A stretch of DNA of 64,000 nt from Raillietiella orientalis (taxonomy: Eukaryota), in NCBI GenBank assembly GCA_036172245.1, contig JAYWIR010000026.1, positions 1,054,001 to 1,118,000 of the forward strand. The letters are read 5' to 3'. Both the position numbers and the translations under genes were made by a program. Shown piece after piece: positions 1 through 64,000 of the stretch; position 1 is the stretch's first letter, and each line of letters opens with the position of its first letter. A model generated the notes under the pieces. It had not been told where the DNA came from. It did no database searches and saw only the letters and a list, made by a program, of their open reading frames with translations.

Positions 1-1990
1 CACCGCAACTTTTCGGTTTCCCACACCTATACCATAGCCGCCATCCGGAGAACCGTTCGATCTTTTGCGCTTGTTCTGCACAGATCACGTGGATCTCCTG
101 CAGCAGCGCAAGGTCGTAGGACTCCAGAAGAACGGCCATGTCTCGTCTCCTGCCGGCGTCTGTCATGCCGTTCACGTTCCAAACGACGATGCGCAGACGA
201 CGGCGGGAGGAGATTCCCGGCATTACTGCTGGGAAGATTAAGGTGTGGGGTAGCCCACCTCTTGCGAGGCAGGCATGATATCCATGGGGGTTTCGGCCTT
301 CTCAGGAACCAGAGGCACCTGTTCGGCCTCCACCTCCTCCATCCCCTCCGTGTCCGCGCGTGGGAGTCTCTCGGGCGATGGGTCCCGAGAGTTTCCCACG
401 CTGATGGCACCCTTGCTTGCGGAAGCCATTTCTTCCCCCTCGACGGGGGAGACGAGCTTCCTCCGCTTTCTGAACTTACGTCCAGACTTCCTGCGGGGTG
501 CCGTGGAGACGGAGGCTGCATTTCCGGCCTCCACCTCGGGGTCGGAAGTGGGGGACTCCTGAGGGGAGGCCGGACGCCTTACGGCCTTCTTGCCAGCCTT
601 GGAGGGTTCTGGCTGCAACGAGGCTGCCAGCTCCTCCGCGGCTCGCGCGAAGGCTACGTCATCGATGGTGGTGTCGATGACGGACGCCGCCGCCGGCTCG
701 CTCCCCTCGCTGTTGACATAGTCAACAGAGGGGAGGTCGTCGGTAGCGGCAAGTTCTTTCTGGCAGCGTTCGGCAACATGGAGAACGCGTTCGACGACGA
801 CGCTGCACTCTTTAATTATCGCGCTACCCTGCTCTTTCTTCTTTTGTTGGTAGGCGATTTTTTTTTCCATCCTCCTCTCCTTCTTTGATTTTTTTGCCGT
901 TGCCACTTGCCACCCAATCTCCTGGCCGGCTTTCTCAACTTTTTCGGCGTTGGTCGCCGGAATCTCGGGTGCTGCCTGGGTCTTGGGAACGGGTGGCACA
1001 GTCTTCGCGGCAGCTTTCGCCGCCAGACTTTTCTGCAGAAGCCGGGCGCGTTTTTAAAGGTTTCTCTTGGAAACCACTCGCACTGCTGCTTTTGAGCACC
1101 CCTCCTTCGTGTGACCCATTGTGCCGCATACTTGGCACTGCACGTTGGGACACCTCTTTTTGAGGTGGCCCGACGTATTGCAGAAGCCACATTATTTCGG
1201 CTTCCCCACATACCAGAGTTCGACGGTTTCGCCTTCGGCCTCCAGATTGTAATGAAGAGTGCAGCCCTCCCAAAAGGTCACGCGCGCAGCCGTGAAGCCG
1301 TGTTGTAGCCCCGTGTAGTCCTCGAAAGGACCAACTTTCGTCCACTGCGGGTGGACCGTTCCAAACTGTTCCAAAGCGGCGCGAACCAGTTCTTTGCGCA
1401 TTCGCGCGGTCACGCCTAACAGGTGGACCACCATGCTGCGGTCCGCCGTAGTGGAGAGAAGCCTGCGCGTCTCCATCACAACGGAGGTTTTAAGCAGTCG
1501 TTGGGCCAGCTCTGCATGTTTGCAGATGACCTCAACGTACTGACCCCCGCTGCGGAAGGTCATAGCGCTGAGCTCCTCCTCTTTCACATCGAGAGCGCGC
1601 ATGCCCTTCGAGAAGGCGCGCGCGCTCTCTAAAGAATATAAATTGCCTACCTTGTAGAGCAATGAGGGGTTGTACCCCTCCTCTACATAGCCCGACAATT
1701 CCGCCGCGGCTGCAGGCGATGGCGCCGACACAACGGCGCTCCACGCCCGCGCTGCAGCGGGGACCGATTCCGTGGGGGCGGATGCCCCCACCTCCATCGC
1801 CTCTGGGGGCGACGTTGCCGCCGCCCTCTGGCTCTCTATCGCCTCTGGGGGCGGCGTTGCCGCTGCCCCCTGGCCATCCCTGGTGGTCGCGTCAGGCATC
1901 GCTGCCTGATCGACCACCGAACCACACGACGCTTGCACTGGGGAAGACTTCCTGGCACGAGGAGCACCGAGAAAACACGTCCACCCTGGA
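1..1990 (-). mobile_element. L1/Tx1-like LINE, family E, 5' part (5'UTR, ORF1, start of ORF2 EN); continues off the left edge
   Basis: 5' motif GGACGTGTTTT (1972-1982, minus strand). ORF1 has CGFCNTSGHLKKRC and CQVCGTMGHTKEGC knuckles. ORF2 starts at a TAATG overlap (221-225) with RLRIVVWNVNG..DLALLQEIH. Confidence 0.9.
223..1899 (-). pseudogene. ORF1 (gag-like, RRM-like region + 2 CCHC knuckles) of family E, disrupted
   Basis: ORF pieces 1192..1899 and 238..999. In-frame stop at 1192 before the knuckles, then a frameshift. Homologous to ORF1 at 13142 (WSAVV, YKVGNL, LWYVGKP). Confidence 0.85.
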
Positions 1991-1993
1991 GCG

Positions 1994-4197
1994 CACAAGG
2001 CGTTCGACTGCGTGAACCAGAAGCTGTTCTTCGAGCTTATGGAACGCCTTGGGTTCCCGGCGCAACTCTTGCTGTATTTGCGCGCGTGCTGGCGCCACGC
2101 GCTATCCTGCATCACTTTCAGCGGCTGCCGCGTATATGGTATTCCCGTTCGTAGGGGCATCCGACAGAGCGACAGCTTAAGCCCGTTGCTCTTTAGCATC
2201 TTCTTTGAATTGGTGCTGAGAGCGTACAGGCTGACACTGTCTCACTTGCCATGCTCCTCCCCGGGTACGCCTGCCGTGGCCGCCTACGCTGATGACCTGC
2301 TTCTTCTGCTCCCCATGTCCACCCCGGCGTCCAGTGTCGAGAATTTCTTCGACCTGCTTCGTCGGGGAGCGGGCGTGAGCGTGAACAGAGAGAAGAGCGT
2401 GGTCGTTCCTGTGGGTGCGTCGTGGGAGGGGCAGTCCGACTGGATCCGCCTGGGGATCCCCACGGGCGGGTACTTTAAGTACCTTCGTGTTCTGTTGGGC
2501 GCTCTCCGCGCAGCCGAAGCGTGGGCGGAGTGTCTTCAGAAAGCAGAGTTCGCCATCATCCCGTTCATTAACGGCAAGTTTACCTTGCAGGAACGGGCGA
2601 CTATTTGAAACACCTTTGTGGTCCCCCTCCTCCGTCCCTTGTTTTTTGTTTTGGAATCCCCCCTATGCGGCGGAACAGCGGGCTACACGCCTGCTCAGGA
2701 ACGCTCTCTGGGGTCCTTTGAGATCCAGGATCCGCCTTAAAGATTTGGTTGCTCCTAGTCGTGATGCTGGTTTAGGTATCCTGACAATGGAGCGAATCGG
2801 ACTGCAGGTGCAGTTGCGACTGCTTGCACTGTGTGCCCAGCTATGGACATGCCCCCTGTGTGTGCCACCACGCATTCTCCTGCGGAGATGCGCCGGCAGC
2901 AAAGGATTTACCTCGCTTTTGCCGGGCACTCAATACAGGAAGCGTGGTTTCGGGTTTCCATTGCGGCAGTTGACCGCACTTCTGGAAGCTCACTCGTGGA
3001 TCTCCTGCCGCTTAATGAACTTTATAGCTCGGCGGCAGGAGTCTGTTTAATCCTGGGCGGCGTTCCAAGGAATACGCCCTGAAGATGTTCGCCCCCTGCG
3101 CCAATTTTTTCCACGATCCTTGGAAGAAGTACTGGAGGACTAGGTGAAGTTTTCTACCCTGGCTGCCACGCCTCTTTCCGCAGCGCTGTCTGCTCTCAGG
3201 GCAAGAAACGACAGTTGCGAACCGGCGAGGTGGGAGGTTTCCTGCACGAGAGCGGCAAAAACCAAACTCCTTGGCGCCTGGAAGACGAGTGAGGTGGCGG
3301 ACACCGCCACTTCTCGTGTTACTGCAAAGGGACTCCTCCGGTGGGCAGAAGAACTTGCTGTCACCCCCGAAGAACTTGTAGTCCCTCCACAGTGTATTGA
3401 CAGTTCGCTGCTCCTTCTTGCTTGGAAACAAGCCGTAATGCTTTTCGTTCACTGGGGTTTTCAGTGCAACCAACGTTGGCATCGTGACTCCGGGGGACTT
3501 GCGTCTGCGAACTGCGTTCGTTGCGGATCGACAGAGTCGATTCCGCACCTACTTCTGGACTGCGGTGCCCTACAAGGACCGTGGTGCAGTCTGGCAACAG
3601 CACTCTCGCATCCCGTGGACACCGCAAGAGATTTGTTGCTACGATTCTTCACGCCGAGCGGGCTGTCACTAAGCGCAAGGATTGCAACCATCGGTTGCAT
3701 CCGCGCGATAGTTTCCGTCCGCCAGGCGTTGGTAATCAACGGACAGCACCAAGAGGTAATCAGCAAAGCATCCTTATACATGGGAGCATCCGCTAGATGG
3801 CCTCATTTGACAGAGGAGACAAAAAGGAATCTCGCCGCAATACACCGCCGGTTTACACACCCTCAGCAGCGGCCAACCCGGTGATCATTGCCCTACCCTC
3901 CATAAACTAGTTTTGTATTTTCTTTTTACACCCGCGTCCCCATAGGCTCCGGAACATTTTAGGTGCTCATCGTTTAAATCCCCATGAGTACGGAGCCTAA
4001 CCAAAGACCCGTTACCCTTCCCTCCAGTTTTTGATTTTTGTTTGTTTCCCCTCATTCCCCCCACGCTGCGAGCGGTTTGTTTACCAGTCTTGCGTGCCGG
4101 TAATTTTTCTATGTTCTCTGTCGTTCTGTTGGTTGGGGACATTGTCCCTGACCAGTTTATTATTATTAATAAACGCCCCGGCGTGACCGGGTGATAA
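1994..4197 (+). mobile_element. Family A LINE copy A1, 3' half (RT from HKAFD onward, C-terminal domain, 3'UTR)
   Basis: Near-identical to 7897-9670 (GIRQxDSLSP, YADD, CVRCGSTESIPHLLLDC). Several nonsense changes. Ends AATAAACGCCCCGGCGTGACCGGGTG-ATAA. Confidence 0.93.
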
Positions 4198-4284
4198 ATT
4201 TCAATCGAGTGCGGACGTGTTTTTCTTCGCTCTCGTCTCCGTGCTTTCATCCGCTTCATCTTGGCGTCGTACATTTTGACGACG

Positions 4285-6193
4285 ATGTCGACCCAACCCG
4301 AAGCTACTGAAGTTGGAGGAACAGCATCCGGATCTGCAATCGCGAAACCGACGGCCGCCTCCACTTCGTCTTTCTCGCCAATGGAGAGGAGATTTGCTGA
4401 CGTTGCTGCCACAGCAGCCGTCAAAGGGAAACTACTCGACGAATCGGAGTTGCGGGCATACGTAGCCCAAGGCTATAGACCTGCTCTCCGATATAAGGTG
4501 AGTGGTTTTCTTTCTGCGCGCGACGGGAATCAGTTCAACGATGAACTGACCCGTGTTGGCGTGTGGGAGGAGGACCTTCTCGCCATTATGCCCGTAAAAG
4601 ACATGGGCTATTTCAAGGTGCGTTGCAAAGACGCTGCACTTGTGCAACGCTTGCTGCGCACCCCGTTGTCGATCCGTGGTTAGAAGGTCTTCCCGGCCGC
4701 CATGGACGACTCATTTGTGGTGGAGATTTTCGACATCGAGTCGGAAATCTCCGATATTGATATTCGGAACGCGTTGGCAAAATTCGCCACGGTCCATGCG
4801 TAGCAACCTCAAGGACTTCCCGTCCATACACAGCGGAGTCGCTGGAGTCCGGCTTACAATACCGGACCGCCGTCTGCTGCCCACCAAAGTACAGGTGAAA
4901 GACACAATCGTTCACCTGTGGTTCGTGGGCAAAGTAAAAACGTGCGAGCAATGCGGGAAGGAGGGGCATTGTTTGGATAAATGCCCCTCTGGAAAATGCC
5001 GTTATTGCAAACTATCCGGGCACCAATTGAAAAATTGCCCGGATCTTTTGCGAAAAAAGGCAGCCGCGGAGCTTCATCTTAAGAAACAAAGCGCGGATAA
5101 AAAGAAAAAATCTGCGAAAAACCTGGAGACCCCACGGCAGAAATTCCGAAAAAACGCGAGGCGGATTGTCGCCCCAAAGCAGCAGGAAACCTCGCACGCG
5201 AAGCCCTGCGCGCCCCCTCTCGCGGCAGGAAAGCCGCAAAAGAAAGGGTGCGGGGAATCCGGGACAATGATAAGTCCCCCTAGGCGCAATAGCTGTCCTT
5301 TCCAAGCACGCCCGGCTCTCTCGGAGTTCGAGCAACCGGCAGGGACGTCAATGGACAACGGCGGTAAGGACACTTCCAGTACCGTCAGATCCATCCCTTC
5401 ACCTCCTGCAGTGGCTGAGAAGCCCAAATCGGGTAAGAAGGGTTGTGCCGTGTCGACTTCGAAAGTCGGCAAAAAAAAATCCGCGTCGCGATCCAACACC
5501 GCGAAAGCGGAGAAAAATCTCACGCCATCGCAGTCGGAGAGCAAGCTCTCGACTGGCGCGGATGCCATGCCAACGAAGGGATTGAAAGCCCTTCCGAAGG
5601 CAGCGTCCATGACGAGCGTGTCGAAGCCATCGAAAGTGCTACCGTCCAAAGACGCGGATGGCTTCAAAGATGGCAATGGAGCACAATCTCCATTTACGGC
5701 GCCACGCGAAGTGAGGAACCGTAATGAAGTAAAGAAGACTTCAGCAAAGGTCCCTCGTGCAACTGCGCGGGAGCACGCTGAAAACGCGTGCGCCGGGAAA
5801 GCAGCCGTCACCAAAAGCGATGCTCTGGAGACGGAAAAAGACAACAGGACAGCTGTCAATCCAGCAGAACCTGTCACTACTTCGCGGAAAGCCGAAACCC
5901 GATCGAACATGCGCCGGTCGGACTCCAAAATGGATGCCGTTCCGATCACCGAGACGAGGACAACTCGTTCGAAAGCGTGTGCGCGCCGATCAAAAGTAGG
6001 CAGCCAGGCAACGCTCGCCGCGAAGCAACGCGAAGTCTCCACGAAACCCGACGGGGTTCAGCCTGGCGTGGAGGCATTACATGCATGCAGCACGACAGAG
6101 GACGGTGGCGACCGTCCCCTTCAGCCAGTCGTGCTGCTCGCCGTCTGCTCGCCGGATAAAGCGAGCAAAAAGCCGCCACCTTCCCAGCAGTAA
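4285..6193 (+). pseudogene. ORF1 of A2 (CCHC zinc knuckles, long K/S/A-rich tail), disrupted
   Basis: ATG at 4285, TAG at 4681 and a frameshift near 4800. Knuckles CEQCGKEGHCLDKC and CRYCKLSGHQLKNC. Confidence 0.85.
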
Positions 6194-8958
6194 TGCGGGG
6201 AATCGCGTCTTCTCGTCGTCTGTCCGTAACGTGTTGGAACGTGAACGGACTACAGAACGACGAGAAGAGGAGATTAGTAGCCAACGCCCTGCGCCCCTTC
6301 GACCTCGCGCTCCTGCAGGAGATTCACGTAATCTCCGACGAGCAGGCAGCCGAAATCGAGGAGCGCGCAGGCGGAACGCTACATTGGCGGTGCGGCGGCG
6401 CACACACGTGCGGCGTCGCGTTCCTCGTAAGAGGAAAAATGGCGGAAGCGGTGCGTAGTGTTCGTTTCGATGACGACGGACGGATAGGCCAGCTTGTCAT
6501 CAAGTGGCCCGAGTCCATCGATCTCGTCGTTACGAACGTCTACGCGCCGAGTGGCTCTCGCTACCTCGAAGAAAGAGTAGCCTTCCTTGGTGAGGTGCAG
6601 AGCCACTGGCTCAACAACTCCGGTTTCCAGGTGGCGCACCTCGTCGCTGGGGACTTCAACGTCCGCCTGCTCTCCGACGATTGGAGCCGCCCGAAGGAGC
6701 GCGCGCTGCCCATCGAGATGTGCGCGTCCGTGCACGCCGCCAACTTGATGGTCAGCGAACCTGGAATGAAAGGATCGCTCGATCACGTTTTCCTCGATAA
6801 AAACCTGCATTCGCGTGTGGGTAGGAGAGCAAGATTGTTGACTAGGCTTTCTGACCACCACAGGTTGGAGTTTGAGATCCTTCCGCCAGGCAGGGGGCCT
6901 CCGTTGCAAAACTGGAGGATGCAGGCGGATTGGCTTAGCCAACCGGAGGCTGCGGAGCATCTACGTGGATACCTCCGAGGCTTTGCCATTCTAGAACTTG
7001 CGGACTGGGACGATCTCAAAAGATGTGTCCGCGAGTTCTGCTGCCAATTCCCCTCGCACCGGCTTCCACGCGGTTTCGGAGAGGGCGTGGCCAACAGTAG
7101 AGACTTTCTGCAGGCCCGCACGTTTTCGAGACGCGCGGATGTCGGGCGTCTCGCAGAGTACAAGGCGATGGCTGAGCGCCAGGTCTGGCAGTCCGGAGCA
7201 GCATGCCTGTTGGACGACAAGGGCCAGGAATGTTCGGCCCCAGCCGAAGTACGCCGCATTGTGAGACGCTACTACTCCTCACTGTACGCGGAATCCCCGA
7301 CGGAGGATATTCTTTCTGAGATACTCCTGTCTCAGGATGCTCGTGTTGTCGGCGAGGAGGAACGCGAACGTCTCAACGAGCCCTTCACGGCGGATGAATT
7401 TTCGTCCGCAATCGCTGGGCTGAAGAGACGAAAGGCGCCAGGCGAGGATGAACTCCCTGCAGAGTTTTATCAGTGCTTTGCAGTGGAGCTCATTCCCTTG
7501 ATGCTGAAACTTGCGACGCTGATGAGTGAATCCGGGAATGTCCCGGATTCCTTACGCTCAGCGAAGGTGCGTCTCCTGCCGAAAGGCGGAGACTTGCGTC
7601 AACTTAACAACTGGCGTCCGATCACCTTGGTGAACTCGGACGTCAAGTTGTTTTCCAAGCAGTGGGTCGCGCGGTTAGGAAGTATCGCGGAATCTGTGGT
7701 GAGCCCGGAACAAACCTACGCGGTTCCGGGACGATCCATGGAGGCGAACATCCTTTTCGCGCGTACATGGAAGCAGCTGCAGGAAGTTGTGGCGCAGCAA
7801 AGCCAGGCTGCTGCGAAAGTCACTGCCGCAGGCAAGAAGAACAGGCGCCGACGGCAGGAGGGAACGCCAGGTGCCTTGGCGGTCGCGGTCGATCTCCACA
7901 AGGCGTTCGACTGCGTAAACCAGAAGCTGATTTTGGAGCTTATAAAACGCCTTGGGTTCCCGGCGCAACTCCTGCTGTATTTGCGCGCGTGCTGGCGCCA
8001 CGCGCTAACCTGCATTACTTTCAGCGGCTGCCGCGTGTATGGTATTCCCGTTCGTAGGGGCATCCGACAGGGCGACAGCTTAAGCCCGTTGCTCTTCAGC
8101 ATCTTCTTTGATTTGGTGCTAAGAGCATACAGGCTGACGCTGTCTCACTTGTCAAGCTTCTGCCCGGGAACGCCTGCCGTGGCCGCCTACGCTGATGACC
8201 TCCTTCTTCTGCTCCCCATGTCCACCCCGGCATCCAGTGTCGAGGATTTCTTCGACCTGATTCGTTGGGGAGCGGGCGTGAGCGTGAACAGAGAGAAGAG
8301 CGTGGTCGTTCCTGTGGGTACGTCGTGGGAGGGGCAGTCCGACTGGATCCTCCTGGGGATCTCCACGGGCGGGTACTTTAAGTTCCTTGGCATTCCGTTG
8401 GGCGCTTTCGGCGCAGCCGAAGCGTGGGCGGAATGTCTTCAGAAAGCAGAGTTGGCCATCAGCCCGTTCTTTAACGGCAAGTTTACCTTGCAGGAACGGG
8501 CGACTATTTGGAACACCTTTGTGGTCCCCCTCCTCCGTCCCCTGTTTTTTGTTTTGGACCCCCCCTATGCGGCAAAACAGCGGGCTAAGCGCCTGCTCAG
8601 GAACGCACTCTGGGGTCCGGCGAGATCCAGAATCTGCCTCAAAGATTTGTTAGCTCCGCGTCGGGATGCTGGTTTAGGTATCTTGACAATGGAGCGAATC
8701 GGACTGCAGGTGCAGTTCCGACTGCTGGCACTGGGTGCCCAGCTATGGACATCCCCCCTGTGTGTGTCAGCCCGCATTCTCCTGCGGAAATGCGCCGGCA
8801 GCGGAGGATTTCTCTCACTTTTGCCTTGCACTCAATACAGGAAGCGGGGTTTCGGGTTTTTATTGCGGCAGTTGACCGCACTTCTGGAAGCTCACTCGTG
8901 GATCTCCTGCCGCCCAATGAACTTTGAAGCTCGGCGGCAGGAGTCTGTTCAATCCTAA
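6193..8958 (+). CDS. ORF2 of A2: AP endonuclease + reverse transcriptase (C-terminus continues disrupted to about 9670)
   Basis: 921 aa ORF with WNVNGL, LQEIH, NVYAP, GDFN, LDHVF, SDH (EN) and KAPGEDELP, WRPITLVN, DLHKAFD, GIRQGDSLSP, YADD, KFLG (RT). Confidence 0.95.
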   Translation: MRGIASSRRLSVTCWNVNGLQNDEKRRLVANALRPFDLALLQEIHVISDEQAAEIEERAGGTLHWRCGGAHTCGVAFLVRGKMAEAVRSVRFDDDGRIGQLVIKWPESIDLVVTNVYAPSGSRYLEERVAFLGEVQSHWLNNSGFQVAHLVAGDFNVRLLSDDWSRPKERALPIEMCASVHAANLMVSEPGMKGSLDHVFLDKNLHSRVGRRARLLTRLSDHHRLEFEILPPGRGPPLQNWRMQADWLSQPEAAEHLRGYLRGFAILELADWDDLKRCVREFCCQFPSHRLPRGFGEGVANSRDFLQARTFSRRADVGRLAEYKAMAERQVWQSGAACLLDDKGQECSAPAEVRRIVRRYYSSLYAESPTEDILSEILLSQDARVVGEEERERLNEPFTADEFSSAIAGLKRRKAPGEDELPAEFYQCFAVELIPLMLKLATLMSESGNVPDSLRSAKVRLLPKGGDLRQLNNWRPITLVNSDVKLFSKQWVARLGSIAESVVSPEQTYAVPGRSMEANILFARTWKQLQEVVAQQSQAAAKVTAAGKKNRRRRQEGTPGALAVAVDLHKAFDCVNQKLILELIKRLGFPAQLLLYLRACWRHALTCITFSGCRVYGIPVRRGIRQGDSLSPLLFSIFFDLVLRAYRLTLSHLSSFCPGTPAVAAYADDLLLLLPMSTPASSVEDFFDLIRWGAGVSVNREKSVVVPVGTSWEGQSDWILLGISTGGYFKFLGIPLGAFGAAEAWAECLQKAELAISPFFNGKFTLQERATIWNTFVVPLLRPLFFVLDPPYAAKQRAKRLLRNALWGPARSRICLKDLLAPRRDAGLGILTMERIGLQVQFRLLALGAQLWTSPLCVSARILLRKCAGSGGFLSLLPCTQYRKRGFGFLLRQLTALLEAHSWISCRPMNFEARRQESVQS

Positions 8959-9692
8959 GCGGCGTTCAAAGGAATACGCCCTGAAGATCTTCGCCCCCTG
9001 CGTCAATTTTTTCCACAATCCTTGGAAGAAGTACTGTAGGCCGAGGTGAAGTTTTCTACCCTGGCTGCCACGCCTTTTGCCACTGCGCTGTCTGCCCTCA
9101 GGGCAAGAAACGACAGTTACCAACCGGCGAGGAGGGAGGTTTCCTGCACGAGAGCGGGAAAAACCAAACTCCTTGGCGCCTGGAAGACGAGTGAGGTGGC
9201 GGACACCGCCACTTCTCGTGTTTCTTCAAAGGGACTCCTCCGGTGGGCAGAAGAACTTGCTGTCACCCCCGAAGAACTTGTAGTCCCTCCACAGTGTATT
9301 GACAGTTCGCTGCTCCCTCTTGCTTGGAAACAAGCCGTGCTGCTTTTCGTTCACTGGGGTTTTCAGTGCAACGAGCGTTGGCATCGTGACTCCGGGGGAC
9401 TTGCGTCTGCGAACTGCGTTCGGTGCGGATCGACAGAGTCGATTCCGCACCTACTTCTCGACTGCGGTGTCCTACAAGGACTGTAACGTAGGCTGGCAAC
9501 AGCACTAGTGCATCCCGTGGACACCGCAAGAGACTTGCTGCGACGATTCTTCACGCCGAGCGGGCTGTCACTAAGCGCAAGGATTGCAACCATCGGTTGC
9601 ATCCGCGCGATAGTTTCCGTCCGCCAGGCGTTGGTAATCAACGGACAGCACCAAGAAATAATCAGCAAAGCCCCGGCGTGACCGGGTGATAA

Positions 9693-12600
9693 ATTTCAAT
9701 CTCCGCCTGCTAACAGGTGTGCCGGAAACACAAGTGAACGCGATGAACGAGTTGTGCGCCGCCATGCGTGCGCGCAACTTGTTCGCGGGTGAGAGGGGAA
9801 TGGTTCGCAGCATCGACCACGTCTTCCTCGACGCTGCCCTGTGTTCACGGGTCGGCAAACGGGGGAGAGTTGCGTCAACGTTGTCGGACCATTCCCGGTT
9901 AATTTTCGAGATGCGGCCTCGCGACAAAGGACCGCCATCCAGGGACTGGCGTCTGCCGAGGGACTGGACGCGACTTTAAAATGCGAAGGAACACCTTCGC
10001 GAATACCTGAGAGGCGTCACGCTCCGGAATCTTCAGGATTGGGACCTTTTTAAGGAATCGGTCCGGGAGTTCTGCGAGCAGTTCCCCCTGGACCGCCTGC
10101 CATCCGGATTCGGCGAGGGTCCTTGCAACCATCGGGCCTATTTACAGGTCCGTAGGTACGAGCGAACCCCTAATGTCCGTCGCCTGGCCGAGTACCGCGC
10201 CGGGGCCGAACTCCAAGCCTGGAAATCCAAGTCGGCCAGCTTGCTGGACGACCAGGGCCGGGAATGTTCGTCCCCGGCGTCGGTAAGGCATCTCGTGCGG
10301 AGTTATTATTCCTCCCTTTGCGCCAGGGCGCCCCCGGATCAAGATGCCTCTCGGCTCTTGCTTCCGGATGGTGCCCCGGCAAAAGGGGAGGAGAAGTCGT
10401 TAAGCCTCGATGAGCCTTTTACCACCGGCGAAATTCTCGCCGGTATCAAAAGGCTCAAGAGGCGGAAAGCTCTAGGGGAAGACGGCTTGCCCGCGGAGTT
10501 CTTTTAGAGCTTCGCGGAAGAGCTGGCACCCCTGCTGCTTAAGTTGATCAGGCTGATCCGAGACGAAGGCGATGTTCCCGCCTCGTTTCGGTCAGCCAGA
10601 GTGAGGCTCCTTCCGAAAGGGGGAGACCTGAGAAATTTGAACAACTGGCGTCCGATCACGATTGTGAATACGGACGCCAAGTTGGTTGCCGGGCTATGGG
10701 CTTCTGGTCTGGGGCAGGTTACAGAATCCATTATTAGCCCGGAGCAGACATATGCTGTTGCCGGGCGAAGCATGGATGCCAACCTCTTCTTCGCGAGCAC
10801 ATGGATGCACGCGCAGAGGTGTCAAAAGGAAGGGAAAGGAAAAATCGGCAACCTCACTTTGGGGCCGCCAGCAGGGCAGGGAATGGACTCCCGGGCGGGG
10901 AAGGGGACCTTAGCGCTCGCAGTCGATCTCCATAAGGCGTTCGACTGTGTTGACCAGGGACTTTTGTTGGAGCTCCTGGGTCGCATGAACTTCCCACCCT
11001 CCTTGATCAACTACCTGCGCTCCTGCTGGCGCCTTGCGATAATTTCCGTCTCTTTCAGCAGTCAGAAGGTGCATGGCGTGCCGGTGCGGCGGAACATCAG
11101 GCAGGGAGATAGCCTGACTCCCCTGCTCTTCAGCAGCTACTTTGAGTTGGTGCTGAGAGCCTACAGGGTGACTTTGGCCTCCTTGCCGAGCTCGTGTCCC
11201 GGCACGCCCGCCGTAGCAGCCTATGCCGACGACCTTCTGCTCCTGTTACCTATGTCCACCCCGGCGAAGGCGGTCGGAGACTTCTTCGATCTGCTCAGCC
11301 GTGGGACCGGACTGCAGGTCAACAGGGCGAAGTCGTCGGTGGTGCCAGTAGGTGCGGCGTGGGCAGGGCAGCAGGACTGGGTCCGTCTGGGGATCCCCAC
11401 GGCGAGGTGCCTCAAGTACCTTGGTGTGCCGTTGGGTGACTACTCCCCTGCAAAAGCGTGGTCCAGCTGTCTTCAAAAAGTTGAGACGGCGATCGGCCCG
11501 TTCCTGGAAGGCAAGTTTCACTTGACGGAAAGGGTCGCGGTTTGGAACGCCTTCGCGGCCCTTATCTTCCGCCGCTTGCTTTTTGTTTGCCTAGCCCCAA
11601 GAGTAGTTAAAAAGAGGACGAAGGACCTCCTCCGCATCGCCCTTAGGGGCAAGGGGAGGCCCCGAGTCCCTCTGCAGGACTTGTGCGCTTCGCGTCGGGA
11701 CGGCGGCCTTGGCCTCCTGACGCTGGAGCGGGTGGAAATCCAGCTGCGGTGGCAAACCCTCGCAATCGCAGCGAAGATGTGGAGCACCCCTCGGTGCGTT
11801 CCGGCCCGCCACCTCGCCAGGTGTGTGTCCCGATGCGAAGGACTCGCGTCGTTTCTTCTGTGCCTTGGCTGGAAGATCCGAAGATGCGGCCTTATGCTCG
11901 GACGCATAGCAACCTTGGCGAAGACGAACGGTTGGATGGTTTGTGGCCCCGCCAACTCCTCCGCCTGGTTGGAGGAGTCTGCTGGCACATGGGCTAAGCT
12001 GAACCGGAGAAGTGAAAACCACATGAACTGCCTGCGAATCGCCCCATACGCCAACCGCACCCTGCGGGAAATACTGGAATTTCCCCGCAGTCGCAGGTGG
12101 GCGTTGACGACCCCCCTTGCTACGGCGATGCCCTACCTCCTGAGGGCGCCTCAGGATCGCCAGAAGCCGAGGTGGCAAGTCACCTGCCAGATCGCAGGCA
12201 GGGAGAAGATGTTAAGCGGCTGGACCACAGGAGAACTGGCGGACGCCACGACCCCGACCGTCCAGCCGCGTGGATTAATGAGATGGGGCGAGCTACTCGC
12301 CATCCCTACGGATGTGCTGAAGTGGCCCCCGTTACTAAAGGAATCCAGGATCCTGCCCCTTAAGTGGCAAGAGTCGGCGTTGCTACTGCTGCACTGGGGT
12401 ATACCCTGCAACGCACGCCGCTTCCACTGGACAAGGGGAACTGTGGATCCTGAGTGTGTCAGGTGCGGAGAGCGGGAATCGCTCTCCCACCTTATTGTGG
12501 ACTGTGCTGCCATCCGACCCCTCTGGGAACGGTTCGGGGCGACCCTCGTCCTCCCTAGGGGCAGCACCCCCAGAGACGTTCTTCGGCTTCTCTTCGTGAA

Positions 12601-13039
12601 GGACGCACTGCAGCCAGCCGCAGCCATCGCAGCCTTGTGCTGTGTCCGTGGCATCGTGGCGGCATGGAGCGACGCCAATAACGAAAAAGTGGATCCACAC
12701 GCGAGGGATGTCATCCCATACGCCCAACGCTTCATGCGGAGAGCTGCCGGATGGCCCCAACTGGGTAATATACGGACGGATCTCGAGGGCTTCCTTCAAC
12801 GGATGGGCCCTCCTCACAGCGCTCAGTGATCCCTTCCCTGCCCTCCAGCTTCTTTTTGTCTGTTTACTTTTTATTTTTTCTTTTGTTTTATCCCCATCCC
12901 CCTTCGCTGCTGAGGAACGCTACGCTGGGCTGCGTCCCGGCGTCCCGGCAGGTCCAGTGCATATGGCCGTGAGCGGGGCCTTGTACCGCGGATGTAGAGT
13001 TTTTTAAAAATAAACGCCCCGGGCGTACCCGGGTGTATA
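9693..13039 (+). mobile_element. Family B LINE copy B1, from the EN GDFN motif to the 3' end (target of A1/A2)
   Basis: Begins (D)FNLRLLTG..SIDH..LSDH, then linker, RT, U-rich 3'UTR and terminal hairpin at 13018-13033. Confidence 0.93.
10544..12829 (+). CDS. Open RT + C-terminal zinc-finger part of ORF2 of B1 (upstream part has stops)
   Basis: 761 aa: WRPITIVN, DLHKAFD, IRQGDSLTP, YADD, KYLG, CVRCGERESLSHLIVDC. Confidence 0.9.
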   Translation: MIRLIRDEGDVPASFRSARVRLLPKGGDLRNLNNWRPITIVNTDAKLVAGLWASGLGQVTESIISPEQTYAVAGRSMDANLFFASTWMHAQRCQKEGKGKIGNLTLGPPAGQGMDSRAGKGTLALAVDLHKAFDCVDQGLLLELLGRMNFPPSLINYLRSCWRLAIISVSFSSQKVHGVPVRRNIRQGDSLTPLLFSSYFELVLRAYRVTLASLPSSCPGTPAVAAYADDLLLLLPMSTPAKAVGDFFDLLSRGTGLQVNRAKSSVVPVGAAWAGQQDWVRLGIPTARCLKYLGVPLGDYSPAKAWSSCLQKVETAIGPFLEGKFHLTERVAVWNAFAALIFRRLLFVCLAPRVVKKRTKDLLRIALRGKGRPRVPLQDLCASRRDGGLGLLTLERVEIQLRWQTLAIAAKMWSTPRCVPARHLARCVSRCEGLASFLLCLGWKIRRCGLMLGRIATLAKTNGWMVCGPANSSAWLEESAGTWAKLNRRSENHMNCLRIAPYANRTLREILEFPRSRRWALTTPLATAMPYLLRAPQDRQKPRWQVTCQIAGREKMLSGWTTGELADATTPTVQPRGLMRWGELLAIPTDVLKWPPLLKESRILPLKWQESALLLLHWGIPCNARRFHWTRGTVDPECVRCGERESLSHLIVDCAAIRPLWERFGATLVLPRGSTPRDVLRLLFVKDALQPAAAIAALCCVRGIVAAWSDANNEKVDPHARDVIPYAQRFMRRAAGWPQLGNIRTDLEGFLQRMGPPHSAQ

Positions 13040-13141
13040 CCTTCACGGCCAGTTGGAGGATGTGTTTTTCCTTCACTCCTGGAAGAGTAGTAGGAAAGCG
13101 CTTTCTTGTGTGTGGTGTTTTGTGTACATCGTCGGTGTCCA

Positions 13142-14965
13142 ATGGCCACGACACCAGAGGACACCGCGATGGAGGTGGGAGTGGGAGAGGCTAGTTCGCC
13201 CCCAAGGCCTACTGGAGCAGGAGCAGCCGCCCCGGAAACATCCCCGGCCACGCCGAGGACATGGAGCGCCATGGTGGCCGTGCCCAGCGCAGAAGCCATG
13301 GCGGAGATGGCCGCATACAAGGCCTCCGGGTACAAGCCATCGCTTGTCTACCAGGTAGGCAACTTGTTCGACGGCCGGACAGCGCGCGCCTTCAGCAAAG
13401 CGTTGAAGGACGCGAATGTCACTGAGAAGGATCTGGACGGCCTCTTCGTGCTCAGCGGCGGGCAGCGGGTCGAGGTGGTCTGCAAAGATGTCACCTTGGC
13501 TCACCGCCTAATCCATGCGCCGCTGAACGTAGACGGCCGCAAGATCCTGCCAGTATCTATGGACCGCTCCGTGGTGGTCCACATGACTGGCATCACCAGC
13601 CGCATGACGCGGTCAGCGGTTGGTGAGGAGTTACGAAAGTACGGTGAGGTGCACGCACTGTTGCCGAAACCCTCCATTTTCGACGGCTTCGATAGCCTTT
13701 TTGGTTGGCAGGCTGCAGCCCGGGTCACCGTAAGGGAGAATTGTGGGCTTCTTCACAAACTACACGTGGCGCAAGAAAACGTCGACCTGTGGTATGTAGG
13801 GAAGCCCCGGTATTGCGGGTATTGTGATACCATGGGACACCTACGTAAAAGGTGTCCCAATATACAATGCCATTTGTGCGGGGAGCGGGGCCACGTTCGG
13901 CGCGTGGGCCTCAAACGCCCCACTTCGGTTCCCCCTGCCGCGAAAAAAGCGCAGGGGAAACGCGCTTCAAAGGTCTCTAGACCTAAAGTGGAAAAGGGCC
14001 AGCCCAAGCTGCCAACACCTCAACCTCCGGCGCGTAAGCCGGAGGATAAACCTTCTGAAACGGTGGAAGGCGAAGAGGGATGGCAGCTTGTAGAGGCCAG
14101 AAAGCCTGAGAAACTCCCACTCGCGGAGAGCAAAGAGCGCAAGACGGCCGGTAAGCCGAAAAAACTCGGTCCGCGCTCGAAAACTCTGCGCGAGTGCACG
14201 GTGGCAATGGAACGAATTGTCGTTCCCGAGGTTGCCACCCGGAGCGTCGATCCTCCTCTTGCCGTTTCCGCTGCGTGCGAGGCTCGCGACGGCGAACCCT
14301 CTGTTTACACAGAGGGTGAGCCGCGCGACATAGCGGCGGTCCAAGCCGCGGACGGCGCGTTCGCGCAGGCGGCGGAGGAGCTCGCGGTCACGCTGGCCGA
14401 GCGTGAGAACCCCTCGCGCAAGGCCGTGCGAAGGCCGGCTCCGGCGAAGAAGGCCCCCACAGGTGAGTTAGACCTGGGGGCCGGAAGCACATCCTCCTCC
14501 TCGGAGGCACCCCCCAGGAAGTCGGGACGCAAGTCCCAGAAGCTCAGGAGGCGCCTCCCCTCCACCAGCGGGGAGGAGAAGACGGAAGCCGTCGCCAGCG
14601 TGGGAAATTCGGAGGAGGAATTCCCACGCTCGGAAGCCGTCGATGCGGCCACCCCCATGGAGGAGGGTGAACAGGGGGGTGAAGTCCCCCCTGCAGGCGC
14701 CGACCCTGAACAGCCCGCCCCCATGGAGGAGGGCGATCAGGTAGGCGCGACCCCACCTGTGGGTGATCCGCTCAACGTACAGTTTCCTATGGAGGAGGGG
14801 GACCAGGTGCCTTCAGCACCTGACCCCCTCCTCCACCTAGCGTCCCGCCCCAACAGGTGGCGGACGCCGCATCGCCATCTTCCCAGGAGTGACACCTGGG
14901 CTCGCCAGTCGCCGCCGGATTCGCGCCGCCTGTTGGAACGTCAAGGGGCTGCGCGACGACGGTAA
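13142..14965 (+). CDS. ORF1 of B2 (gag-like, CCHC knuckle, acidic PMEEG repeats)
   Basis: Open from ATG 13142 with CGYCDTMGHLRKRC. The native stop is probably TGA 14890-14892, bypassed by a late frameshift. Confidence 0.85.
   Translation: MATTPEDTAMEVGVGEASSPPRPTGAGAAAPETSPATPRTWSAMVAVPSAEAMAEMAAYKASGYKPSLVYQVGNLFDGRTARAFSKALKDANVTEKDLDGLFVLSGGQRVEVVCKDVTLAHRLIHAPLNVDGRKILPVSMDRSVVVHMTGITSRMTRSAVGEELRKYGEVHALLPKPSIFDGFDSLFGWQAAARVTVRENCGLLHKLHVAQENVDLWYVGKPRYCGYCDTMGHLRKRCPNIQCHLCGERGHVRRVGLKRPTSVPPAAKKAQGKRASKVSRPKVEKGQPKLPTPQPPARKPEDKPSETVEGEEGWQLVEARKPEKLPLAESKERKTAGKPKKLGPRSKTLRECTVAMERIVVPEVATRSVDPPLAVSAACEARDGEPSVYTEGEPRDIAAVQAADGAFAQAAEELAVTLAERENPSRKAVRRPAPAKKAPTGELDLGAGSTSSSSEAPPRKSGRKSQKLRRRLPSTSGEEKTEAVASVGNSEEEFPRSEAVDAATPMEEGEQGGEVPPAGADPEQPAPMEEGDQVGATPPVGDPLNVQFPMEEGDQVPSAPDPLLHLASRPNRWRTPHRHLPRSDTWARQSPPDSRRLLERQGAARRR
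14655..14810 (+). repeat. About 66-bp (22-aa) degenerate repeat PMEEG(D/E)Q in the ORF1 tail
   Basis: Three PMEEG units spaced 22 aa apart. Similar units occur at about 36640-36860 (minus strand). Confidence 0.7.
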
Positions 14966-15387
14966 CAGGCGAGATACGGCCGACACCCTGTGTGAGCTCG
15001 ACCTGGCCCTGCTGCAGGAGATCCACGTCATCACCGCGGCAGACTCCCAGGAGATCGAGACGATCGCGGGGGGTCGGTTGTATTGGCGATGCAGCCTCCG
15101 CAACACCTGCGGGGTCGCGTTCTTCGTGAAGCCGGCTATCGACGCTGCCGTGAAGGGCGTGTGCTTCGATGACGACGGTCGTGTCGGTCAGCTGACTCTC
15201 GACTGGTCCGACTCGATCGATCTGATCGACACGAATGTGTACGCCCCAACCGGTCAAAAGGGTTACAGCAACCGTACCAGGCTTCTTGAATCCCTGAAGC
15301 GCGACTGGCTGGCGAACACGAGCGTGTAGAAGGCTCACCTGATAGCGGGAGAATTCAATCTCCGTCTGCTAACAGGTGGGCGGCTGG

Positions 15388-17097
15388 TTGTCACCCGGGT
15401 GCGCCGGGGCGTTTATTATAAACTATCGGGGAACAGGGTTCCCGGACAAAGGGGAAAACAAGAGACGAAGGAGGTGGGATCCCCGACACGCAGGTCGGTG
15501 TGCCGAAAGTCCGGAACGGGAGGGAAGGGACCACAAACACACTACTATATAAAAAAATAAAAGAAAAATATGGAGGGCAGGGGACAGGGGTCTTTGGTAA
15601 ATCCGTTCCTTCCTTTCAAAACCGGCGATGGATGCCGGCGATTTCTCTCCTTACGCCCTGTGGCAGATGGGCCCACTGGGCAGCCGACGACATGTTTGCG
15701 CTGGCTAATCCGGTGGGCTGACAAAGGATGGCCAGCTTCTCCAACTCTCGGTGGGCCTTGTCGATGGCGCGGGTGCAACACACGGTTGCAACGACAGCAC
15801 CCAATGACAGGCCGCCTGGCGTCTAGAAGCGGCGCATCATCTCCCTCGCGGTGTCCCCCTGGTGCAGGAGAGCTGGAGCCAGCCTCCGCCACAGTCCTTC
15901 GAGGACACCGCAGACGAAGAGCAGAGGCGGGAGCGTTTCCACTTCCCCGCACCGCTTACAGTTTGGGGAGACGACTCCCCCGGAAACAAGGTTCGTGCGC
16001 TGGTTGGAGTGAAAACCCCAATGCACGAGCATAATCACGTCCTTCTTCCACGAAAGGGGGAACACAGAAGTGTTGAGACACGAGGGAGGAACCACAATTT
16101 CTTCAAGGGGCACACTCAAGTTTTCGCTCCACCGAAGGAGTCCCTTCGGAACGTGGCGAGGTGTGGCGGCGTCCGCCAGCTCGCAAGTCTTCCAGCCGCC
16201 AATAGGTCGCGTTGTTCCTGCGATGGTGCAGGCGACCTCCCATCTCGCCGGTTCGCAACTGTCATCTCTTGCCCTGAGGGCTGACAGTGCGTCTTTTAGG
16301 GGGGTGACGGCCAGGCGGGTCCACTTCTCCTGGCTGTTGCACACCTCATCCACCGTGCAGTACGGGGAGAGGTGAGCGCAACGGAGTTCCAGGAGGGAAA
16401 CATCCTGGTGCTTTGTCCAGCCATGCAACGGTTCCTGCCGCCGGGCTTGAAAGTTCGTTGGGCGGCAGGAGATCCATTCCTGGGCTTCCAGGAGCCGATA
16501 CAGCGGTTTCAAGGGGAAACCGAAGCTTCTCGTGGCGCGCTCCGTGTGCGGCCGCAGCGACAGAAGTCCATCGCTGGCTGTGCAGCGCCGCAAAAGCAGG
16601 CGCGCGGGAGCGCACCACGGAGTGGACCAAAGGTTGGCGCACAGGGCCAACATCCGAAGCTGCACCTGCAGCTCGATTCTCTCCAGCGTCAGGATGCCTA
16701 AGACAGCATCCCGACGCGGAGCCGCCAAGTCTTTCAGGCGGATCCTGGACCTCGCAGGTCCCCACAGAGCGTTCCTCAACAGGCTGTGCGCCTGGAGCTT
16801 GGCCGAGTAGGGGGGCGGGCAAACAAAAACCAGGGGGCGCAAGAGAGGGGCAACGAAGGTGTTACATATCGTGGTCCGATCCGGCAGGACGAACCTGCCA
16901 TGGTGGAACGGGCTCAGGGCATTCGAAGCCTTCCGAAGGCAGTCCGACCACACTTCCACTGGGCTGATGTTCCCCAGCGGAACGCCCAGATATTGCACGG
17001 AGGAAGCGGTCGGGATCCCCAGGCGGATCCAGTCGGACTGCCCCTCCCACGCCGCACCAATAGGTACGACCACGCTCTTGCTCCGGTTTACGCTCAT
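15388..17097 (-). mobile_element. LINE 3' half, family G (A-related C-terminus, distinct 3'UTR)
   Basis: SVNRSKS..QYLG..ARDDSCEPARWEV..CKRCGEVETLPPLLFVC. Ends AATAAACGCCCCGGCGCACCCGGGTG-ACAA on the minus strand. Confidence 0.9.
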
Positions 17098-17807
17098 GCC
17101 CCCGTTGTTGAAAGAATCCAGGATCCTGCCCCTCAAGTGGCAAGAGTCGGCGCTGCTCCTGTTGCACTGGAGTCTACCCTGCAACGCGCGCCGCTTCCAC
17201 TGGACGAGGGGAGCTGTGGATCCTGCGTGTGCCAGGAGCGGGGAGCGGGAGTCGCTTCCCCACCTTATTGTGGATTGTGCTGACCTCCGACCCCTTTGGG
17301 AACGGTTCGGGACGACCCTCGGGCTCCCTACGGGCAGCACCCCCAGAGACGTTCTTCGGCCCCTCTTCGTGAAGGACGCAATGCAGCCAGCCGCAGCCAT
17401 CGCAGCCTTGTGCTGCGTCCGTGGCATCGTGGCGGCATGGAGCGACGCCAACAACGAAGGAGTGGGTTCACAGGCGAGGGATGTCATCCCGTATGCCAAA
17501 CGCTTCTTGCGGAGAGCTGTTGGATGGCCCCAACTGGGGAATATGCAGACAGACCTCAAGGGGTTCGTTTGACGGATGGGCCCTCCCCACAGCAACCAGT
17601 GATCCCTTCCCTGCCCTCCAACTTCTTTTTGTTTGTTTCTTTTTATTTTTGTTTTTGTCTTATCCACATCCCCCTTCGCTGTCGGGGAGTGCCACGCCGG
17701 GCTGCGTCCCGGTGTCCCGTCAGGTCCTGTGTTTACTTTCGTGGTGGGGCCTCGTACCACGCATGCAGAGTTTACAAATAAACGCCCCGGGGGTACCCGG
17801 GTGATAA
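17098..17807 (+). mobile_element. Family B LINE copy B3, 0.7-kb 3' fragment
   Basis: Highly similar to 12325-13035, with 3'UTR and terminal hairpin. Confidence 0.93.
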
Positions 17808-20418
17808 CGCCGAAGCCCGGCGGAAGACGTTCCAGGGGAAACTGGTCGCAAAACTCGCGGACTGAGCACTTCATTTCGTCCCAGTCCGCGAGCGTCTTAA
17901 GATGGAATCCTCGCAGGAAGGCGCGCAGATGTTCCGCCGCTCCTGCGAGGCGCAACCAGTCCCCTGGCAGGCGCCACGTTTTCAGGGGAGGGCCCTTGTC
18001 GCGTGTATGTATCTCGAGCACGAGCCGTGGATGGTCGGACAGCTGTGCCGGGAGCGTTCCTCGATTTCCCACCCGCGTGCATAGGTGGTTGTCGAGGAAC
18101 ATGTGGTCGATGTTTTGATCTCTCCCGGCATCAGCGGCCAACAAGTTGCGCGCATTCATGGCTGCGCACAACTCGTTGACCAGTCGTGCTCGACTGCTGG
18201 GCGCACCTTCCAGCAGGCGGAGATTGAAGTCGCCCGCGATGAGGTGCGCTCGCCGTACGCTTGCTTCAGCTAACCAGTCTCGCCGCAGGGATTCGAAGAA
18301 AGCAGTGCGTTCCTCGGCCCTGTGGCTGCTCACCAAGGCGTACAGGTTCGTCACCCCGAAATCGATCGATTCGGACCACTTGAACACAAGCTGTCCAACT
18401 CGACCTTCCTCGTCGAACCTGACGCTGCGCAGTGCGTTGTCGACGGCTGGCTTCAGCATAAAGGCCACTTCGCAGGAACGGTCGTTTCCGTTCCTCCACA
18501 GTAGGCGCCCTCCTGCGATTCTTCCGATTTCCTGGACATCTCCTGCTCTGAGAACGTGCGTCTCTTGCAGGAGCACCAGGTCGAAGTCTCGCAGTATGGC
18601 GGCTACGTCTCGCCTCTTACCGTCGTCGCGCAACCCGTTGACGTTACAACAGGTGATGCGTAAGCGGCGGCAGGAGATGAGCCCACGGTGTATTTATGGT
18701 GGGGTGGAGGCGGCCTCCTCCCTTTCTGGAGGCGGCTCGTTGGTGGCCGTGACGACGGTCGGCTGCTCACACGGGAGCACGTCGTCTACAGCGACTTCCA
18801 TTGGGCTGGCTTCCGTGACACGGACGGGAGAAGGGTCGCGTGGCGCGACGCACATTGCCTCTGCCTCCGCACCCGAGGACATGGGCTCCTCTACTTGGGA
18901 TGAGGCGACACGTCTGAGGCATCCGGCCTTCTTGCCAGCCTTTCTCTTCGGCACAGCTGTGGAAGTAGAGCAACCGGCTTCAGCATCCGACCCGGAATAT
19001 TCCGGGCCCTTCGCCGTCGCGGGTCATCTCAAGGCCTTCTTTTCGGCCTTGGCAGGCTGCCGCAACATGGCTGCCAGCTCTTCCGCGGCCTGCGCGAAGG
19101 TCGCGTCTGTGATACGCGCCGCCTCATCGCTTTCCGCACCGACGATCGGTGCAGGCGCGACGGGGACGGCTTCATAGACCGGCGCGCAGACGTCCTTCGC
19201 TGGCAATGCCGGAGCGGCATTCTCTTCAGCTGATGGTGACGTCACTGCGGGCACGATCGGCTCCGACACGACGGTATCAATCGCGTTCACCGTTACTTTC
19301 TTCACGGCTCTTGCGATCGACACGCGTTCGATTTTCACTGAACAAGCGCGGACTGCCGGCTTCTGCTTCTTCGGAGCCGCCTTGTTAATTCTTTTTACCT
19401 CCTTGACGGAGGCTTGTTCTTCTTCACCACCTTCTGCCAACCTTCCTCGTTCTCGGCCCATTTTTCAGCTGGTTGTTCGCTGGAGGATGGCTGAGCAGCG
19501 GGTTGGTCGGCAGGGCGGGATTCTGCCAGTTGTTGGCTTCGGTCCTTTTCTTTCGGCGTCTCTTCCTTTCTCGCGCCTGACGGAACGGACCTTTTTCGGT
19601 TGGGGCACATCCGTCTCATGTGTCCCTTCTCCCCACAGCTTAAGCACACGATGTTGGGGCATTTCTTTTTTAAATGCCCCTACACCTGGCAAAAGCCGCA
19701 GTGAACGGGTTTCCCCACATACCGCAGGTCAATCTCCTCCTCCCCGAACTGCAGTCTGTGGGGTAGCCCACCCTCGGCACGGACCGTCACGCGCGCAGCG
19801 GCGTACGCACTAAAAGCCTTGGTGTAACCCAGGACATTGGGTTTCGCCCACAACGCGTGGACGGTTCCGTATTGCTCTAAAGATTCGCGAACGGCGGTCT
19901 TTGCCATTCGCATGGTGATGCCGGGGAGTCCGCCGTGAACGGGAAGATTCTTCGACCGTTCACGGTCACCGGCAGGCGGAGCAGCTGCTGAGCCATCCCT
20001 GCAGACTTGCAGTTCAGCTCAACCAGCTGCCCGCCACTTCGCACGGAAAGCCCGAGGACTTCGTCCTCCGGGACTTTCAATTGCTTAAATTCGGCCGCGA
20101 ACGACCGCAATACCGCGGAAGAGAACAGGCCACCTACCTTGTACAGGAGGGCCGGGTTGTATCCGTCGGCCATGTACGCCCGCTGTTCCTCTGCGGGGGG
20201 CGGCGCATGCGCCGCCACCACCGCGCTCCAAGCCCTCGCCGGGGCAGGGGACGAATCCGGGGGGGTGTTGGCACCAACATCCATGGGTTGGGGGGACGAG
20301 GCTCGCTGACCCCCCTCCGCCGTGTTTGCGGTGCCCAGGAACAACCGTTCCACAAAATACCGCAAACACTTGCAAAAAAAAGGTTTTCGGCAGCACCGAA
20401 AAACACGTCCTCTCACTG
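17808..20418 (-). mobile_element. Family C LINE copy C1, 5' half (ORF1 disrupted, EN, start of linker)
   Basis: 5' motif at 20399-20410. ORF1 fragments with CGFCQV and CLSCGEKGHMRRMC. EN LQETH, NLYA, GDFN, IDH, LSDH, up to ERLPPGFG. Confidence 0.9.
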
Positions 20419-20419
20419 C

Positions 20420-20986
20420 AGGTCCGGAATGAGCACTCGCCGTTCCTCGGCGAATGTGTCACGCCTCCGGGCTTCAGCCCTGCGGGCGCTCGCTCAGGCG
20501 CGAGTAACTCGTCGTTCAGCAGCGTTATCGGACTCCTTTACGGAGTCTGATGCTCGCGCGATCGACGTGCGCTTGCATCCGTCCCATCGCAACGGAATCG
20601 TCTTCTCGGCGCTCACAGAGGCGGACTTGCAATCGTTGACGGCGCTGGCTTTTTCCTGGGCAGAAGAACCCTCCGCGCGTGTTTTCTTGTTCACGCGGCT
20701 GTTCTTTGCCTTCAAAGAGCTCGCGGATGGAGGTTGCGAAGGCTTCGATGGAGATTTTTCTTTTCTCCTCTCCACAATCTCCCATTCTCCGTCACAATTT
20801 TCGGACGCTTTCGCGACTTTCGTCTCGGAAACCTCCGGAGCTTTCGCTGCCGCCTCTAGGGGCGTCGCTTTCGCCACGCCTTTAGAAGGAGGCAGCGGAG
20901 TCACCTTCTTGACAGTCGGGAGATCGCTCCTCTCCTGCAGAGTCGGCGAACTTCTGCGCAGCTCAAAGTATTGTGCACTTGACAAA
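20420..20986 (-). mobile_element. Internal ORF1-tail fragment of another LINE lineage (H)
   Basis: K/S/A-rich reading frame containing GEWEIVERRK, matching the GW(Q/E)xV motif of the other ORF1s. Confidence 0.55.
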
Positions 20987-21115
20987 TTAATCAGTTCATT
21001 GTGCTCGTGTGTGCCCGGAGAGGGGAAGTTTTCCAAACGAAACTAGAAAAGAAGCGCCGAGGAGATCGCGAAGGAAGACCTGCAGTGGTCCCGTGCAGCA
21101 AGACCAGCTGCCAGG

Positions 21116-22903
21116 ATGCAGGCACCTAGGAGAGGAGTGGAGAGACCGTCGTCCCCCATGGAAGCCATGGAGGTAACGTGCGGCAACGGCGAGGCGGTGG
21201 CAGGCATGCCGAGGATCGCGCCCGCGGCGGGCTTTGCTGCGCCGGCGGCAGCGATGCGAAGGGTCGTGCCCGCGGCGACGACGGCGGAGGTCGTGCCCGC
21301 GGCGGCGACGCCGAGGATCGTGCCCGCGGCGGGGAAGGTCGCGCCTGCGGCGGCGATGCCGAGGGTGCCGCCCGCGGCGGTAACGGCGGCAACGTCGAGG
21401 TTTGCGCCCGCGGCGGTGGCGTCCCAGGCGGGACCCGCGGGCGTCCACGCGGTGCAGGGAGCGACGCCATCTTGTTCGGCTGCGAAGTCGCAGCCCTTTT
21501 CTTATGCATCGGTGGCGGCTGGACAGGCGAGTGTCCACCCACCTAGGAAATTCGGTAAGCCGCTTAGCGGAAAAGTACTAAAAGTGGACCGACCAATAGT
21601 CGAAATAGGCCCCAACGTGAAGCCCATTATCTTCAAGACGGGGCTAATAAAATTTAATAACATCAGGGAGGTCTATTTGTCCCTCGACAAGACGGACATA
21701 GACTTTGATCGCATTCAGGCGATCATTCCATCAAACAACGGGTTCACAGTCTTTACAGACTGTGAAAACATTAGAGAGCGATTGATCCAGAAGGGGATCA
21801 ATATACAACGACGGATGGTTTGTGGTATTGGCGAGATGCCATACACAACCGTCTTTTTAAACGGCATCTCCATCCTCACACCGCAACTAGCGGTGTGGAA
21901 TTACTTGGAGCAGTTTGGGGAAGTTCTGGACCTTGATTTCCAGAACTTCTCTGAAAACATATTTTCTGGCGACATGATCGCCAAGATGAAGTTGAGGGAG
22001 GGAGTGGTGATCCCTGGATTGGCCGTTATTGACGAACAATCCCAGGGAGTGAATGTGCGTTACCGGCAACAACCGGTATTCTGCACCGGGTGCAAGCAGT
22101 TCGGTCACAGGGCCGGCTCTTGCCCAACGTGTCGTTGTTTCCCCTGCGGCAAAGTAGGACATCAAGTCCGAAACTGCCCGCATCCGGAGGTGTGCTCCTT
22201 CTGCAAGAAACACGGACATGCGAAATGGAGCTGTCCGGAGTTTGAAAACTGCAGAAGGATTCGAGGTCTCTCTCCCGTGAGAGAGAGAAACATCAAGGAG
22301 GCCGAACAGCCTCAGAAGGCAGGAAGGCAGAAAAAAGTGAAAGAAGCTGTCCCGGTGTCGGCGGACGGCTTCATAGAAGTGGGAAAGAAGGGAAAGAGGA
22401 GGATGCTCGTCAAGGAGCAAGGAACTCCTCAAATCCTGGAAGCAGCAGAGCAGGAAGGCGAGAAGATTGAGGTAGCGCAGGAAGGCGCGAAGGAAGAGAG
22501 ACAGGAAGCCACTAAAGTGTCGCAGGAGGCTCTGCAGACTACGGAGGAGTTGGCAACACTGGCGGAGGAGATCATGGAGGTGCAGAGCGGTCCTCAGCAA
22601 GAGAAAATCTTGCAGAAGATCTGCACTGCACAAGAGAACATCAACCAGGTGGTGGAGGTCGCAGAACCCGAGAAGTTAGAGGAACAGCTTCTCGACGTGA
22701 AGGCGAACTTCTGCGCCAAGGTCGAGATAGAGGCGCTATCTCGAAAATTGATCGAGCGCGCCGAACACTCGACGGAGGAGGCGGAAGTAACCGACCTCTC
22801 CGGAACAGAGAGTGACGTCGGCAGCGAGAAGCCCGCTGCTTCTTCATTGTCTGGAAGAGCACGCTCTCTCAGACAGAAGAAGCTCAGGAAGGCCAAGAAA
22901 TAG
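21116..22903 (+). CDS. ORF1 of D1: Ala/Pro repeat N-terminus, RRM-like region, 3 CCHC knuckles, acidic coiled-coil tail
   Basis: 595 aa intact ORF. CTGCKQFGHRAGSC, CFPCGKVGHQVRNC, CSFCKKHGHAKWSC. Confidence 0.9.
   Translation: MQAPRRGVERPSSPMEAMEVTCGNGEAVAGMPRIAPAAGFAAPAAAMRRVVPAATTAEVVPAAATPRIVPAAGKVAPAAAMPRVPPAAVTAATSRFAPAAVASQAGPAGVHAVQGATPSCSAAKSQPFSYASVAAGQASVHPPRKFGKPLSGKVLKVDRPIVEIGPNVKPIIFKTGLIKFNNIREVYLSLDKTDIDFDRIQAIIPSNNGFTVFTDCENIRERLIQKGINIQRRMVCGIGEMPYTTVFLNGISILTPQLAVWNYLEQFGEVLDLDFQNFSENIFSGDMIAKMKLREGVVIPGLAVIDEQSQGVNVRYRQQPVFCTGCKQFGHRAGSCPTCRCFPCGKVGHQVRNCPHPEVCSFCKKHGHAKWSCPEFENCRRIRGLSPVRERNIKEAEQPQKAGRQKKVKEAVPVSADGFIEVGKKGKRRMLVKEQGTPQILEAAEQEGEKIEVAQEGAKEERQEATKVSQEALQTTEELATLAEEIMEVQSGPQQEKILQKICTAQENINQVVEVAEPEKLEEQLLDVKANFCAKVEIEALSRKLIERAEHSTEEAEVTDLSGTESDVGSEKPAASSLSGRARSLRQKKLRKAKK
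21200..21450 (+). repeat. Degenerate CCCGCGGCG-core coding repeat (about 21-27 bp units)
   Basis: Encodes VVPAATT/IVPAAG/VPPAA units. Also present at about 26880-27120. Confidence 0.7.
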
Positions 22904-22916
22904 GTCTTCCCCTTTT

Positions 22917-25900
22917 ATGGCCTCTTCCCTATCGATCGCCAGGAGGCTGAACATCGCCTCCTGGAATGTAAACGGTATGGTCGACCAGGGAAAAAGAAGA
23001 AGGATTGTGCGGACCATCGCACAACAAGACATAGTGTGCCTGCAGGAGACCCACAAGATGGGTCTCGAGATTAGCCAGCAAATGAAACGGCGATTCAACG
23101 GGCAGATTTTCGTCAGCGAGGGAGAACGGAACACGCAGGGAGTGGCGGTCCTAATCAAGAACAACTTGGCCCCCACTATTCTGGAAGTGTTCTGTCCCCA
23201 ACCCGGACGAATCATCGGCGTGCGACTCGCCTGGTCCGCTACTATTCACCTCATCCTGGTGAACGTGTACGGACCGCACAGGCTAAAACATCGTTGTGCG
23301 GAGGCGCTGCATGCAGCACTCCGTGAAAAGGTTGCTTCCAAAGACGTCGTCATTGTTGCTGGCGATCTCAACATATTGGATGAGATCACTCACTCCGAAG
23401 ACGCCAGAGGAAGGACGGCGTATCGGCGGTTATCCGACCAGTTCGGACTGGTGTGGCGAACTGCAAGTCACAAGCCGATCGATCACGTCCTGCACAGCAC
23501 CGAACTTGGGAATCGCATCCAGGGTTTTCGAGACATTATGACCACGGTGTCCGATCACCCCCTGGAGCGGTTTTCCCTAAGAACGGAGAATCCTCGGCGG
23601 AGGCAAGGCACCAGGGCGGCGCTCATCAGCATGCCCGCCTGGTTCGAAACCCATCCCGGACATCAGGCTGTCCTGGAGACGATTCTGAAGGCAACAACAA
23701 TCCGAAGAGTCGCCGACTGGGACAGCCTGAAACACAGGATACACCTGTTTGCGAACATGCAGTTCGGGGATAGGCGCTTGAGGCAAGAGGCGTACCGGGA
23801 GCTGAACATCCAAGATCGCTTCCTCTCAAAGTACTTCGATCAGTACGAGAGACGGTACGTCCTCAATAACATAAACGGGGAAGTCGGCGTGCTGGAGTAG
23901 AGAAATCTGGCAACAGATATCTTCTGCATCCAGTACGACGGCCAAAAGCGACAGTCGTCTGAGGACATCGTGGATGCCTTTCACAGGCATTACACGAAAC
24001 ACTTCAGGCGACAACAGCTGTGTCGCTCTAGTCAACAGGCCTTCTTGAGCTATCTCGAGAAGAGGACCGACGACCTCCAGCGGAACAGACTGGAGGAGGA
24101 GTTCTCCGAAGAAGAGGTGAAGACTGCGTTTGGGCAACTTCGCAAGGACGTGGCAGCGGGCCCTGACAGTGTACCCATCACGCACTATCAGCGGAACCTG
24201 CACGCCTACCTGCGCTTGTTCCACCAGTTGACCCTCTGCATCCGGGAAGAAGGCAGACTACCTCAGTCCTTCTACGAGAGTCGGATGAGATTGCTGCCGA
24301 AAGGAGGCGACTCTACCCAGATCGCCCAATAGAGGCCAATCTCGATTCTAAACTCCGATGCCAAGTGGTTGGCGAAGATCTGGTCCAACCGCTTAGGCAA
24401 GGTCATGTCGAGGCTGATCTCTCCAGTCCAGACATGTGCAGTCCCAGGACGACACATGTCGGACAATGTCAAGTGTGCCCAGGCCACTGTTGGACTCAGT
24501 CGATACGTCGGGGAGAACCTGGTGCTGGTGTTCACTGACATGGAGAAGGCCTTCGACTCCATGGACAATGGGATGCTGCTGAAGGTTCTGGAGAAGCTAG
24601 GGCTTCCGGAACACTTCAGCAACTTCGTGAGGGCGGTACTCCAGAACCAGTACTGCCGGATCAAGATCAACGGCCAGGAGACGGCAGCAATCAGGATGGA
24701 ACGAGGAGTCCGACAGGGCGACTCGCTAAGTCCGATGCTGTTCGTCAGCTATATGGAGGCGTTGTCGTCCTTTATCGAGAAGAGCGGACGACTAAGCGGG
24801 ATTACCATCGATAGCCAGCGTCTTACCCATCTGGCATACGCCGATGATCTACTCTTCTTCATCAAGGGAGAGAAAAATCAGCGTGCGTTTCTGGATGTGG
24901 TGGACCAGATGGAACAGGGCTTGGGCTTAAAAATCAATTCCCAGAAGAGCCAGCTTTTGCCCGTCGGAATCCTGGATCTCTCCACTCTAACGGGTAGTGG
25001 ATTCCGTACGGTGGACACGGCCAAGTACCTGGGAGTCTACATCGGCGACGGCTCTGCGTCGAAGCTGCTGTGGAAAGAAATCCTGGGGAAAACGGCCAAG
25101 GAAGCAGCCAAGTACACCCGAACGGACCTTGGGATGAAGCGAAAGGCCAACATATGGAACGGAGTACTCCTTCCGAAAGTGCTCTTCGGGGCGGCCTTCG
25201 CGAGGATGAACAAGGACACTACTAGGGAGTTCGACAAGCTGCAAAGAAAAATACTCTGGAACCACTATCGCCCAAGAGTAAGACTGAAACCCCTGTGTCG
25301 TCCCAGGGAAGAAGGCGGTTCCGGGATGAAGTCGCTTGCACATTCCATGGAAATCATGGATACGCGACACATCCTGGACATTGCCACTTACTGGGATGAC
25401 TGGCCGTATGCGGCGCACAGGGCCTACGCGTTGTTGCTTAACAACTCGAAAGGCCTGATGACTGCGCTGCTAGGCATAGCAGGCAAATGAAACAAAATCG
25501 ACCCCACCTGGACGAGGAAGCAACGGCTGGTGCGGAAGCACCAAATCAAGATCGTGCCGCGAAGCAGGGAACTCTGGCAGGACGAGTCCATCCTGGTGAT
25601 CCCTTGGTTGCTTCCTGTCCCGCCGGACATGAGAAGCTGGATCAACCAGCGGTCCAGAGTTACCCTACTGCAAATCCAGGAGTGGAGGCGAGGAGGCTAC
25701 CTACATCAAACACGTATACTTCGGTATACAGAGATGATGTTAGGAAGGTTTACCCACAGGACCCGCGAAGTGTGGTTCAACCACAACGACTTCGCATGGT
25801 CGAGGGTAACCAGAACAAACCTCCAAAGGCTTATCCAAGAAAACGACCGTGACACCAGTGCCCTCCAGGAAGCCACCGAACGCTACGGGAGTGAACGGTT

Positions 25901-26435
25901 CAACCTGTTAGCGATCGGCACGACGCTCTGGAGGAGTGACCTTCCGCCGGGCACCCAGGATGACCTCCTGATGTTTTATCACATAGGAATCCAGAGTGGG
26001 TCCCGATTGCAGCACTTTACAGGAAGACGGGAAGACCGAGACTGCGCAGCATGTGGAGACGACGACACGAGACTTCACGTCTTGACGTGTCCCACACTCC
26101 TGCATGACTGGCTGATCCTGAAAAGGATCATAGGACTTACCAACAAGTCCGTTATGGAGATCCTCGCCGGGATGTTTCATGGGGATGGTAATGTTCCCTG
26201 TTACAATCCCATGGTGAGGACGACCATAGCCCTCTTCATCACCGCCATACTTGTGCGGTGGTGGAAAATGAGGAAAGCCAGAAGAGCCGCACCACCGATG
26301 GAGATCCTACAAGGGCTCTTGAAGAGGGAAATCGGCATCAGGAACTGCGGGAAGATCCACGCCTGGACGTACCGATTCATCCTGAAGAGGATCCAGGACG
26401 ACGCCCGGGACCATCCAGCTGGAATTCCCCCCTGA
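22917..26435 (+). pseudogene. ORF2 of D1 (EN + RT + C-terminal finger), single frame with three nonsense codons
   Basis: WNVNG, LQETH, GDLN, SDH, DMEKAFD, GVRQGDSLSP, YADD, CAACGDDDTRLHVLTC. Stops at 23898, 24330 and 25488. Confidence 0.92.
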
Positions 26436-26626
26436 AAAGCAGAACTCTAGTGCAACCCAAGGACCCCCAAGTGCAAAATAATTGTATTGAGTGAATGAGA
26501 GTGCGAATGTAAATTTTGTATTTTTATAGAAAAATAAACTTACCCCACCCCTTGTGGGACTTGGGGAAACCTTGCCGAGTCGGTGACCTGGCTTCGAGGT
26601 TCATTGTCTTGCGCGCACGACGAGGG

Positions 26627-29600
26627 TTAATCAGTTGATTGTGATCGTATGTGCCCGGAGAGGGAAATTATCCTGAAGAAAGTGAGTGTGGTCTAGAGTG
26701 TGCTTCATAGGATCTGCTCATACAGCTACAAATAAAGCGCCAAGGAGATCACGGTGGAAGACCTGTAGTCGTCGCTAGCCGCAAGACCAGCTGCCAGGAT
26801 GCAGGCACCTGGAGGAGGAGTGGAGAGGCCGTCGTCCCCCATGCAGATGGAGGTAACGTGCGGCAACGGCCAGGCGGCGGCAGGCATGCCGAGGATCGCG
26901 CCAGCGGCGGGCTTTGCTGCGCCGGCGGCGGCGAAGCCAAGGGTCATACCCGCGGCGACGACGGTGGAGGTCGTGCCCGCGAAGGCGACGCCGAAGATAG
27001 TGCCCGAGGCGGGGAAGGTCGCTCCTGCGGCGGCGATGCCGAGGGTGCCGCCGGCGGCGGCAACAGCGGCAACGTCGAAGGCTGAGCCCGCGGTCTCGGC
27101 GTCTCAGGCGGGATCAGCCGGCGTCCACGCGGTACAGGGCGTGACGCCATCTTGTTCGGCAGCGGCGGCGAAGCCCATTTCGTATGCGTTGGTGGCGGCA
27201 GGACAAGCGAGTGTCCACCCGCTAAGGAAATTTTGAAAGCCCTTATGTGAAAAAGTGCAGAAGGTTGATCGGCCGATCGTCGAGCTTGGGACAAATGTAA
27301 AGTCTATTATTTTCAAGACTGGGTTAATAAAATTCAACAACATCAGGGAGGTTTAGCTATCCCTGGATAAAACAGACATCAATTTCGATCGCATACAGGC
27401 GATTATTCCCAGTAACAACGGTTTCACAGTATTTACAGACCGTGAAAACATTAGAGAGTGATTGATCCAGAAGGGGATCAACATTCAAGGAAGGATAGTT
27501 TGTGGTATTGGCGAGATGCCATACACAAAGGAGATGGGATGGTTATCTTGGGATGCCGCTTAAGAAGATGGTTATCTTCTTAAGCGGCATTACCATCCTT
27601 ACACCGCAGCTAACGGTGTGGAACTTTTTGGAGCAGTTTTGGGAGGTTCTGGACCATGAATTCCAGAACTTCTCTGGTAATATATTTTCTGGCGACATGA
27701 TCGCCAAGATGAAGATGAAGGAGGGAGCTGTTATACCTGGGTTGGCGTTCATTGACGAACAATCCCAGGGAGTGAACGTGCGTTACCAGCAAGAACCGGT
27801 ATTCTGCACCGGGTACTAGCAGTTCGGCCACAAAGCGGACTCTTGCCCAGAATGCCGTTGCTTCCGCTGCGGCAGAGTAGGATATCAAGTCCGAAACTGT
27901 CCGCAACCGGAGGTGTGCTCCTTCTTCAAGAAGCACAAACATGCTAAATGGAGCTCTCCGGAATCCGCCAATTGAATTAAGATTTGAGGACTCTCCCCCG
28001 TGAGAGAGGGAAACATTAAGAAGGCCGAACTGCCTCAGAAGTTGGCAGGAAGGCCGCAGAAGGTGGAGGAAGTTGTACAGGTATCGACAGACGGCTTCAT
28101 TGAGGTAGGAAAGAAAGGACAGAGGGGGATGCTCGTCATGGAGCAACAAACCCCTCTTATCCTAGAAGGAGCAGCGCAGGAAGGCGAAAAGACGGAGGTA
28201 GCACAAAAAGGCATGAAAGACGGAAACCAGGAAGCGACTCCAGTGTCGCAGGAGACCCTGCAGTCCACGGTGAAGTTGGCAACACTAGCGGAGGAAGTTA
28301 TGGAGGTGCATAGCGGGACTCAGCAAGAGAAAATCTTGCAGAAGATCTGCGATGCACAGGAAAAGGTGAACCAGGTTGTGGAGGTCACCGAGCGCAAGAC
28401 GCTAGAAGAAAAGCTTCTCGACGTAAAGGCGAACTTCTGCGCCAAGGTCGAGATAAAAGCGCTATCTTGCAAATTGATCGCGCGCGCCGGACTCTCTACG
28501 GAGGAGGCGGAAGTAACCGACCTCTCCGGAACAGAGAGTGACGCCGGCAGCGAGAAGCCTGCTGCTTCTTCATCGTTTGGAAGAGCACGCTCTCTCAGAC
28601 GGAACAAGGTCATGAAGGCCTAGAAATAGGTCTTCCCCTTTTATGGCCTCTTCCATATCGACCGCCAGGAGGCTGAACATCGCCTCCTGGAATGTAAACA
28701 ATGTGTTCCACCAGGAAAAAAGAAAAAGGATTGTGCGGACCATCGCATCACAAGACATAGTGTGCCTGCAGAAGACCCACAAGATGGGTCTAGAGATTAG
28801 TCAGCAAATCGAACGGCGATTCAACGGGCAGATGTTCCTCAGCGAGGGAGAACGGAGCACGCAGGGTGTGGCGGTCCTAATGAAGAACCACCTGGCCCCC
28901 ACTATTCTGGAAGTGTTCTGTCTCAACCCGGACGAATCATCATCATGCGGCTGGCCTGGTCCGCTACTGTTCACCTCATCCTGGTGAACGAGTACGGGCT
29001 GCACAGGATGAAACATCGTTGTGCAGAGGCGCTGCATGCAGCACTCCGTGAAAAGGTCGCCCCCAAGGACGTCGTGATTGCTGCTGGCGATCTCAACATA
29101 TTGAATGAGATCACTCATTCCCAAGACGCAGAGGAAGGACGGCGTATCGGCGGTTATCCGACCAGTTCGGACTGGTGTGGCGAACTGCAAGTCACAAGCC
29201 GATCGATTACGTCCTCCGCAGCACCGAACTAGGGAATCGCATTCAGGGTTTTCGGGACACATTGACCACTCTCTCCGATCACCCGTTGGTGCGGTTTTCC
29301 CTAAGAACGGAGAATCCTCGGCGGAGGCAAGGCACCAGGACGGCGCTCATCAGCATGCCCGCCTGGTTCGAGACACATCCTGGACATCAGGAGGTCCTGG
29401 AGACGATTCTGAAGACCACAATATCAGAAGAGTGGCCAACTGGGACAGCTTGAAACACAGGATACACCTGTTTGCAAATATGCAATTTAGGGATAGGCGC
29501 TTGAGGCAGGAGGCGAACCAGGAGCTGAACATCCAAGATCTTTCACTCTCAAAGTACTTCGATCAGTACGAGAGTCGGTACGTCTTCAACAACATAAAAG

Positions 29601-32293
29601 GGGAAGTCGGCGTGCTTGAAAAGAGAAATCTGGCAACAGATATCTTCTGCATCCAGTACGACGGTCAAGAGCGACAGTCATCCGAGGATGTCGTGGAAGC
29701 CTTTCACAGGCATTACACGGAACACTTCAGGCGACAACATCTCTGTCGCTCTAGTCAACAAGCCTTTCTGAGCTATCTCGAGAAGAGGACCGACGACCTC
29801 CAGCGGAACAGAATGGAGTGGGAATTCTCCGAAGACGAGGTGAAGATTGCTTTTAGACAACTGCGCAAGGATGTGGTGGCGTGCCCTGACAGTGTATTCA
29901 TCACGCACTATCAGCGGTACCTGCATGCCTACCTGCGCTTGTTCCACCAGTTGACCCTCTGCATCCGTGAAGAAGGCAGACTTCCTGAGTCCTTCTATGA
30001 GTGTAGGATGAGATTGTTGACGAAAGGAGGCGACCCAACCCAGATCGCTCAATGGAGGCCAATCTCAATCCTGAACTACGATGCCAAGTGGTTGGCGAAG
30101 ATCTGGTCCAACCGCTTAGGCAGGGTCATGTCGAAGCTCATCTCTCCGGTCCAAACGTGTGCAGTCCCTGGATGTGACATGACGCTAAATGTATAGTGTG
30201 CCCAGGCCACCGTCGGGCTCAGCCGATACGTCGGCGAGAACCTGGTGCTGGTGTTCACTGACATGGAGAAGGCTTTCGACTCCATGGACAATGGGATGCT
30301 GCTGAAGGTTCTGGAGAAGCTAGGCCTTCAGGAACACCTCAGCAACTCCGTGGAGGTGGCACTGCAGAACCAGTACTGCCAAATCAAAATCAACGGCCTG
30401 GAGACCGCAGCAATCCGAATGGAACGGGGAGTCCGGCAGGGCGACTCGCTAATTCCGATGCTGTTATTCATCTATATGAAGGCGTTGTCGTCCTTTATCG
30501 AGAAGAGCGGACGACTGCAAGGCATAACCATCGATGGCCAGCGTCCTACCCATCTGGCATGCGCTGATGATCTGCTCTTCTTTATCAAGGGAGAGAGAAA
30601 TCAACGAGCGTTTTTGGATGTGGCAGACCTGATGGATCAAGGCCTGGCTCTAGAGATCCACTCCCAGAAAAGCCAGCTTTTGCCCGTTGGAATCCTTGAT
30701 CTCTCCGCTCAAGCGAGAAGAGGATTCCGAACGGTGGACACGGCCAAGTACCTGGGTGTCTACATTGGCGACGACTCCGCGTCGAAGCTATTGTGGTCAG
30801 AGATCCTAGGGAAAACGGCCAAGGAAGCAGTCAAGTACACCCGAACGGACCTTGGGATGGAGCGAAAGGCCAACATAAGGAACGGAGTACTCCTTTCTAA
30901 AGTGCCTCCCGGGGCGGCTTTCGCGAGGGTGAACAAGAACATCACGAGGGTGTGCGACAAGCTGCAGAGAAAAACACTGTGGGGCCACTATCGCCCAAGA
31001 GTTCGACTAAAACCCCTGTGTCGTCCCAGGGAAGAAGGCGGTTTCGAGGTGAAGTCGCTTGCACACTCCTTAGAAATCATGGATGCGCGACACATCTTCG
31101 ACATTGCCACTCACTGGGTTGACTAGCCGTATGCGGCGCACAGGGTTTACGCGTTGTTGTTGAACTACTCGAAAGGCCTGATGACTGCGCTGCTAGGCCG
31201 AGTAGGGGAATGGATAAAAATCGACTCAACCTGGACGGGGAAGCAACGGCTGGTGCGAAAGCACAAAATCAAGATCGTGCCGAGAAGTAGGGAACTCTGG
31301 CAGGACGAGTCCATCCTGGTGATTCCTTGGATGCTTCCTGTCCTGCCGGACACGAGAAGCTGGATCCACCTGCGGTCCAGAGTTGCCCTTCAACGAATCC
31401 AGGAGTGGAGGAGATGAGGGTACATACATCACACTCGTATACTCAGGTATATAGAGATGATGTTAGGAAGGTTTACCTTCATGATTCGCGAGGTGTGGCT
31501 TAAGCACAACGACTTCGCGTGGTCCAGGGTAATCAAAACAAACCTCCCAAGATTAATTTGGGAAGAAGACCGTGACATCAGTGCCCTCCAGGAAGCCGCG
31601 GATCGCTCCGGAAGTGACCGGGTCAACCTGCTAGCGATCGGCACGATGCTCTGGAGGAGTGAACTCCCGCCGGGCACCCAGGATGACCTCCTGATGTTTT
31701 ATCATGGAGGAATCCAGAGTGGGTTCCGATTGCAGCACCACCGGGAGACGGGAAGACCGAGACTGCGCAGCATGTGGAGACACCGACACGAGACTTCACG
31801 TCTTGACGTGTCCCACATTGCTACACGACTGGCTGATCCTGAAAAAGATCATCGGACTCACCACCAGGTCCGTAATGAAGATCCTCGCCGGGATGTTTCA
31901 GGGGGATGGTAATGTTCCCTGTTACAATCCCATGGTGCGGACGACCATTGCCCTCTTCATCACCGCCATACTTGTGCGGTGGTGGAAAATGAGGAAAGCC
32001 GGGAGAGCCACACCACCGATGGAGATCCTACAAGGGCTCCTAAAGTGGGAAATAGGCATTAGGAACTGTGGGAAAATCCAAGCCTGGACGTATCGATTCA
32101 TCCTGAAGAGGATACAAGACGACGCCCTTGACCAAACAGCAGGAAACCCATCATGAGTGCAGAACTTGTAAACCCATGGACTTCAGAGTTGTAAAAACAG
32201 TGCTAATGGTATGAATGAGACTGTAGTGTGAATGTTTGTGTAGAAAAATTTCGAAAAATAAATTGACCTCACCCCTTGTGTGACTCGGGGAAA
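26627..32293 (+). mobile_element. Family D LINE copy D2, full length, more decayed
   Basis: Colinear with D1. Multiple stops and frameshifts; YADD changed to CADD. Confidence 0.93.
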
Positions 32294-33068
32294 CTTGCAG
32301 AGTCGCTGAAGGGGCGGCTGCATGCAGCGTGTTTTTGCGCGGCGCGCCGCAGCTTCCTACGGGTGTCGTAGCCGCCGCACAGACCCCTACGTTGGATTGG
32401 GGCTTTGCCGGTTTGGGAAGGGACAGCGGGTTGGAGCTGGAAGTCTCCGCCCTGTGGCGATCTTCTTGCTCACCTACCTTTCCTACGGAGGTTCTTCGGA
32501 TATTTCTTGGTTCCTGCCTTGGAGAGGTGTTTCCCAGTACGGCAGCGAGGGCAGGCACGGCACGCGTCGAACCTTCGCGCCCCTTTCTAATTGGCTTCCC
32601 CGCCGCGATTTCTGTCTTTTGGGGCGTTGCGGGCGTGTACGCCTTTTGTATTGCCGCGTATTGCTTGGCACTTTTCCCAAGACTCCGCGTACACTGCTTT
32701 TTCTTTGAAGCAGCGCCCTTTTGTGCGTTGGTCTCTTGAAAGCGACGAACTTCCGCTGCTGCTTTTTTTTTTGCAAGAAGCGGGCACTTTTTTATTTCGT
32801 TCCTGGTTTCTTTGCAATAGCGGCATTTTGGGGTGGAACATTCATTCATTCGGTGTCCCTCCTTGCCGCACTGCTCGCACGCGCGAGTCTGCCCTATAAA
32901 CCACAGGTGAACGACCGTGCCATTCACCTGGAGCTGCTCGAACACAACTTGCCTGTTCGCGACGGTGAACCTCGAGGAGGCTTGTCCAATGTTGACAGAG
33001 GGGAAATCCTTTAGAGGATTTGGCCTCCTCCACAGAGCGTGCACGGTGGCGATCTTTGCTAGCACAAT
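32294..33068 (-). mobile_element. A-like ORF1 fragment (zinc knuckle region)
   Basis: LKDFPSV..VHLWFIG..CEQCGKEGHRMNEC, homologous to 4780-5100. Confidence 0.88.
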
Positions 33069-33070
33069 TC

Positions 33071-35457
33071 ACAACAGGCGTCCGATGACGATTGTGAATA
33101 CGGACGCCAAGCTGATCGCCGGACTGTTGGCGTCGCGTCTAGGACAGATGGCAGAATCCGTAATTAGCCCGGAAAAGACTTACGCAGTTTCCAGGCGAAG
33201 TATGGACTCCAACCTGTTCTTCGCGAGCACATGGGTTTGCTGGCAGAGTAGTAAACATGATCCAGAGCGTGTGAGTGGTTTCTCCGCTTTTGTGGCGCCG
33301 GCCGGGCAAAGAGGGGACACCGGGGCAGAGAAGGAGGCCCTAGCGATCGCGGTCGATCTGCATAAAGCGTTCGACTGCGTGGACCAGGAGCTTTTGTTGG
33401 AGCTCCTGGGTCGCATGGGCTTCCCGCCCTCCGTACTAACCTACCTGCGCTCCTGCTGGTGCAACGCTAAAATCAACGTCTTTTTCAGTAGTCAACAGGT
33501 GTAGGGCGTGCCTATGCGACGAAGCATCAGGAAAGGCGATAGTCTTAGTCCCCTGCTCTTAAGCGCCTACTTCGTCTTGGTGCTGAGATCATGCAGGGTG
33601 ACTTTGGCCGCCTTGCCGAGCTCGTGTCCCGGTACGCCCGCCGTAGCGGCTTACGCCGATGATCTTCTGCTCCTTTTGCCCATGTCCGCCCCGACAGCCG
33701 CAGTCGAGGATTTCTTCGATCTGCTAAGCCGCGGGACTGGACTACGGGTAAATAAAGCGAAGTCATCGGTGGTATCGGATGGTGCAACGTGAGTCGGACG
33801 GACTGACTGGATCCGTTTGGGGCTCCCCACGGCGAGGTGCTTGAAGTACCTTGGTGTGCCGTTGGGGGACTATTCCTCTTCGGAAGCGTGGTCGGGTCGT
33901 CTCCGGAAAGTAGAGTTGGCGATCGGCCGTTCTTGGAAGACAGGTTTCTCCTTCCGGAACGGGTGGCAGTGTGGAACGCGTTTGCGGCTCCCATCCTTCG
34001 CCCCCTGCTTTTTGTTTTCCCCGTCCCGTCCCAGTTGAAGAATCGGACGAAGGACCCACTAAGGATCGCCCTTTGGGGAACAGGGAGGCCTCGACTCCCG
34101 TTGATGGACTTGTGTGCTTCGCGTCGGGATGGCGGTCTCGGCCTCTTGACGCTGGAGCGAGTGGAGACTCAGCTGCGATGGCGTACCCTGGCCATCGCAG
34201 CGAAGTTGTGGAGCACCCCTTGGTGCACTCCGGACCGCCTCCTAGCCCGCCGTGTGTCCCGCTACGATGGATTCCCGTCTTTCCTTCTGTGCTTAGGCCA
34301 GAAGATAAGAAGATACGGCCTACTGCTTGGGCGCATGGCAACTTTGGTCAAGGAGAACGTCTGGATGACATGCAGCCCCGCCAACCCCTCCGCATGGCTG
34401 GAGGAATCTGTTGGAACGTGGGCGAGGTTAAATGCCCAAGGAGAATAAAACTACAACTGCCTGCGATTCTACAACCGTGCCTGCTGCAGCCTGCGGACCT
34501 TCTTGCAGTATTCTGCCCGGAGCACGTGGGCCGAGACCACGCCCCTATCTACGGCGATGCCCTTTCTGAGAAGGGCGCTCTCCAGCAGCCGCACGCCTAG
34601 GTGGCAAGTGGACTGCTCAATCGCAGGCAGAGACAAGAAGTTAAGCGGCTATACCACGGCGCAGCTGGCTGATGCCACTACCCGAAGTGTCCTCCCGCGT
34701 AGTATAGAGAAATGGAGCGAACTGCTCGGCATCCCGATGGATGACCTGATGTGGCCTCCGGATTTTATTAGTTCTAGGATCCTCTCCCTGAAGTGGCAGG
34801 AGTCGACGCTTCTGTTGTTGCATTGGGGTCTACCCTGCAACGCATGCCGCCACCTCTGGACTATGGTTCGAGTGAATCCCGCCTGCATCAGGTGTGGGGA
34901 GCGGGAAACCATCCCTCACCTCCTTGTTGATATTGCTGTCCTCCGACCCCTGTGGGAGAGTCTTGGTACCTCCCTACGGCTGCAAGAGGGCAGCCAGCTC
35001 AGAGACGTTTTTCGGCTTCTTTTCGTGCGGGATGCCCTGCGACCAGCCGCCGCCCTGGCAGCACTCTGCTGCATCCGAGAGATCGTGACGAGCTGGAGCG
35101 ATTACAGAAGACCGAGCCACGAGAGGGGTGCCGTCGAACTCGCAGTCCGCTACCTGCTGCTTGCAACCAGATTTCCCCACCTGGGTATCATTCAGACGGA
35201 CCTCGAGGACATCCTGGAAAGGATGGACCCTCCTTCCAGTGGGTCGTGATCCTTTCCCAGCCCTCCGAAATCTTTTTGTTTTTTATGTTTTATTTTTCTT
35301 TTTGTTTTTCCCCGACCCCCTTCCGCTGACGAGGAGAGTCGCGCCGGTCTGCGTACCGGCGACCCGGCAGGTCCTGTTGAGTTGGCCGTAGTGAGGCCAA
35401 GTACCACAAATTGTAAAGAGAGTTTACAATAAAAGCCCCGGCGTGACCGGGTTGCAT
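33071..35457 (+). mobile_element. Family B LINE copy B4, RT to 3' end
   Basis: RPMTIVN, DLHKAFD, YADD, CIRCGERE, 3'UTR, hairpin and GCAT tail. Confidence 0.92.
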
Positions 35458-38400
35458 CGTAAAGGGAGGAATAATAACGCCGCACGAGGTGCCGTATTCT
35501 AGCCGGAGCCGAGTGCTCCCGGCCCTGGTCGTCCAGCAAGCTGGCCGATTCGGATTGCCAGGCTTGGAGCTCGGCTCCGGCTCGGTACTCTGCCAGGCGA
35601 CGGATGTTGGGGGTCCTTGCGTAACGGCGGGCATACAAATACGCCCGTTCGTTACGGACCCCATCCCCAAATCCGGGGTGCAGGCGATGCATGGGGAACT
35701 CCTCGCAGAACTTGCGGAACGAGGCCTTAAAAAGGTCCCAGTCAGCGAGATTCCGGAGGGTGACGCCTCTCAGGAATTGGCGAAGGTGTTCTTCCACACC
35801 TGAGAGTCTCGTCGAGTCCCCAGGCCGCCGCCACGCTCTGGAAGGGGGTCCCTTCTCGCGCCGGCATACCTTGATAATTAGCCGGGAATGGTCCGACAGC
35901 GTTGACGCAACTCTCCCCCGATTGCCGACCCGTGGACACAGGTCAGCATCCAGGAAATAATGGTCGATGCTGTTGGCCATTCCTGGGAGATCCCCCAACA
36001 AGTTGCGCGTGCGCATGGCAGCGCACAACTCGTTGGCCGTCCGCTCCTGTGCGTGGGCATCACCTGAGAGCAGGCGCAGGTTGAAATCGCCAGCAATCAG
36101 GTGAGCCCTTCGCACGTTCGCTTCCACCAGCCAGTCGCGCTCGAGGGTTTCCAGGAACGCCGCACGTTCCTGGTACCTGGCAGGACCGCTCGGGTGTTAC
36201 ACGTTTGTTACTTCAAGGTGGATCGCGTCGGAACACCTGAGAATCAGCAGGCCGACACGACAGGCTTCGTCGAAGCGCACGCCCTTCACAGCTGCGTCGA
36301 CCGCCGGATTCATAAACATCGCGACCCCACAGGTTTTTCGGGGGCCACATTGTCACACTAGCCGCCCCCGCTCGATTCTCTCGATCTGCTGGGCGTTCTC
36401 CGCGGTGATCACGTGGATCTCGTGTAGAAGCGCCAGGTCGAAGTCACGCAGGGTGGCGGCCGTGTCCCGTCTGTTGCCGTCGTCGCGCAGCCCGTTCACG
36501 TTTAACAGGCCACGCGTAACCGACGGGGACAGGCGAGATCACGTGTTACTCCTTAGAAAGTGACGATGGGGCGCCCGCCACCTGGTCGGGCGGGAGGGAT
36601 GGAGGAATGGAATCACCGTTCACCGGTTCTCCCTCCTCCATGGGGGCCAATTCCTCGGCGAAGCGCAACGGTTGAAGGAAGCGTTTTTCACGCACCTGCT
36701 CCACTTCTTCCATGGGGCCGATTCGTCGGCTGCGCTGAACGGCAGGGGAGAGCGGTTGTCAACTGTCTGCTCCCCCTCCTCCATGGTTATCTCCTCAGCA
36801 GGTCCCACCGTTGGAAGGGGTCGGCAATCACTTACCTTCTCCCCCCCCCTCCATGGGGGTCGCCAGCTGCTCGGAAGCGGAGGGTGGAAAAATCCCTCCC
36901 TCCGTTCCCACGCTGCCGGCTTCCCCCTCGGATGCCGGTGCGTCCCCCTCCTTCTTTGTCGGGATGCGCTTCTTGGGATTCTTGGACTTCCGTCCAGTCT
37001 TCTTCGGAGGCGCCTCCGCGGAGGAGGACGCACTTCCGGCATCCAGTTCGTGGTCACCTGTCCGAGGTGCCTTGCTCGCGGCCGGCCTTCGCAAGGCCTT
37101 TCGCGCGCCGTTCTCACGGTCCGCGAGTTCGACCGCGAGCTCTTCCGCCGCCTGTTGGAAGGCGGAGTCCTCGATTGCGGCGAGCGCGTCGCTCGGCTCC
37201 CCCCCTGTTTGCACAGAGGGTTCGCCTTCCGCGGTCGCGACTTCGTCGTCAACGAGGCGGGGGATATCTCCTCTGGTAGCGGTCCCGGGGACCTCCACAC
37301 GCTTCCAAGCTTCCGAACATTCGCGGAGCAACGCGCGGTGTTGTCTCCTATTTAAAGGGATGTCGCGGGTTCCGCTGTCGGGCCTTCGGTTTTCTAGCTC
37401 TTTTTATATTTAGGCTTCGCCTTATGCCAGCCCTCGCTCTCTCCAGTGTCGTCGGGAGTATCCTCGACTGGCGCTTGCTGCACGGGTTCGGGCTCTGGCT
37501 GTGGGTTCCGCCTCTCGGGTGCCTCCTTAGGCTTGTCCGGTCGCCCCGCGCGGTTCCCTTTGGCTTTTTTCAAAGCAGGGGGAGCCGGGATTTGGCGTTC
37601 AGGACACACTTTCCGCAGGTGGCTCTTTTCGCCGCAGTGGAAGCACTGGATGTGGGGGCATCGTTTTTTGAGGTGCCCTGTGGCATCGCAGTGTCCACAG
37701 TACTTGGGCTCACTCACGTACCAGACGTCGACGACCTCGTTGCCGACGTCGAGTTTGTAGGGCAGCGCACCATTTCGTGGACGGTCACACGCGCTGCTGC
37801 CATGCCACTAAACAGTCTTCCGTATGTTTGGAAGAATTCCGGCTTGGTCCAGAGCGCGTGCACCGTTCCGAATTTACTCAATTCCTCCTTCACGCCGGCT
37901 TTCGACATGCGCAGGGTTACTCCCGTAAGATGCGCTACCACAGTGCAATCCTAGGTTACCGGGAAGACCCTTCTGCCTTCCAGCATAAGGGGGGTATTCA
38001 GCAGGCGCTGAGCCAAGCTTGCATCTTTGCAAGTCAGCTCCACCAGCTGACCCCCACTGAGCACTGAAAGACCTTCCAGGTCCTCCTCTTTTACATCTAG
38101 CCGCTGCAACTCCCTCTCGAAGTTGCGAACGGTATTTCCCACAAACAAATTTCCTACCTTGTAAATCAAGGACGGCTTGTATCCTTGTTCAAGGTAGGCG
38201 CGTTGTTCTGCTGCGGCTGCAGGAGATGGCGCTGCAGCCACGGCGCTTCAGGTCTTCGTCGTTGCCGAGTTAGGATCCAAGGACGCGGTTGTCCCCTTTT
38301 TCAAGGGGGTGGTTGCGCCCTTTTCCAAGGCGGCGGTTGTCCCCTTTTTCCAGGAGGTGGTTGCGGCCTTTTGCACGAGGGCGGCTGCTCCCTTTTTCAA

Positions 38401-38680
38401 GGAGGCGGTAGCTCTCGTTTCCGGAGGGGCGGTTGCATCCTTTTCCAAGGGGGCGGTTGCCCGATTTTTCAAGGAAGCGGTTGCTCTCTCCTCCGTGGAG
38501 GTGATTGCCCCCACCCTTGTGGGTTGGGGAGAGGAACCATCCTCTCCCCCGCCAACTTCCATCGCGGTGTCCTCAGGCATTCCTGCCATGGAAAACCGGC
38601 GATGCACCACGCACTAACACACCAAAAAAGGCTTCGAAAACTCGCGCGGCAGGAGGGCAGAAAAAACACGTCCGCACACT
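35458..38680 (-). mobile_element. Family B LINE copy B5, 5' half (5'UTR, ORF1, EN, linker up to YYSSLY)
   Basis: 5' motif at 38661-38673. ORF1 homologous to 13142 (CGHCDATGHLKKRC). EN GDFNLRLL, IDH, LSDH. Confidence 0.92.
38270..38486 (-). repeat. 24-bp (8-aa) coding minisatellite, about 9 units, in the ORF1 N-terminus of B5
   Basis: ATASLKNR ATAPLEKD ATAPPETR ATASLKKG AAALVQKA ATTSWKKG TTAALEKG ATTPLKKG TTASLDPN. Confidence 0.85.
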
Positions 38681-41406
38681 CCCTTTACGCCAGAGCGCCT
38701 CCGGAACAAGATGCCTCTCGGCGCTTGCTTCCGAACGGGGCCTTGGCAATAGGGAAAGAAAAGAAGGAAAGCCTCGACGAGCCATTTAGCACCGGCGAAA
38801 TTCTCGCCGGTATTAATAGGCTCAAAAGGCGTAAATCTCCAGGGGAGGAGTACTTGCCCGCGGAGTTCTTTCAGAGCTTCTCGGAAGAGCTGGCCCGCCT
38901 GCTGCTGAAGTTGACAAGGTTGATCCGAGACGTTGGTAATATTCCCACCTCGTTTCGGTCAGACAGAGTGAGGCTACTTCCGAAAGGGGAGACCTCAGAA
39001 AATTGAACTGGCGTCCTATCACGATCGTGAACACGGACGTCAAGTTGCTCGCCGGGCTTCGCGTTTGGGCAGGTGGCTGGATCTATAATTAGCCCGAGCA
39101 GACGTATGCTGTTCCCGGGCGAAGTATGGATGCCAACCTCCTCTTCGCGAGCACATGGTTGCACGCGCAGAGGTGTGAAAAAAAAGGGAAAGAGAAAATC
39201 GGCAACTCTACTATGAGGCCGCCAGTAGGGCAGGGAAGAAATTCCCGGGCGGGAAAGGGGGCCCTTGCGCTCGCAGTAGATCTTCATAAGGCGTTCGACT
39301 GTGTTGACCAGGAGCTACTGTTGGAGCTCCTGGGTCGCATGGGCTTTCCACCCTCCTACATCACCTACCTGCGCTCTTGCAGGCGGAATGCGATGATCTC
39401 AATTTCTTTTAGTTGTCACAAGTTGTATGGCGTGCCGGTACGGCGGGGTATAAGGCAGGGCAATATCCTCAGTTCCCTGCTCTTCAGCACCTACTTTGAG
39501 TTGGTGCTGAGAGTGTATAGGGTGACATTAGCCCCCTTGCCGAGCTCGTTACCTGGCACGCCCGCCATTGCAGCCTATGCCGACGATCTTTTGCTGTTGT
39601 TGCCGTTGTCCACCCCGGCGAGGGCGGTCGGGGATTCCTTTGATCTGCTGAGCCGCGGGATCGGACTGGCGGTGAACATGGCGAAGACGTCGGTGATGTC
39701 AGTTGGTGCGGCGTAGGCAAGGCAGCAGGACTGGGTTCGTTTGGGGATCCCCACGGCGAGGTGCTTCGAGTACCTTGGTGTGCCGTTGGGGGACTATTTC
39801 CTTGCGGAAGCGTGGTGCAGCTGCCTCCAAAAGATTGAGACGGCGATCGGCCCGTTCCTAGAAGGCAAGTTTTACTTCCCGGAACGGGCCGCGGTTTGGA
39901 ACGCATTTGCGGCCCTCATCCTCCGCCCCTTGCTTTTTGTTTGTCCCGCTTTTGTGGAATGTAAGAAGCGGACGGAGGACCTACTGCGAATAGTCCTCTG
40001 GGGCAAGGGGAGGCCCCGAGTACCTCTTAGGGACTTATGCGCTCCACGTCGAAACGGCGGTGGTGGCCTCTTCACGCTGAAGAGTGTGGAAATTTAGCTG
40101 CGATGGCGCACCCTCGCCATCACTGCGAAGATGCGGAGCACCCTTGGTGCATTTCGGCTCGCCTTTTTGGCAGTCGTTTGTCCAGATGCGAAGGACTCGC
40201 GTCTTTTTTTCTGTGCTCCGGCCAAAGATCCGAAGATGTGGCCTACTGCTCGGGCGCATAGCAGCCCTGGCGAAGGAGAACAGCTGGATAGTTTGTAGCC
40301 TTGCTAACTCCTTCGCCTGGCTGGAGGAGACTGCTGGCACGTGGGCGAAGATAAATGAAAGAAACCACGAGAAACCACGAGCCTTCGAGTCGGCTTCTAC
40401 GCTCGCCGCACTATGCGTGAAATTCTTTAATTTTTCGCGAGTTGCACTTGGGCAGAGACGAATCCGCTTGCTACGACGATGCCCTACCTCCGGAGGGCGC
40501 TTAACGGCAGCCACAAGCCGAGGTGGCAAGTCTCCTGCCGAATCGCAGGCAGGAAGAAGAAGTTAAGCGGCTGGACCACAGGAGAACTGGCGGACGCCAC
40601 GACACCGAGCGTCCAGCCGAGAGGATTGACGAGATGGGGCGAGCTGCTCGTCATCCCCATGGATGTGCTGAAGTGGCTCCCGGTGTTGTTTGAATCAAGG
40701 ATCCTGCCCCTTAAGTGGCAAGAATCGGCGCTGCTTCTGTTACATTGAGGTTTACCCTGCAACGCACGCCGCTTCCACTGGACCAGGGGAGCATTGGATC
40801 CTCATTTTACTAGGTGCAGAGAGCGGGAATCTCTCCCAACTACTTCTTGACTGTGCTGCCCTTCGTCCCCTCTGGGAACGGTTCGGGACGACCCTCGGTC
40901 TCCCTGTGGGCAGCCAACCCAGTGACGTTCTCCGTCTTCTCTTCGTGCGGGACGAACTTCAGCCAGCTGCAGCCGTGGCAGCACTCTGCTGTATCCGAGG
41001 CATCGTGGCGGCCTGAAGCGATACCAGGAAAGAGAGAGTGGATTCAAACGCGATGGCTGTCATCCCGTATGCTGTTCGCTTCCTGCGGAGAGCTATTGGA
41101 TGGCCCCAGCTGGGAAGATTGAAGATGGACCTCGAGGGTATCCTGATAAGGATTGACTCTCCTCAAGGTGGACCGTGATCCCTTCCCTTCCTTCCAAAAA
41201 CTTCTTTTTCCTTTGTTTTCTGGTTTATTTTTCTTTTTGTTTTTCCCCTCATCCCCTTCCACTGCGGAGGAGAGTCACATCGTGCTGCGTCCCAGTGTCC
41301 CGGCAGGTCCGGCATTACGTGGCCGTTAGAGGGGCCTTGTACCACATACTGTAAAGACGAGAGAAACGTTTGTTCTAATAAACGTCCCGAAGTATCCGGT
41401 TGGCAT
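38679..41406 (+). mobile_element. Family B LINE copy B6, from linker SLY to 3' end, decayed
   Basis: SLYARAPP.., DLHKAFD, YADD, 3'UTR, degenerate hairpin + GCAT. Confidence 0.92.
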
Positions 41407-41829
41407 CGCCAAAGCCCAAGGGGAGACGTTCCAGGGGAAACTGGTCGCAAAACTCGCGGACTGAGCATTTCCTTTCGTCCCAGTTTGCGAGCGTCTCAAG
41501 ATGGAATCCTCACAGGAAGGCTCGTAGATGTTCCGCCGCTACTGCGAGGCGAAACCAGTCCTCTGGCAGACGCCACGTTTTTAAGGAAGGGCTTTAATTG
41601 CGTGGATGTAACTCGAGCACGGGCCGTAGGTGGTCGGACATCTCTGCCGGGAGCGTTCCTCGAGTTCCCACTCGCGTGCACAGGTGGTTGTCGAAGAACA
41701 TGTGATCGATGTTCCGATCTCTCCCGGCATCACCGGCCAACAAGTTGCGCGCATTCATTGCTGCGCACAACTCGTTGACCAGTCGTGCTCGACTGCTGGG
41801 CGCACCTGCCAGCAAGCGGAGATTGAAGT

Positions 41830-43825
41830 TTATAACCCGGTCACGCCGGGGCGTTTATTAATAATGATAAACTGGTCAGGGACAATGTCCTTAACCAACA
41901 GAACGACAGGGAACATAGAGAAATTGCCGGCACGCAGGCCTGGTAAACAAACCGCTCGCAACGTAGGAGGAATAAGGGGATAACAAACAAAAATACAAAA
42001 ACTGGAGGAAAGGGTAACGGGTCTTTGGTTAGGCTCCGTACTCACGGAGATTTAAACGGGAAGCACCTGAAATGTTCCGGAGCCTATAGGGACGCGGGTG
42101 TAAAAAAAAATAAAAAATTTGTTTATGGAGGGTAGGGCAATGATCACCGGGTTGGCCGCTGCTGAGCGTGTGTAAACCGGCGGTGTATTTCGGCGAGATT
42201 CCTCTTTGACTCCTCTGTCAAATGAGGCCATCTAGCAACTGCTACCATGTAGAAGGATGCTTTGCTGATTACCTCTTGGTGCTGCCCGTTCATAACCAAC
42301 GCCTGGCGGACCGAAACTATCGCGCGTATGCAACCGATGGTTGCAATCCTGGCGCTTAGGGACAGCCCGCTCGGCGTGAAGAATCGTCGCAGCAAGTCTC
42401 TTGCGGTGTCCACGGGATGCACTAGTGCTGTTGTCAGCCTACGCGACGGTCCTTGTAGGACATTGCAGTCCCGAAGTAGGTGTGAGATCGAGTCCGTCGA
42501 TCCGCACCGAACGCAGTTGGCAGATGCAAGTCCCCCGGAGTCTCAATGCCAACGCTCGTTGCATTGAAAACCAAAGTGAACGAAAAGCAGCACAGCTTGT
42601 TTCCAAGCAAGGGGGAGCAGCGAACTTTGAACACACTGCGGAGGGACTACAAGTTCTTCGGGGGTGACAGCAAGTTCTTCTGCCCACCGGAGGAGTCCCT
42701 TTGAAGTACAACGAGGAGTGGCGGCGTCCGCCAAATCACTAGTCTTCCAGGCGCCAAGGAGTTTTGTTTTCTCCGCTATTGTGCAGGAAACCTCCCACCT
42801 TGCCGGTTCGCAACTGTCGTTTTCTGACTTGAAGGCAGACAGCGCTGAGGCAGGAGGCGTGGCAGTCAGGATAGAAAACTTCACCTCGTCCTGCAGTACT
42901 TCTTCCAAAGATCGCGGAAGAAGATAGCGCAGTGGACGAATATCTTCAGGGCGCATTTTTTGGAACGCTGCCCAGGATTCAACAGATCCTCAAGCCAAGC
43001 TTTGAAGTTCATTGGGCGGCAGGAGATCCACGAATGGGCATCCAGAAGTGCGGTCAACTGCCGCAATGGAAGCCCAAAACCTCGCTTCCTGTATTGGGTG
43101 CCCGGCAAACGCGAGAGCAGTCCGTCGCTCCCGGCGCATCTCCGCAGGAAAATGCGTGCAGGCACACACAAATGGGATGTCCACAGATGAGCACACAGTG
43201 CCAGAAGTCGCAACTGCACCTGTAGTCCGATTCGCTCCATTGTCAGGATACCCAAACCAAAATCCCGACGTGGAGCAGCCAAGTCTTTAAGGCGGATCCT
43301 GGATCTCGCCGGACCCTAGAGAGCGTTCCTGAGCAGGCGTTTAGCTCGCTGTTTCGCCGCAGAGGGGGGGTCCAAAACAAAAAACAGGGGACGGAGGAGG
43401 GGGGCCACAAAGGTGTTTCAAATAGTCGCCCGTTCCTGCAAGGTAAACTTGCCGTTAATGAACGGGATGATGGCCAACTCTGCTTTCTGAAGGCAGTCCG
43501 ACCACGCTTTGGCTGCGCCGACAGCGCCCAACGGAACGCCAAGGTACTTAAAGTACCCGTCCGTGGGGATCCCCAGGCGGATCCAGTCTGACTGCCCCTT
43601 CCACGACGCACCCACCGGTACGACCACGCTCTTCTCCCTGTTTACGCTTACGCCCGCTACACGACGAACCAGGTCGAAGAAATCTTCGACACTGGACGCC
43701 GGGATGGACATGGGGAGCAGAAGAAGCAGGTCATCAGCGTAGGCGGACACGGCAGGCGTTCCCGGGCAGGAGCTTGGCAAGTGAGACAGCATCAGCCTGT
43801 ATGCTCTTAGCACCAACTCAAAGAA
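41830..43825 (-). mobile_element. Family A LINE copy A3, 5'-truncated, TSD ACTTCAATC
   Basis: Colinear with 2200-4197. GATTGAAGT at 41821-41829 and 43826-43834. Confidence 0.95.
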
Positions 43826-44240
43826 GATTGAAGTCACCCGTAATAAGGTGCGCCCTTCGCACGCCAGCTTCAGCCAGCCAGTCTTGCCGCAGGGATTCGA
43901 AGAATGCAGTGCGTTCCTCCGTCCTGTGGCTGCCCACAAGAGCGTAGAGGTTCGTGACCACGAGGTCGATCGAGTCGGACCACTTGAACACAAGCTGCCC
44001 AACTCGACCGTCCTCGTCGGACCGTACGCTGCGCAGTGTGCTGTCGACGGCTTTTTTAAGCAAAAAGGCCACTCCTCAAGAGCGGTCGTTTCCATTTCTC
44101 CACAGTCTCCGGCCTCCTGCGATTCTTTCGATTTCCTGGATGTCTCCTGCTCTGAGAACATGCGTCTCTTGCAGCTGCACCAGGTCGAAGTCTCGCAGTA
44201 TGGCGGCTAAGTCTCGCCTATTTCCTCCGTCGCGCAACCC

Positions 44241-45840
44241 CCTGCGGAAGCGTGGTCCTGCAGCCTCCAAAAAGTCGAGACGGCGATCGACCCGTTCCTG
44301 GGAGGCAAGTTTCACTTGCCAGAAAGGGCCGCGGTTTAGAATGCCTTCGCGGCCCCCATCCTCCGCCCCTTGCTTTTTGTTTGCCCCGCCTCCGTGGAAT
44401 CTAAAAAGCGGACGAAGGACCTCCTACGCATAGCCCTTTGGGCAAGGGGAGGCCCCGAGTCCGTTTGAAGGACTTGTGCGCTCCGCGTCGGGACGGCGGT
44501 CTCAGCATCCTGACGCTGGAGCGCGTGGAAATCCAGCTGCGATGGCGAACCTTCGCCATCGCAGCGAAGATGTGGAACACCGCTTGGTGCATTCCGGCCC
44601 GCCTCCTGGCCAGGCATGTGTCCCGCTGCGAAGGACTCGCATCGTTTCTTCTGTGCCCTGGCCGGAAGATTCGAAGATGCGGTCTACTGCTCGGCCGCAT
44701 GGCAACCCTGGCGGAAGAGAACGACTGGATGGTTTGTGGCCCCGCTAACTCCTCCGCTTGGCTGGAGGAGAATGCTGGCACCTGGGCCAAGCAGAACCTG
44801 AGGTGCGAAGACCCGATGAACTGCCTCCGAGTCGGCTTTTACACCCGCCGAACTCTGCGTGGAATTCTTGAATTACCACCGAGTTGCACGTGGGCGGAAG
44901 GGACACCCCTTGCTACGGCGATGCCCTTCCTCCAAAGGGCGCTTAACGATAGCCGGAAGCCGAGGTGGCAAGTCTGCTGCCGTATCGCAGGCAGAGAGAA
45001 GATGATGAGCGGCTGGACCATGGGAGAGTTGACAGATGCGACGACCCCTAGTCTCCAGCCGCGTGTCTTAAGAAGATGGGGCGAGCTGCTCGGCATTCGA
45101 TTGGATGACCTGAAGTGGCCTCCGGTTCTACTTGGATTCAGGATTCTTTCCCTGAAGTGGCAAGAATCGGCGCTTCTGTGGCTGCATTGGGGTCTACCCT
45201 GCAACGCGCGCCGCTTCCACTGGACGCGGGGAAGAGTAAATCCTGCGTGTGCCAGGTGTGGGGAGCAGGAGTCGCTCCCCCACCTCTTAGTTGATTGCCC
45301 TGCCGTCCGGATTCTTTGGGATCGTCTCAAATCGGCCCTTGGGATACAGGATGGTGGCAATGTTGGATGTGTCTACAGTCTTGTCTTCGTGCGAGACGCC
45401 CTCAGTCCAGCCGCAGCCCTGGCAGCACTTTGCTGCATTCGTGGTATCGTGGCGGTCTGGAGTGATGCCGAAGATGAAGACTGCATCGTGAGGGACGTCA
45501 TCGAGTATGCTGTTTGCTTCCTGCAGAGAGCTACTGGATGGCCCCATCTGAGAAAAATGAAAATGGAACTCGAAGGCATCCTGCAAAGGATGGGCTCTCC
45601 CAGCAGTTGTCTGTGATTCCTTCCCGGCCCTCCAAACTCCTTTGGTTTTTTTTTTATTATTTTATTTTATTTCTGTTTTCTCTTCCATCCCCTTCTACTG
45701 CCGAGGAGAGCCGCACCGGGCTGCGTCCCGGTGTCCCGGCAGGTCCGGTATTGCGTGGTCGGCAGTAAGGCCTTGTACCACGTTCTGTAATGACTGTAGA
45801 AATGTTTTTTAATAAACCTCCCGGCGTATCCGGGTGGCAT
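44241..45840 (+). mobile_element. Family B LINE copy B7, 5'-truncated, TSD CGTCGCGCAACCC
   Basis: Colinear with 11447-13035. Direct repeat at 44228-44240 and 45841-45853. Confidence 0.95.
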
Positions 45841-46759
45841 CGTCGCGCAACCCGTTGACGTTCCAACAGGTGATGCGCAGGCGTCGGAAGGAGGCGAGCC
45901 CGCGCATCGGTGTAGTTATGGTTAGGTGGAGGTTGCCTCCTCCCTTTCGGGAGGCTGCTTGTTGGCGGCCGTGACGACGGTCGGCTGCTCACACGGGAGC
46001 ACGTCGTCGACAGCGATTTCCATTTCTGAGGATTCCAGGACACGGACGGGAGAGGGTTCGCGTGGCGCAACACACATCGATTCCTCTTCCGTGCCCGAGG
46101 ACATGGCCTCGTTCACCTGGGAAGCGGCCACACGTCTCGGGACCCCGACCTTTTGTACGGCCTTCCGTACAGTTCCGTACTTTTCCAGACTTTCGCGAAC
46201 GGCGGTCTTTGCTATCCTCATTGTTATTCCGGTGAGGTGGAGAACGATCGAATTGTCCGCCGTGAACGGGAAGATTCTTCTCATGTTCACGCTCACCGGC
46301 AGGCGCAGCTGCTGTTGAGCCATCCCTGCAGACTTGCAGTTCAGCTCAACCAGCTGCCCGCCACTTCGCACCGAAAGCCCGAGGATTTCTTCCTCCGGGA
46401 CTTTCAATTTCTTAAATTCTGCGGCGAAAGACCGCAAGACTGCGGGGGAGTACAGGCCATTTCCCTTATAAAGCAGGGCCGGGTTCTACCCGTCGGCCAT
46501 GTACGCCCGCTGTTCCTCTGCGGGGGGCGGCGCAGGCGCCGCGACCACCGCGCTCCAAGCCCTCGCCGGGGCGGGGGACTAATCTGTGGGGGGATGGCCC
46601 TTACATCCATGGGTTGGGAGGACGAGGCTCGCTCGCCCCCCTCCGCCGTTTTGGCGGCGTCCTCGGGCGTTTCTGCCCAGGAACAACCGCGCTGAAAGCA
46701 CCGAAACCACTGGCGAAAAAACGCTTTCTCGGAGAACCACAAAAACGCGTCTTTCTTGT

Positions 46760-48103
46760 CGCGCGGCGGCGGCAACAGCTGGCGTGACGTCACCGTTCAA
46801 ACTCGGATGTGCTCAAGCCCTGAAAGCTCCGTCTTCGCTGCTTACGCTCGATTCGCGACTTGGTCGCGGCGTCGGCGCATGCGCGACGGCGGGTTCACCG
46901 GGAGTGACGTCATTGCATATCGATTTCGTAGCGGAGCGGTTGTCGATCTCCGGGATGCGTCGAATTCTCTCGCGGCATTCCTTGATGACCTCCCGAGGCG
47001 CGGCCTTGTCCTTGCCTTTGGAGATCGTCGCAGGGGCAGCGCGGTTTTGTTAATAAATTTAATTTTACCGGAGACCAGCTGCCAGCCTTCCTCGTCGGCA
47101 GTCTGTTTCGGAGTCTCTTTTAATGAGTTCGCTGCTTGCTGCACGACTTTTTCGTTCGGCGGTCTTTCCGCGATTATATTTCGATTTATTTTAGCCGCTG
47201 TCTTCTCCTTAATATTTTGGGAAGATTCCGACGGTTGTGGAGCGACTTTCATCGGGCACACCACTTTGGCGTGACCCTTAGCGCCGCACGTAAGCATAAT
47301 GCGTCGGGGCATCTCTTTTTAAGATGCCCGAACGTCTTACATATGCCGCAAAGCTTCGGCTTCCTCACATACCATACATCGACAAACTCGGTGCCGATCT
47401 GGAGTTTGTGAGGAAGTTCGCACCCCTCGCGAAGGGTCACGCGTGCGGCGACGAGCCCGCTAAAGGCAGCCCCAATACAGAAAGTGTTCGGCTTCCGCCA
47501 CGTGGCATGAATCGCCGCGTATTTTTCAGTTTCGGCGCGAATGGACGTATCGTCCATTCGCACCGTTGTTCCCGTTAGGTGGATCACAATAGAACTGCCC
47601 ACCGTGTAGGGAAGGATGTTGTGACGCTCCATCTGCCCAGGCGTGCAGAGCAGTTTGTGAGACAGAGCTGCATCTTTGCAGCTCTGTCTCACAAACTGCC
47701 CGCCGCTGCGCACGGAGAGGCACGCAATCTCCTCTTCCTTAATGCCCATCCTAAGGATGGCATTCCCAATTTTTCGCGCTCGGAGAGGCGAATATAAATT
47801 GCCTACCTTGTACAGGAGGGCCAGATTATAGCCATCCTGTATGTAGTCCGCAATTTTCGCGGCGACGTCCGGCGTTTCGGCCGCTGCCACCGCGCTCCAT
47901 GCCCTCGCCGGGGCAGCGGGGTTCGATTGGGTGGTGGGGCGAGACCCCACCTCAGCAGGCTTGGAAGGCGGAGCATTTCCGACTCCCTTGCCTTTAACAG
48001 CGGCGTTTCCAGGCATCGCTGCCCGTCAGCAGCCGCGAAAGCACACGACACAATACAAAGAAACCCTTCTCTTGACGGAGGGCTCCGAAAACACGTCCGT
48101 CGT
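46760..48103 (-). mobile_element. LINE family F, 5' part (5'UTR + ORF1 from ATG 48016)
   Basis: 5' motif at 48088-48098. WSAVAA, YKVGNL, WYVRKP, CGICKTFGHLKKRC, EGWQLV. Confidence 0.88.
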
Positions 48104-48109
48104 TGGCTG

Positions 48110-49150
48110 TGGAACCAGCCGGTATTCGCAGCATTGTAAGGAGTTATTACATTGCTCCCTACAATCGTTTCGAACTCACTGAAACTTCTGTGGACTTCCT
48201 TTACCTCCCTTGCTTCCGTGCTGCCCTCCCTCAGGAAAGCCAGAGACAGCCAAGAGGAGGTATCGTGGGAAGTGTCCTACCTCATCGGAGGTAGAAAAAA
48301 CTCATGAAGGCGTGGACGTCCCGGGAACTAGCGGACGCTTCAGCTCCGAGTGTCCCGCCAAATAGAATTGTGCGCTGGAGCGAGCTGCTCGATATACCTT
48401 CAGAGGAGGTGAAGTGGCTCCTATCGTCTTGGGACGACGGCACCCTTCCCCTGCAATGACAGCGCACGGCGTTGCTTCTGGTCCATTGGGGACTTTTAAG
48501 CAGAGCATGCCTGTCTCACTGGACCTCAGGGAGTGTGGATGCTAATAGCACAGAGTGAGGGGGAAGGGAGAACATCCCCCACTTAATCATGGAGTGTGTT
48601 GCCCTCCGTCAGATGTGAGATCGATTCTCGTCGATCCTGAACAATCCGGTTGCCGACCCCTAGAACATTTTACAACGCCTCCTGATACGGGACGCCATGC
48701 CAGCCTCCGGGTGTGTAGCAGTGCTCTGTTGCATAAGCGAAATTTTGGAGAAGTGAACCGCAACTAGGAGAGGAGGAAGAAGTCAGAATGCCATTCACTG
48801 GGTAACTATCTCTTTGGAGAACGTTTCCCGTGGTCGCTTTCTGAGAAAACTTCTGCCGGCACTTGTTCGCATCCAAAACCGGATACAGAGGCCTCCCTAC
48901 GGCGTACCTTGATCCCTTGCCTTTCCTCTTTTCCCCCGAAACGTTGTCCCCTTAGGCATTTTTCTTTTCTTGGTTGATTTTTTCCTGTTTTTCCCGCCCC
49001 TTCTCCAGTGGAGAGGACCTTAGCGGCCTGCGGATAGGTAAGAACAAGTACCCCAATACAGACAGAACATGTGTTCTAACTGAAAAAATGAAAGTGATAA
49101 TGACACAAGAAGACTTTTTTATATAAATTCTTTTTGTAAAAATTTTAATA
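48110..49150 (+). mobile_element. Heavily decayed B-like LINE 3' relic
   Basis: Traces of IRSIVRSYY, RWSELL and LVHWG, and GATCCCTT followed by a U-rich 3'UTR at 48911. Confidence 0.65.
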
Positions 49151-49289
49151 ATGAAAGCACCGGATTGCCGTGGTGAAAAATCTGCGCTCCTGCTGGAGCA
49201 ACGCGATAATCACCGTTTCTTTCAGAGGACAAAACGTGTTTGGCCTGTAGGTAAGGCGAGACTACCGGCATCGCGACAGCCTGAGTCTC

Positions 49290-51117
49290 CTGCTCTTTGG
49301 CACCTATTTTGCACTGGTGCTGAGAGCATAGAGGGTGACTACCTTACCGAGCTCGTGCACAGACACGCCGGCTTTGTTGGCGTATGCTGAACACTTTCTG
49401 CTCCTGCTGACCATGTCCGCACCGGTTTCGGCAGTCAAGGATTTCTTCGACTTGCTGAGACGCGAGACAGGACTACGGGTGAAGAGGACGAACTCTTCGT
49501 TGGTTGCGGTTGGTGCAACGTGGGCAGGACGACCTGACTGGATCCGCCTAGGGATCCCCACGGAGAGGTACTTAAAGTACCTTGGCTTCCATTGGGGGAC
49601 TTCTGCCAGTCAGAAGCCTGGTCATGTCATCTCCTAAAAGTGGAATCGGCGATCGACCCGTTCCTGGAAGGCAAGTTTTACTTGCGGAAACGGACCGCAT
49701 TGCGGAAGGCGTTCGCGGCTTCCCTCCTTCTCCCCCGGCTTTTTGTTTGCCCCGCACCCCGCAAGATGAAGAAGAGAACTAAAGATCTGCGTATCGCCCT
49801 GTAGGGTAGCGGGACTCCTTGTGTGCCTCTGCAAGACTTGTGAGCTTTACTTCGGGATGGCGATCTCGTCCTCCTGACGCTGGATCGGATGCTAATTCAG
49901 TTGCAATAGCGAACATTGGCCATCGCAGCGACGTGTATTCAGAGCTACAGAGCGGGAGGACTCTCCTCTTTTCCTCTGTGTCCCGGCCGGAATGAAAGAA
50001 GATACGGCCTTCTCGAACGCATGGCCCCCTGACCAAGGAGAACGGCTGGATAGTCTGGTTCCTGGACAGCTCCAGCGCATGGCTGGAAGAAACAGCTGGC
50101 ACGTGACCAAAATTGAACCAGTCTAGTGTTGAATCCTGGAACCGCCTCCTACCCGGCATTTACATCCGCTGTACGCTGCGGAACATGATCGAGTGTCCCG
50201 CCAGAAGCACTTGGGCGGAGACGACCCCATTGGCCACGGTGCTACCCTTCCTACGAAGGGCGCTTCAAAACAGCCGGAAGCCGGAATGGCAAGTCTCCTG
50301 CCGGATAGAGGGCAAGGAGAAGGAGTTAAGTGGGTGGACCATGAGGGAACTGGCAGACGCCGCGACCCCAAGCGTTCACCCGCGTGGAATACGGAGATGG
50401 GGAGAGCTGCTTGGCATCCCGCTGGATGACCTAGAGTGGCCCCCGTTATTTAGAGACCTATTCACCTTCCCCCTCAGGTGGCAGGAAACGGCGCTGCTGT
50501 TGTTGCACTGGGGTCGTCCCTGCAACGCTTGCCGCCACCATTGGACGTTGGGGAACGTGGGACAGAACTGTGCAGTGTGCGGGGAGAAGGAATCCCTCCC
50601 CCACCTGTTAGTGGACTGCGCTGCCCTCCGGCCCTTGTGGGAACGTTATGCTACCACCCTTCCTATGCCGGTCGTCAGTACCCCAGAGACGTTCTGAGAC
50701 TCCTTTTCGTGCGAGACGCCCTGCCACCAGCCTCAAGCCTGGCAGCGCTTTGCTGCCTCCGAGGGATTGTGGCCGCGTGGAGCGCAGCCAACAGAGGAAG
50801 GGATCTCATCGCACACGCGGGTCGCTACCTGCGAATCGCGATCGGCTGGTCCCATCTTTGAGCTATGCAGATGGACCTCGAGGGCATCTTGGAAAGGATG
50901 GTCTCTTCCTCCATAAGACAGTGATCCCTTCCCAACTCACCTAAGTTTTTTTTTTGCTTTTTCTTTTTCTCCCCCGTCTCCTCCGCTGCCGAGGAGAGTC
51001 AAGCCGGTCTGCGTACCGCCTTCCCAGTAGTCCCTAAGATATATTGGCAGTAGCGGGGCCTCGTATCGCAATTGTACAACGTTTAGAAACAAACGCCCCG
51101 CCGTGACTGGGTGGGTT
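49290..51117 (+). mobile_element. Decayed B-like LINE 3' half at the cluster edge
   Basis: AYAEH (decayed YADD), DWIRLGIPT, LLLLHWG, CAVCGEKESLPHLLVDC, 3'UTR and degenerate terminal hairpin. Confidence 0.85.
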
Positions 51118-52594
51118 CGTTACCTCCTCCGGAGGTATGCCGAGTTGCGACGCAGTTTCCTCGATTTCTCCAGCAGAGAGAAAGGGAGGCTGAATCGCCG
51201 CATTAGGCGCCTTTACAGATGATTGAATTGCAGATGATTTACAGATTTACCGTTCATAGATGATTGAAGTAGGAAACGTTGTTGCAGTGTGTCCTGGCGA
51301 CGTCGTTGAGCTTTTGGCACCCGAGTCTTTCCAGATCTTCTCCACATAATCAGGTATCAGGTTGCTTCGTGCCTGCCATTCTATGACTGGCGTTTCTAAA
51401 TCTCCTTTCAGATGCCATTAGTAATGTTATGTGCCAGGAGTCCATCAGAATGGATTGTAAGTTCCACTCTTGACTCGGATTCCTCAGATGAGAAATGTAT
51501 TCTTCATCATTGCTCATTGCGCATTTTTGCGTATTCATTCGAGGGTTCGCCGACTCTGCTAAGGAAGGCCGGTAATCCTCTATGTTGTGCGAACACAACT
51601 TCGTAGATCATTAGCGAGTTGCTCAAAGATTCCTTCTCCACTGCTTGTGCAGATCCTTGTGCAGATCCTGCTTCTCAACCCGTCATTACAACTGTGGAAT
51701 TTCGTTTATCAGCTTCGCGCAAATGGTGAATTCAATGCCTCTATGTGGTAATGGAGCAGAGTGCTTCATGTTTCTTCGTTTTCGAAGGGATTTTTGTTCC
51801 TCTCTTTTGGCGCACAAACGGTCATTTGCTCCCAGTGGCAATGCAGCAGCACCGTATTTGCATTCTCACGAATAGAGTTGGATACTCTGTTCTTTGGTTC
51901 CATAAATTGCTTTTTAGGAATTTAATATTGAACAATCTTGATGAAGTTGGATGCGACCGTGTACTACATGATGAAGCACATATGATGTCACTCGGCTTTT
52001 CCTTTCTAATCCTTCACTCGTCAACCTTCGTGTGACTGGAGAAGATGCGGGCCTGCAAGAAAGCCATGCTTTTGACCACTCTCTCGCTAAAGCCGCGCGG
52101 AAGAAGGTGCAAGAGAAACTAGAATGTGCCGCCCTTTGAACATCAATGCTTGGCGGCTGGAGTCGATGGGATGCTTTCGAAAGGATGCGCACGGAAGATC
52201 CTCGTGGCCGGTGTCACAACAAGAACAAATGGGATCGTGTTGCCGCCACACACAACACGGAGCCGCAGAACTGTGCACCTTCAGGGCGAACAATGACGGC
52301 AGCCTACCGGTGGGGCTGCGGCTCTCCTGAACCATTGCAAAAGAGAACACGCTCCTTGGCGGTTGGCAGACGAAGGAGTTGATGCATGTCGCCATTCCTC
52401 CCAATCGGGCGAAGGGACTTTAAGGGTAGAGCGGAGCTTCAAGTGTGCCTTCGTAAAGAGATCCCAGCCTCTTGGTTACATCGATCTGTGTCCACCTTAA
52501 AATAGAAACAGGATGTGCTGCTATTTTTACACTTGAGTTTACACTGTAATGAGCTGTGTAACATCGTTTCATCTGTCTCGGCGAACTGCTTTAG

Positions 52595-53008
52595 GTGCGA
52601 GACGATGGAGTCGTTCCCGCACTGGTAAAAGTAAATAGCCTTAGAAAAACTTCCGAGAAGTCTTCGCAGAAAATTGCGGCACTGCAAAGATTGAGAGATA
52701 TCGCTGCCGCAGCTGGAGATGAAACAAATTTAGCTACAGCAGCAAAAAGCGCTCACAAAGGCGCAGCCGATGCCTTTCAGCAATTCGGAATTCAGGCAGA
52801 GCGCGTCTCCTGGGCGCAGCAGGCGGATTTCAATACAGAGTCCTACAGCACAAGCTCGACACCAGCGCCTGTGACGCGAAAGCACATCGTGAAGACCCTC
52901 AAACGCATGATTGCCGAGCCGGAAAAGCCAACCGAAAGAGATGCACCAAGCTTCGAGGTGTTGCGGAGGACTAACGAAAACGCTGCTGATCGGGTAAAGG
53001 AGGCGTGA
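52595..53008 (+). CDS. Possible exon or ORF of unknown function
   Basis: 137-aa ORF with helical, protein-like composition; no recognised motif. Confidence 0.2.
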   Translation: MRDDGVVPALVKVNSLRKTSEKSSQKIAALQRLRDIAAAAGDETNLATAAKSAHKGAADAFQQFGIQAERVSWAQQADFNTESYSTSSTPAPVTRKHIVKTLKRMIAEPEKPTERDAPSFEVLRRTNENAADRVKEA

Positions 53009-53379
53009 ACACAACGTTTCACCAGCTTATAGAGTTGGGGTCATGCCCCACCACACAATCGTCCTCCGCCACCCCGGCGCGGACATGCATCGCGATGGTA
53101 AGGGCGGTCCACACCTGAATTCGCCATAAACAATCTCTGCCACGCTGCCTTATGACCACTGGCCGGATGTGACGAGAAACTCCTGCTCACCTTCCCAACC
53201 GTAATGCCAGGAATAGAATCTTTTTTCGTCGCTGGAACATCAACGGGCTGCGCAAAGATAAGAGGTGTAGAGTAGAGGCCATTTCGACTTAGGACTCCTG
53301 CAGGAGACGCACTATGTCCGATGCGCAGGAATAAGCACTAAGCTCCTTCTGCCCTACTGTCCACGAGAGGATGACAGCA

Positions 53380-53990
53380 CAGCAAACACGTGCGTCAACT
53401 TTAAACAGCGCGCAGGTAGAACGCTATACTTGCTAGAAGGCTCCGCGCAAACGTGCGGAGTCGGGTTTATGGTCCATCGTAAGATGGCGGGAGCAGTGTG
53501 TAGCGTTCCATTGGACGAAGATGGGCGAATCAGCCAATCAGTAATCGCTCTTCCGAAAAGGTAGGCGGATGAAAACTCGCTGAACCCGAGTTTTTTCCTC
53601 TCAGACAAATAAAGAAATGTGTTCAAGTGACGAGAAAACGCAAGTGACGAGAAAACGAATGTCCACGAGGACACGGGACTAAAAGACTGGAAAGCTGTAG
53701 CCAAAATATAAGCGGAATGTATGCATCGACGAAAGACCAAACGCGTCCAACCGAGACGCATTTCATCAAGATAGACACACACTAACCTTCACTATCAGTG
53801 CGGTGATGCATGGACTAATCTCTTACCAGAGACTCGCATTATCTGCTGGAACCTAAACGGGCTGGATGACGACGGCAAGAGACAAGACGTAGCTGCTACT
53901 CTACGACCCTCCGACCTGGCGCTTCTACGAGAGACGCACATGCATAACTGAGAAGACGCACAGAAAATCGACCGGAGGTGACCAAAGCGG
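53380..53990 (+). pseudogene. Two decayed LINE endonuclease fragments
   Basis: TCGVGFMV..DEDGRI (about 53450-53535) and IICWNLNGLDDDGKRQDVAATLRPSDLALLRETH (53838-53940). Confidence 0.75.
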
Positions 53991-56900
53991 TTCACTACTG
54001 CGTCCAGTGTTTTTCCTGCTGAAATCTTGGCGTCGATAATACCGAGATTTCCGACTCGTAATGCGTGCGAATCAGGTGAGGCACAAGTGCTGCGTCCTTG
54101 CATAGCTACTTGACATATCCCACACCATATCCCACGGGCAAGATGGCGATGTCTTCCTTCCACACGCCTACACGGGTAAGTTGATTATAGAACTGATCCC
54201 CGTCGCTAACAGGAAGAATGTGACACAACTATTAGCAATGTGCGGCTTATGGCGTTGGGCCACGTATGGCCGAACGTTGCGGGGCTAGGAAGGGTCCCAG
54301 AGTAGATCGTAAGCATGGAACAGACTTAACGCTGTTTCCAGATGGTCATAAATTTTCTTTTTTCGCTCATCTGAAGTCGCAGATGGAAAAGAGCGAATAA
54401 TCATAGCGTGAATCTTCGAAGAATTATGGATTCAGACGGTTAACGCATTTTTCGTTGAGGAACAAGGAGACCCTAACAGTTGCTCACGTCGAAAGCGTTC
54501 GGAGATCATTGACCAACTTCGGATGGCAATCTCCGAACACCGACAATTCGGCAAACTCCGACACGACTGTCGGATGCGTGAGGATCCAAGATTTAAACTT
54601 GGAGAAGACAAATCTCCTCAAAAAACGCTCAGAAAGGAAAGTAATGTGGAGGTGGCCTGAAAGTGCGCCTTCTACCGAAATGAAAAGATGACTGCATCCT
54701 GCATAACGGACGACTATAATGAGGTAATGACTTCTCAACTGATCAACCAGGTCGTGGAGCATTCTTAATTAAAGCAACTGAAGCAGAAACCATGCGCAAA
54801 TGGCAACGGTTGTCCTGATCGCAGGGACGGCAGTGGAGCCGGAAGACTAAACCGCCTGAGTATGCCACCTGATCCACAATAGCATGACAACGAGATACGC
54901 ATTGAAAGTACATTTTCGTGCCCGTGCCCTTCAACTCGACATGCCTGTGCAAAGGAATCCAAAAAAGGTTCTTAAGAACAAGACGCAGTGGACCAATGTG
55001 GATGTGAAAGAAGGACAAACGCCTGGTGTGCGTACCTCAAAGCTCACTTTGAGCAGACTCCATCATGGGCATGAATTTCCGCAACAATTGACCATTAGAT
55101 ATTTCAGATTCAAATGTGTCAACGAAAAGGGAATGCCAAAGAACATAAGGCTACCCCAATACCAACTCCACCTAAAATACCAGCATGCCGTTTGGCAAAA
55201 TACATGGTGGCAGGTAAACAGCCAATGTGATTAGCAGTAGTGCAATCTTGGGGGTAGCGATTACAATTAGTTAATATGCCATCTGCTTTATGTTTGCAGC
55301 AACTACAGCAAATATAAAGCAGAAGATTGGAAAAAAAAATTTTTCTAGTGCTTTGAAGTATGTATATTCGGTTGTTCCAGACCAATCATTGTAACCGAAT
55401 TCTCTTTTAACTCCAGAGCACTGAAATCAAACTTTGGATGGTATCCCAGGAATCTGTAACTCTTGGATGAGCTGGTCCATTAAACATTGTGCTTCCATAC
55501 ATTTCATATTGGAGACTCTCTTCCAGTTTGATAGTATGCTAAGTTATTCATTATAATGCAACAAAGCAGTATAATGAACAGAAGAAGTAAGAACAGAGCA
55601 AATGTTAATAGTAGGCATTTTATACTTCTTGGATGGTATACGCACATCCCAAAAAGGACAGCAGAATCACTAGAGTCCCTGTTCCAATGAGAATGTATGG
55701 ATATATTCAAATACAGATTATTGCCTAGAACATTGGTTTTGAATGTTTTGTGGTAGAAGTTGGCTTATGGACGCTGGTAGACAAGAATACTTGTAACCAA
55801 AATCAGATTGGCCAAAAAAGACTGTACTTCATGCATTTGCCACATCCTTCCATTATTATACCTTAGAGCAATGTAAACTGAACTCAAACCAACGAAAATG
55901 TGGAGATATTCCTGGTGTCTATTGATACGGTGCTCTCACTTCCCAGATGATAGGTGCAAAGGCATTATGTGACATTATATGTTGCTACATAATGCAACAT
56001 ATAATGCCTTCGTAGACATGCGTCGATTTAAGGCTAAGTTCAAGTCGTTCCAGTCGCTCACCATCAAATGAAGAACTCGGGAACATAACCCCAGCAAGAG
56101 GGGCTTTGCTTCGGTTTCCCTAAGTCATACCACTTCCCTTTTGTTATGGATTTCCGTTTTACGAGCAGCCTATACATATGGAGGACGAGACTCGGACATG
56201 CAATATTGCTCATTCACAGGGAACGCGGTAGGAACGGTTTGCAAAATGGGATGCCGAATACGCAGGAATTTGTCCAAAGAGTATTTGGTTCACACTCGAC
56301 CACCATCTCATGTAGCCTTGGGCTACGTATGCTCGAAGTTTCCCGAAGTTCAACGATGTAGCAGGTATTGCGTGCAAGAGCTTGGATGTGGGAATCCCAA
56401 ATGGTATACGATACGACACGAGACGCCATTCCTCAACCATTGGAGACAGAAATTGCAATTCCCAGAAACCAACGATACTGAGTCATGTCTGCAGCAGGCT
56501 TTGAGTGCCGTTGGTAAAAAAAGCATAAGGTTTAGATCGGAAGAGTGGTGTGAAGAAAGGGCGGGGGAGAATGGAGCTTCATCGATTCCGAGAAGGTTCA
56601 AGATAATAAGATGACGTGCTGTCAATGGAAGCAACATTTATTTGGACCTTTGCCAAAGGTGAAGGAAGCCACAATCATCTTTGCTGCTTCACGCATGCTC
56701 CACGAGGAGGAAATCATATCCTCTCGGGAACTATGAATCTGAGAAGCACAGACCGATAAATAAAGCCTTGGAATGTAGTGGAGTCCATGAGAGATATAGC
56801 AGATGCATGCCGCACACCTTTCCTCGAATGGCCACCCGGACATATTGCCAAATTTTAGTAGCAAAGAAACTGCAATTTCCTCTAATCCAAATACCACAGA

Positions 56901-58017
56901 CGAAACAATGTTAATCCAGGTACGCAAAAAAAAGGAATATTCTGGCAGCCATTCGATGGAAGTGAGAAACAAACAACCCTTGAAACGCGATCAACGTTGC
57001 CAGTACCAGGCAGGACATGCAATCCATGCGAATGGCAGATGTATTCGCATGGATTCGAAATTCGAGAAACTACTCTCATGCACAGTGTTAGGAATTGTCA
57101 GACTTTTCATATCTTTGAACACACACATTGAGACGTTTTCATCGTGAAGAAGAGAGCTAGAAAACGGTCTTCATAGGTTAAGAGAAGCTCTGTCAATGCT
57201 CGGCAACGTATGCCGACTTAATGATGCTATGCATCACAGATTTGCGTCTCTGGAAGCTCGATTCAACTTTTGAAGCAGCATCCTTATGTCACATGGAGAA
57301 GTGCGGATATACTCCTCGAGATGCAAAGTCTCTGGGGGTGAATTCGAAAAGGTGGGAAAGTTTATCTCCTTTTTCGAAAAAGGAACAGAGGTTGTAAGTT
57401 ATGCAGACATAGGATGCTGCCCGCTTGCACTTCGTGATTCTGAGACGGTTCGCGTCACTTAAAAAGAAAGAGATGTGCCAATTGAACGAGAGACCAAGGA
57501 CTCAGACGCTGCCAATGTCTGGCAAACCACACTCAGTGCAATTTAATTCTAGCTAAAGATAGTCCACCCGGTCGGTCATTTGTGGTTTCCGGCTAGCGGA
57601 AAATAACATCAGCCTAGATAGCAGTGTTCATGTCCAACGGTGGAGGCTGTCCTATACTTCCACGGATTCCCCATTGATAACTGCCTCAGGGAAACTCGAA
57701 TACACCAGCTGAAAAGGATGAGAACCAGGCGAATCAGTCATTCTCTCACCAGAGCAATAAGGAACAGAAACCGATCTACCTCAGTGCCTCCTGCGAGCTT
57801 GTTTGCTCAAGCAATCACAAGAAATATTAAGTTTTCTGTCTCCTAGAGGACTCCTGCACGAGTCATTTCACTGCAAGGAGGATTAGTTGTCTCCTATGAC
57901 CTCCATTATACCAACCGCGTTCGTGAGACCTCAGATCTCCTAAGTTCCTCATACCTAAGCACTAAAACGAATGAAGGAAAAACGAAAAAACCTCCGACGT
58001 CTACTGCTACTTGAATC

Positions 58018-58076
58018 TGCGTATCCATGCCGGGATGAGAGATTGAAACAATCTCTCATCCCGGCATGGATACGCA
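58018..58076. repeat. Perfect inverted repeat, 28-bp arms with a 3-nt loop
   Basis: TGCGTATCCATGCCGGGATGAGAGATTG-AAA-CAATCTCTCATCCCGGCATGGATACGCA. Confidence 0.95.
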
Positions 58077-58379
58077 TGACAACGGTATCTTCGTGAGCGT
58101 GGAGGTTTCGTTTCTGCGGTGCTATGCTCTATACCCTCTGGTCACGTAAGTAGTAATCAAAAAAGGGCTAAGGATACGACCTGAGGTGACATGCAAAATG
58201 ACGCCATTGTGGAAACAATCTGTGGACTTCCGTTGCCCTCTGCATTGCTGTTGACCAATGCTGAAGGTGCTAAAGGTGAATAAAACTCCGGAGGCCTAAT
58301 AAAACGGAGGTCCAGAGTGTCGCTTAGGCAACGCATCTAATCCGCATTGAGATAGATTTCAATGCAGACTTCGCATGTG

Positions 58380-61300
58380 GCCATAGGCGAGTTTTTCCGG
58401 TGAAACATGGCCTTCCCATACAAGCCCCGTGCACCTATCGGAAAAACCTCTGGTGGTGCTGACAGAAATTCGCCACCACCGATCCCCCAACGAAGGACGA
58501 TGATCGAATGTTAGCAGGCGGAAGCACGAGGAGAGCGAAAAAGCATCAGCACATGCCACCCGCGTTAATGAATGGCATAAACTTCAGCATTGCGCGACAG
58601 GGGGTTCTAAAAATTCTGGCTGAAGACTGTAGAACCTTTGCCAAAATGCCATCCGCTTTTGCATAGTTGCATCTCTTCCAGCTCATGCGGAGAGGCAAGA
58701 AAGCATCCATGAGAAAGCGACAGCTGCTGTCCGCCGAAAACACCACACTCTCACTGGTAAAGGAGGGAGGGTGACTATGCTGTGACGCGTGCATGTCTCA
58801 TTTAAAGTGGCAACCTCTAAATGGAACAAAGGCCAGAGAATGGAGGCGCGAATATTGGTGATATTGGTGCGACAACATCCATTTCCGATTCCTCTTCACA
58901 ACGATCGGATGCAGCAACACCCAACGAACAGAACGAGGAATACCTACTTTGCGACACAAAGGAAGGAACGGCTCCTTACAAATGGCACGCGACGGCGACC
59001 TCGGTTCCCAGTACCAAAACGCTTGTAATCTACGAAGTAGAAAAAATGCTTGGCGCGCCTTCCGAGGGTGCACATCGCTCTGCTCGATCATCCTGGGATT
59101 TGCATCCGCGACGCGGAAACTCAAACCTTCTAACCAGGATCGAGCCTTCCCCAGCTAGGAGCTCCCTCGTGCAGCAGCGCGCAGCCATGCGCTTACCTCT
59201 CGGCATTCAGTTGGCGAGACGTCCGTTATCCCAGGTGGCACAACTGCCTTTTCCTCTTTCCACTCTGCCCGTGTACGGGGGCCTCACTAGCGCTGCGGCA
59301 CTCTGCACAGAAGACATCCCTATTGAGGGCGCAGCATCCGCGATGCCGAAGAACCACCAGTCGCTTCCAGACTGCGCCGACAGCGATTTGCCACCTCTTT
59401 TATCCGTGGAGGGCACCCTACTTGCTGCCAGTGCTGCCAAAGGTTCCGACTTCCTGCGGGTGCCGATTGCTTGCACCGCCCGAGGGTACGCAGCACCCTC
59501 GGCATTGTCGCACCGATGTGGCGATGTTCAAACCCGCTGACTCACAGCACCCGCACAAGGAGGCTTTGCACGCTGTTCGGGTTGCTGCATTTGATGAAAG
59601 GACCAGGAGGAGGTCGCAACGAGTCGCGAGACCACATCAAGCCAGGGTTCCTTGACGCCCTGCCTTCCCCGTAGAGGGTGTGTTGGAAGTTGCCTTTGCG
59701 AGCCTGGCAGAGCGCTTCCGGAATCCTGGATGGTGGATCGCAGCGTCATCTTCGCGCTTCCAGCCTCTTTCGGAGTAGCTTCTGGCCCCAGCGTGCGGTT
59801 GCCATTGCTACGGCAGGCTGCGGATATTCCCGGAACAGTCGCCTTTGACACCGAAGCGGAAGAAACTAAAGAGAAACATTTCCTTTTCCCTTGAATCGAA
59901 GTAACAGGAAAGGGGAAGCGGGCGTCGCAATTGCGAAAGACGCGGATCTTGCCAGCGTGTGCGCAGCGCCTTGGCTGTTAAAGAGCTGTTGCAGAAGGCG
60001 TATCCGGAGTTCGGAATTCAAGTCGCCCAGCTTTGGTGGGAGGAAATGCTGGAAGTGCCGTGAAGAGTCTGTAAATCCAGGAGCCAAGAAACGTCTCGCT
60101 TTAAGGTTGGCACCGGTGGACGAATCCCCGATATCCCTGTAGGAACTGTCTGGTGATGTCGGTTCGTTGGCGCGTTGGCAAGGTGATTGCGCCACGCTCG
60201 CGGCAGTTGCAGCTGTCGCCGTGTGCGGGTCCAGTTGGGCTGCATTCCAAAGACCTTCAGCAGGGATGCATTTCTTGATATGCAAATCTGCATACTGATT
60301 AATGTATTGGTTGAGATGTATTGTAAGGCTTATACGTAATGGGTATGTATGCTCACGATGTATATTAATATACGTGAATACACGTAACAGATAAATATGA
60401 TGGGAATATATAATTACCGAATTACTATGAAATTTTTCATCGCTGCTTACAATACCGGAAATAGAATTTGCCATTTTCTGAGAGTGCCTTTTACTGAGTG
60501 TTGAAAGGAGAAATTAAACACGAACACAAAATTCCCTTACATCCATCTATTGCTTTGTTTCTTTTTTATTCCTTTTCACTGTTTTGGATGGTCTCCTGTA
60601 TTTGGTTGTTGTTAAAATAAGATATTTACACTCCATACATTTTCATTGATTATATGAAAGCGCATTAATGTACTTCAGCAAAAACGTTCATCTTGATTTT
60701 TTTAGAATCATTGCTAGACATATTAATAAATATTGCGCATTGGCTTGATAAACGTAAATGTTCACATGTATTTTGAAAATATACAAATCAATTCATATGT
60801 TAATTTATATACAAACATGAGCATAAATATACATGATTAACATACTATTTGAGTATTTACAATGTTCTGTTGTTCATTTATATGTGATTTATGCACGAAT
60901 AGATCATAAACATTTTATTGATTTCGCTTCCAACATGTCCTCCAATAAATATTTAGAAGTATGTATGCCAAAAGAAATCTGTATATTGGCCTACTCACCA
61001 TATGCGAGTTCATATACAATATTAGCGCATCTACCTCCGTAATGTATATTGATTCATGCAGCAATCCATATACTGATCAACGTCAGGGACATGGTTCAGG
61101 GTCTTTCCGGAACAGTCATTCCATCTTGCTCACACGCTTCAATCTGCATTCGGCAATCCCAAGTCACCATCACCGTCATTTATTCAAATTTGGAACGCAA
61201 TTTTGCATGGTTGAAAATTTCACTGATTGCTGCTGCATTGGTCCTGCAGAATCCCGAATCATTAATTCCAACTCCGATCCACTCTTATGTATTGCAGCGT

Positions 61301-62150
61301 GCAACAAGGTCAAGTAGATCGTATATTCAAGCTCGCAGCGCATTCTCTCAATGTGGACGCCGCCCTCATGTCCTTTCCATCCCTTCATCCGAGCGCACAA
61401 CAAACTTCCCCGTCCAGGGTATCTTCCTCTTTGATCTCCGGTATGATAGCAACGCACCTTCGACCACACTTCCGGTAGAAACATTTTTGGGGTTCCACCG
61501 ATTCCTGAGCATCGACATGTGGAAAATGAGCTCGTAGAAGGTCCACCACTGGAATAGCGGTGGACGTGAATCGAAAGCTCTGGCCTGCTCTCAGGCTGCA
61601 TGAAGACCTCAGCTGCTCGATTCTGACCTCCGAAGGAAACGCATAGGCCAAGCGCGCGAAGACGCGCGCCTCATAGAGAACCGCGGACGGCAGGGAGGCG
61701 CCGCTTTTAGCGGACGAGGCAGCACCGGCAACACTCTGAGAGGGCGATTGCGCACCGGAAGTAAGTCGAGCGTGGGAGGCTGCTATGATGAGCTTCATAA
61801 GGATGTTGGCGTGGATCACTGCTGCTTCAGGTGAATGTGAGACCTCAAAAATTGCTGGCAGCTGAAGAGACAATGCAGCAAGGCGCTTCGAGTTCTTGGT
61901 TTCAAAGGTCTCCTGACGTTTTCATGTTCAAGAGGCACTGCAGAGGACAACCTATTGAGCTCCTGCAACATGCCCTCCCATTTGCGTAGACGGGAGAAGC
62001 GTGCGATGCGTGCGTCTGTGTGGAGAGCGCATTGGTCGGTAAGACTACGAGATCGTCTTTTTTCCAGTTTGGATTGCTGCTTGACCGCGCTGCGTTGGAA
62101 GCCGCAAGCGGCAGCAGGCGTACTTCGTAACCTTCAGAGACCATCGTGAC
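58380..62150 (-). other. Possible host multi-exon gene or pseudogene of unknown product, interrupted by an AT-rich block at about 60290-61050
   Basis: Protein-like minus-strand frames at 58546-58794, 59528-59851, 59866-60250, 61385-61873 and 61902-62144. No recognised domain; splice sites not established. Confidence 0.25.
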
Positions 62151-62999
62151 TCATACCAGCAACGTCTTCAGGGACAGAAGCATCGGATGTACTTGACTTC
62201 CACCAGGATGACCGTGGAAATGGAAGAGCTGAGAGCAATATACAAAAACAAAATGTGTCCGCGCGAGGGAGCTCCAAACCGTTTCAATAACGCCGTGACG
62301 TCATCGCCAATCTGCGACCTGAGGATCGTGAGGGTGCATCTCCATCACCCGAAAATGCACGTTCGCTGGGTGTGGATAGAGATAAGGACGACAGCACGCC
62401 CTCCTGATTCCAAATGCTGCTCACCTTTACCACATCGCACTGGAACGCCACAAGGACGCATTTTCCGAGCGCTCTATTGAAAATTCATGCCAACTTAAGT
62501 GGTTGTGGATTTCTGCGGTCGTTGGTAGGGCAAGCAAAAAATGCCTGCGACTATACCGAATCATTGATGAACAGCATCGCCTTCTGCTCAAGGAAGATTT
62601 GGCTGCTACCTCTACAGCGGCAGTTATTGCTGAAGAGAGCACGTACCCGTATAAGAGGAATAACCTTAGTCTCGTCCACAAGCTGCGTCCTGTCGAGACG
62701 GCGGGATCCCTTTGAAGGTGCTCGACTTACTAAGCATTATAAAGGAAGAGCTGAAAAGACACCCCATCCGCAGAAGGGGATAGTTCGGAGAGCTGAGCTG
62801 GAACGTTACGGATCCTCATCGCAGTTCAGCATCCTCTCTCCACGCGAGTGTACTGTCAGAGGTTGACTTCGTGCAGGGCTTTCGCTCAAGGGTCTCGCAA
62901 GCGTCAGGCGAAGAGGAGCACAGAAGCCTCGAGCAGTCACTCATGATGGCGATCATCTCTGAAAGGAAGATGTAAGTCTAAGCTCTCTCGTCTCGATGG

Positions 63000-64000
63000 A
63001 AATTGACCGTTGCCACATCACCTACTGGCAGGCCTTCACATTGGTGAATGTCGACGCGAAGTTGCTCCCAAAGTTTGGAGGCAGCGTTTGAGACAGGTAG
63101 CAGAATCCGTGATCAGTCTAAAGCAGAATCCCATTGTTTTCTGACCAGCAATGACTGGCCATCCTGTTCTTGGAAGCACATGGCGGCAGTTGCTACAGCG
63201 CGTCGTACGGACGGATCAAGAAAATCCTGCACTTTTCTTTGACCAGGAAGCGTAACGCTAGCAAGGAGCGCATGCGTCGCGAGTCCTTACGCATGCGGTG
63301 GATCTGCGGAATGCCATCGATTGCGTCGACCAGGAACTTCGTTTGAAGCACCTGGAACGCATGGGTTCCCCGACTTGCGCTATTGCTGGCTTCACAGGCT
63401 CAGCAACATTTGTTTCAGAGACCGGCACCTGTATGGAATGCCGTGGCATAACGCTAGGTATCGGCTTGAGCTCCCTGCTCTCCATTATTTATTTCGAGTC
63501 GGTGCTGAAACCATGCAGAACGACTGGCAACCCTGCCGAGGTCGTTCCCAGACACGTCTGCCGTGTCGGCTTATGCGCACGATATTCCCCTGCTTCACAT
63601 GACTACCCTGGCGTCATGTTCACTCGAGGATTTCTTCGAATTACAAAGCCAGAGGGCTGTACTGGAATTTACCCTTGTGCACTGGGGAATTTATTTCATC
63701 AAAACAAACATTTACTTGTTTTGTGATATGATTCGTGCTCGGTCGTATGTCCTGAAACCGAGGGAAAAAAGTGGCCAGCATGGAAAGGACTCTCTCTGAT
63801 GGGTATCGATCTTCTTGAAGGCTTTCTCAAGATGGCCCCATACGAGTAACTTGCCAGCATCCTGATCAGGATGCAGAGGTCGTCTTTCGGCGCAATGCAA
63901 TCCCTGCCTCGTCCTACTTTTCCAGAAAAACTTTTTCTCTTCTCTTTTTGTTTTCTTTGTTGGCTTTTGTTTACTTTCATTATTTTCATAACAAATGCTC
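63000..64000 (+). pseudogene. Heavily decayed LINE RT / 3' relic
   Basis: WQAFTLVNVDAK, AVDLRNAIDCVDQEL, LSSLLSIIYFE, AYAHD, and a U-rich tract at the end. Confidence 0.75.

Follow-up and report, generated by a model that had tools for sequence, protein, structure and literature searches.

A deep nest of LINE copies in Raillietiella orientalis DNA with repeated use of insertion sites inside other LINEs

Introduction

Several APE-type LINEs insert in a sequence-specific manner, as do Tx1L in Tx1D, R1 in 28S rDNA and TRAS/SART in telomeric repeats. For such site-specific LINEs, rDNA, small RNA genes, telomeric or simple repeats, or a DNA transposon serve as safe targets, and no target outside these RNA genes, simple repeats and DNA transposons is known to us. 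Zepp-type elements pile into their own copies, and some algal putative centromeres are LINE-only islands. Nesting is also familiar from the intergenic DNA of maize, where LTR retrotransposons form stacks with the younger copies inside the older ones, without reuse of sites at the nucleotide level. Finally, twin priming in mammalian L1 yields insertions whose 5' part is inverted against the 3' part, the two overlapping by a short stretch where they meet.

In the excerpts of the literature on which we draw, Zepp (Chlorella and Coccomyxa) and ZeppL (Chlamydomonas) are L1-type LINEs that insert into their own copies and build nested clusters of many kilobases with frequent 5' truncation (PMC3446292, PMC8226300). 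The same excerpts give the Coccomyxa clusters a GC content of 61%, against 53% for the genome, and take the clusters as centromere markers (PMC3446292, PMC8226300), while excerpts of two further papers describe the Zepp/ZeppL clusters as a single family (PMC9940879, PMC11005252). Table 3 of PMC3747384 lists (A)n tails for Zepp and L1-1_CR, and target-specific Tx1 elements are described in the same excerpt.

In the present study, we analysed one window, a stretch of 64,000 nucleotides of Raillietiella orientalis DNA, and all counts of site reuse given below were made within it. A literature search, whose coverage excluded the original Zepp papers, found no description of several LINE families targeting fixed sites in each other's genes.

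Results

Composition of the window

Self-comparison and a protein map placed 18 EN/RT LINE copies in positions 1-51117, nested in Russian-doll fashion (Table 1), 17 of which lie inside or adjoin another LINE copy. The sole stretch there without a direct LINE match (about 120 bp, 48106-48228) was given to element L by position. No host gene and no non-LINE Pfam domain were found in 1-51117, in agreement with the initial annotation, which had recognised no host DNA over about 48 kb, and searches of the window for tRNAs and Rfam families returned nothing. Of 20 long ORFs scanned, 6 gave EN/RT domains (Exo_endo_phos in three, RVT_1 in four), and the 932-aa ORF2 of A2 carries the two together. The elements are APE-type non-LTR retrotransposons (LINEs); their nested insertions are genuine, the younger copies lying within the older ones.

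Table 1. Parts of the window, with positions counted from its first nucleotide
Part	Position	Strand	Remarks
H, LINE 5' part	1..1993	-	EN N-terminus 2-238, ORF1 352-1863, 5' end near 1988, meeting A1 at HKAFD codons; remainder beyond window edge
A1, 5'-truncated family A	1994..4197	+	ORF2 from residue ~579 to 3' end; upstream member of tandem pair
A2, full-length family A	4198..9692	+	ORF1 4598-6193, ORF2 6160-8958 with EN and RT; in TAATG the ORF1 stop overlaps the ORF2 start; TSD ATTTCAATC, 4198-4206 and 9693-9701
Dn, D/B family	9693..13039	+	GDFN codons to 3' end; host of A1 and A2; 5' part beyond window
Dn+1, 5' part	13040..15388	+	5' UTR, ORF1 13094-14965, EN to 36 nt beyond the GDFN position
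C, 5'-truncated, A-like	15389..17101	-	3' end 15389; antisense within Dn+1 EN; 68% nt and 63% aa identity to A
Dn+1, 3' part	17098..17807	+	Final 710 bp of D/B copy; 3' end adjoins G1 linker
G1, family G 5' part	17808..20418	-	5' end near 20416, ORF1, EN, to linker residue ~307; free A target at 18218-18231
I-left	20419..20949	-	C-terminal part of host I ORF1 to ORF1/ORF2 junction; TSD copy 1, 20934-20949
E1, full-length family E	20950..26570	+	ORF1 21047-22903, EN 22791-23900, RT 24333-25490; 86.9% identity to E2
E2, second full-length E	26571..32293	+	TSD copy 2, 26571-26586
I-right	32294..33063	-	Host I ORF1 residues ~52-312, 37% aa identity to A ORF1; TSD copy 3, 32294-32309
B33, D/B group	33064..35457	+	NNWRPI codons to 3' end; upstream in tandem pair, G2 linker
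tD, inverted arm	35458..38678	-	5' end, ORF1, EN to Dn coordinate 10322; twin priming
tD, 3' arm	38679..41406	+	Dn coordinate 10312 to 3' end, adjoining G2 linker
G2a, family G	41407..41830	-	GDFN position to linker residue ~307; includes right A3 TSD
A3, 5'-truncated family A	41831..43824	-	Sense orientation, G2 GDFN codons; TSD ACTTCAATCT, 41821-41830 and 43825-43834
G2b, G2 EN part	43825..44240	-	Between A3 and B44 insertions
B44, 5'-truncated D/B group	44241..45840	+	Antisense, G2 EN N-terminus; TSD GGGTTGCGCGACG
G2c	45841..46759	-	G2 EN start, ORF1, 5' end near 46758; lacks ~950 bp present in G1 (G1 coordinates 18915-19861)
K, H-like LINE 5' part	46760..48105	-	ORF1, 5' end near 48104; host of G2
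L, degraded B-like 3' fragment	48106..49180	+	Decayed 3' hairpin ending ~49180; 38% aa identity to Dn C-terminal region; absent from initial annotation
B', outermost D/B-group copy	49181..51117	+	Most diverged, ~71% nt identity to other D/B
Flank	51118..64000	.	No recognisable gene; decayed LINE relics at 52023-52118 (-), 53182-53978 (+), 54065-54272 (-), 63014-63673 (+)

Read from its sequence, the stack would parse as the right half of a single deep nest, a parse that is consistent without being closed, since the left flanks of 11 copies fall off the window. The interleaved lineages share 27-65% amino acid identity. G, H, I and K are represented by 5' halves only and B33, B44, B' and L by 3' halves only, so that family counts and cross-family labels are partly uncertain. 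Where the initial annotation had separated B from an "ORF1/EN" partner, the 3' halves of B proved to be of one family with the 5' halves that lie at 13040-15388 and 35458-38678.

The LINE island has a GC content of about 53-62%, against 43-51% in the flank; GC is lowest in L, and the shortest open frames are those of the outer copies. CpG depletion, considered as a sign of methylation-driven decay, was not seen (CpG observed/expected 0.75-1.33). Among 73 flank ORFs there was no host Pfam domain, only sub-threshold Tetraspanin and weak RVT_1 matches.

Element termini

All 12 of the 3' ends placed earlier (4197, 9692, 13039, 15388, 17807, 26570, 32293, 35457, 41406, 41830, 45840 and 51117) are true element boundaries. 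Nine of them show AATAAA followed by a perfect GC-rich hairpin (the motif scan gave 12 matches, three of them spurious), while the hairpins at 32293, 41406 and 51117 are degraded and these ends were placed through homology to sister copies. With the degraded end of L at about 49180 as a thirteenth, 12 of 13 ends abut LINE-derived DNA, against 11 of 12 in the initial annotation, the exception being 51117, which borders unassigned DNA. The common 3' architecture is AATAAA, a GC-rich hairpin and a tail of 4-6 nt, with no poly(A) or A-run at any of the 13 ends, and the elements share the 5'-terminal motif GGACGTGTTTTT. In folding, the 3' hairpins showed no significant gain over shuffled sequence (z +0.1 to -1.9, 11 ends).

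Relatives of the elements

Within a quick tree of 25 rows, built without labelled Tx1, L1 or Zepp references, the RTs of the window and one metagenome protein formed a clade (SH-aLRT 99). A HMMER search returned P0039, a 619-aa metagenome protein with 56% identity to A and 64% to Dn, together with two short fragments, the other matches reaching at most 36-40% identity; a word-based protein search gave 24% at best, and the nearest named proteins, from animals and plants, matched at no more than 30%. Scanning metagenomes with A2 ORF2 yielded 59 loci, of which those ranked highest had 21-27% identity, larger values (up to 54%) being confined to short segments, and scanning with the 3' hairpin pattern yielded no match, so that neither of the two metagenome scans provided a close relative or sister locus. 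The ESM Atlas gave generic EN/RT clusters only. As for the domains expected of the L1/Tx1 clade, namely a cysteine-histidine domain of zf-RVT type at the ORF2 C-terminus and a CCHC knuckle in ORF1, a zf-RVT match (E=0.003, 18.6 bits) lay under the cutoff of 27.5 and a zf-CCHC match (E=0.02-0.05) under its own, and the translations of Dn and Dn+1 show a CxxC...H...C pattern.

Junctions

The hallmarks of target-primed reverse transcription (TPRT), namely target-site duplications (TSDs), 5' truncation and 5' inversion, are all present in the window. Five of the 18 copies are bordered by TSDs, 9-16 bp long (9 bp for A2, 10 for A3, 13 for B44 and 16 for E1 and E2), and 5' truncation affects many copies; no TSD is visible at tD, Dn+1 or C. 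Two spacers of 9-10 bp recorded in the initial annotation are indeed there, yet by nature they are TSDs, the copies of ATTTCAATC and ACTTCAATCT. Furthermore, tD is a full-length copy with a twin-priming inversion, whose two arms overlap by 11 nt and have in common a variant that Dn lacks, and the ORF1 of host I keeps its codon phase across E1 and E2.

A region made up wholly of repeats is one in which some or all junctions could be assembly chimeras, arising from the collapse of related repeats. We hold this to be highly improbable: it is opposed by the TSDs on five copies, by the 11-nt inversion overlap with its private variant and by an ORF that stays in frame across an 11-kb insertion, and copies differing by 8-30% are separable by long-read assembly. 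The junctions look biological.

Two alternative parses were dropped. One placed the B33 insertion in a linker belonging to the 35458 element, and gave way to twin priming; the other joined C to G1 as its 3' half, but an element so composed would have flanks in opposite orientations. The placement of C in the Dn+1 EN requires an additional host deletion, with about 2.6 kb of Dn+1 missing at the insertion.

Reuse of insertion sites

Family A has inserted at the identical nucleotide of the GDFN codons in Dn and in G2, which belong to families about 67% identical, with one further copy in tandem. The insertion point, in the sense orientation, lies immediately 5' of A(C/T)TTCAATCT, within the GDFN codons of the EN of other families, and the preference assigned to A in the initial annotation is therefore seen in two different host families. 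The A target GAYTTCAATCTCCG occurs four times in the window against 0.03 expected, and good-quality free targets lie at 15351 and 18218. A2's own copy of the motif reads AACGTC, its targets reading AATCTC.

Members of the B/D group enter antisense at three sites, five elements in all, 16-18 nt from TGGAACGTC; they occupy the EN N-terminus and the EN-RT linker, as had been said of B/G. TGGAACGTC, found near WNV codons, occurs four times against 0.48 expected, and in three of the four cases a B/D 3' end lies 16-18 nt away, the unoccupied occurrence being at 14934; the motif is absent near the 3' ends of B' and L. Two D/B 3' ends, 17807 at G1 and 41406 at G2, mark exactly the same nucleotide position in their hosts. 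If this specificity is general, GACGTTCCA should be expected 16-18 nt downstream of most B/D ends. The two insertions of family E share a single 16-bp site in the ORF1 of host I, which upholds the antisense orientation and ORF1 location reported for this family (there called D), for one site only.

The site specificity of A and B/D is supported inside the window. In a random-insertion test of the kind envisaged at the outset, run here within the window, 13 sites were drawn at random in each of 200,000 simulations; at least two coincidences within 2 nt and in the same orientation arose with P ~4.5e-4, and reuse is thus above chance. This bears on the possibility of regional targeting, in which a single chromatin domain, for instance a centromere or a haven of low recombination, would attract the elements or be the only place where they persist, their positions within it being essentially random. 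Decayed LINE relics also lie in the flank, five of the 13 target sites were seen once, with no reuse shown (H in A1, I in B33, K in L, L in B' and C in Dn+1), and excerpts of four papers document LINE/TE clusters at green-algal putative centromeres (PMC3446292, PMC8226300, PMC11005252, PMC9940879). Nevertheless, independent copies reuse the same nucleotide across host families, at the low probability under uniform insertion given above. Regional targeting may act in addition to motif choice; alone it is insufficient for the reuse of sites, and we regard it as an unlikely explanation.

The in-window site preferences of the family network first proposed accordingly stand, but four of its separate target choices do not: 4197, 13039, 26570 and 35457 each mark the upstream member of a tandem at one retained site, and the supposed linker hit at 35457 falls away, the sequence beyond it being the inverted 5' arm of tD. 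Moreover, family G, known from 5' halves only, could represent the 5' portion of a B-like subfamily, in which case some events may be Zepp-like self-targeting and not cross-family insertion.

Independence of copies at one site

Clusters of such repeats are prone to recombination, and the segments 17098-18230 and 40676-41829 align at 80% across the B/G junction, as they might if one ancestral junction had been copied through segmental duplication, gene conversion or unequal recombination in the cluster. At the G linker, however, identity is 78% between the inserted copies and 90% between the adjoining G flanks, one insert is a twin-primed, inverted full-length copy and the other is not, and the two sites of A lie in different host families. 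The values of dN/dS are 0.29 for Dn and Dn+1, 0.20-0.34 for G1 and G2, 0.30 for Dn and tD, and 0.29 for the RTs of E1 and E2. For the G1/G2 and Dn/Dn+1 pairs, such a surplus of synonymous differences (dN/dS 0.20-0.34) is unexpected of dead duplicates, and a copied junction seems to us very improbable. Since the differences between same-site copies are mostly synonymous (dN/dS 0.2-0.5), these copies point to separate insertions by active lineages.

Discussion

We consider it probable that positions 1-51117 are one flank of a deep nest, to which at least 18 TPRT insertions contributed one after another, and that the inserters belong to a lineage-specific, site-preferring radiation of LINEs with an apurinic-type EN and an RT. 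The recognised motif probably lies downstream of the first-strand nick, and in this arrangement it would survive the insertion, so that the same site could be hit again, giving the head-to-tail pairs A1-A2, Dn-Dn+1, B33-tD and E1-E2. The specificity may come from the element's own EN or, alternatively, from the 3' extension of a read-through transcript that pairs with the nicked homologous site; pairing of a target-derived 3' extension has been described for rDNA-specific LINEs. Conserved codons of other LINEs may serve as a multicopy, slowly changing and harmless target, and such targets could lead to a self-reinforcing GC-rich LINE island, like those that mark putative centromeres in some green algae.

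A bolder interpretation, which we put forward tentatively and at somewhat less than even chances, is that of a guild of LINE lineages, each specialised on a different motif in the genes of the others. These would be site-specific mutual hyperparasites in a self-growing island, one that might form a centromere-like domain without a satellite or a host-encoded target. Their motifs would be the GDFN codons and the WNV-type conserved codons of TGGAACGTC, possibly joined by HKAFD, NNWRPI and the ORF1/ORF2 junction; every insertion would spare the target motif, and the island would therefore grow by its own rules.

If true, conserved coding motifs of other LINEs would constitute a new kind of safe haven, a target unable to mutate away as long as the host element stays active. 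It would also provide a testable rule for the assembly and renewal of LINE-only islands, as well as natural endonuclease/target pairs, with motifs of 9-14 nt, in which the specificity of APE-type ENs or of RNA 3' extensions could be studied.

We rate the window as a variant of Zepp-type or site-specific LINE behaviour. Insertion into pre-existing LINEs, nested clusters and 5' truncation are shared with Zepp and ZeppL, and a GC-rich island set against its surroundings is shared with the clusters of Coccomyxa. Unlike Zepp, the elements of the window end in a hairpin without poly(A), and several lineages are interleaved where Zepp and ZeppL clusters are, by description, of a single family; nucleotide-precise, motif-linked sites are a feature of the window that the excerpts on Zepp and ZeppL do not mention. 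With the maize stacks the window shares its Russian-doll nesting, but here the elements are LINEs, and they reuse specific motifs. The inverted 5' part and 11-nt overlap of tD resemble mammalian L1 twin priming, whereas its inverted arm extends to the complete 5' end, without a visible TSD. Finally, like the site-specific APE-type LINEs, the elements of the window use one nucleotide position, a fixed orientation and a multicopy, harmless target at which tandem occupation is possible; unlike Tx1, R1 and TRAS/SART, they have as targets the protein-coding motifs of LINEs (GDFN codons and TGGAACGTC), with several lineages meeting in one arena.

Sequence composition and LINE families

The first 51 kb of the window has a GC content of 53-62% versus 43-51% in the remaining 13 kb, and by combining nucleotide self-comparison with a protein-level map we divided positions 1-51117 into 18 LINE copies. 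Of the 20 longest open frames, six have LINE domains (Exo_endo_phos in three, RVT_1 in four), and a 932-aa ORF2 at 6160-8958 carries both. Neither tRNA genes nor Rfam families were found in the 64-kb window, and a domain scan over 73 open frames in the right flank gave no host protein domain, the only matches being sub-threshold Tetraspanin and weak RVT_1. This flank (51118-64000), without a recognisable gene, contains decayed LINE relics (Table) and a stretch of 43-45% GC at 54.5-58 kb; the LINE island may lie inside a larger, older TE graveyard.

Family A comprises A1, A2 and A3, with A2 at full length, and the A-like copy C shares 68% nucleotide identity with this family. The D/B group comprises Dn (9693-13039), Dn+1, tD (35458-41406), B33, B44 and B', at 70-88% identity over the last 700 bp, and has L as a remote member. 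For family G (G1, G2) just the 5' halves are present, and for H, K and I just 5' parts; family E (E1, E2) has a reverse transcriptase (RT) about 27% identical to that of A at the protein level. The initial annotation had recognised a single family of 3' halves, a grouping that had to be widened: the 5' halves at 13040-15388 and 35458-38678, with ORF1 and the apurinic-type endonuclease (EN), belong to the same family. The 5' and 3' halves have about 36 nt in common around the conserved EN codons GDFN, and tD has both. A 5'-terminal motif, GGACGTGTTTTT, close to G(A/T)GTGCGGACGTGTTTTT, opens families A, D, G, H and K, with a possible role as internal promoter or RNA 5' recognition element; in Dn+1 about 18 extra nt (13040-13057) precede it.

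Coordinates of terminal motifs, element ends, repeats and relics
Feature	Position	Strand	Remark
5'-terminal motif	4207-4230		
5'-terminal motif	13058-13075		
5'-terminal motif	38655-38678	-	
5'-terminal motif	1975-1988	-	
5'-terminal motif	20400-20416	-	
5'-terminal motif	46745-46758	-	
5'-terminal motif	48090-48104	-	
Decayed 3' end	about 49180		
24/72 bp tandem repeats	38278-38488		tD inverted arm
27-48 bp tandem repeats	21206-21417		E1 ORF1
Decayed LINE relic	52023-52118	-	right flank
Decayed LINE relic	53182-53978	+	right flank
Decayed LINE relic	54065-54272	-	right flank
Decayed LINE relic	63014-63673	+	right flank

In a quick tree of 25 rows, all the window RTs and one metagenome protein formed one clade (SH-aLRT 99) with E as its long-branched sister lineage; none of the rows was labelled as L1, Tx1 or Zepp, and the clade therefore takes no name from this tree. 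Metagenome scans returned no close relatives. The nearest public protein is 64% identical to Dn and comes from a 2.9-kb contig. The second-best public relative, P0040 (1555 aa, 36% identity), found by an HMMER search, aligns with the RT of the query over five separate stretches and contains three stretches of RVT_1; this protein probably reflects a gene model running through tandem or nested LINE copies of another organism.

Several features of individual copies were also seen. An ORF1 stop/ORF2 start overlap, TAATG, in A2 (6188-6196) and H (about 225-235, minus strand) suggests termination-reinitiation; at this boundary the D copies show TGA or TAA and lack an ATG. The A2 ORF2 stops at 8956-8958, and its in-frame similarity to the longer D ORF2, a single tblastn segment (7477-9618), runs on to about 9618; A2 is probably not entirely intact, with its ORF2 cut short by a premature stop. 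The tandem repeats in the ORF1 N-terminal region of tD and near the ORF1 start of E1 have expanded locally inside coding sequence. G2 is missing about 950 bp that G1 has in the C-terminal region of ORF1 (45922-46252 versus 18915-19861); either G2 underwent a deletion or G1 an insertion.

Element ends, junctions and nesting

All 12 coordinates that the initial annotation listed as element 3' ends proved to be element boundaries. In nine of them AATAAA leads into a perfect GC-rich hairpin with a tail of 4-6 nt behind it; at 32293, 41406 and 51117 the hairpins are decayed and the ends were fixed by sister-copy homology. A scan for the AATAAA-hairpin motif gave 12 matches, three of them spurious, and a 13th, decayed 3' end was additional to those of the initial annotation (Table). 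No 3' end has a poly(A) run. Hairpin stability in 11 ends folded alone showed no significant excess over shuffled sequence (z +0.1 to -1.9), and support for the 3' hairpins is their conserved position.

The junctions look biological, on the grounds of target-site duplications (TSDs), host continuity, reading frame and a twin-priming inversion. TSDs flank A2 (ATTTCAATC), A3 (ACTTCAATCT) and B44 (GGGTTGCGCGACG), and a 16-bp target site is present in three copies around the E1/E2 pair, at 20934, 26571 and 32294. TSDs aside, the three G2 pieces follow one another directly in G1 coordinates, and the ORF1 of host I, with ...PSATLQ at one border of E1/E2 and SPTLQERSD... at the opposite one, keeps its codon phase. 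Within tD, the inverted arm extends to the true 5' end and ends at Dn coordinate 10322, the 3' arm begins at 10312, and both arms have CTCCCTTTACG where Dn has ...TTTGCG; these sequence features mark tD as a twin-priming inversion.

Read from right to left, each copy without a left flank opens before and closes after the copies inside it: B' holds L, L holds K, K holds G2, and G2 holds B44, A3, tD and B33; B33 holds I, which holds E2, E1 and G1; G1 holds Dn+1 (holding C) and Dn, and Dn holds A2 and A1, with H inside A1. This order makes the window the right half of one nest, whose missing left halves are all predicted to lie left of position 1. A single further event, the loss of about 2.6 kb of Dn+1 where C sits, has to be assumed. 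Open frames are shortest in the outer copies L and B' and GC is lowest in L, which fits these being the oldest.

Reuse of target sites

Site-specific targeting by family A and the B/D group is supported within this window by the reuse of sites. A3 in G2 and the A1/A2 pair in Dn are both sense insertions whose position within the GDFN codons agrees to the nucleotide, although G and D share only about 67% identity there. With one mismatch allowed, the A target GAYTTCAATCTCCG was observed four times versus 0.03 expected, two occurrences being occupied and two free, and the GDFN site of A2 itself, GACTTCAACGTCCGC, deviates from it. The D/B 3' ends at 17807 and 41406 coincide to the nucleotide in the EN-RT linkers of G1 and G2, each linker site bearing two tandem elements, and B44 sits in the EN N-terminus of G2. 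The 9-mer TGGAACGTC lies on the host sense strand 16-18 nt from all three B/D sites, and of its only four copies in 64 kb (0.48 expected) three are occupied; B' and L do not match it. For 13 independent random sites, the probability of at least two same-orientation coincidences within 2 nt is about 4.5e-4.

Could such shared sites be duplicates of one dead junction? The D/B copies beside G1 and G2 are 78% identical and the adjoining G sequences 90%, and one of the two D/B copies is inverted while the other is not. Divergence among copies is mostly synonymous (dN/dS 0.29 for Dn and Dn+1, 0.20 and 0.34 for G1 and G2, 0.30 for Dn and tD, 0.31 for Dn and B33, 0.54 for A1 and A2, 0.29 for the E1 and E2 RT). 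The copies therefore came from lineages that diverged while active and are not such duplicates. Because G, H, I and K have no 3' halves and B33, B44, B' and L no 5' halves, a family may have targeted its own members in some of the events that look cross-family.

In every case the recognisable motif sits on the downstream side of the 3' junction, so that insertion would leave it intact and the same site could be used again; this would account for the four head-to-tail pairs. The specificity might reside in the EN or, alternatively, in read-through transcripts whose target-derived 3' end would pair with the nicked homologous site. The full 5' ends of G1 and G2 lie in sense 75-90 nt past the ORF1 stop of hosts I and K (20419-20500, 46760-46850), in the same region at a different nucleotide. 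As single observations, the H 5' end meets A1 precisely where the RT motif HKAFD is encoded (1989-1998) and the truncated end of I meets B33 at the NNWRPI codons (33060-33080), both antisense; further lineages may aim at conserved RT codons.

Comparison with known LINEs

The initial observation of LINE families inserted in one another is confirmed, and its proposal of site-specific targeting is supported, inside the window, for family A and the B/D group, with details corrected. Our full-text literature search, to which the original Zepp papers were external, returned no account of several LINE lineages hitting fixed motifs in each other's genes. In passages of PMC3446292, PMC8226300, PMC9940879 and PMC11005252, Zepp/ZeppL LINEs form nested clusters in Coccomyxa and Chlamydomonas, reported as a single family, GC-richer than the genome and regarded as centromeres. 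Table 3 of PMC3747384 lists (A)n tails for Zepp and L1-1_CR, whereas the window elements have none. Taken together, we rate the behaviour in this window as a variant of known site-specific and Zepp-type LINE behaviour.

Follow-up and report, generated by a model that had tools for sequence, protein, structure and literature searches.

A probable sequence-specific L1-group LINE inserted in the GDFN endonuclease codons of other LINE families

LINEs that insert sequence-specifically have known targets in rDNA, telomeres, snRNA and tRNA genes, microsatellites and one DNA transposon, and one of them, R2, uses a restriction-like endonuclease. In the accounts cited here, precedent for specificity encoded by the endonuclease comes from APE-type LINEs, one of which targets a transposon (PMC1950540, PMC4640811, PMC6719617). 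In Xenopus laevis, Tx1L (Tx1 clade, L1 group) is described as carrying its specificity in an endonuclease that nicks the target in vitro (PMC1950540, PMC6719617). R1Bm, TRAS1 and SART1 (R1 clade) and R2 are reported to use conserved multicopy safe sites—28S rDNA and telomeric repeats—(PMC1919474, PMC4640811), with the R1Bm endonuclease cutting both strands at defined bonds (PMC1919474), and a comparison of sequence-specific LINEs with homing genes has been drawn (PMC4640811). Zepp (Coccomyxa/Chlorella) and ZeppL (Chlamydomonas) are L1-type elements said to target existing copies (PMC8226300, PMC3446292). In full-text literature searches, the original Zepp papers excepted, we found no description of a LINE with a nucleotide-precise target in the endonuclease active-site codons of other LINEs.

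We analysed a window, the whole stretch of 64,000 nucleotides, that opens with ~54 kb of nested GC-rich L1-like LINEs (blastn, tblastn and sequence), among which nested, tandem and 5′-truncated copies are clustered as is typical of Zepp and ZeppL. One family, here called A, is represented by three copies (A1, A2 and A3) with mutual nucleotide identities of 89–93% (blastn). Zepp has a poly(A) tail, which family A lacks. As described, Zepp and ZeppL resemble the family A cluster in a gag-like ORF1 and in GC-rich nested, 5′-truncated and tandem copies; however, the cited descriptions give no nucleotide-precise site for Zepp, and the targets of A are other families, not A itself. Family A resembles Tx1L as described in being an APE-type LINE at one specific site inside another transposable element, but its probable target is the coding sequence of other LINEs rather than the DNA transposon Tx1D. 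R1Bm, TRAS1, SART1 and R2 are likewise sequence-specific, but they insert into host genes or repeats and not into other retrotransposons. With homing endonuclease genes, inteins and group I/II introns that sit in conserved catalytic motifs family A would share the logic of a target held constant by selection, although the mechanism is entirely different: A has no target-restoring splicing, and the host LINE is destroyed.

Family A is an APE-type, L1-group non-LTR retrotransposon, in which an N-terminal endonuclease is followed by the RT in one ORF2, and its copies bear the marks of target-primed insertion: target duplication, 5′ truncation (A1 and A3) and no LTRs. The full-length copy, A2, starts with GAGTGCGG directly after the 9-mer at 4198–4206. 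Its ORF1 has two CCHC knuckles (CX2CX4HX4C, read at about 4935–5040) and gave no match to Pfam. The family A ORF2 is nearly intact: in A2 it is open from 6193 to 8955 and then meets a private TAA (8956–8958), at the equivalent of which TGG stands in A1, A3 and the contigs of X1, a single public run of a related strain (A contigs about 97–98% identical). This ORF2 contains the endonuclease, the RT and a C-terminal CX2CX7HX4C, the Cys/His motif reading CVRCGSTESIPHLLLDC in the ORF2 continuation (tblastn). The endonuclease retains all of the NVNG, QE, GDFN, DH and SDH motifs in alignment and matches human L1 endonuclease chains (E about 1e-6); the RT matches Pfam RVT_1 (E 1.2e-20), the closest solved relative of ORF2 is human L1 ORF2p (E 1e-44), and among the database proteins returned, the nearest (20–29% identity) are either unnamed or L1-like proteins of plants or charophytes, and none bears a Tx1 label. 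The 3′UTR of A2 is a short form without about 400 bp found in A1 and A3, AATAAA lies upstream of the 3′ end in the long form, and the terminal stem-loop architecture recurs in families B, D, G and I. Coordinates are collected in Table 1.

Table 1. Features of the LINE cluster (window coordinates)
Feature	Position	Strand	Evidence
A1, 5′-truncated family A copy, long 3′UTR form	1994..4197	+	blastn, sequence
ATTTCAATC, target duplication copy between A1 and A2	4198..4206	+	sequence
A2, full-length family A element: 5′UTR, ORF1, ORF2, 3′UTR	4207..9692	+	sequence, Pfam, tblastn, blastn
A2 APE-type endonuclease domain	6235..6859	+	Pfam Exo_endo_phos E 1.7e-12
A's own GDFN site, GGGGACTTCAACGTCCGCCTGCT	6649..6671	+	sequence
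A2 3′ terminal stem-loop CCCGG-CGTGA-CCGGG + TGATAA	9672..9692	+	sequence
ATTTCAATC, downstream duplication copy, first bases of B1 target	9693..9701	+	sequence
B1, family B LINE from endonuclease FN codons to 3′ end; target of A2, A1	9693..13039	+	tblastn, blastn
B2 site, unoccupied, AATTCAATCTCCGTCTGCT; codon GAA, not GAY	15352..15370	+	sequence
G, sister family of A	15388..17101	-	sequence
C2 paralogue, empty site, single ACTTCAATC within GGGCGACTTCAATCTCCGCCTGCTGG	18222..18230	-	sequence, blastn
B3 site, unoccupied, ATTTCAACCTGCGCCTGCT	36069..36087	-	sequence
C, endonuclease gene of family C, interrupted by A3	41357..44240	-	tblastn, blastn to C2
ACTTCAATC, downstream (3′-side) A3 duplication copy	41821..41829	-	sequence
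A3, 5′-truncated family A copy, long 3′UTR form	41830..43825	-	blastn, sequence
ACTTCAATC, upstream (5′-side) A3 duplication copy	43826..43834	-	sequence

The first two copies lie head to tail. A1 starts at a point equivalent to A2 coordinate about 7897 (1994–3769 against 7897–9671, 92.9% identity; 2198–4206 against A3 43828–41821, 89.4%; blastn) and has the tail ...AATAAACGCCCCGGCGTGACCGGGTGATAA, the element ending in ...GACCGGGTGATAA at 4197. A2 shares this tail and has ATTTCAATC on either side: the left copy stands directly 3′ of the A1 end, and the right copy, after 9692, is followed by TCCGCCTGCTAACAGG and reads on as FNLRLLTG within the endonuclease of a family B LINE. Residues 154–918 of A2 ORF2 align to 9692–11980 at 53% identity (tblastn), so the A2 3′ flank is the FN-onward part of another LINE's endonuclease/RT, B1, which is 78–87% identical to other B copies (blastn).

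A3 begins at the equivalent of A2 coordinate about 8103, its 5′ junction showing ATC microhomology, and its tail ...GACCGGGTTATAA ends at 41830. The copy lies between the two halves of a 9-bp target duplication, ACTTCAATC on either side, and splits HLITGD/FNLRLL of the family C endonuclease, of which residues about 19–157 lie at 44240–43824 and residues 154–313 at 41830–41357 (tblastn); the translated flanks read ...HLITGDFN and FNLRLLAGAP. The paralogue C2 is an uninterrupted empty site for this insertion, its two matches to the C pieces (17098–18230 to 40676–41829 and 18221–18636 to 43825–44240, blastn) overlapping by the duplicated bases.

At A2/B1 and at A3/C the insertion point is the identical nucleotide, in the identical sense, inside the GDFN codons, and the two 3′ flanks match at 17 of 19 bases. 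Around the site, B and C are only 63–68% identical, a gap about as wide as that between A and B or A and C (58–65%). Divergence between the flanks thus greatly exceeds that between the A copies, and the two junctions are separate events; we therefore rejected a single duplicated event. An earlier note on this DNA had read the shared A1 and A2 ends, with the second running into family B, and the splitting of family C by A3 in the same way, and both readings hold base for base, as do its claims of one nucleotide and one sense in two LINE families and of an origin other than segmental duplication. Its count of three events stands for two independent loci, A1 and A2 lying head to tail at one site. 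The use of one nucleotide in one orientation, as in a sequence-specific LINE, is accordingly seen in a small sample: two independent loci and a tandem copy.

With up to two mismatches allowed, TTCAAYCTBCGYYTGCT has six matches in the window, where shuffled sequence gives an expectation of 0.30. All six are LINE GDFN sites; one is A's own, and A occupies two of the other five. By our own arithmetic (5 foreign sites over 128,000 position-and-strand choices), the odds that a second, random insertion would strike the homologous nucleotide and also share the sense of the first are about 4 in 100,000. Among nine hairpin-tailed LINE 3′ ends in the window, representing eight events, the A-type flank follows three, exactly A1, A2 and A3; the remaining six (B1, B2′=B3, B4, D and G) have five flanks, all unrelated. 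Counting against site specificity, C2 (a perfect site) and B2 (near-perfect) are unoccupied despite their fit. A's own site, GACTTCAACGTCCGC, departs from the occupied targets in having AAC not AAT and GTC not CTC, and B3 reads GATTTCAACCTGCGC; such variants imply that third-position and neighbouring-codon changes are possible while GDFN is kept, which weakens the earlier note's proposal of a target that its hosts cannot easily change.

Contigs from X1 extend the comparison. In at least three, the A tail and ATTTCAATC run into TCCGCCTGCTAAC; among them is a long-form A contig of 1040 nt, with a type of junction that the window lacks. In a 3755-nt contig, ATTTCAATC directly precedes the A 5′ end, and the 21 letters before it are unlike the A tail. 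Counting against site specificity, at least two contigs with an A-type tail have CTCGGCCGCTCC... after ...GATAAAT, so that their flank is a different or strongly altered one.

We consider it probable that A is a sequence-specific APE-endonuclease L1-group LINE whose target is a stretch of ~15–20 bp encoding (G)DFNLRLL in families B and C. The target would read G/AYTTCAATC/TCCGCYTGCT, within the endonuclease domain of related but distinct LINEs of the same cluster, and the flank expected at family A 3′ ends would be AYTTCAATCTCCGC. By analogy with Tx1L and R1Bm, for which target nicking by the purified endonuclease is established, the A endonuclease would place its antisense-strand nick between G and A in the Asp codon (5′-GATTGAART/C-3′), the RT would prime on A RNA recognised through its 3′ stem-loop rather than poly(A), and the sense strand would be cleaved after CAATC, 9 bp downstream. 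Together, the duplicated 9-mer and the downstream half would restore most of the target site, so that a second copy could land behind the first and yield the A1–9 nt–A2 tandem. The likely payoff would be a multicopy, dispensable landing site inside the LINE cluster, with loss of the target's ORF2 as a by-product; the earlier suggestion that A inactivates competitors survives trivially, insofar as the insertion splits the ORF2 of its target. The two-base difference in A (AAC GTC) may spare it from itself, and site-specific insertion fits Zepp-like nested clusters.

A bolder version makes A a 'hyperparasitic' LINE, its endonuclease evolved for the GDFN DNA of rivals and its own codons (AAC GTC) immune, each insertion gaining a safe site and killing a rival, and the same principle, recognition of conserved LINE coding DNA to the nucleotide, being the unexplained mechanism behind Zepp-like nested clusters such as algal centromeres; we regard this as possible but doubtful. 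Should the pattern recur across the genome, it would clearly exemplify the specialisation of one retrotransposon family on others and offer a concrete, testable mechanism for nested LINE cluster growth by self-targeting, and the few candidates for programmable insertion would gain an APE-type endonuclease that is compact and has a long recognition site.

Read-through at the 3′ end may sharpen R1 and R2 insertion. For family A it seems improbable that a weakly specific endonuclease is assisted by a read-through 3′ extension of A RNA that anneals to GDFN DNA and directs priming. The same conserved sequence follows every A copy seen, so that read-through RNA would bear homology to all B and C sites, and the A tail, without poly(A), has only one nucleotide complementary to the nicked target; however, the downstream duplication of A3 is the C-type ACTTCAATC, not ATTTCAATC templated by a B-type donor, the bases beyond it are also C-type, and a nick at the same phosphodiester bond would still be required.

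We think it very unlikely that chromatin, nicks or replication intermediates draw A to existing LINE clusters, as with Zepp-type elements, and that the two sites coincide by luck or at a local structural hot spot near GDFN. Such regional targeting would suit a first 54 kb made wholly of nested LINEs with several tandems, the position of family G within 36 nt of GDFN codons though antisense, the antisense insertion of B4 immediately behind NVNG codons, and the published account of Zepp, which is said to target existing copies and to form tandem arrays (PMC8226300). Against it, the A junctions are nucleotide-identical and agree in sense and in their 9-bp duplication between targets that are only 63–68% alike, at the chance per extra event given above, and the A flank recurs in X1 contigs while non-A families have unrelated flanks.

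The A1/A2 tandem may be a third event, and could have arisen by re-targeting of a regenerated site, as one event from a tandem or read-through template, or by unequal exchange. Families B (B1–B2) and H (H0-H1-H2) also stand head to tail with no common target apparent, so the tandem is weak evidence for re-targeting; what lies 5′ of A1 is not the left half of B but the 5′ region of a further LINE on the minus strand, and A1's own insertion event is therefore not reconstructable. We give little credence to a still lower count—the tandem as one event (by the routes just named, or through an assembly join where the 35-nt tail and 9-mer are shared) and A2 with B1 moved as a unit, leaving A3/C and one A/B junction—for although the A1 and A2 tails with their 9-mers are identical at 34 of 35 bases, other families form like tandems, and none of the X1 contigs listed bridges the A1/A2 junction while both its halves occur in other contexts, the spacer is exactly the nine duplicated bases, predicted by re-targeting and unexpected from arbitrary read-through, and without A1 two independent junctions and the X1 contigs still stand.

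Counting against site-specific insertion by A, its sister family G (68% nucleotide identity, matching 3′UTR plan) has a similar tail, GGGTGACAA, at a different position and orientation: it sits antisense in B2, 36 nt downstream of the position used by A, with a flank, CCAGCCGCC, unlike the A target.

As the earlier note proposed, junction sequences confirm that family A has inserted at the same nucleotide and in the same sense within the codons of the catalytic GDFN motif in the endonucleases of two other LINE families. Self-comparison of the window yielded three copies of family A (see table), with pairwise identities of 92.9% (A1/A2), 89.4% (A1/A3) and 88.7% (A2/A3). The only full-length copy, A2, encodes an ORF1 with two CCHC knuckles and an ORF2 with an endonuclease (Pfam, residues 26–233 of the frame from 6160), a reverse transcriptase and a C-terminal CX2CX7HX4C; its ORF2 stop (8956–8958) is private, the codon being TGG in A1, A3 and the related-strain contigs. 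The endonuclease has complete catalytic motifs and a short interval from GDFN to DH. All three copies terminate in CCCGG-CGTGA-CCGGG-T(G/T)ATAA and carry no poly(A). Approximately 400 bp of 3′UTR (3770–4171) is found in A1, A3 and a contig from the public run X1 and is missing from A2 (gap at 9671/9672), defining a long and a short form; in the long form, AATAAA immediately precedes the terminal stem-loop. Family A is an L1-group APE-type LINE. The nearest solved relative of its ORF2 is human L1 ORF2p (E 1e-44), the nearest database proteins (20–29% identity) are unnamed or from a charophyte and a plant, and Atlas matches were to generic LINE clusters.

Positions of family A copies, other repeat features and hairpin-bearing 3′ ends in the window
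Feature	Position	Strand	Description
A1	1994–4197	+	5′-truncated
A2	4207–9692	+	full length: 5′UTR, ORF1, ORF2
A3	41830–43825	−	5′-truncated
B1–B2 spacer	13040–13051		~12 nt between B1 3′ end and B2 5′ end
G	15388–17101	−	sister family of A
B-3′-end/C block, first copy	17098–20409
B-3′-end/C block, second copy	40676–46751
Empty B4 site in C2	18623–18636
Family H tandem	20940–32309		three units; 3′ end of first at ~20940
Family H, 5.6-kb unit	21043–26586
Family H, 5.6-kb unit	26726–32309
B3	35458–41356
B3, 5′ part	35458–38678		inverted
B3, 3′ part	38679–41356		direct
B4	44240–45840	+	5′-truncated, B-like
Shared-type 3′ end	4168–4197
Shared-type 3′ end	9663–9692
Shared-type 3′ end	13011–13039
Shared-type 3′ end	15388–15420	−
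Shared-type 3′ end	17775–17807
Shared-type 3′ end	35430–35457
Shared-type 3′ end	45800–45840
Shared-type 3′ end	51090–51115

The A1 tail runs through ATTTCAATC into the 5′ end of A2, and the A2 tail runs through ATTTCAATC into TCCGCCTGCTAACAGG, the start of the alignment of B1 (the family B target) to A ORF2 residues 154–918 at 53% identity. The A3 tail is followed by ACTTCAATC-TCCGCTTGCTGGCAGGTGCGCCC, while its truncated 5′ end comes after ...CACCTTATTACGGGTG-ACTTCAATC, with 3 nt of microhomology (ATC) at this 5′ junction; the two flanks represent residues 154–313 and ~19–157 of one minus-strand family C endonuclease. As the site is uninterrupted in C2, a paralogue 85–90% identical to C, and as the two blastn pieces linking C2 to the sequence on either side of A3 have the duplicated bases in common, A3 is a textbook insertion: it carries a 9-bp duplication, and its empty site is preserved. 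At both loci, family A shares the sense of the target ORF and splits the GDFN aspartate codon after its G, ahead of the second-position A. Six matches to the motif TTCAAYCTBCGYYTGCT lie in the window (0.30 expected): one in A itself, two at sites occupied by A and three at empty sites (B2, C2, B3). As a control, six other hairpin-tailed 3′ ends in the window—B1, B2′ and B3 (a single event, duplicated later), B4, D and G—present five flanks, which are unrelated.

The claim of three such events held in part: the B and C loci have diverged flanks and are separate, but A1 and A2 occupy one locus. Upstream of A1 lies not the left half of B but a minus-strand LINE, which runs off the window and presents its 5′ region here, so the insertion of A1 itself cannot be reconstructed; an occurrence of GGGGAAGACTTCC at ~1944 was rejected as the missing left half, as it lies within that same 5′ region. 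The spacer between A1 and A2 consists of exactly the nine duplicated bases, as predicted for a second hit on a regenerated site, although the B1–B2 and family H tandems bear no sign of a shared target, showing that tandems can form here by other routes.

By our own arithmetic, the odds that a second random insertion would fall in the right sense on one of 5 foreign sites, among 128,000 position-and-strand choices, are about 4 in 100,000. The identities around the site (63–68% for B versus C, 58–65% for A versus either) mark these as separate families. Spread of one insertion by segmental duplication, which the earlier note had argued against, is excluded because the flanks (63–75% identical) are far more diverged than the A copies (89–93%). 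Recombination at the conserved motif was rejected, since the A 3′UTR tail, the partner at the junction, is not homologous to the site. Site-specific insertion is the best explanation and, on a sample of two independent loci plus a few contigs, we consider it reasonably probable.

The contigs come from X1, a public DNA run from a related strain, in which 42% of sampled words were present and 137 contigs were compared; its family A contigs differ by ~2–4% from the window copies. A long-form contig of 1040 nt spans the tail and ATTTCAATC as far as 4206 and adds 10 letters more. At least three contigs extend past 4206, their consensus being TCCGCCTGCTAAC... (agreement 0.94); such a junction of long-form A with a B-type flank is absent from the window. 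Another contig (3755 nt) begins 21 letters ahead of ATTTCAATC and the A 5′ end, and those letters are unlike the A tail. Counting against the site-specific reading, at least two contigs carry an A-type tail and then, after ...GATAAAT, a different flank, CTCGGCCGCTCC... (loose end behind 4199: CTCGGCCGCTCCTCCTGCAGAGATCACG), these junction counts covering the best-supported loose ends, beyond which lie 98 more. That flank, with 0 matches in the window at up to 3 mismatches, could, judged by eye, be a second landing site (it resembles a LLQE-motif region) or a shortened, diverged GDFN site. Runs X2 and X3 gave nothing but short matches, in the C-rich stretch 4021–4064, and no RNA run was among the matches listed. 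The sole match in a metagenome scan with 22 nt of A tail (L001) was dismissed as chance, the contig being otherwise unlike A.

The insertion point, the orientation, the length of the duplication and the way in which copies are truncated are those of target-primed reverse transcription. The A endonuclease would nick the antisense strand at 5′-GATTGAAR-T/C (slash, nick) and cut the sense strand 9 bp downstream, and the reverse transcriptase would recognise the 3′ stem-loop of A RNA. Such recognition is suggested by the presence of the stem-loop in A, B, D and G and by the tail, which can pair with the nicked target over 1 nt only—the reason why priming through tail/target complementarity was rejected. 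This putative mechanism mirrors that of Tx1L and R1Bm, whose endonucleases are described in passages of the sources as carrying target specificity (PMC1950540; PMC1919474). By analogy, family A may work in the manner of specific elements of the Tx1L/R1 type; the sequence-specific APE-type lineages named in the relevant passages of PMC4640811 are the Tx1 and R1 clades. However, Tx1L is described as hitting a DNA transposon, Tx1D (excerpts of PMC1950540; PMC6719617), whereas family A hits endonuclease codons of other LINEs. A full-text literature search, with the original Zepp papers outside its scope, returned no LINE described as having a nucleotide-precise target in the endonuclease codons of other LINEs, and the passages on Zepp state no precise insertion site.

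The suggestion that the target cannot easily change is undercut by A's own GDFN site, ACTTCAACGTCCGCC, and the empty B3 site, ATTTCAACCTGCGCC: these differ in DNA, so the motif can persist while its DNA changes. The variant codons at A's own site suggest that A may be immune to itself. The killing of rivals at an immutable target is an unproven evolutionary gloss.

Families A, B, D, G and I have similar 3′ ends, in which AATAAA, or a sequence close to it, is followed by a CCCGG-N5-CCGGG stem-loop just short of the terminus and poly(A) is absent, an architecture that suggests stringent 3′-end recognition by the reverse transcriptase. Family G (68% nucleotide identity to A) has the same long 3′UTR plan and the tail GGGTGACAA. 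It lies antisense inside the B2 endonuclease, merely 36 nt downstream of the position at which A inserts, and its flank, CCAGCCGCC, differs from the A target; its 5′ side adjoins a 3′ fragment resembling B, as would be left by the loss of ~2.6 kb of B.

The first ~54 kb of the window is a GC-rich (52–63%) nest of non-LTR retrotransposons, with ~20 LINE fragments on both strands (tblastn with family A ORF2) and several long frames matching Exo_endo_phos and RVT_1 (Pfam). From 54000 to 64000, GC falls to 43–54%, LINE matches are sparser and the ORFs have no Pfam match apart from a weak RVT_1 (63262–63726); this stretch probably marks where the cluster ends. An old segmental duplication of a B-3′-end/C block (80–86% identical) was entered in one copy, afterwards, by A3 and B4. 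The B4 insertion lies antisense in the GLRD codons directly behind the NVNG motif of family C, with a duplication of 11–13 bp (TCGCGCAACCC), and is missing from C2. The two parts of B3 overlap by 11 bp in element coordinates (B1 10312–10322), and B3 looks like a twin-priming product. B1 and B2 stand head to tail, as do the family H units, of which the two 5.6-kb ones are 86% identical.

Follow-up and report, generated by a model that had tools for sequence, protein, structure and literature searches.

The 64,000-nucleotide stretch of Raillietiella orientalis DNA analysed here (the window) is probably best read as a nest made up of several related L1-like families of LINEs (A, X, Z and W/L) and of an unrelated C family. 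The elements are listed below (a slash in a site name marks the insertion point).

1-1990, minus strand: L, the 5' part of a LINE (ORF2 aa 7-85, ORF1 and a 5' terminus motif at 1971-1982), head-to-head with A2.
1991-4197, plus strand: A2, a 5'-truncated A-family copy beginning near ORF2 aa 565.
4198-4206: a 9-bp spacer, ATTTCAATC, directly after A2 and before A1.
4207-9692, plus strand: A1, a full-length A-family copy (5' terminus GAGTGCGGACGTGTTTTT, 3' end ...GGGTGATAA), in sense within host X at GDFN/LRLL.
9693-13039, plus strand: X, an X-family copy covering ORF2 from aa 165 onwards and the 3' end, its tail ...GGGTGTATA stopping at 13039; host of both A2 and A1.
13040-13050, unstranded: a TSD-like 11-bp spacer, CCTTCACGGCC, between the 3' end of X and the 5' terminus of Y.
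13051-15387, plus strand: Y, an X-family 5' terminus, ORF1 and ORF2 aa 1-172, interrupted after ...LRLLTGGRL by the 3' end of Z.
15388-20420, minus strand: Z, a Z-family copy with its 3' end at 15388, a 5' terminus motif at 20399-20410, and ORF2 aa 308-704 replaced by Xz.
17098-17807, plus strand: Xz, a 710-bp X-family 3' fragment, antisense within Z, its 3' tail GATAA adjoining host CGCCGAAGCCC (GFG) at 17808; ~1.19 kb of Z is missing on its 5' side.
20421-20935, minus strand: V, the C-terminal part of ORF1 of an A-like element, collinear with R and forming with it a single element (RV) split by the C array.
20936-32309, plus strand: a head-to-tail array of the C family (C0 tail 20936-21042, C1 21043 to ~26725, C2 26726-32309), antisense within ORF1 of RV.
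32310-33070, minus strand: R, ORF1 aa ~53-300 of RV, adjoining the truncated 5' end of X2.
33071-35457, plus strand: X2, a 5'-truncated X-family copy, its tail ...GGGTTGCAT stopping at 35457.
35458-38680, minus strand: the inverted arm of T1, covering the 5' terminus AGTGTGCGGACGTGTTTTT through ORF2 aa 376.
38679-41406, plus strand: the direct arm of T1, from ORF2 aa 374 to the 3' end, its tail GGCAT adjoining Z' at CGCCAAAGCCC (GFG, 41407).
41407-46760, minus strand: Z', the 5' part of a Z-family copy, reaching from ORF2 aa 300 to the 5' terminus and present as three segments (41407-41829, 43826-44240 and 45841-46760).
41830-43825, minus strand: A3, a 5'-truncated A-family copy, in sense in Z' at GDFN/LRLL.
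44241-45840, plus strand: X4, a 5'-truncated X-family copy, antisense in Z' after ...NGLRDD.
46761-48106, minus strand: W, the 5' part of another LINE, with ORF1 and a 5' terminus motif at 48087-48098.
48229-51117, plus strand: X6 and X5, a head-to-tail pair, with a degenerate X6 to ~49180 and then X5 at 49181-51117.

The ORF2 product carries an APE-type endonuclease followed by a reverse transcriptase (Pfam Exo_endo_phos and RVT_1). In the PDB it matches human L1 ORF2p best (E = 1e-44, with R2 at only 1e-15). The nearest database proteins show no more than 24% identity, and the closest hits, at 21-28%, are unnamed or are fish or fungal reverse transcriptases. The order of these domains, the presence of target-site duplications (TSDs) and the frequent 5' truncation (A2, A3, Xz, X2, X4 and X5) are those of APE-type LINEs of the L1 superfamily. 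A poly(A) 3' tail is typical of L1 proper but not universal among LINEs; here, the A, X and Z families have in common a 3' hairpin and a short tail without poly(A), and all of the 3' ends close with AATAAA, a CCCGG/CCGGG hairpin and a tail of 4-5 nt. A conserved 5' terminus is common to A1, Y, T1, Z, Z', W and L.

X4 is flanked by a TSD of 13 bp (CGTCGCGCAACCC, at 44228-44240 and 45841-45853) and A3 by one of 9 bp (GATTGAAGT on the plus strand, at 41821-41829 and 43826-43834); one contig of run X1 connects 41819 directly to 43825, across A3. The 9-mer of the A3 duplication is also found between A2 and A1, and once more after A1. In favour of some or all of the junctions being assembly mis-joins of near-identical repeats are the highly repetitive nature of the region and the low similarity of run X1, in which 368 of the 533 contigs aligned here are less than 90% alike. 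However, the copies are 65-93% identical, and thus not near-identical, and neither TSDs of 9, 11 and 13 bp nor the coherent twin-priming overlap described below would be produced by mis-joining, which makes this explanation extremely improbable.

The initial annotation proposed that the 3' ends of these elements always land antisense to the host LINE, within about the first 1.1 kb of ORF2, and cited six junctions out of six. The coordinates and motifs given for these are correct: all six exist, each flank is antisense ORF2, and each abuts a 3' end in which the common motif AAACGCCCCGGCGTnnCCGGGT(G) is followed by 4-5 nt of tail. The minus-strand flanks read ...CWNVNGLRDD at 45841, ...RLPLGFG at 41407, ...RLPPGFG at 17808 and ...VRRYYSSLY at 35458; the plus-strand flank in Y reads ...AGEFNLRLLTGGRL at 15387, where it adjoins the minus-strand 3' end of Z, and 13040-13050 is the reverse complement of the X-family A-V-K-(G) codons. 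The six are not six independent events, and the count of six does not stand. First, the junction at 35458 (SSLY) is rejected as an insertion into a host; it is the internal breakpoint of a single 5'-inverted copy, 35458-41406, the real target of which is the GFG site at 41407. Second, 17808 and 41407 are rejected as two different sites, as the position is identical to the nucleotide in the two Z-family hosts. At 13040, the 11-bp spacer agrees with the AVKG codons of Y itself (15146-15156) in 10 of its 11 bases, but this 11-mer has six matches at one mismatch or fewer where 1.6 are expected, and AVKG as a target is thus suggestive and is counted as a weak antisense locus only. The proposed rule is best read as an over-count of site-specific insertions plus one internally inverted copy.

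The segment 35458-41406 is one full-length, 5'-inverted (twin-primed) copy, T1. Its two arms are contiguous and head-to-head, with the inverted arm ending at aa 376, the direct arm starting at aa 374, and 9-11 nt (CCCTTTACG) shared between them. The inverted arm reaches the conserved 5' terminal motif, and divergence from X is much the same in both arms (identities of 78.0% and 80.8% to the corresponding stretches), as is the case where both come from a single source element. For L1 inversions, PMC12016303 gives a median overlap of 12 bp, with which that of T1 is consistent, and a rate of 18-22%. In its layout, with the 5' arm inverted and meeting the direct 3' arm head-to-head, T1 resembles the products of twin priming in mammalian L1. 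Unlike mammalian L1 inversions, T1 is full-length with an inverted arm that attains the true 5' terminus, its family is GC-rich and without poly(A), and its TSD is at most 2-5 nt, the flanks sharing only CG (possibly CATCG).

There are 11 such 3' ends in the window rather than six (the T1 3' end was identified by alignment, and X6 is included though degenerate). Three are of the A family and are in sense at GDFN/LRLL, and two (X6 and X5) are at a locus with no recognisable LINE in the 3' flank. For the X/Z families there are four firm loci and one weak locus in antisense and none in sense (two-sided P = 0.125 or 0.0625), and when the three families sharing the 3' end are taken together, five of seven loci are antisense (P = 0.45). 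The antisense orientation is seen at the X/Z loci but is not supported as a general rule, since the A family, with the same 3' hairpin, is inserted in sense three times out of three in the same ORF2 region. The best reading is that orientation follows the site.

One alternative is that X and Z elements enter the 5' part of any LINE ORF2 through a strand-asymmetric state of the host, with, for example, the displaced sense strand being nicked in R-loops or in promoter-proximal open chromatin; R-loops and chromatin were among the causes that the initial annotation had suggested. The absence of X/Z loci in sense agrees with this, as do the several different site sequences with a common motif of one base at most, the location of all sites in the 5' third of the host, and the fact that Z into Y is minus into plus and the other cases are plus into minus. 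Against it, the P value is only 0.0625-0.125, one of the six supporting cases is the twin-priming breakpoint, and the A-family insertions in sense within the same 0.9-kb region count against strand-generic causes, R-loops and chromatin among them. In addition, X or A insertions are absent from the 5'UTR and ORF1 of these hosts, regions that would share the state, and reuse of the exact same nucleotide in independent hosts (see below) is unexpected from a regional state. We consider such a rule unlikely. All eight of the X-family pieces (X, Y, Xz, X2, the T1 direct arm, X4, X6 and X5) are on the plus strand, so that a chromosome-strand bias is confounded with host-relative orientation. Most X-family hosts (Z, Z', W, RV and L) are on the minus strand, and a bias relative to the chromosome or cluster, such as in replication-fork direction, would render the antisense relation incidental. 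The eight pieces represent five independent loci, but five of five gives P = 0.0625, as weak as for the host-relative rule; Z, Z' and A3 share the same 3' end yet are on the minus strand, and exact-site reuse would still require a sequence-level cause. A chromosomal bias thus seems quite improbable.

The positional part of the proposal is upheld, although the true span is aa 27-307 (~0.9 kb). At least six of the eight target loci are within ORF2 aa 1-307 of another LINE, where 12-16% are expected (P = 3e-4 to 8e-5 for a sample of eight loci in a single 64-kb window, in which three of the insertions, X2/T1, A3 and X4, share one host, Z', and about half of what remains of Z' after loss of its 3' part is endonuclease-coding DNA).

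At two sites, insertions into independent hosts fall on exactly the same nucleotide. One is GFG, where the two hosts, Z and Z', show 89.8% identity across 422 bp and the inserts are far more diverged (75.2% for Xz and T1, 68.7% for Xz and X2) and have unlike tails (ATAA and GCAT). Since the hosts are this much alike and the inserts only 69-75% so, the GFG site was struck independently. The second is GDFN, where the inserts A1 and A3 are 88.7% identical and the hosts X and Z' only 62.8%, with the host flanks diverging right after the junction. An insertion would coincide by chance in both nucleotide and strand with a probability of ~3e-4 for GFG and 1e-4 to 1e-3 for GDFN. It follows that some sequence-level target preference exists, and the initial interpretation is supported in that the insertions are not random. 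The shared junctions could instead have been inherited, with host-plus-insert blocks copied by segmental duplication, gene conversion or composite retrotransposition and with little or no site preference; clusters of this type are prone to ectopic recombination, and an alignment does cross the GFG junction (17098-18230 with 40676-41829, 80.3% over 1158 bp). That alignment, however, splits into the 89.8% host part and 75.2% insert part given above, X2, which probably inserted before T1 as the first occupant of the Z' GFG site, is the copy only 68.7% identical to Xz, and Xz is nearer (87.4%) to X, which occupies another site (AVKG). The GDFN identities, and the unlike tails and 5' truncation points of the inserts, also speak against copying, and inheritance of the junctions is very unlikely.

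Site specificity is loose or incomplete, because the NGLRDD core is identical in four copies and occupied in one, and X itself has an empty GFG site with only two differences from the Z version. GGGCTTYGGCG is occupied in both Z-family copies that carry it, and A1, X and the T1 inverted arm differ there and are empty; TTCAATC/TCCG is occupied in two of the four copies having it and in neither of the two without it. As had been noted, targets begin with C, mostly CG (five of five X/Z sites), and the X/Z sites in the window have no common recognition motif beyond a G before the nick. That the preferences are specific to subfamilies, as first suggested, is not supported, as the sisters X and Xz are at different sites (AVKG and GFG) and three diverged lineages (Xz, T1 and X2) share GFG. 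Nor is targeting guided by homology supported, since the 3' tails of the RNA showed no complementarity to the primer strands at the nicks. The antisense RNA or dsRNA that the initial annotation expected from the arrangement would be a possible further consequence.

With junction anatomy, TSDs, a twin-primed structure and independent same-site insertions all observed, a reasonably likely explanation of the nest is site-preferring target-primed reverse transcription, as in Zepp or Tx1 clusters, and we infer that sequence recognition by ORF2p is responsible for the choice of site. Related elements would favour a few exact nick sites, all in the first ~0.9 kb (endonuclease-coding) of a sibling ORF2. 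X/Z-type elements would nick the sense strand of the host after ...GCGCGACG (NGLRDD), ...GTGAAGG (AVKG), ...GGCGGCTG(G) (LTGGRL) or ...GGGCTTYGGCG (GFG), so that their copies end up antisense, and A-type elements would use G^AYTTCAATC^TCCGC (GDFN/LRLL) on the opposite strand, so that theirs end up in sense; orientation would thus be determined per site. Occupied sites were refilled, which has left tandem arrays with 9-11-bp TSD spacers; a new copy would enter between the resident 3' end and the target, giving head-to-tail arrays with a TSD between members (A2-9bp-A1, X-11bp-Y, X2-T1, X6-X5 and C0-C1-C2). Twin priming (T1) and insertion-linked target deletions (Xz, and probably X2 and Z) would account for junctions that are head-to-head and for 5' flanks that fail to match. 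For Z and X2, the disagreement between the flanks on the 5' and 3' sides is explained only by assuming deletions. A strong preference for certain sites and these three ordinary features of target-primed reverse transcription probably together create the apparent antisense rule.

Zepp and ZeppL, L1-type LINEs of green algae, form local clusters of copies nested in copies, with tandem arrays mostly of 3' ends, and there is one cluster per chromosome (the putative centromere). The nested copies and five head-to-tail arrays seen here are similar, a likeness of arrangement, but here several diverged families target each other at defined endonuclease-coding nucleotides, and the 3' ends are without poly(A) tails. 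Tx1-clade elements of the L1 superfamily are APE-type and target-specific, and PMC4494074 describes some families that prefer other transposons (Tx1D, Mariner-N4_AMi and particular LTR elements). Independent insertions here likewise reuse an identical target sequence, at GFG and GDFN, a likeness of behaviour; unlike in the Tx1 clade, the targets are coding sequences of sibling LINEs, one family uses several sites, and occupancy is incomplete. Hotspots of nested transposable elements in the human genome are at specific positions of the target elements, often in one orientation (Levy, Schwartz and Ast 2010; PMC2836564). They largely reflect the TTTT/A-type preference of the L1 endonuclease in A/T-rich spots, whereas the sites here are GC-rich coding motifs at which diverged LINE lineages strike the same nucleotide.

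LINE copies make up ~51 kb of the 64-kb window at a GC content of 0.53–0.63, which falls to 0.43–0.45 at 54–58 kb. The long open reading frames encode an APE-type endonuclease with a reverse transcriptase (ORF2) and an ORF1 with a CCHC knuckle. ORF2 is 21–28% identical to the nearest database proteins (24% for the best relative); the best solved relative is human L1 ORF2p (E = 1e-44), with R2 proteins at 1e-15, and an Atlas search with ORF2 returned only generic endonuclease and reverse transcriptase clusters. Self-comparison of the window separates families A, X and Z, and an unrelated family C.

Family A: copies A1, A2 and A3
Family X: copies X, Y, Xz, X2, T1, X4, X5 and X6; evidently the 'B' of the initial annotation
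Family Z: copies Z and Z'; W and L are related 5' parts; evidently its 'G'
Family C: 20936–32309, plus strand; ~27% amino acid identity to the other families

The 3' end common to A, X and Z consists of AATAAA, a small CCCGG/CCGGG hairpin and a tail of 4–5 nt (ATAA, TATA, ACAA, GCAT or GGTT), without poly(A). There are eleven such ends in the window, that of T1 found by alignment and that of X6 degenerate. All five hairpin pairs are essentially invariant with no covariation, and metagenome scans with the 3' motif gave no hits. At the 5' end, A1, Y, T1, Z, Z', W and L have in common a terminal block, (G)AGTG.G.GGACGTGTTTTT, that lies ~8–10 nt from the element start in copies otherwise diverged, and which may serve as a promoter or in recognition of the 5' end.

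1971–1982, minus strand: GGACGTGTTTTT block
4213–4224, plus strand: GGACGTGTTTTT block
13058–13069, plus strand: GGACGTGTTTTT block
20399–20410, minus strand: GGACGTGTTTTT block
38662–38673, minus strand: GGACGTGTTTTT block
46741–46752, minus strand: GGACGTGTTTTT block
48087–48098, minus strand: GGACGTGTTTTT block

Six 3' junctions had been reported in the initial annotation; their positions are accurate, and there is an antisense ORF2 flank at each. Five of them are as follows.

13040: 11-bp spacer CCTTCACGGCC, exactly between the X tail and the conserved Y 5' terminus
15387: the Z 3' end adjoins Y after ...LRLLTGGRL
17808: Xz tail GATAA, then CGCCGAAGCCC; host Z
41407: T1 tail GGCAT, then CGCCAAAGCCC; host Z'
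45841: X4 (44241–45840), a clean insertion in Z' with a 13-bp target site duplication, CGTCGCGCAACCC

The sixth, at 35458 ('SSLY'), is a twin-priming breakpoint at one end of T1. An inverted arm (35458–38680, minus strand) extends from the true 5' terminus AGTGTGCGGACGTGTTTTT across ORF1 as far as ORF2 residue 376, and head-to-head with it is a direct arm (38679–41406, plus strand) running from residue 374 to the 3' end. The arms overlap by 9–11 nt (CCCTTTACG), and their identities to the corresponding stretches of X are 78.0% and 80.8%. On this anatomy, 35458–41406 is read as a 5'-inverted, twin-primed insertion; for human L1, PMC12016303 puts such inversions at 18–22% of insertions and their median overlap at 12 bp. 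With T1 a twin-primed copy, 'SSLY' is not a target. T1 landed directly after the X2 3' end, and both occupy the site in Z' named for ORF2 residues GFG; the reverse order, X2 after T1, would still put the nick at the CG of this site. Twin priming is rejected for X plus Y and for the junction of Y with Z, as the arms there have neither the order nor the orientation that it would give. At two other head-to-head junctions, ~1990 (L and A2) and 48106–48229 (W and X6), a full minus-strand 5' terminus faces a truncated plus-strand 5' end, with L extending past the window edge; these may likewise be twin-primed insertions, or else chimeras.

Read in antisense, the spacer at 13040 agrees at 10 of 11 positions with the AVKG codons of Y itself (15146–15156), and the 11-mer has six matches with at most one mismatch where 1.6 are expected. 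The AVKG codon string is present in the X-family Y and the inverted arm of T1 and absent from the Z-family copies. This is no more than suggestive of an AVKG-site remnant. With this site included, the eleven 3' ends collapse into eight target loci.

Locus 1: X residue 165; A2 and A1; sense
Locus 2: Z' residue 165; A3; sense
Locus 3: AVKG remnant; X and Y; antisense, weak
Locus 4: Y residue 172; Z; antisense
Locus 5: Z residue 307; Xz; antisense
Locus 6: Z' residue 300; X2 and T1; antisense
Locus 7: Z' residue 27; X4; antisense
Locus 8: no recognisable LINE flank; X6 and X5

The initial annotation held that 3' ends always land antisense to the host LINE, in six of six cases. Counted by locus this is an over-count and the rule is not statistically established: the X and Z loci are antisense in 4 of 4 or 5 of 5 cases (P = 0.125 or 0.0625), and loci of all families with the common 3' end in 5 of 7 (P = 0.45). 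All eight X-family pieces (9693–51117) are on the plus strand, and Z, Z', W, L and the A-like element split by the C array are on the minus strand. In this window, a cluster or chromosome-strand bias is inseparable from host-relative orientation.

ORF2 residues 1–307 take six (or seven) of the eight loci, and at least six of eight has P = 3e-4 to 8e-5 for an expected share of 15.6% of a 5.9-kb element or ~12% of the window's present LINE DNA (tallied from the map), to be read with the caveat that A3 and X4 entered a Z' perhaps already reduced to its 5' 1.8 kb, half of it endonuclease-coding.

The junctions at 17808 and 41407 are at one and the same host nucleotide, and an alignment crossing both is 80.3% identical over 1158 bp. 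This alignment could point to inheritance of a shared junction, but its parts taken separately indicate otherwise: the hosts Z and Z' are 89.8% identical over 422 bp but the inserts only 75.2% (Xz and T1) and 68.7% (Xz and X2), with Xz being 87.4% identical to X, which is at another site. The GFG inserts also differ in tails and truncation points, and we conclude that Z and Z' took independent hits at this site, Z' two of them. A second example is the GDFN site, where A1 and A3 (88.7% identical) are both inserted in sense at G^AYTTCAATC^TCCGC, between GDFN and LRLL, with a 9-bp target site duplication, in hosts X and Z' that are only 62.8% identical. The arrangement A2-ATTTCAATC-A1-ATTTCAATC-host represents a third use of this site, at the first locus. 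By chance, a hit on an identical nucleotide and strand has a probability of ~3e-4 at GFG; at GDFN it is 1e-4 to 1e-3. Exact-site reuse and positional clustering are real within this window.

One contig from the DNA sequencing run X1 bridges 41819 and 43825, the A3 site with A3 absent. The 533 X1 contigs on 33000–52000 include 10, 24, 131 and 368 at 99% or more, 95–99%, 90–95% and below 90% alike, respectively; apart from the A3 empty-site join, the joints listed are cross-mappings among homologous copies, and no new 3'-end junction is readable among the 6 of 434 loose ends listed.

The Z-family version of the GFG site, GGGCTTYGGCG before the nick, is occupied in both of its copies. The site differs and is empty in A1, the inverted arm of T1, and X, with X off at just two positions (CGGATTCGGCG versus GGGCTTCGGCG in Z). 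TTCAATC^TCCG is occupied in two of four carriers and in neither of two copies without it, and the NGLRDD core, TGCGCGACG before the nick, is the same in four copies and occupied in one. The X and Z sites in the window share no motif other than a G preceding the nick (the 'first C' noted initially), and no complementarity of RNA tails to primer ends was found at the window's nick sites. The suggestion of subfamily-specific preferences is not supported: of two sister copies, X is at AVKG and Xz at GFG, and three diverged lineages all use GFG.

Refilling of sites has given five head-to-tail arrays (A2-A1, X-Y, X2-T1, X6-X5 and C0-C1-C2). The C array (20936–32309, plus strand) consists of the C0 tail and two ~5.6 kb copies that are 86% identical, of which C1 retains long open reading frames. 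It is antisense in ORF1 of the A-like element (20421–20935 and 32310–33070, minus strand) with little or no host loss, and these two parts, V and R, are a single element that it splits. R is not a continuation of W, since the same ORF1 region is present in both. At Xz, ~1.19 kb of Z (residues 308–704) has been replaced, and the 5' flanks of Z (V, within ORF1 of the A-like element) and X2 (R) are not continuous with their 3' flanks; we infer insertion-linked deletions at both.

The probable cause of this organization is site-preferring target-primed reverse transcription in which occupied sites were refilled and one copy was twin-primed. The sites represent defined, GC-rich candidate cleavage sites. 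Were the preference to hold across the genome, it would give a simple sequence-level account of self-growing LINE-only nests such as those of algal centromeres. These LINEs would then form a guild that has its safe harbour in endonuclease-coding DNA of other LINEs, a class outside the targets of site-specific LINEs that PMC4494074 and PMC4640811 list in the portions consulted (rDNA, snRNA genes, microsatellites, telomeres, DNA transposons and LTR elements). A more speculative and rather doubtful reading is that sibling LINE families are site-specific parasites of one another, with each ORF2p recognising, in LINEs that are its rivals or relatives, short sequences coding for conserved endonuclease motifs (N-G-L, G-D-F-N, G-F-G), and every insertion both disabling the competitor's endonuclease and seeding a self-renewing landing pad. 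Mutual parasitism, if true, would account for the pile-up in the nest rather than spread through genes.

Related behavior is described for Zepp/ZeppL, where L1-type copies nest in clusters that target themselves and contain tandem 3' arrays (PMC8226300, PMC3446292), for the Tx1 clade of target-specific L1-superfamily LINEs choosing other transposons (PMC4494074), and for human transposable elements, which have nesting hotspots with specific orientation (PMC2836564). The window differs in that the targets are defined nucleotides in sibling-LINE endonuclease-coding sequence, several diverged lineages use such sites, and there is no poly(A) tail. Our literature search found no account of LINEs targeting LINE endonuclease-coding sites, a detail that the original Zepp descriptions could already contain.

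Past the nest edge there are degenerate old LINE fragments at 52023–52118 (minus strand), 53032–53978 (plus) and 63014–63673 (plus), one of which crosses the GFG region uninterrupted; open reading frames in the 50–64 kb flank match no Pfam family except for a weak reverse transcriptase match. Within Z there is a 956-residue stop-free frame (15823–18693, minus strand) that spans the endonuclease, the antisense of the Xz fragment and the C-terminal part of the reverse transcriptase, and antisense open frames also cover X-family 3' regions in other copies (12151–12919 and 44839–45372, both minus strand); these may be a mere effect of GC-rich codon usage. Relative to Z (18915–19861), Z' lacks ~950 bp of ORF1 (46137–46169), and A1 (~9671) lacks ~400 bp of 3' UTR present in A2 (3770–~4165) and A3. 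Tandem repeats are present in the N-terminal parts of ORF1 in three elements (38278–38488, 1792–1874 and 21206–21417), with units of 24/72, 42 and 27/48 bp.
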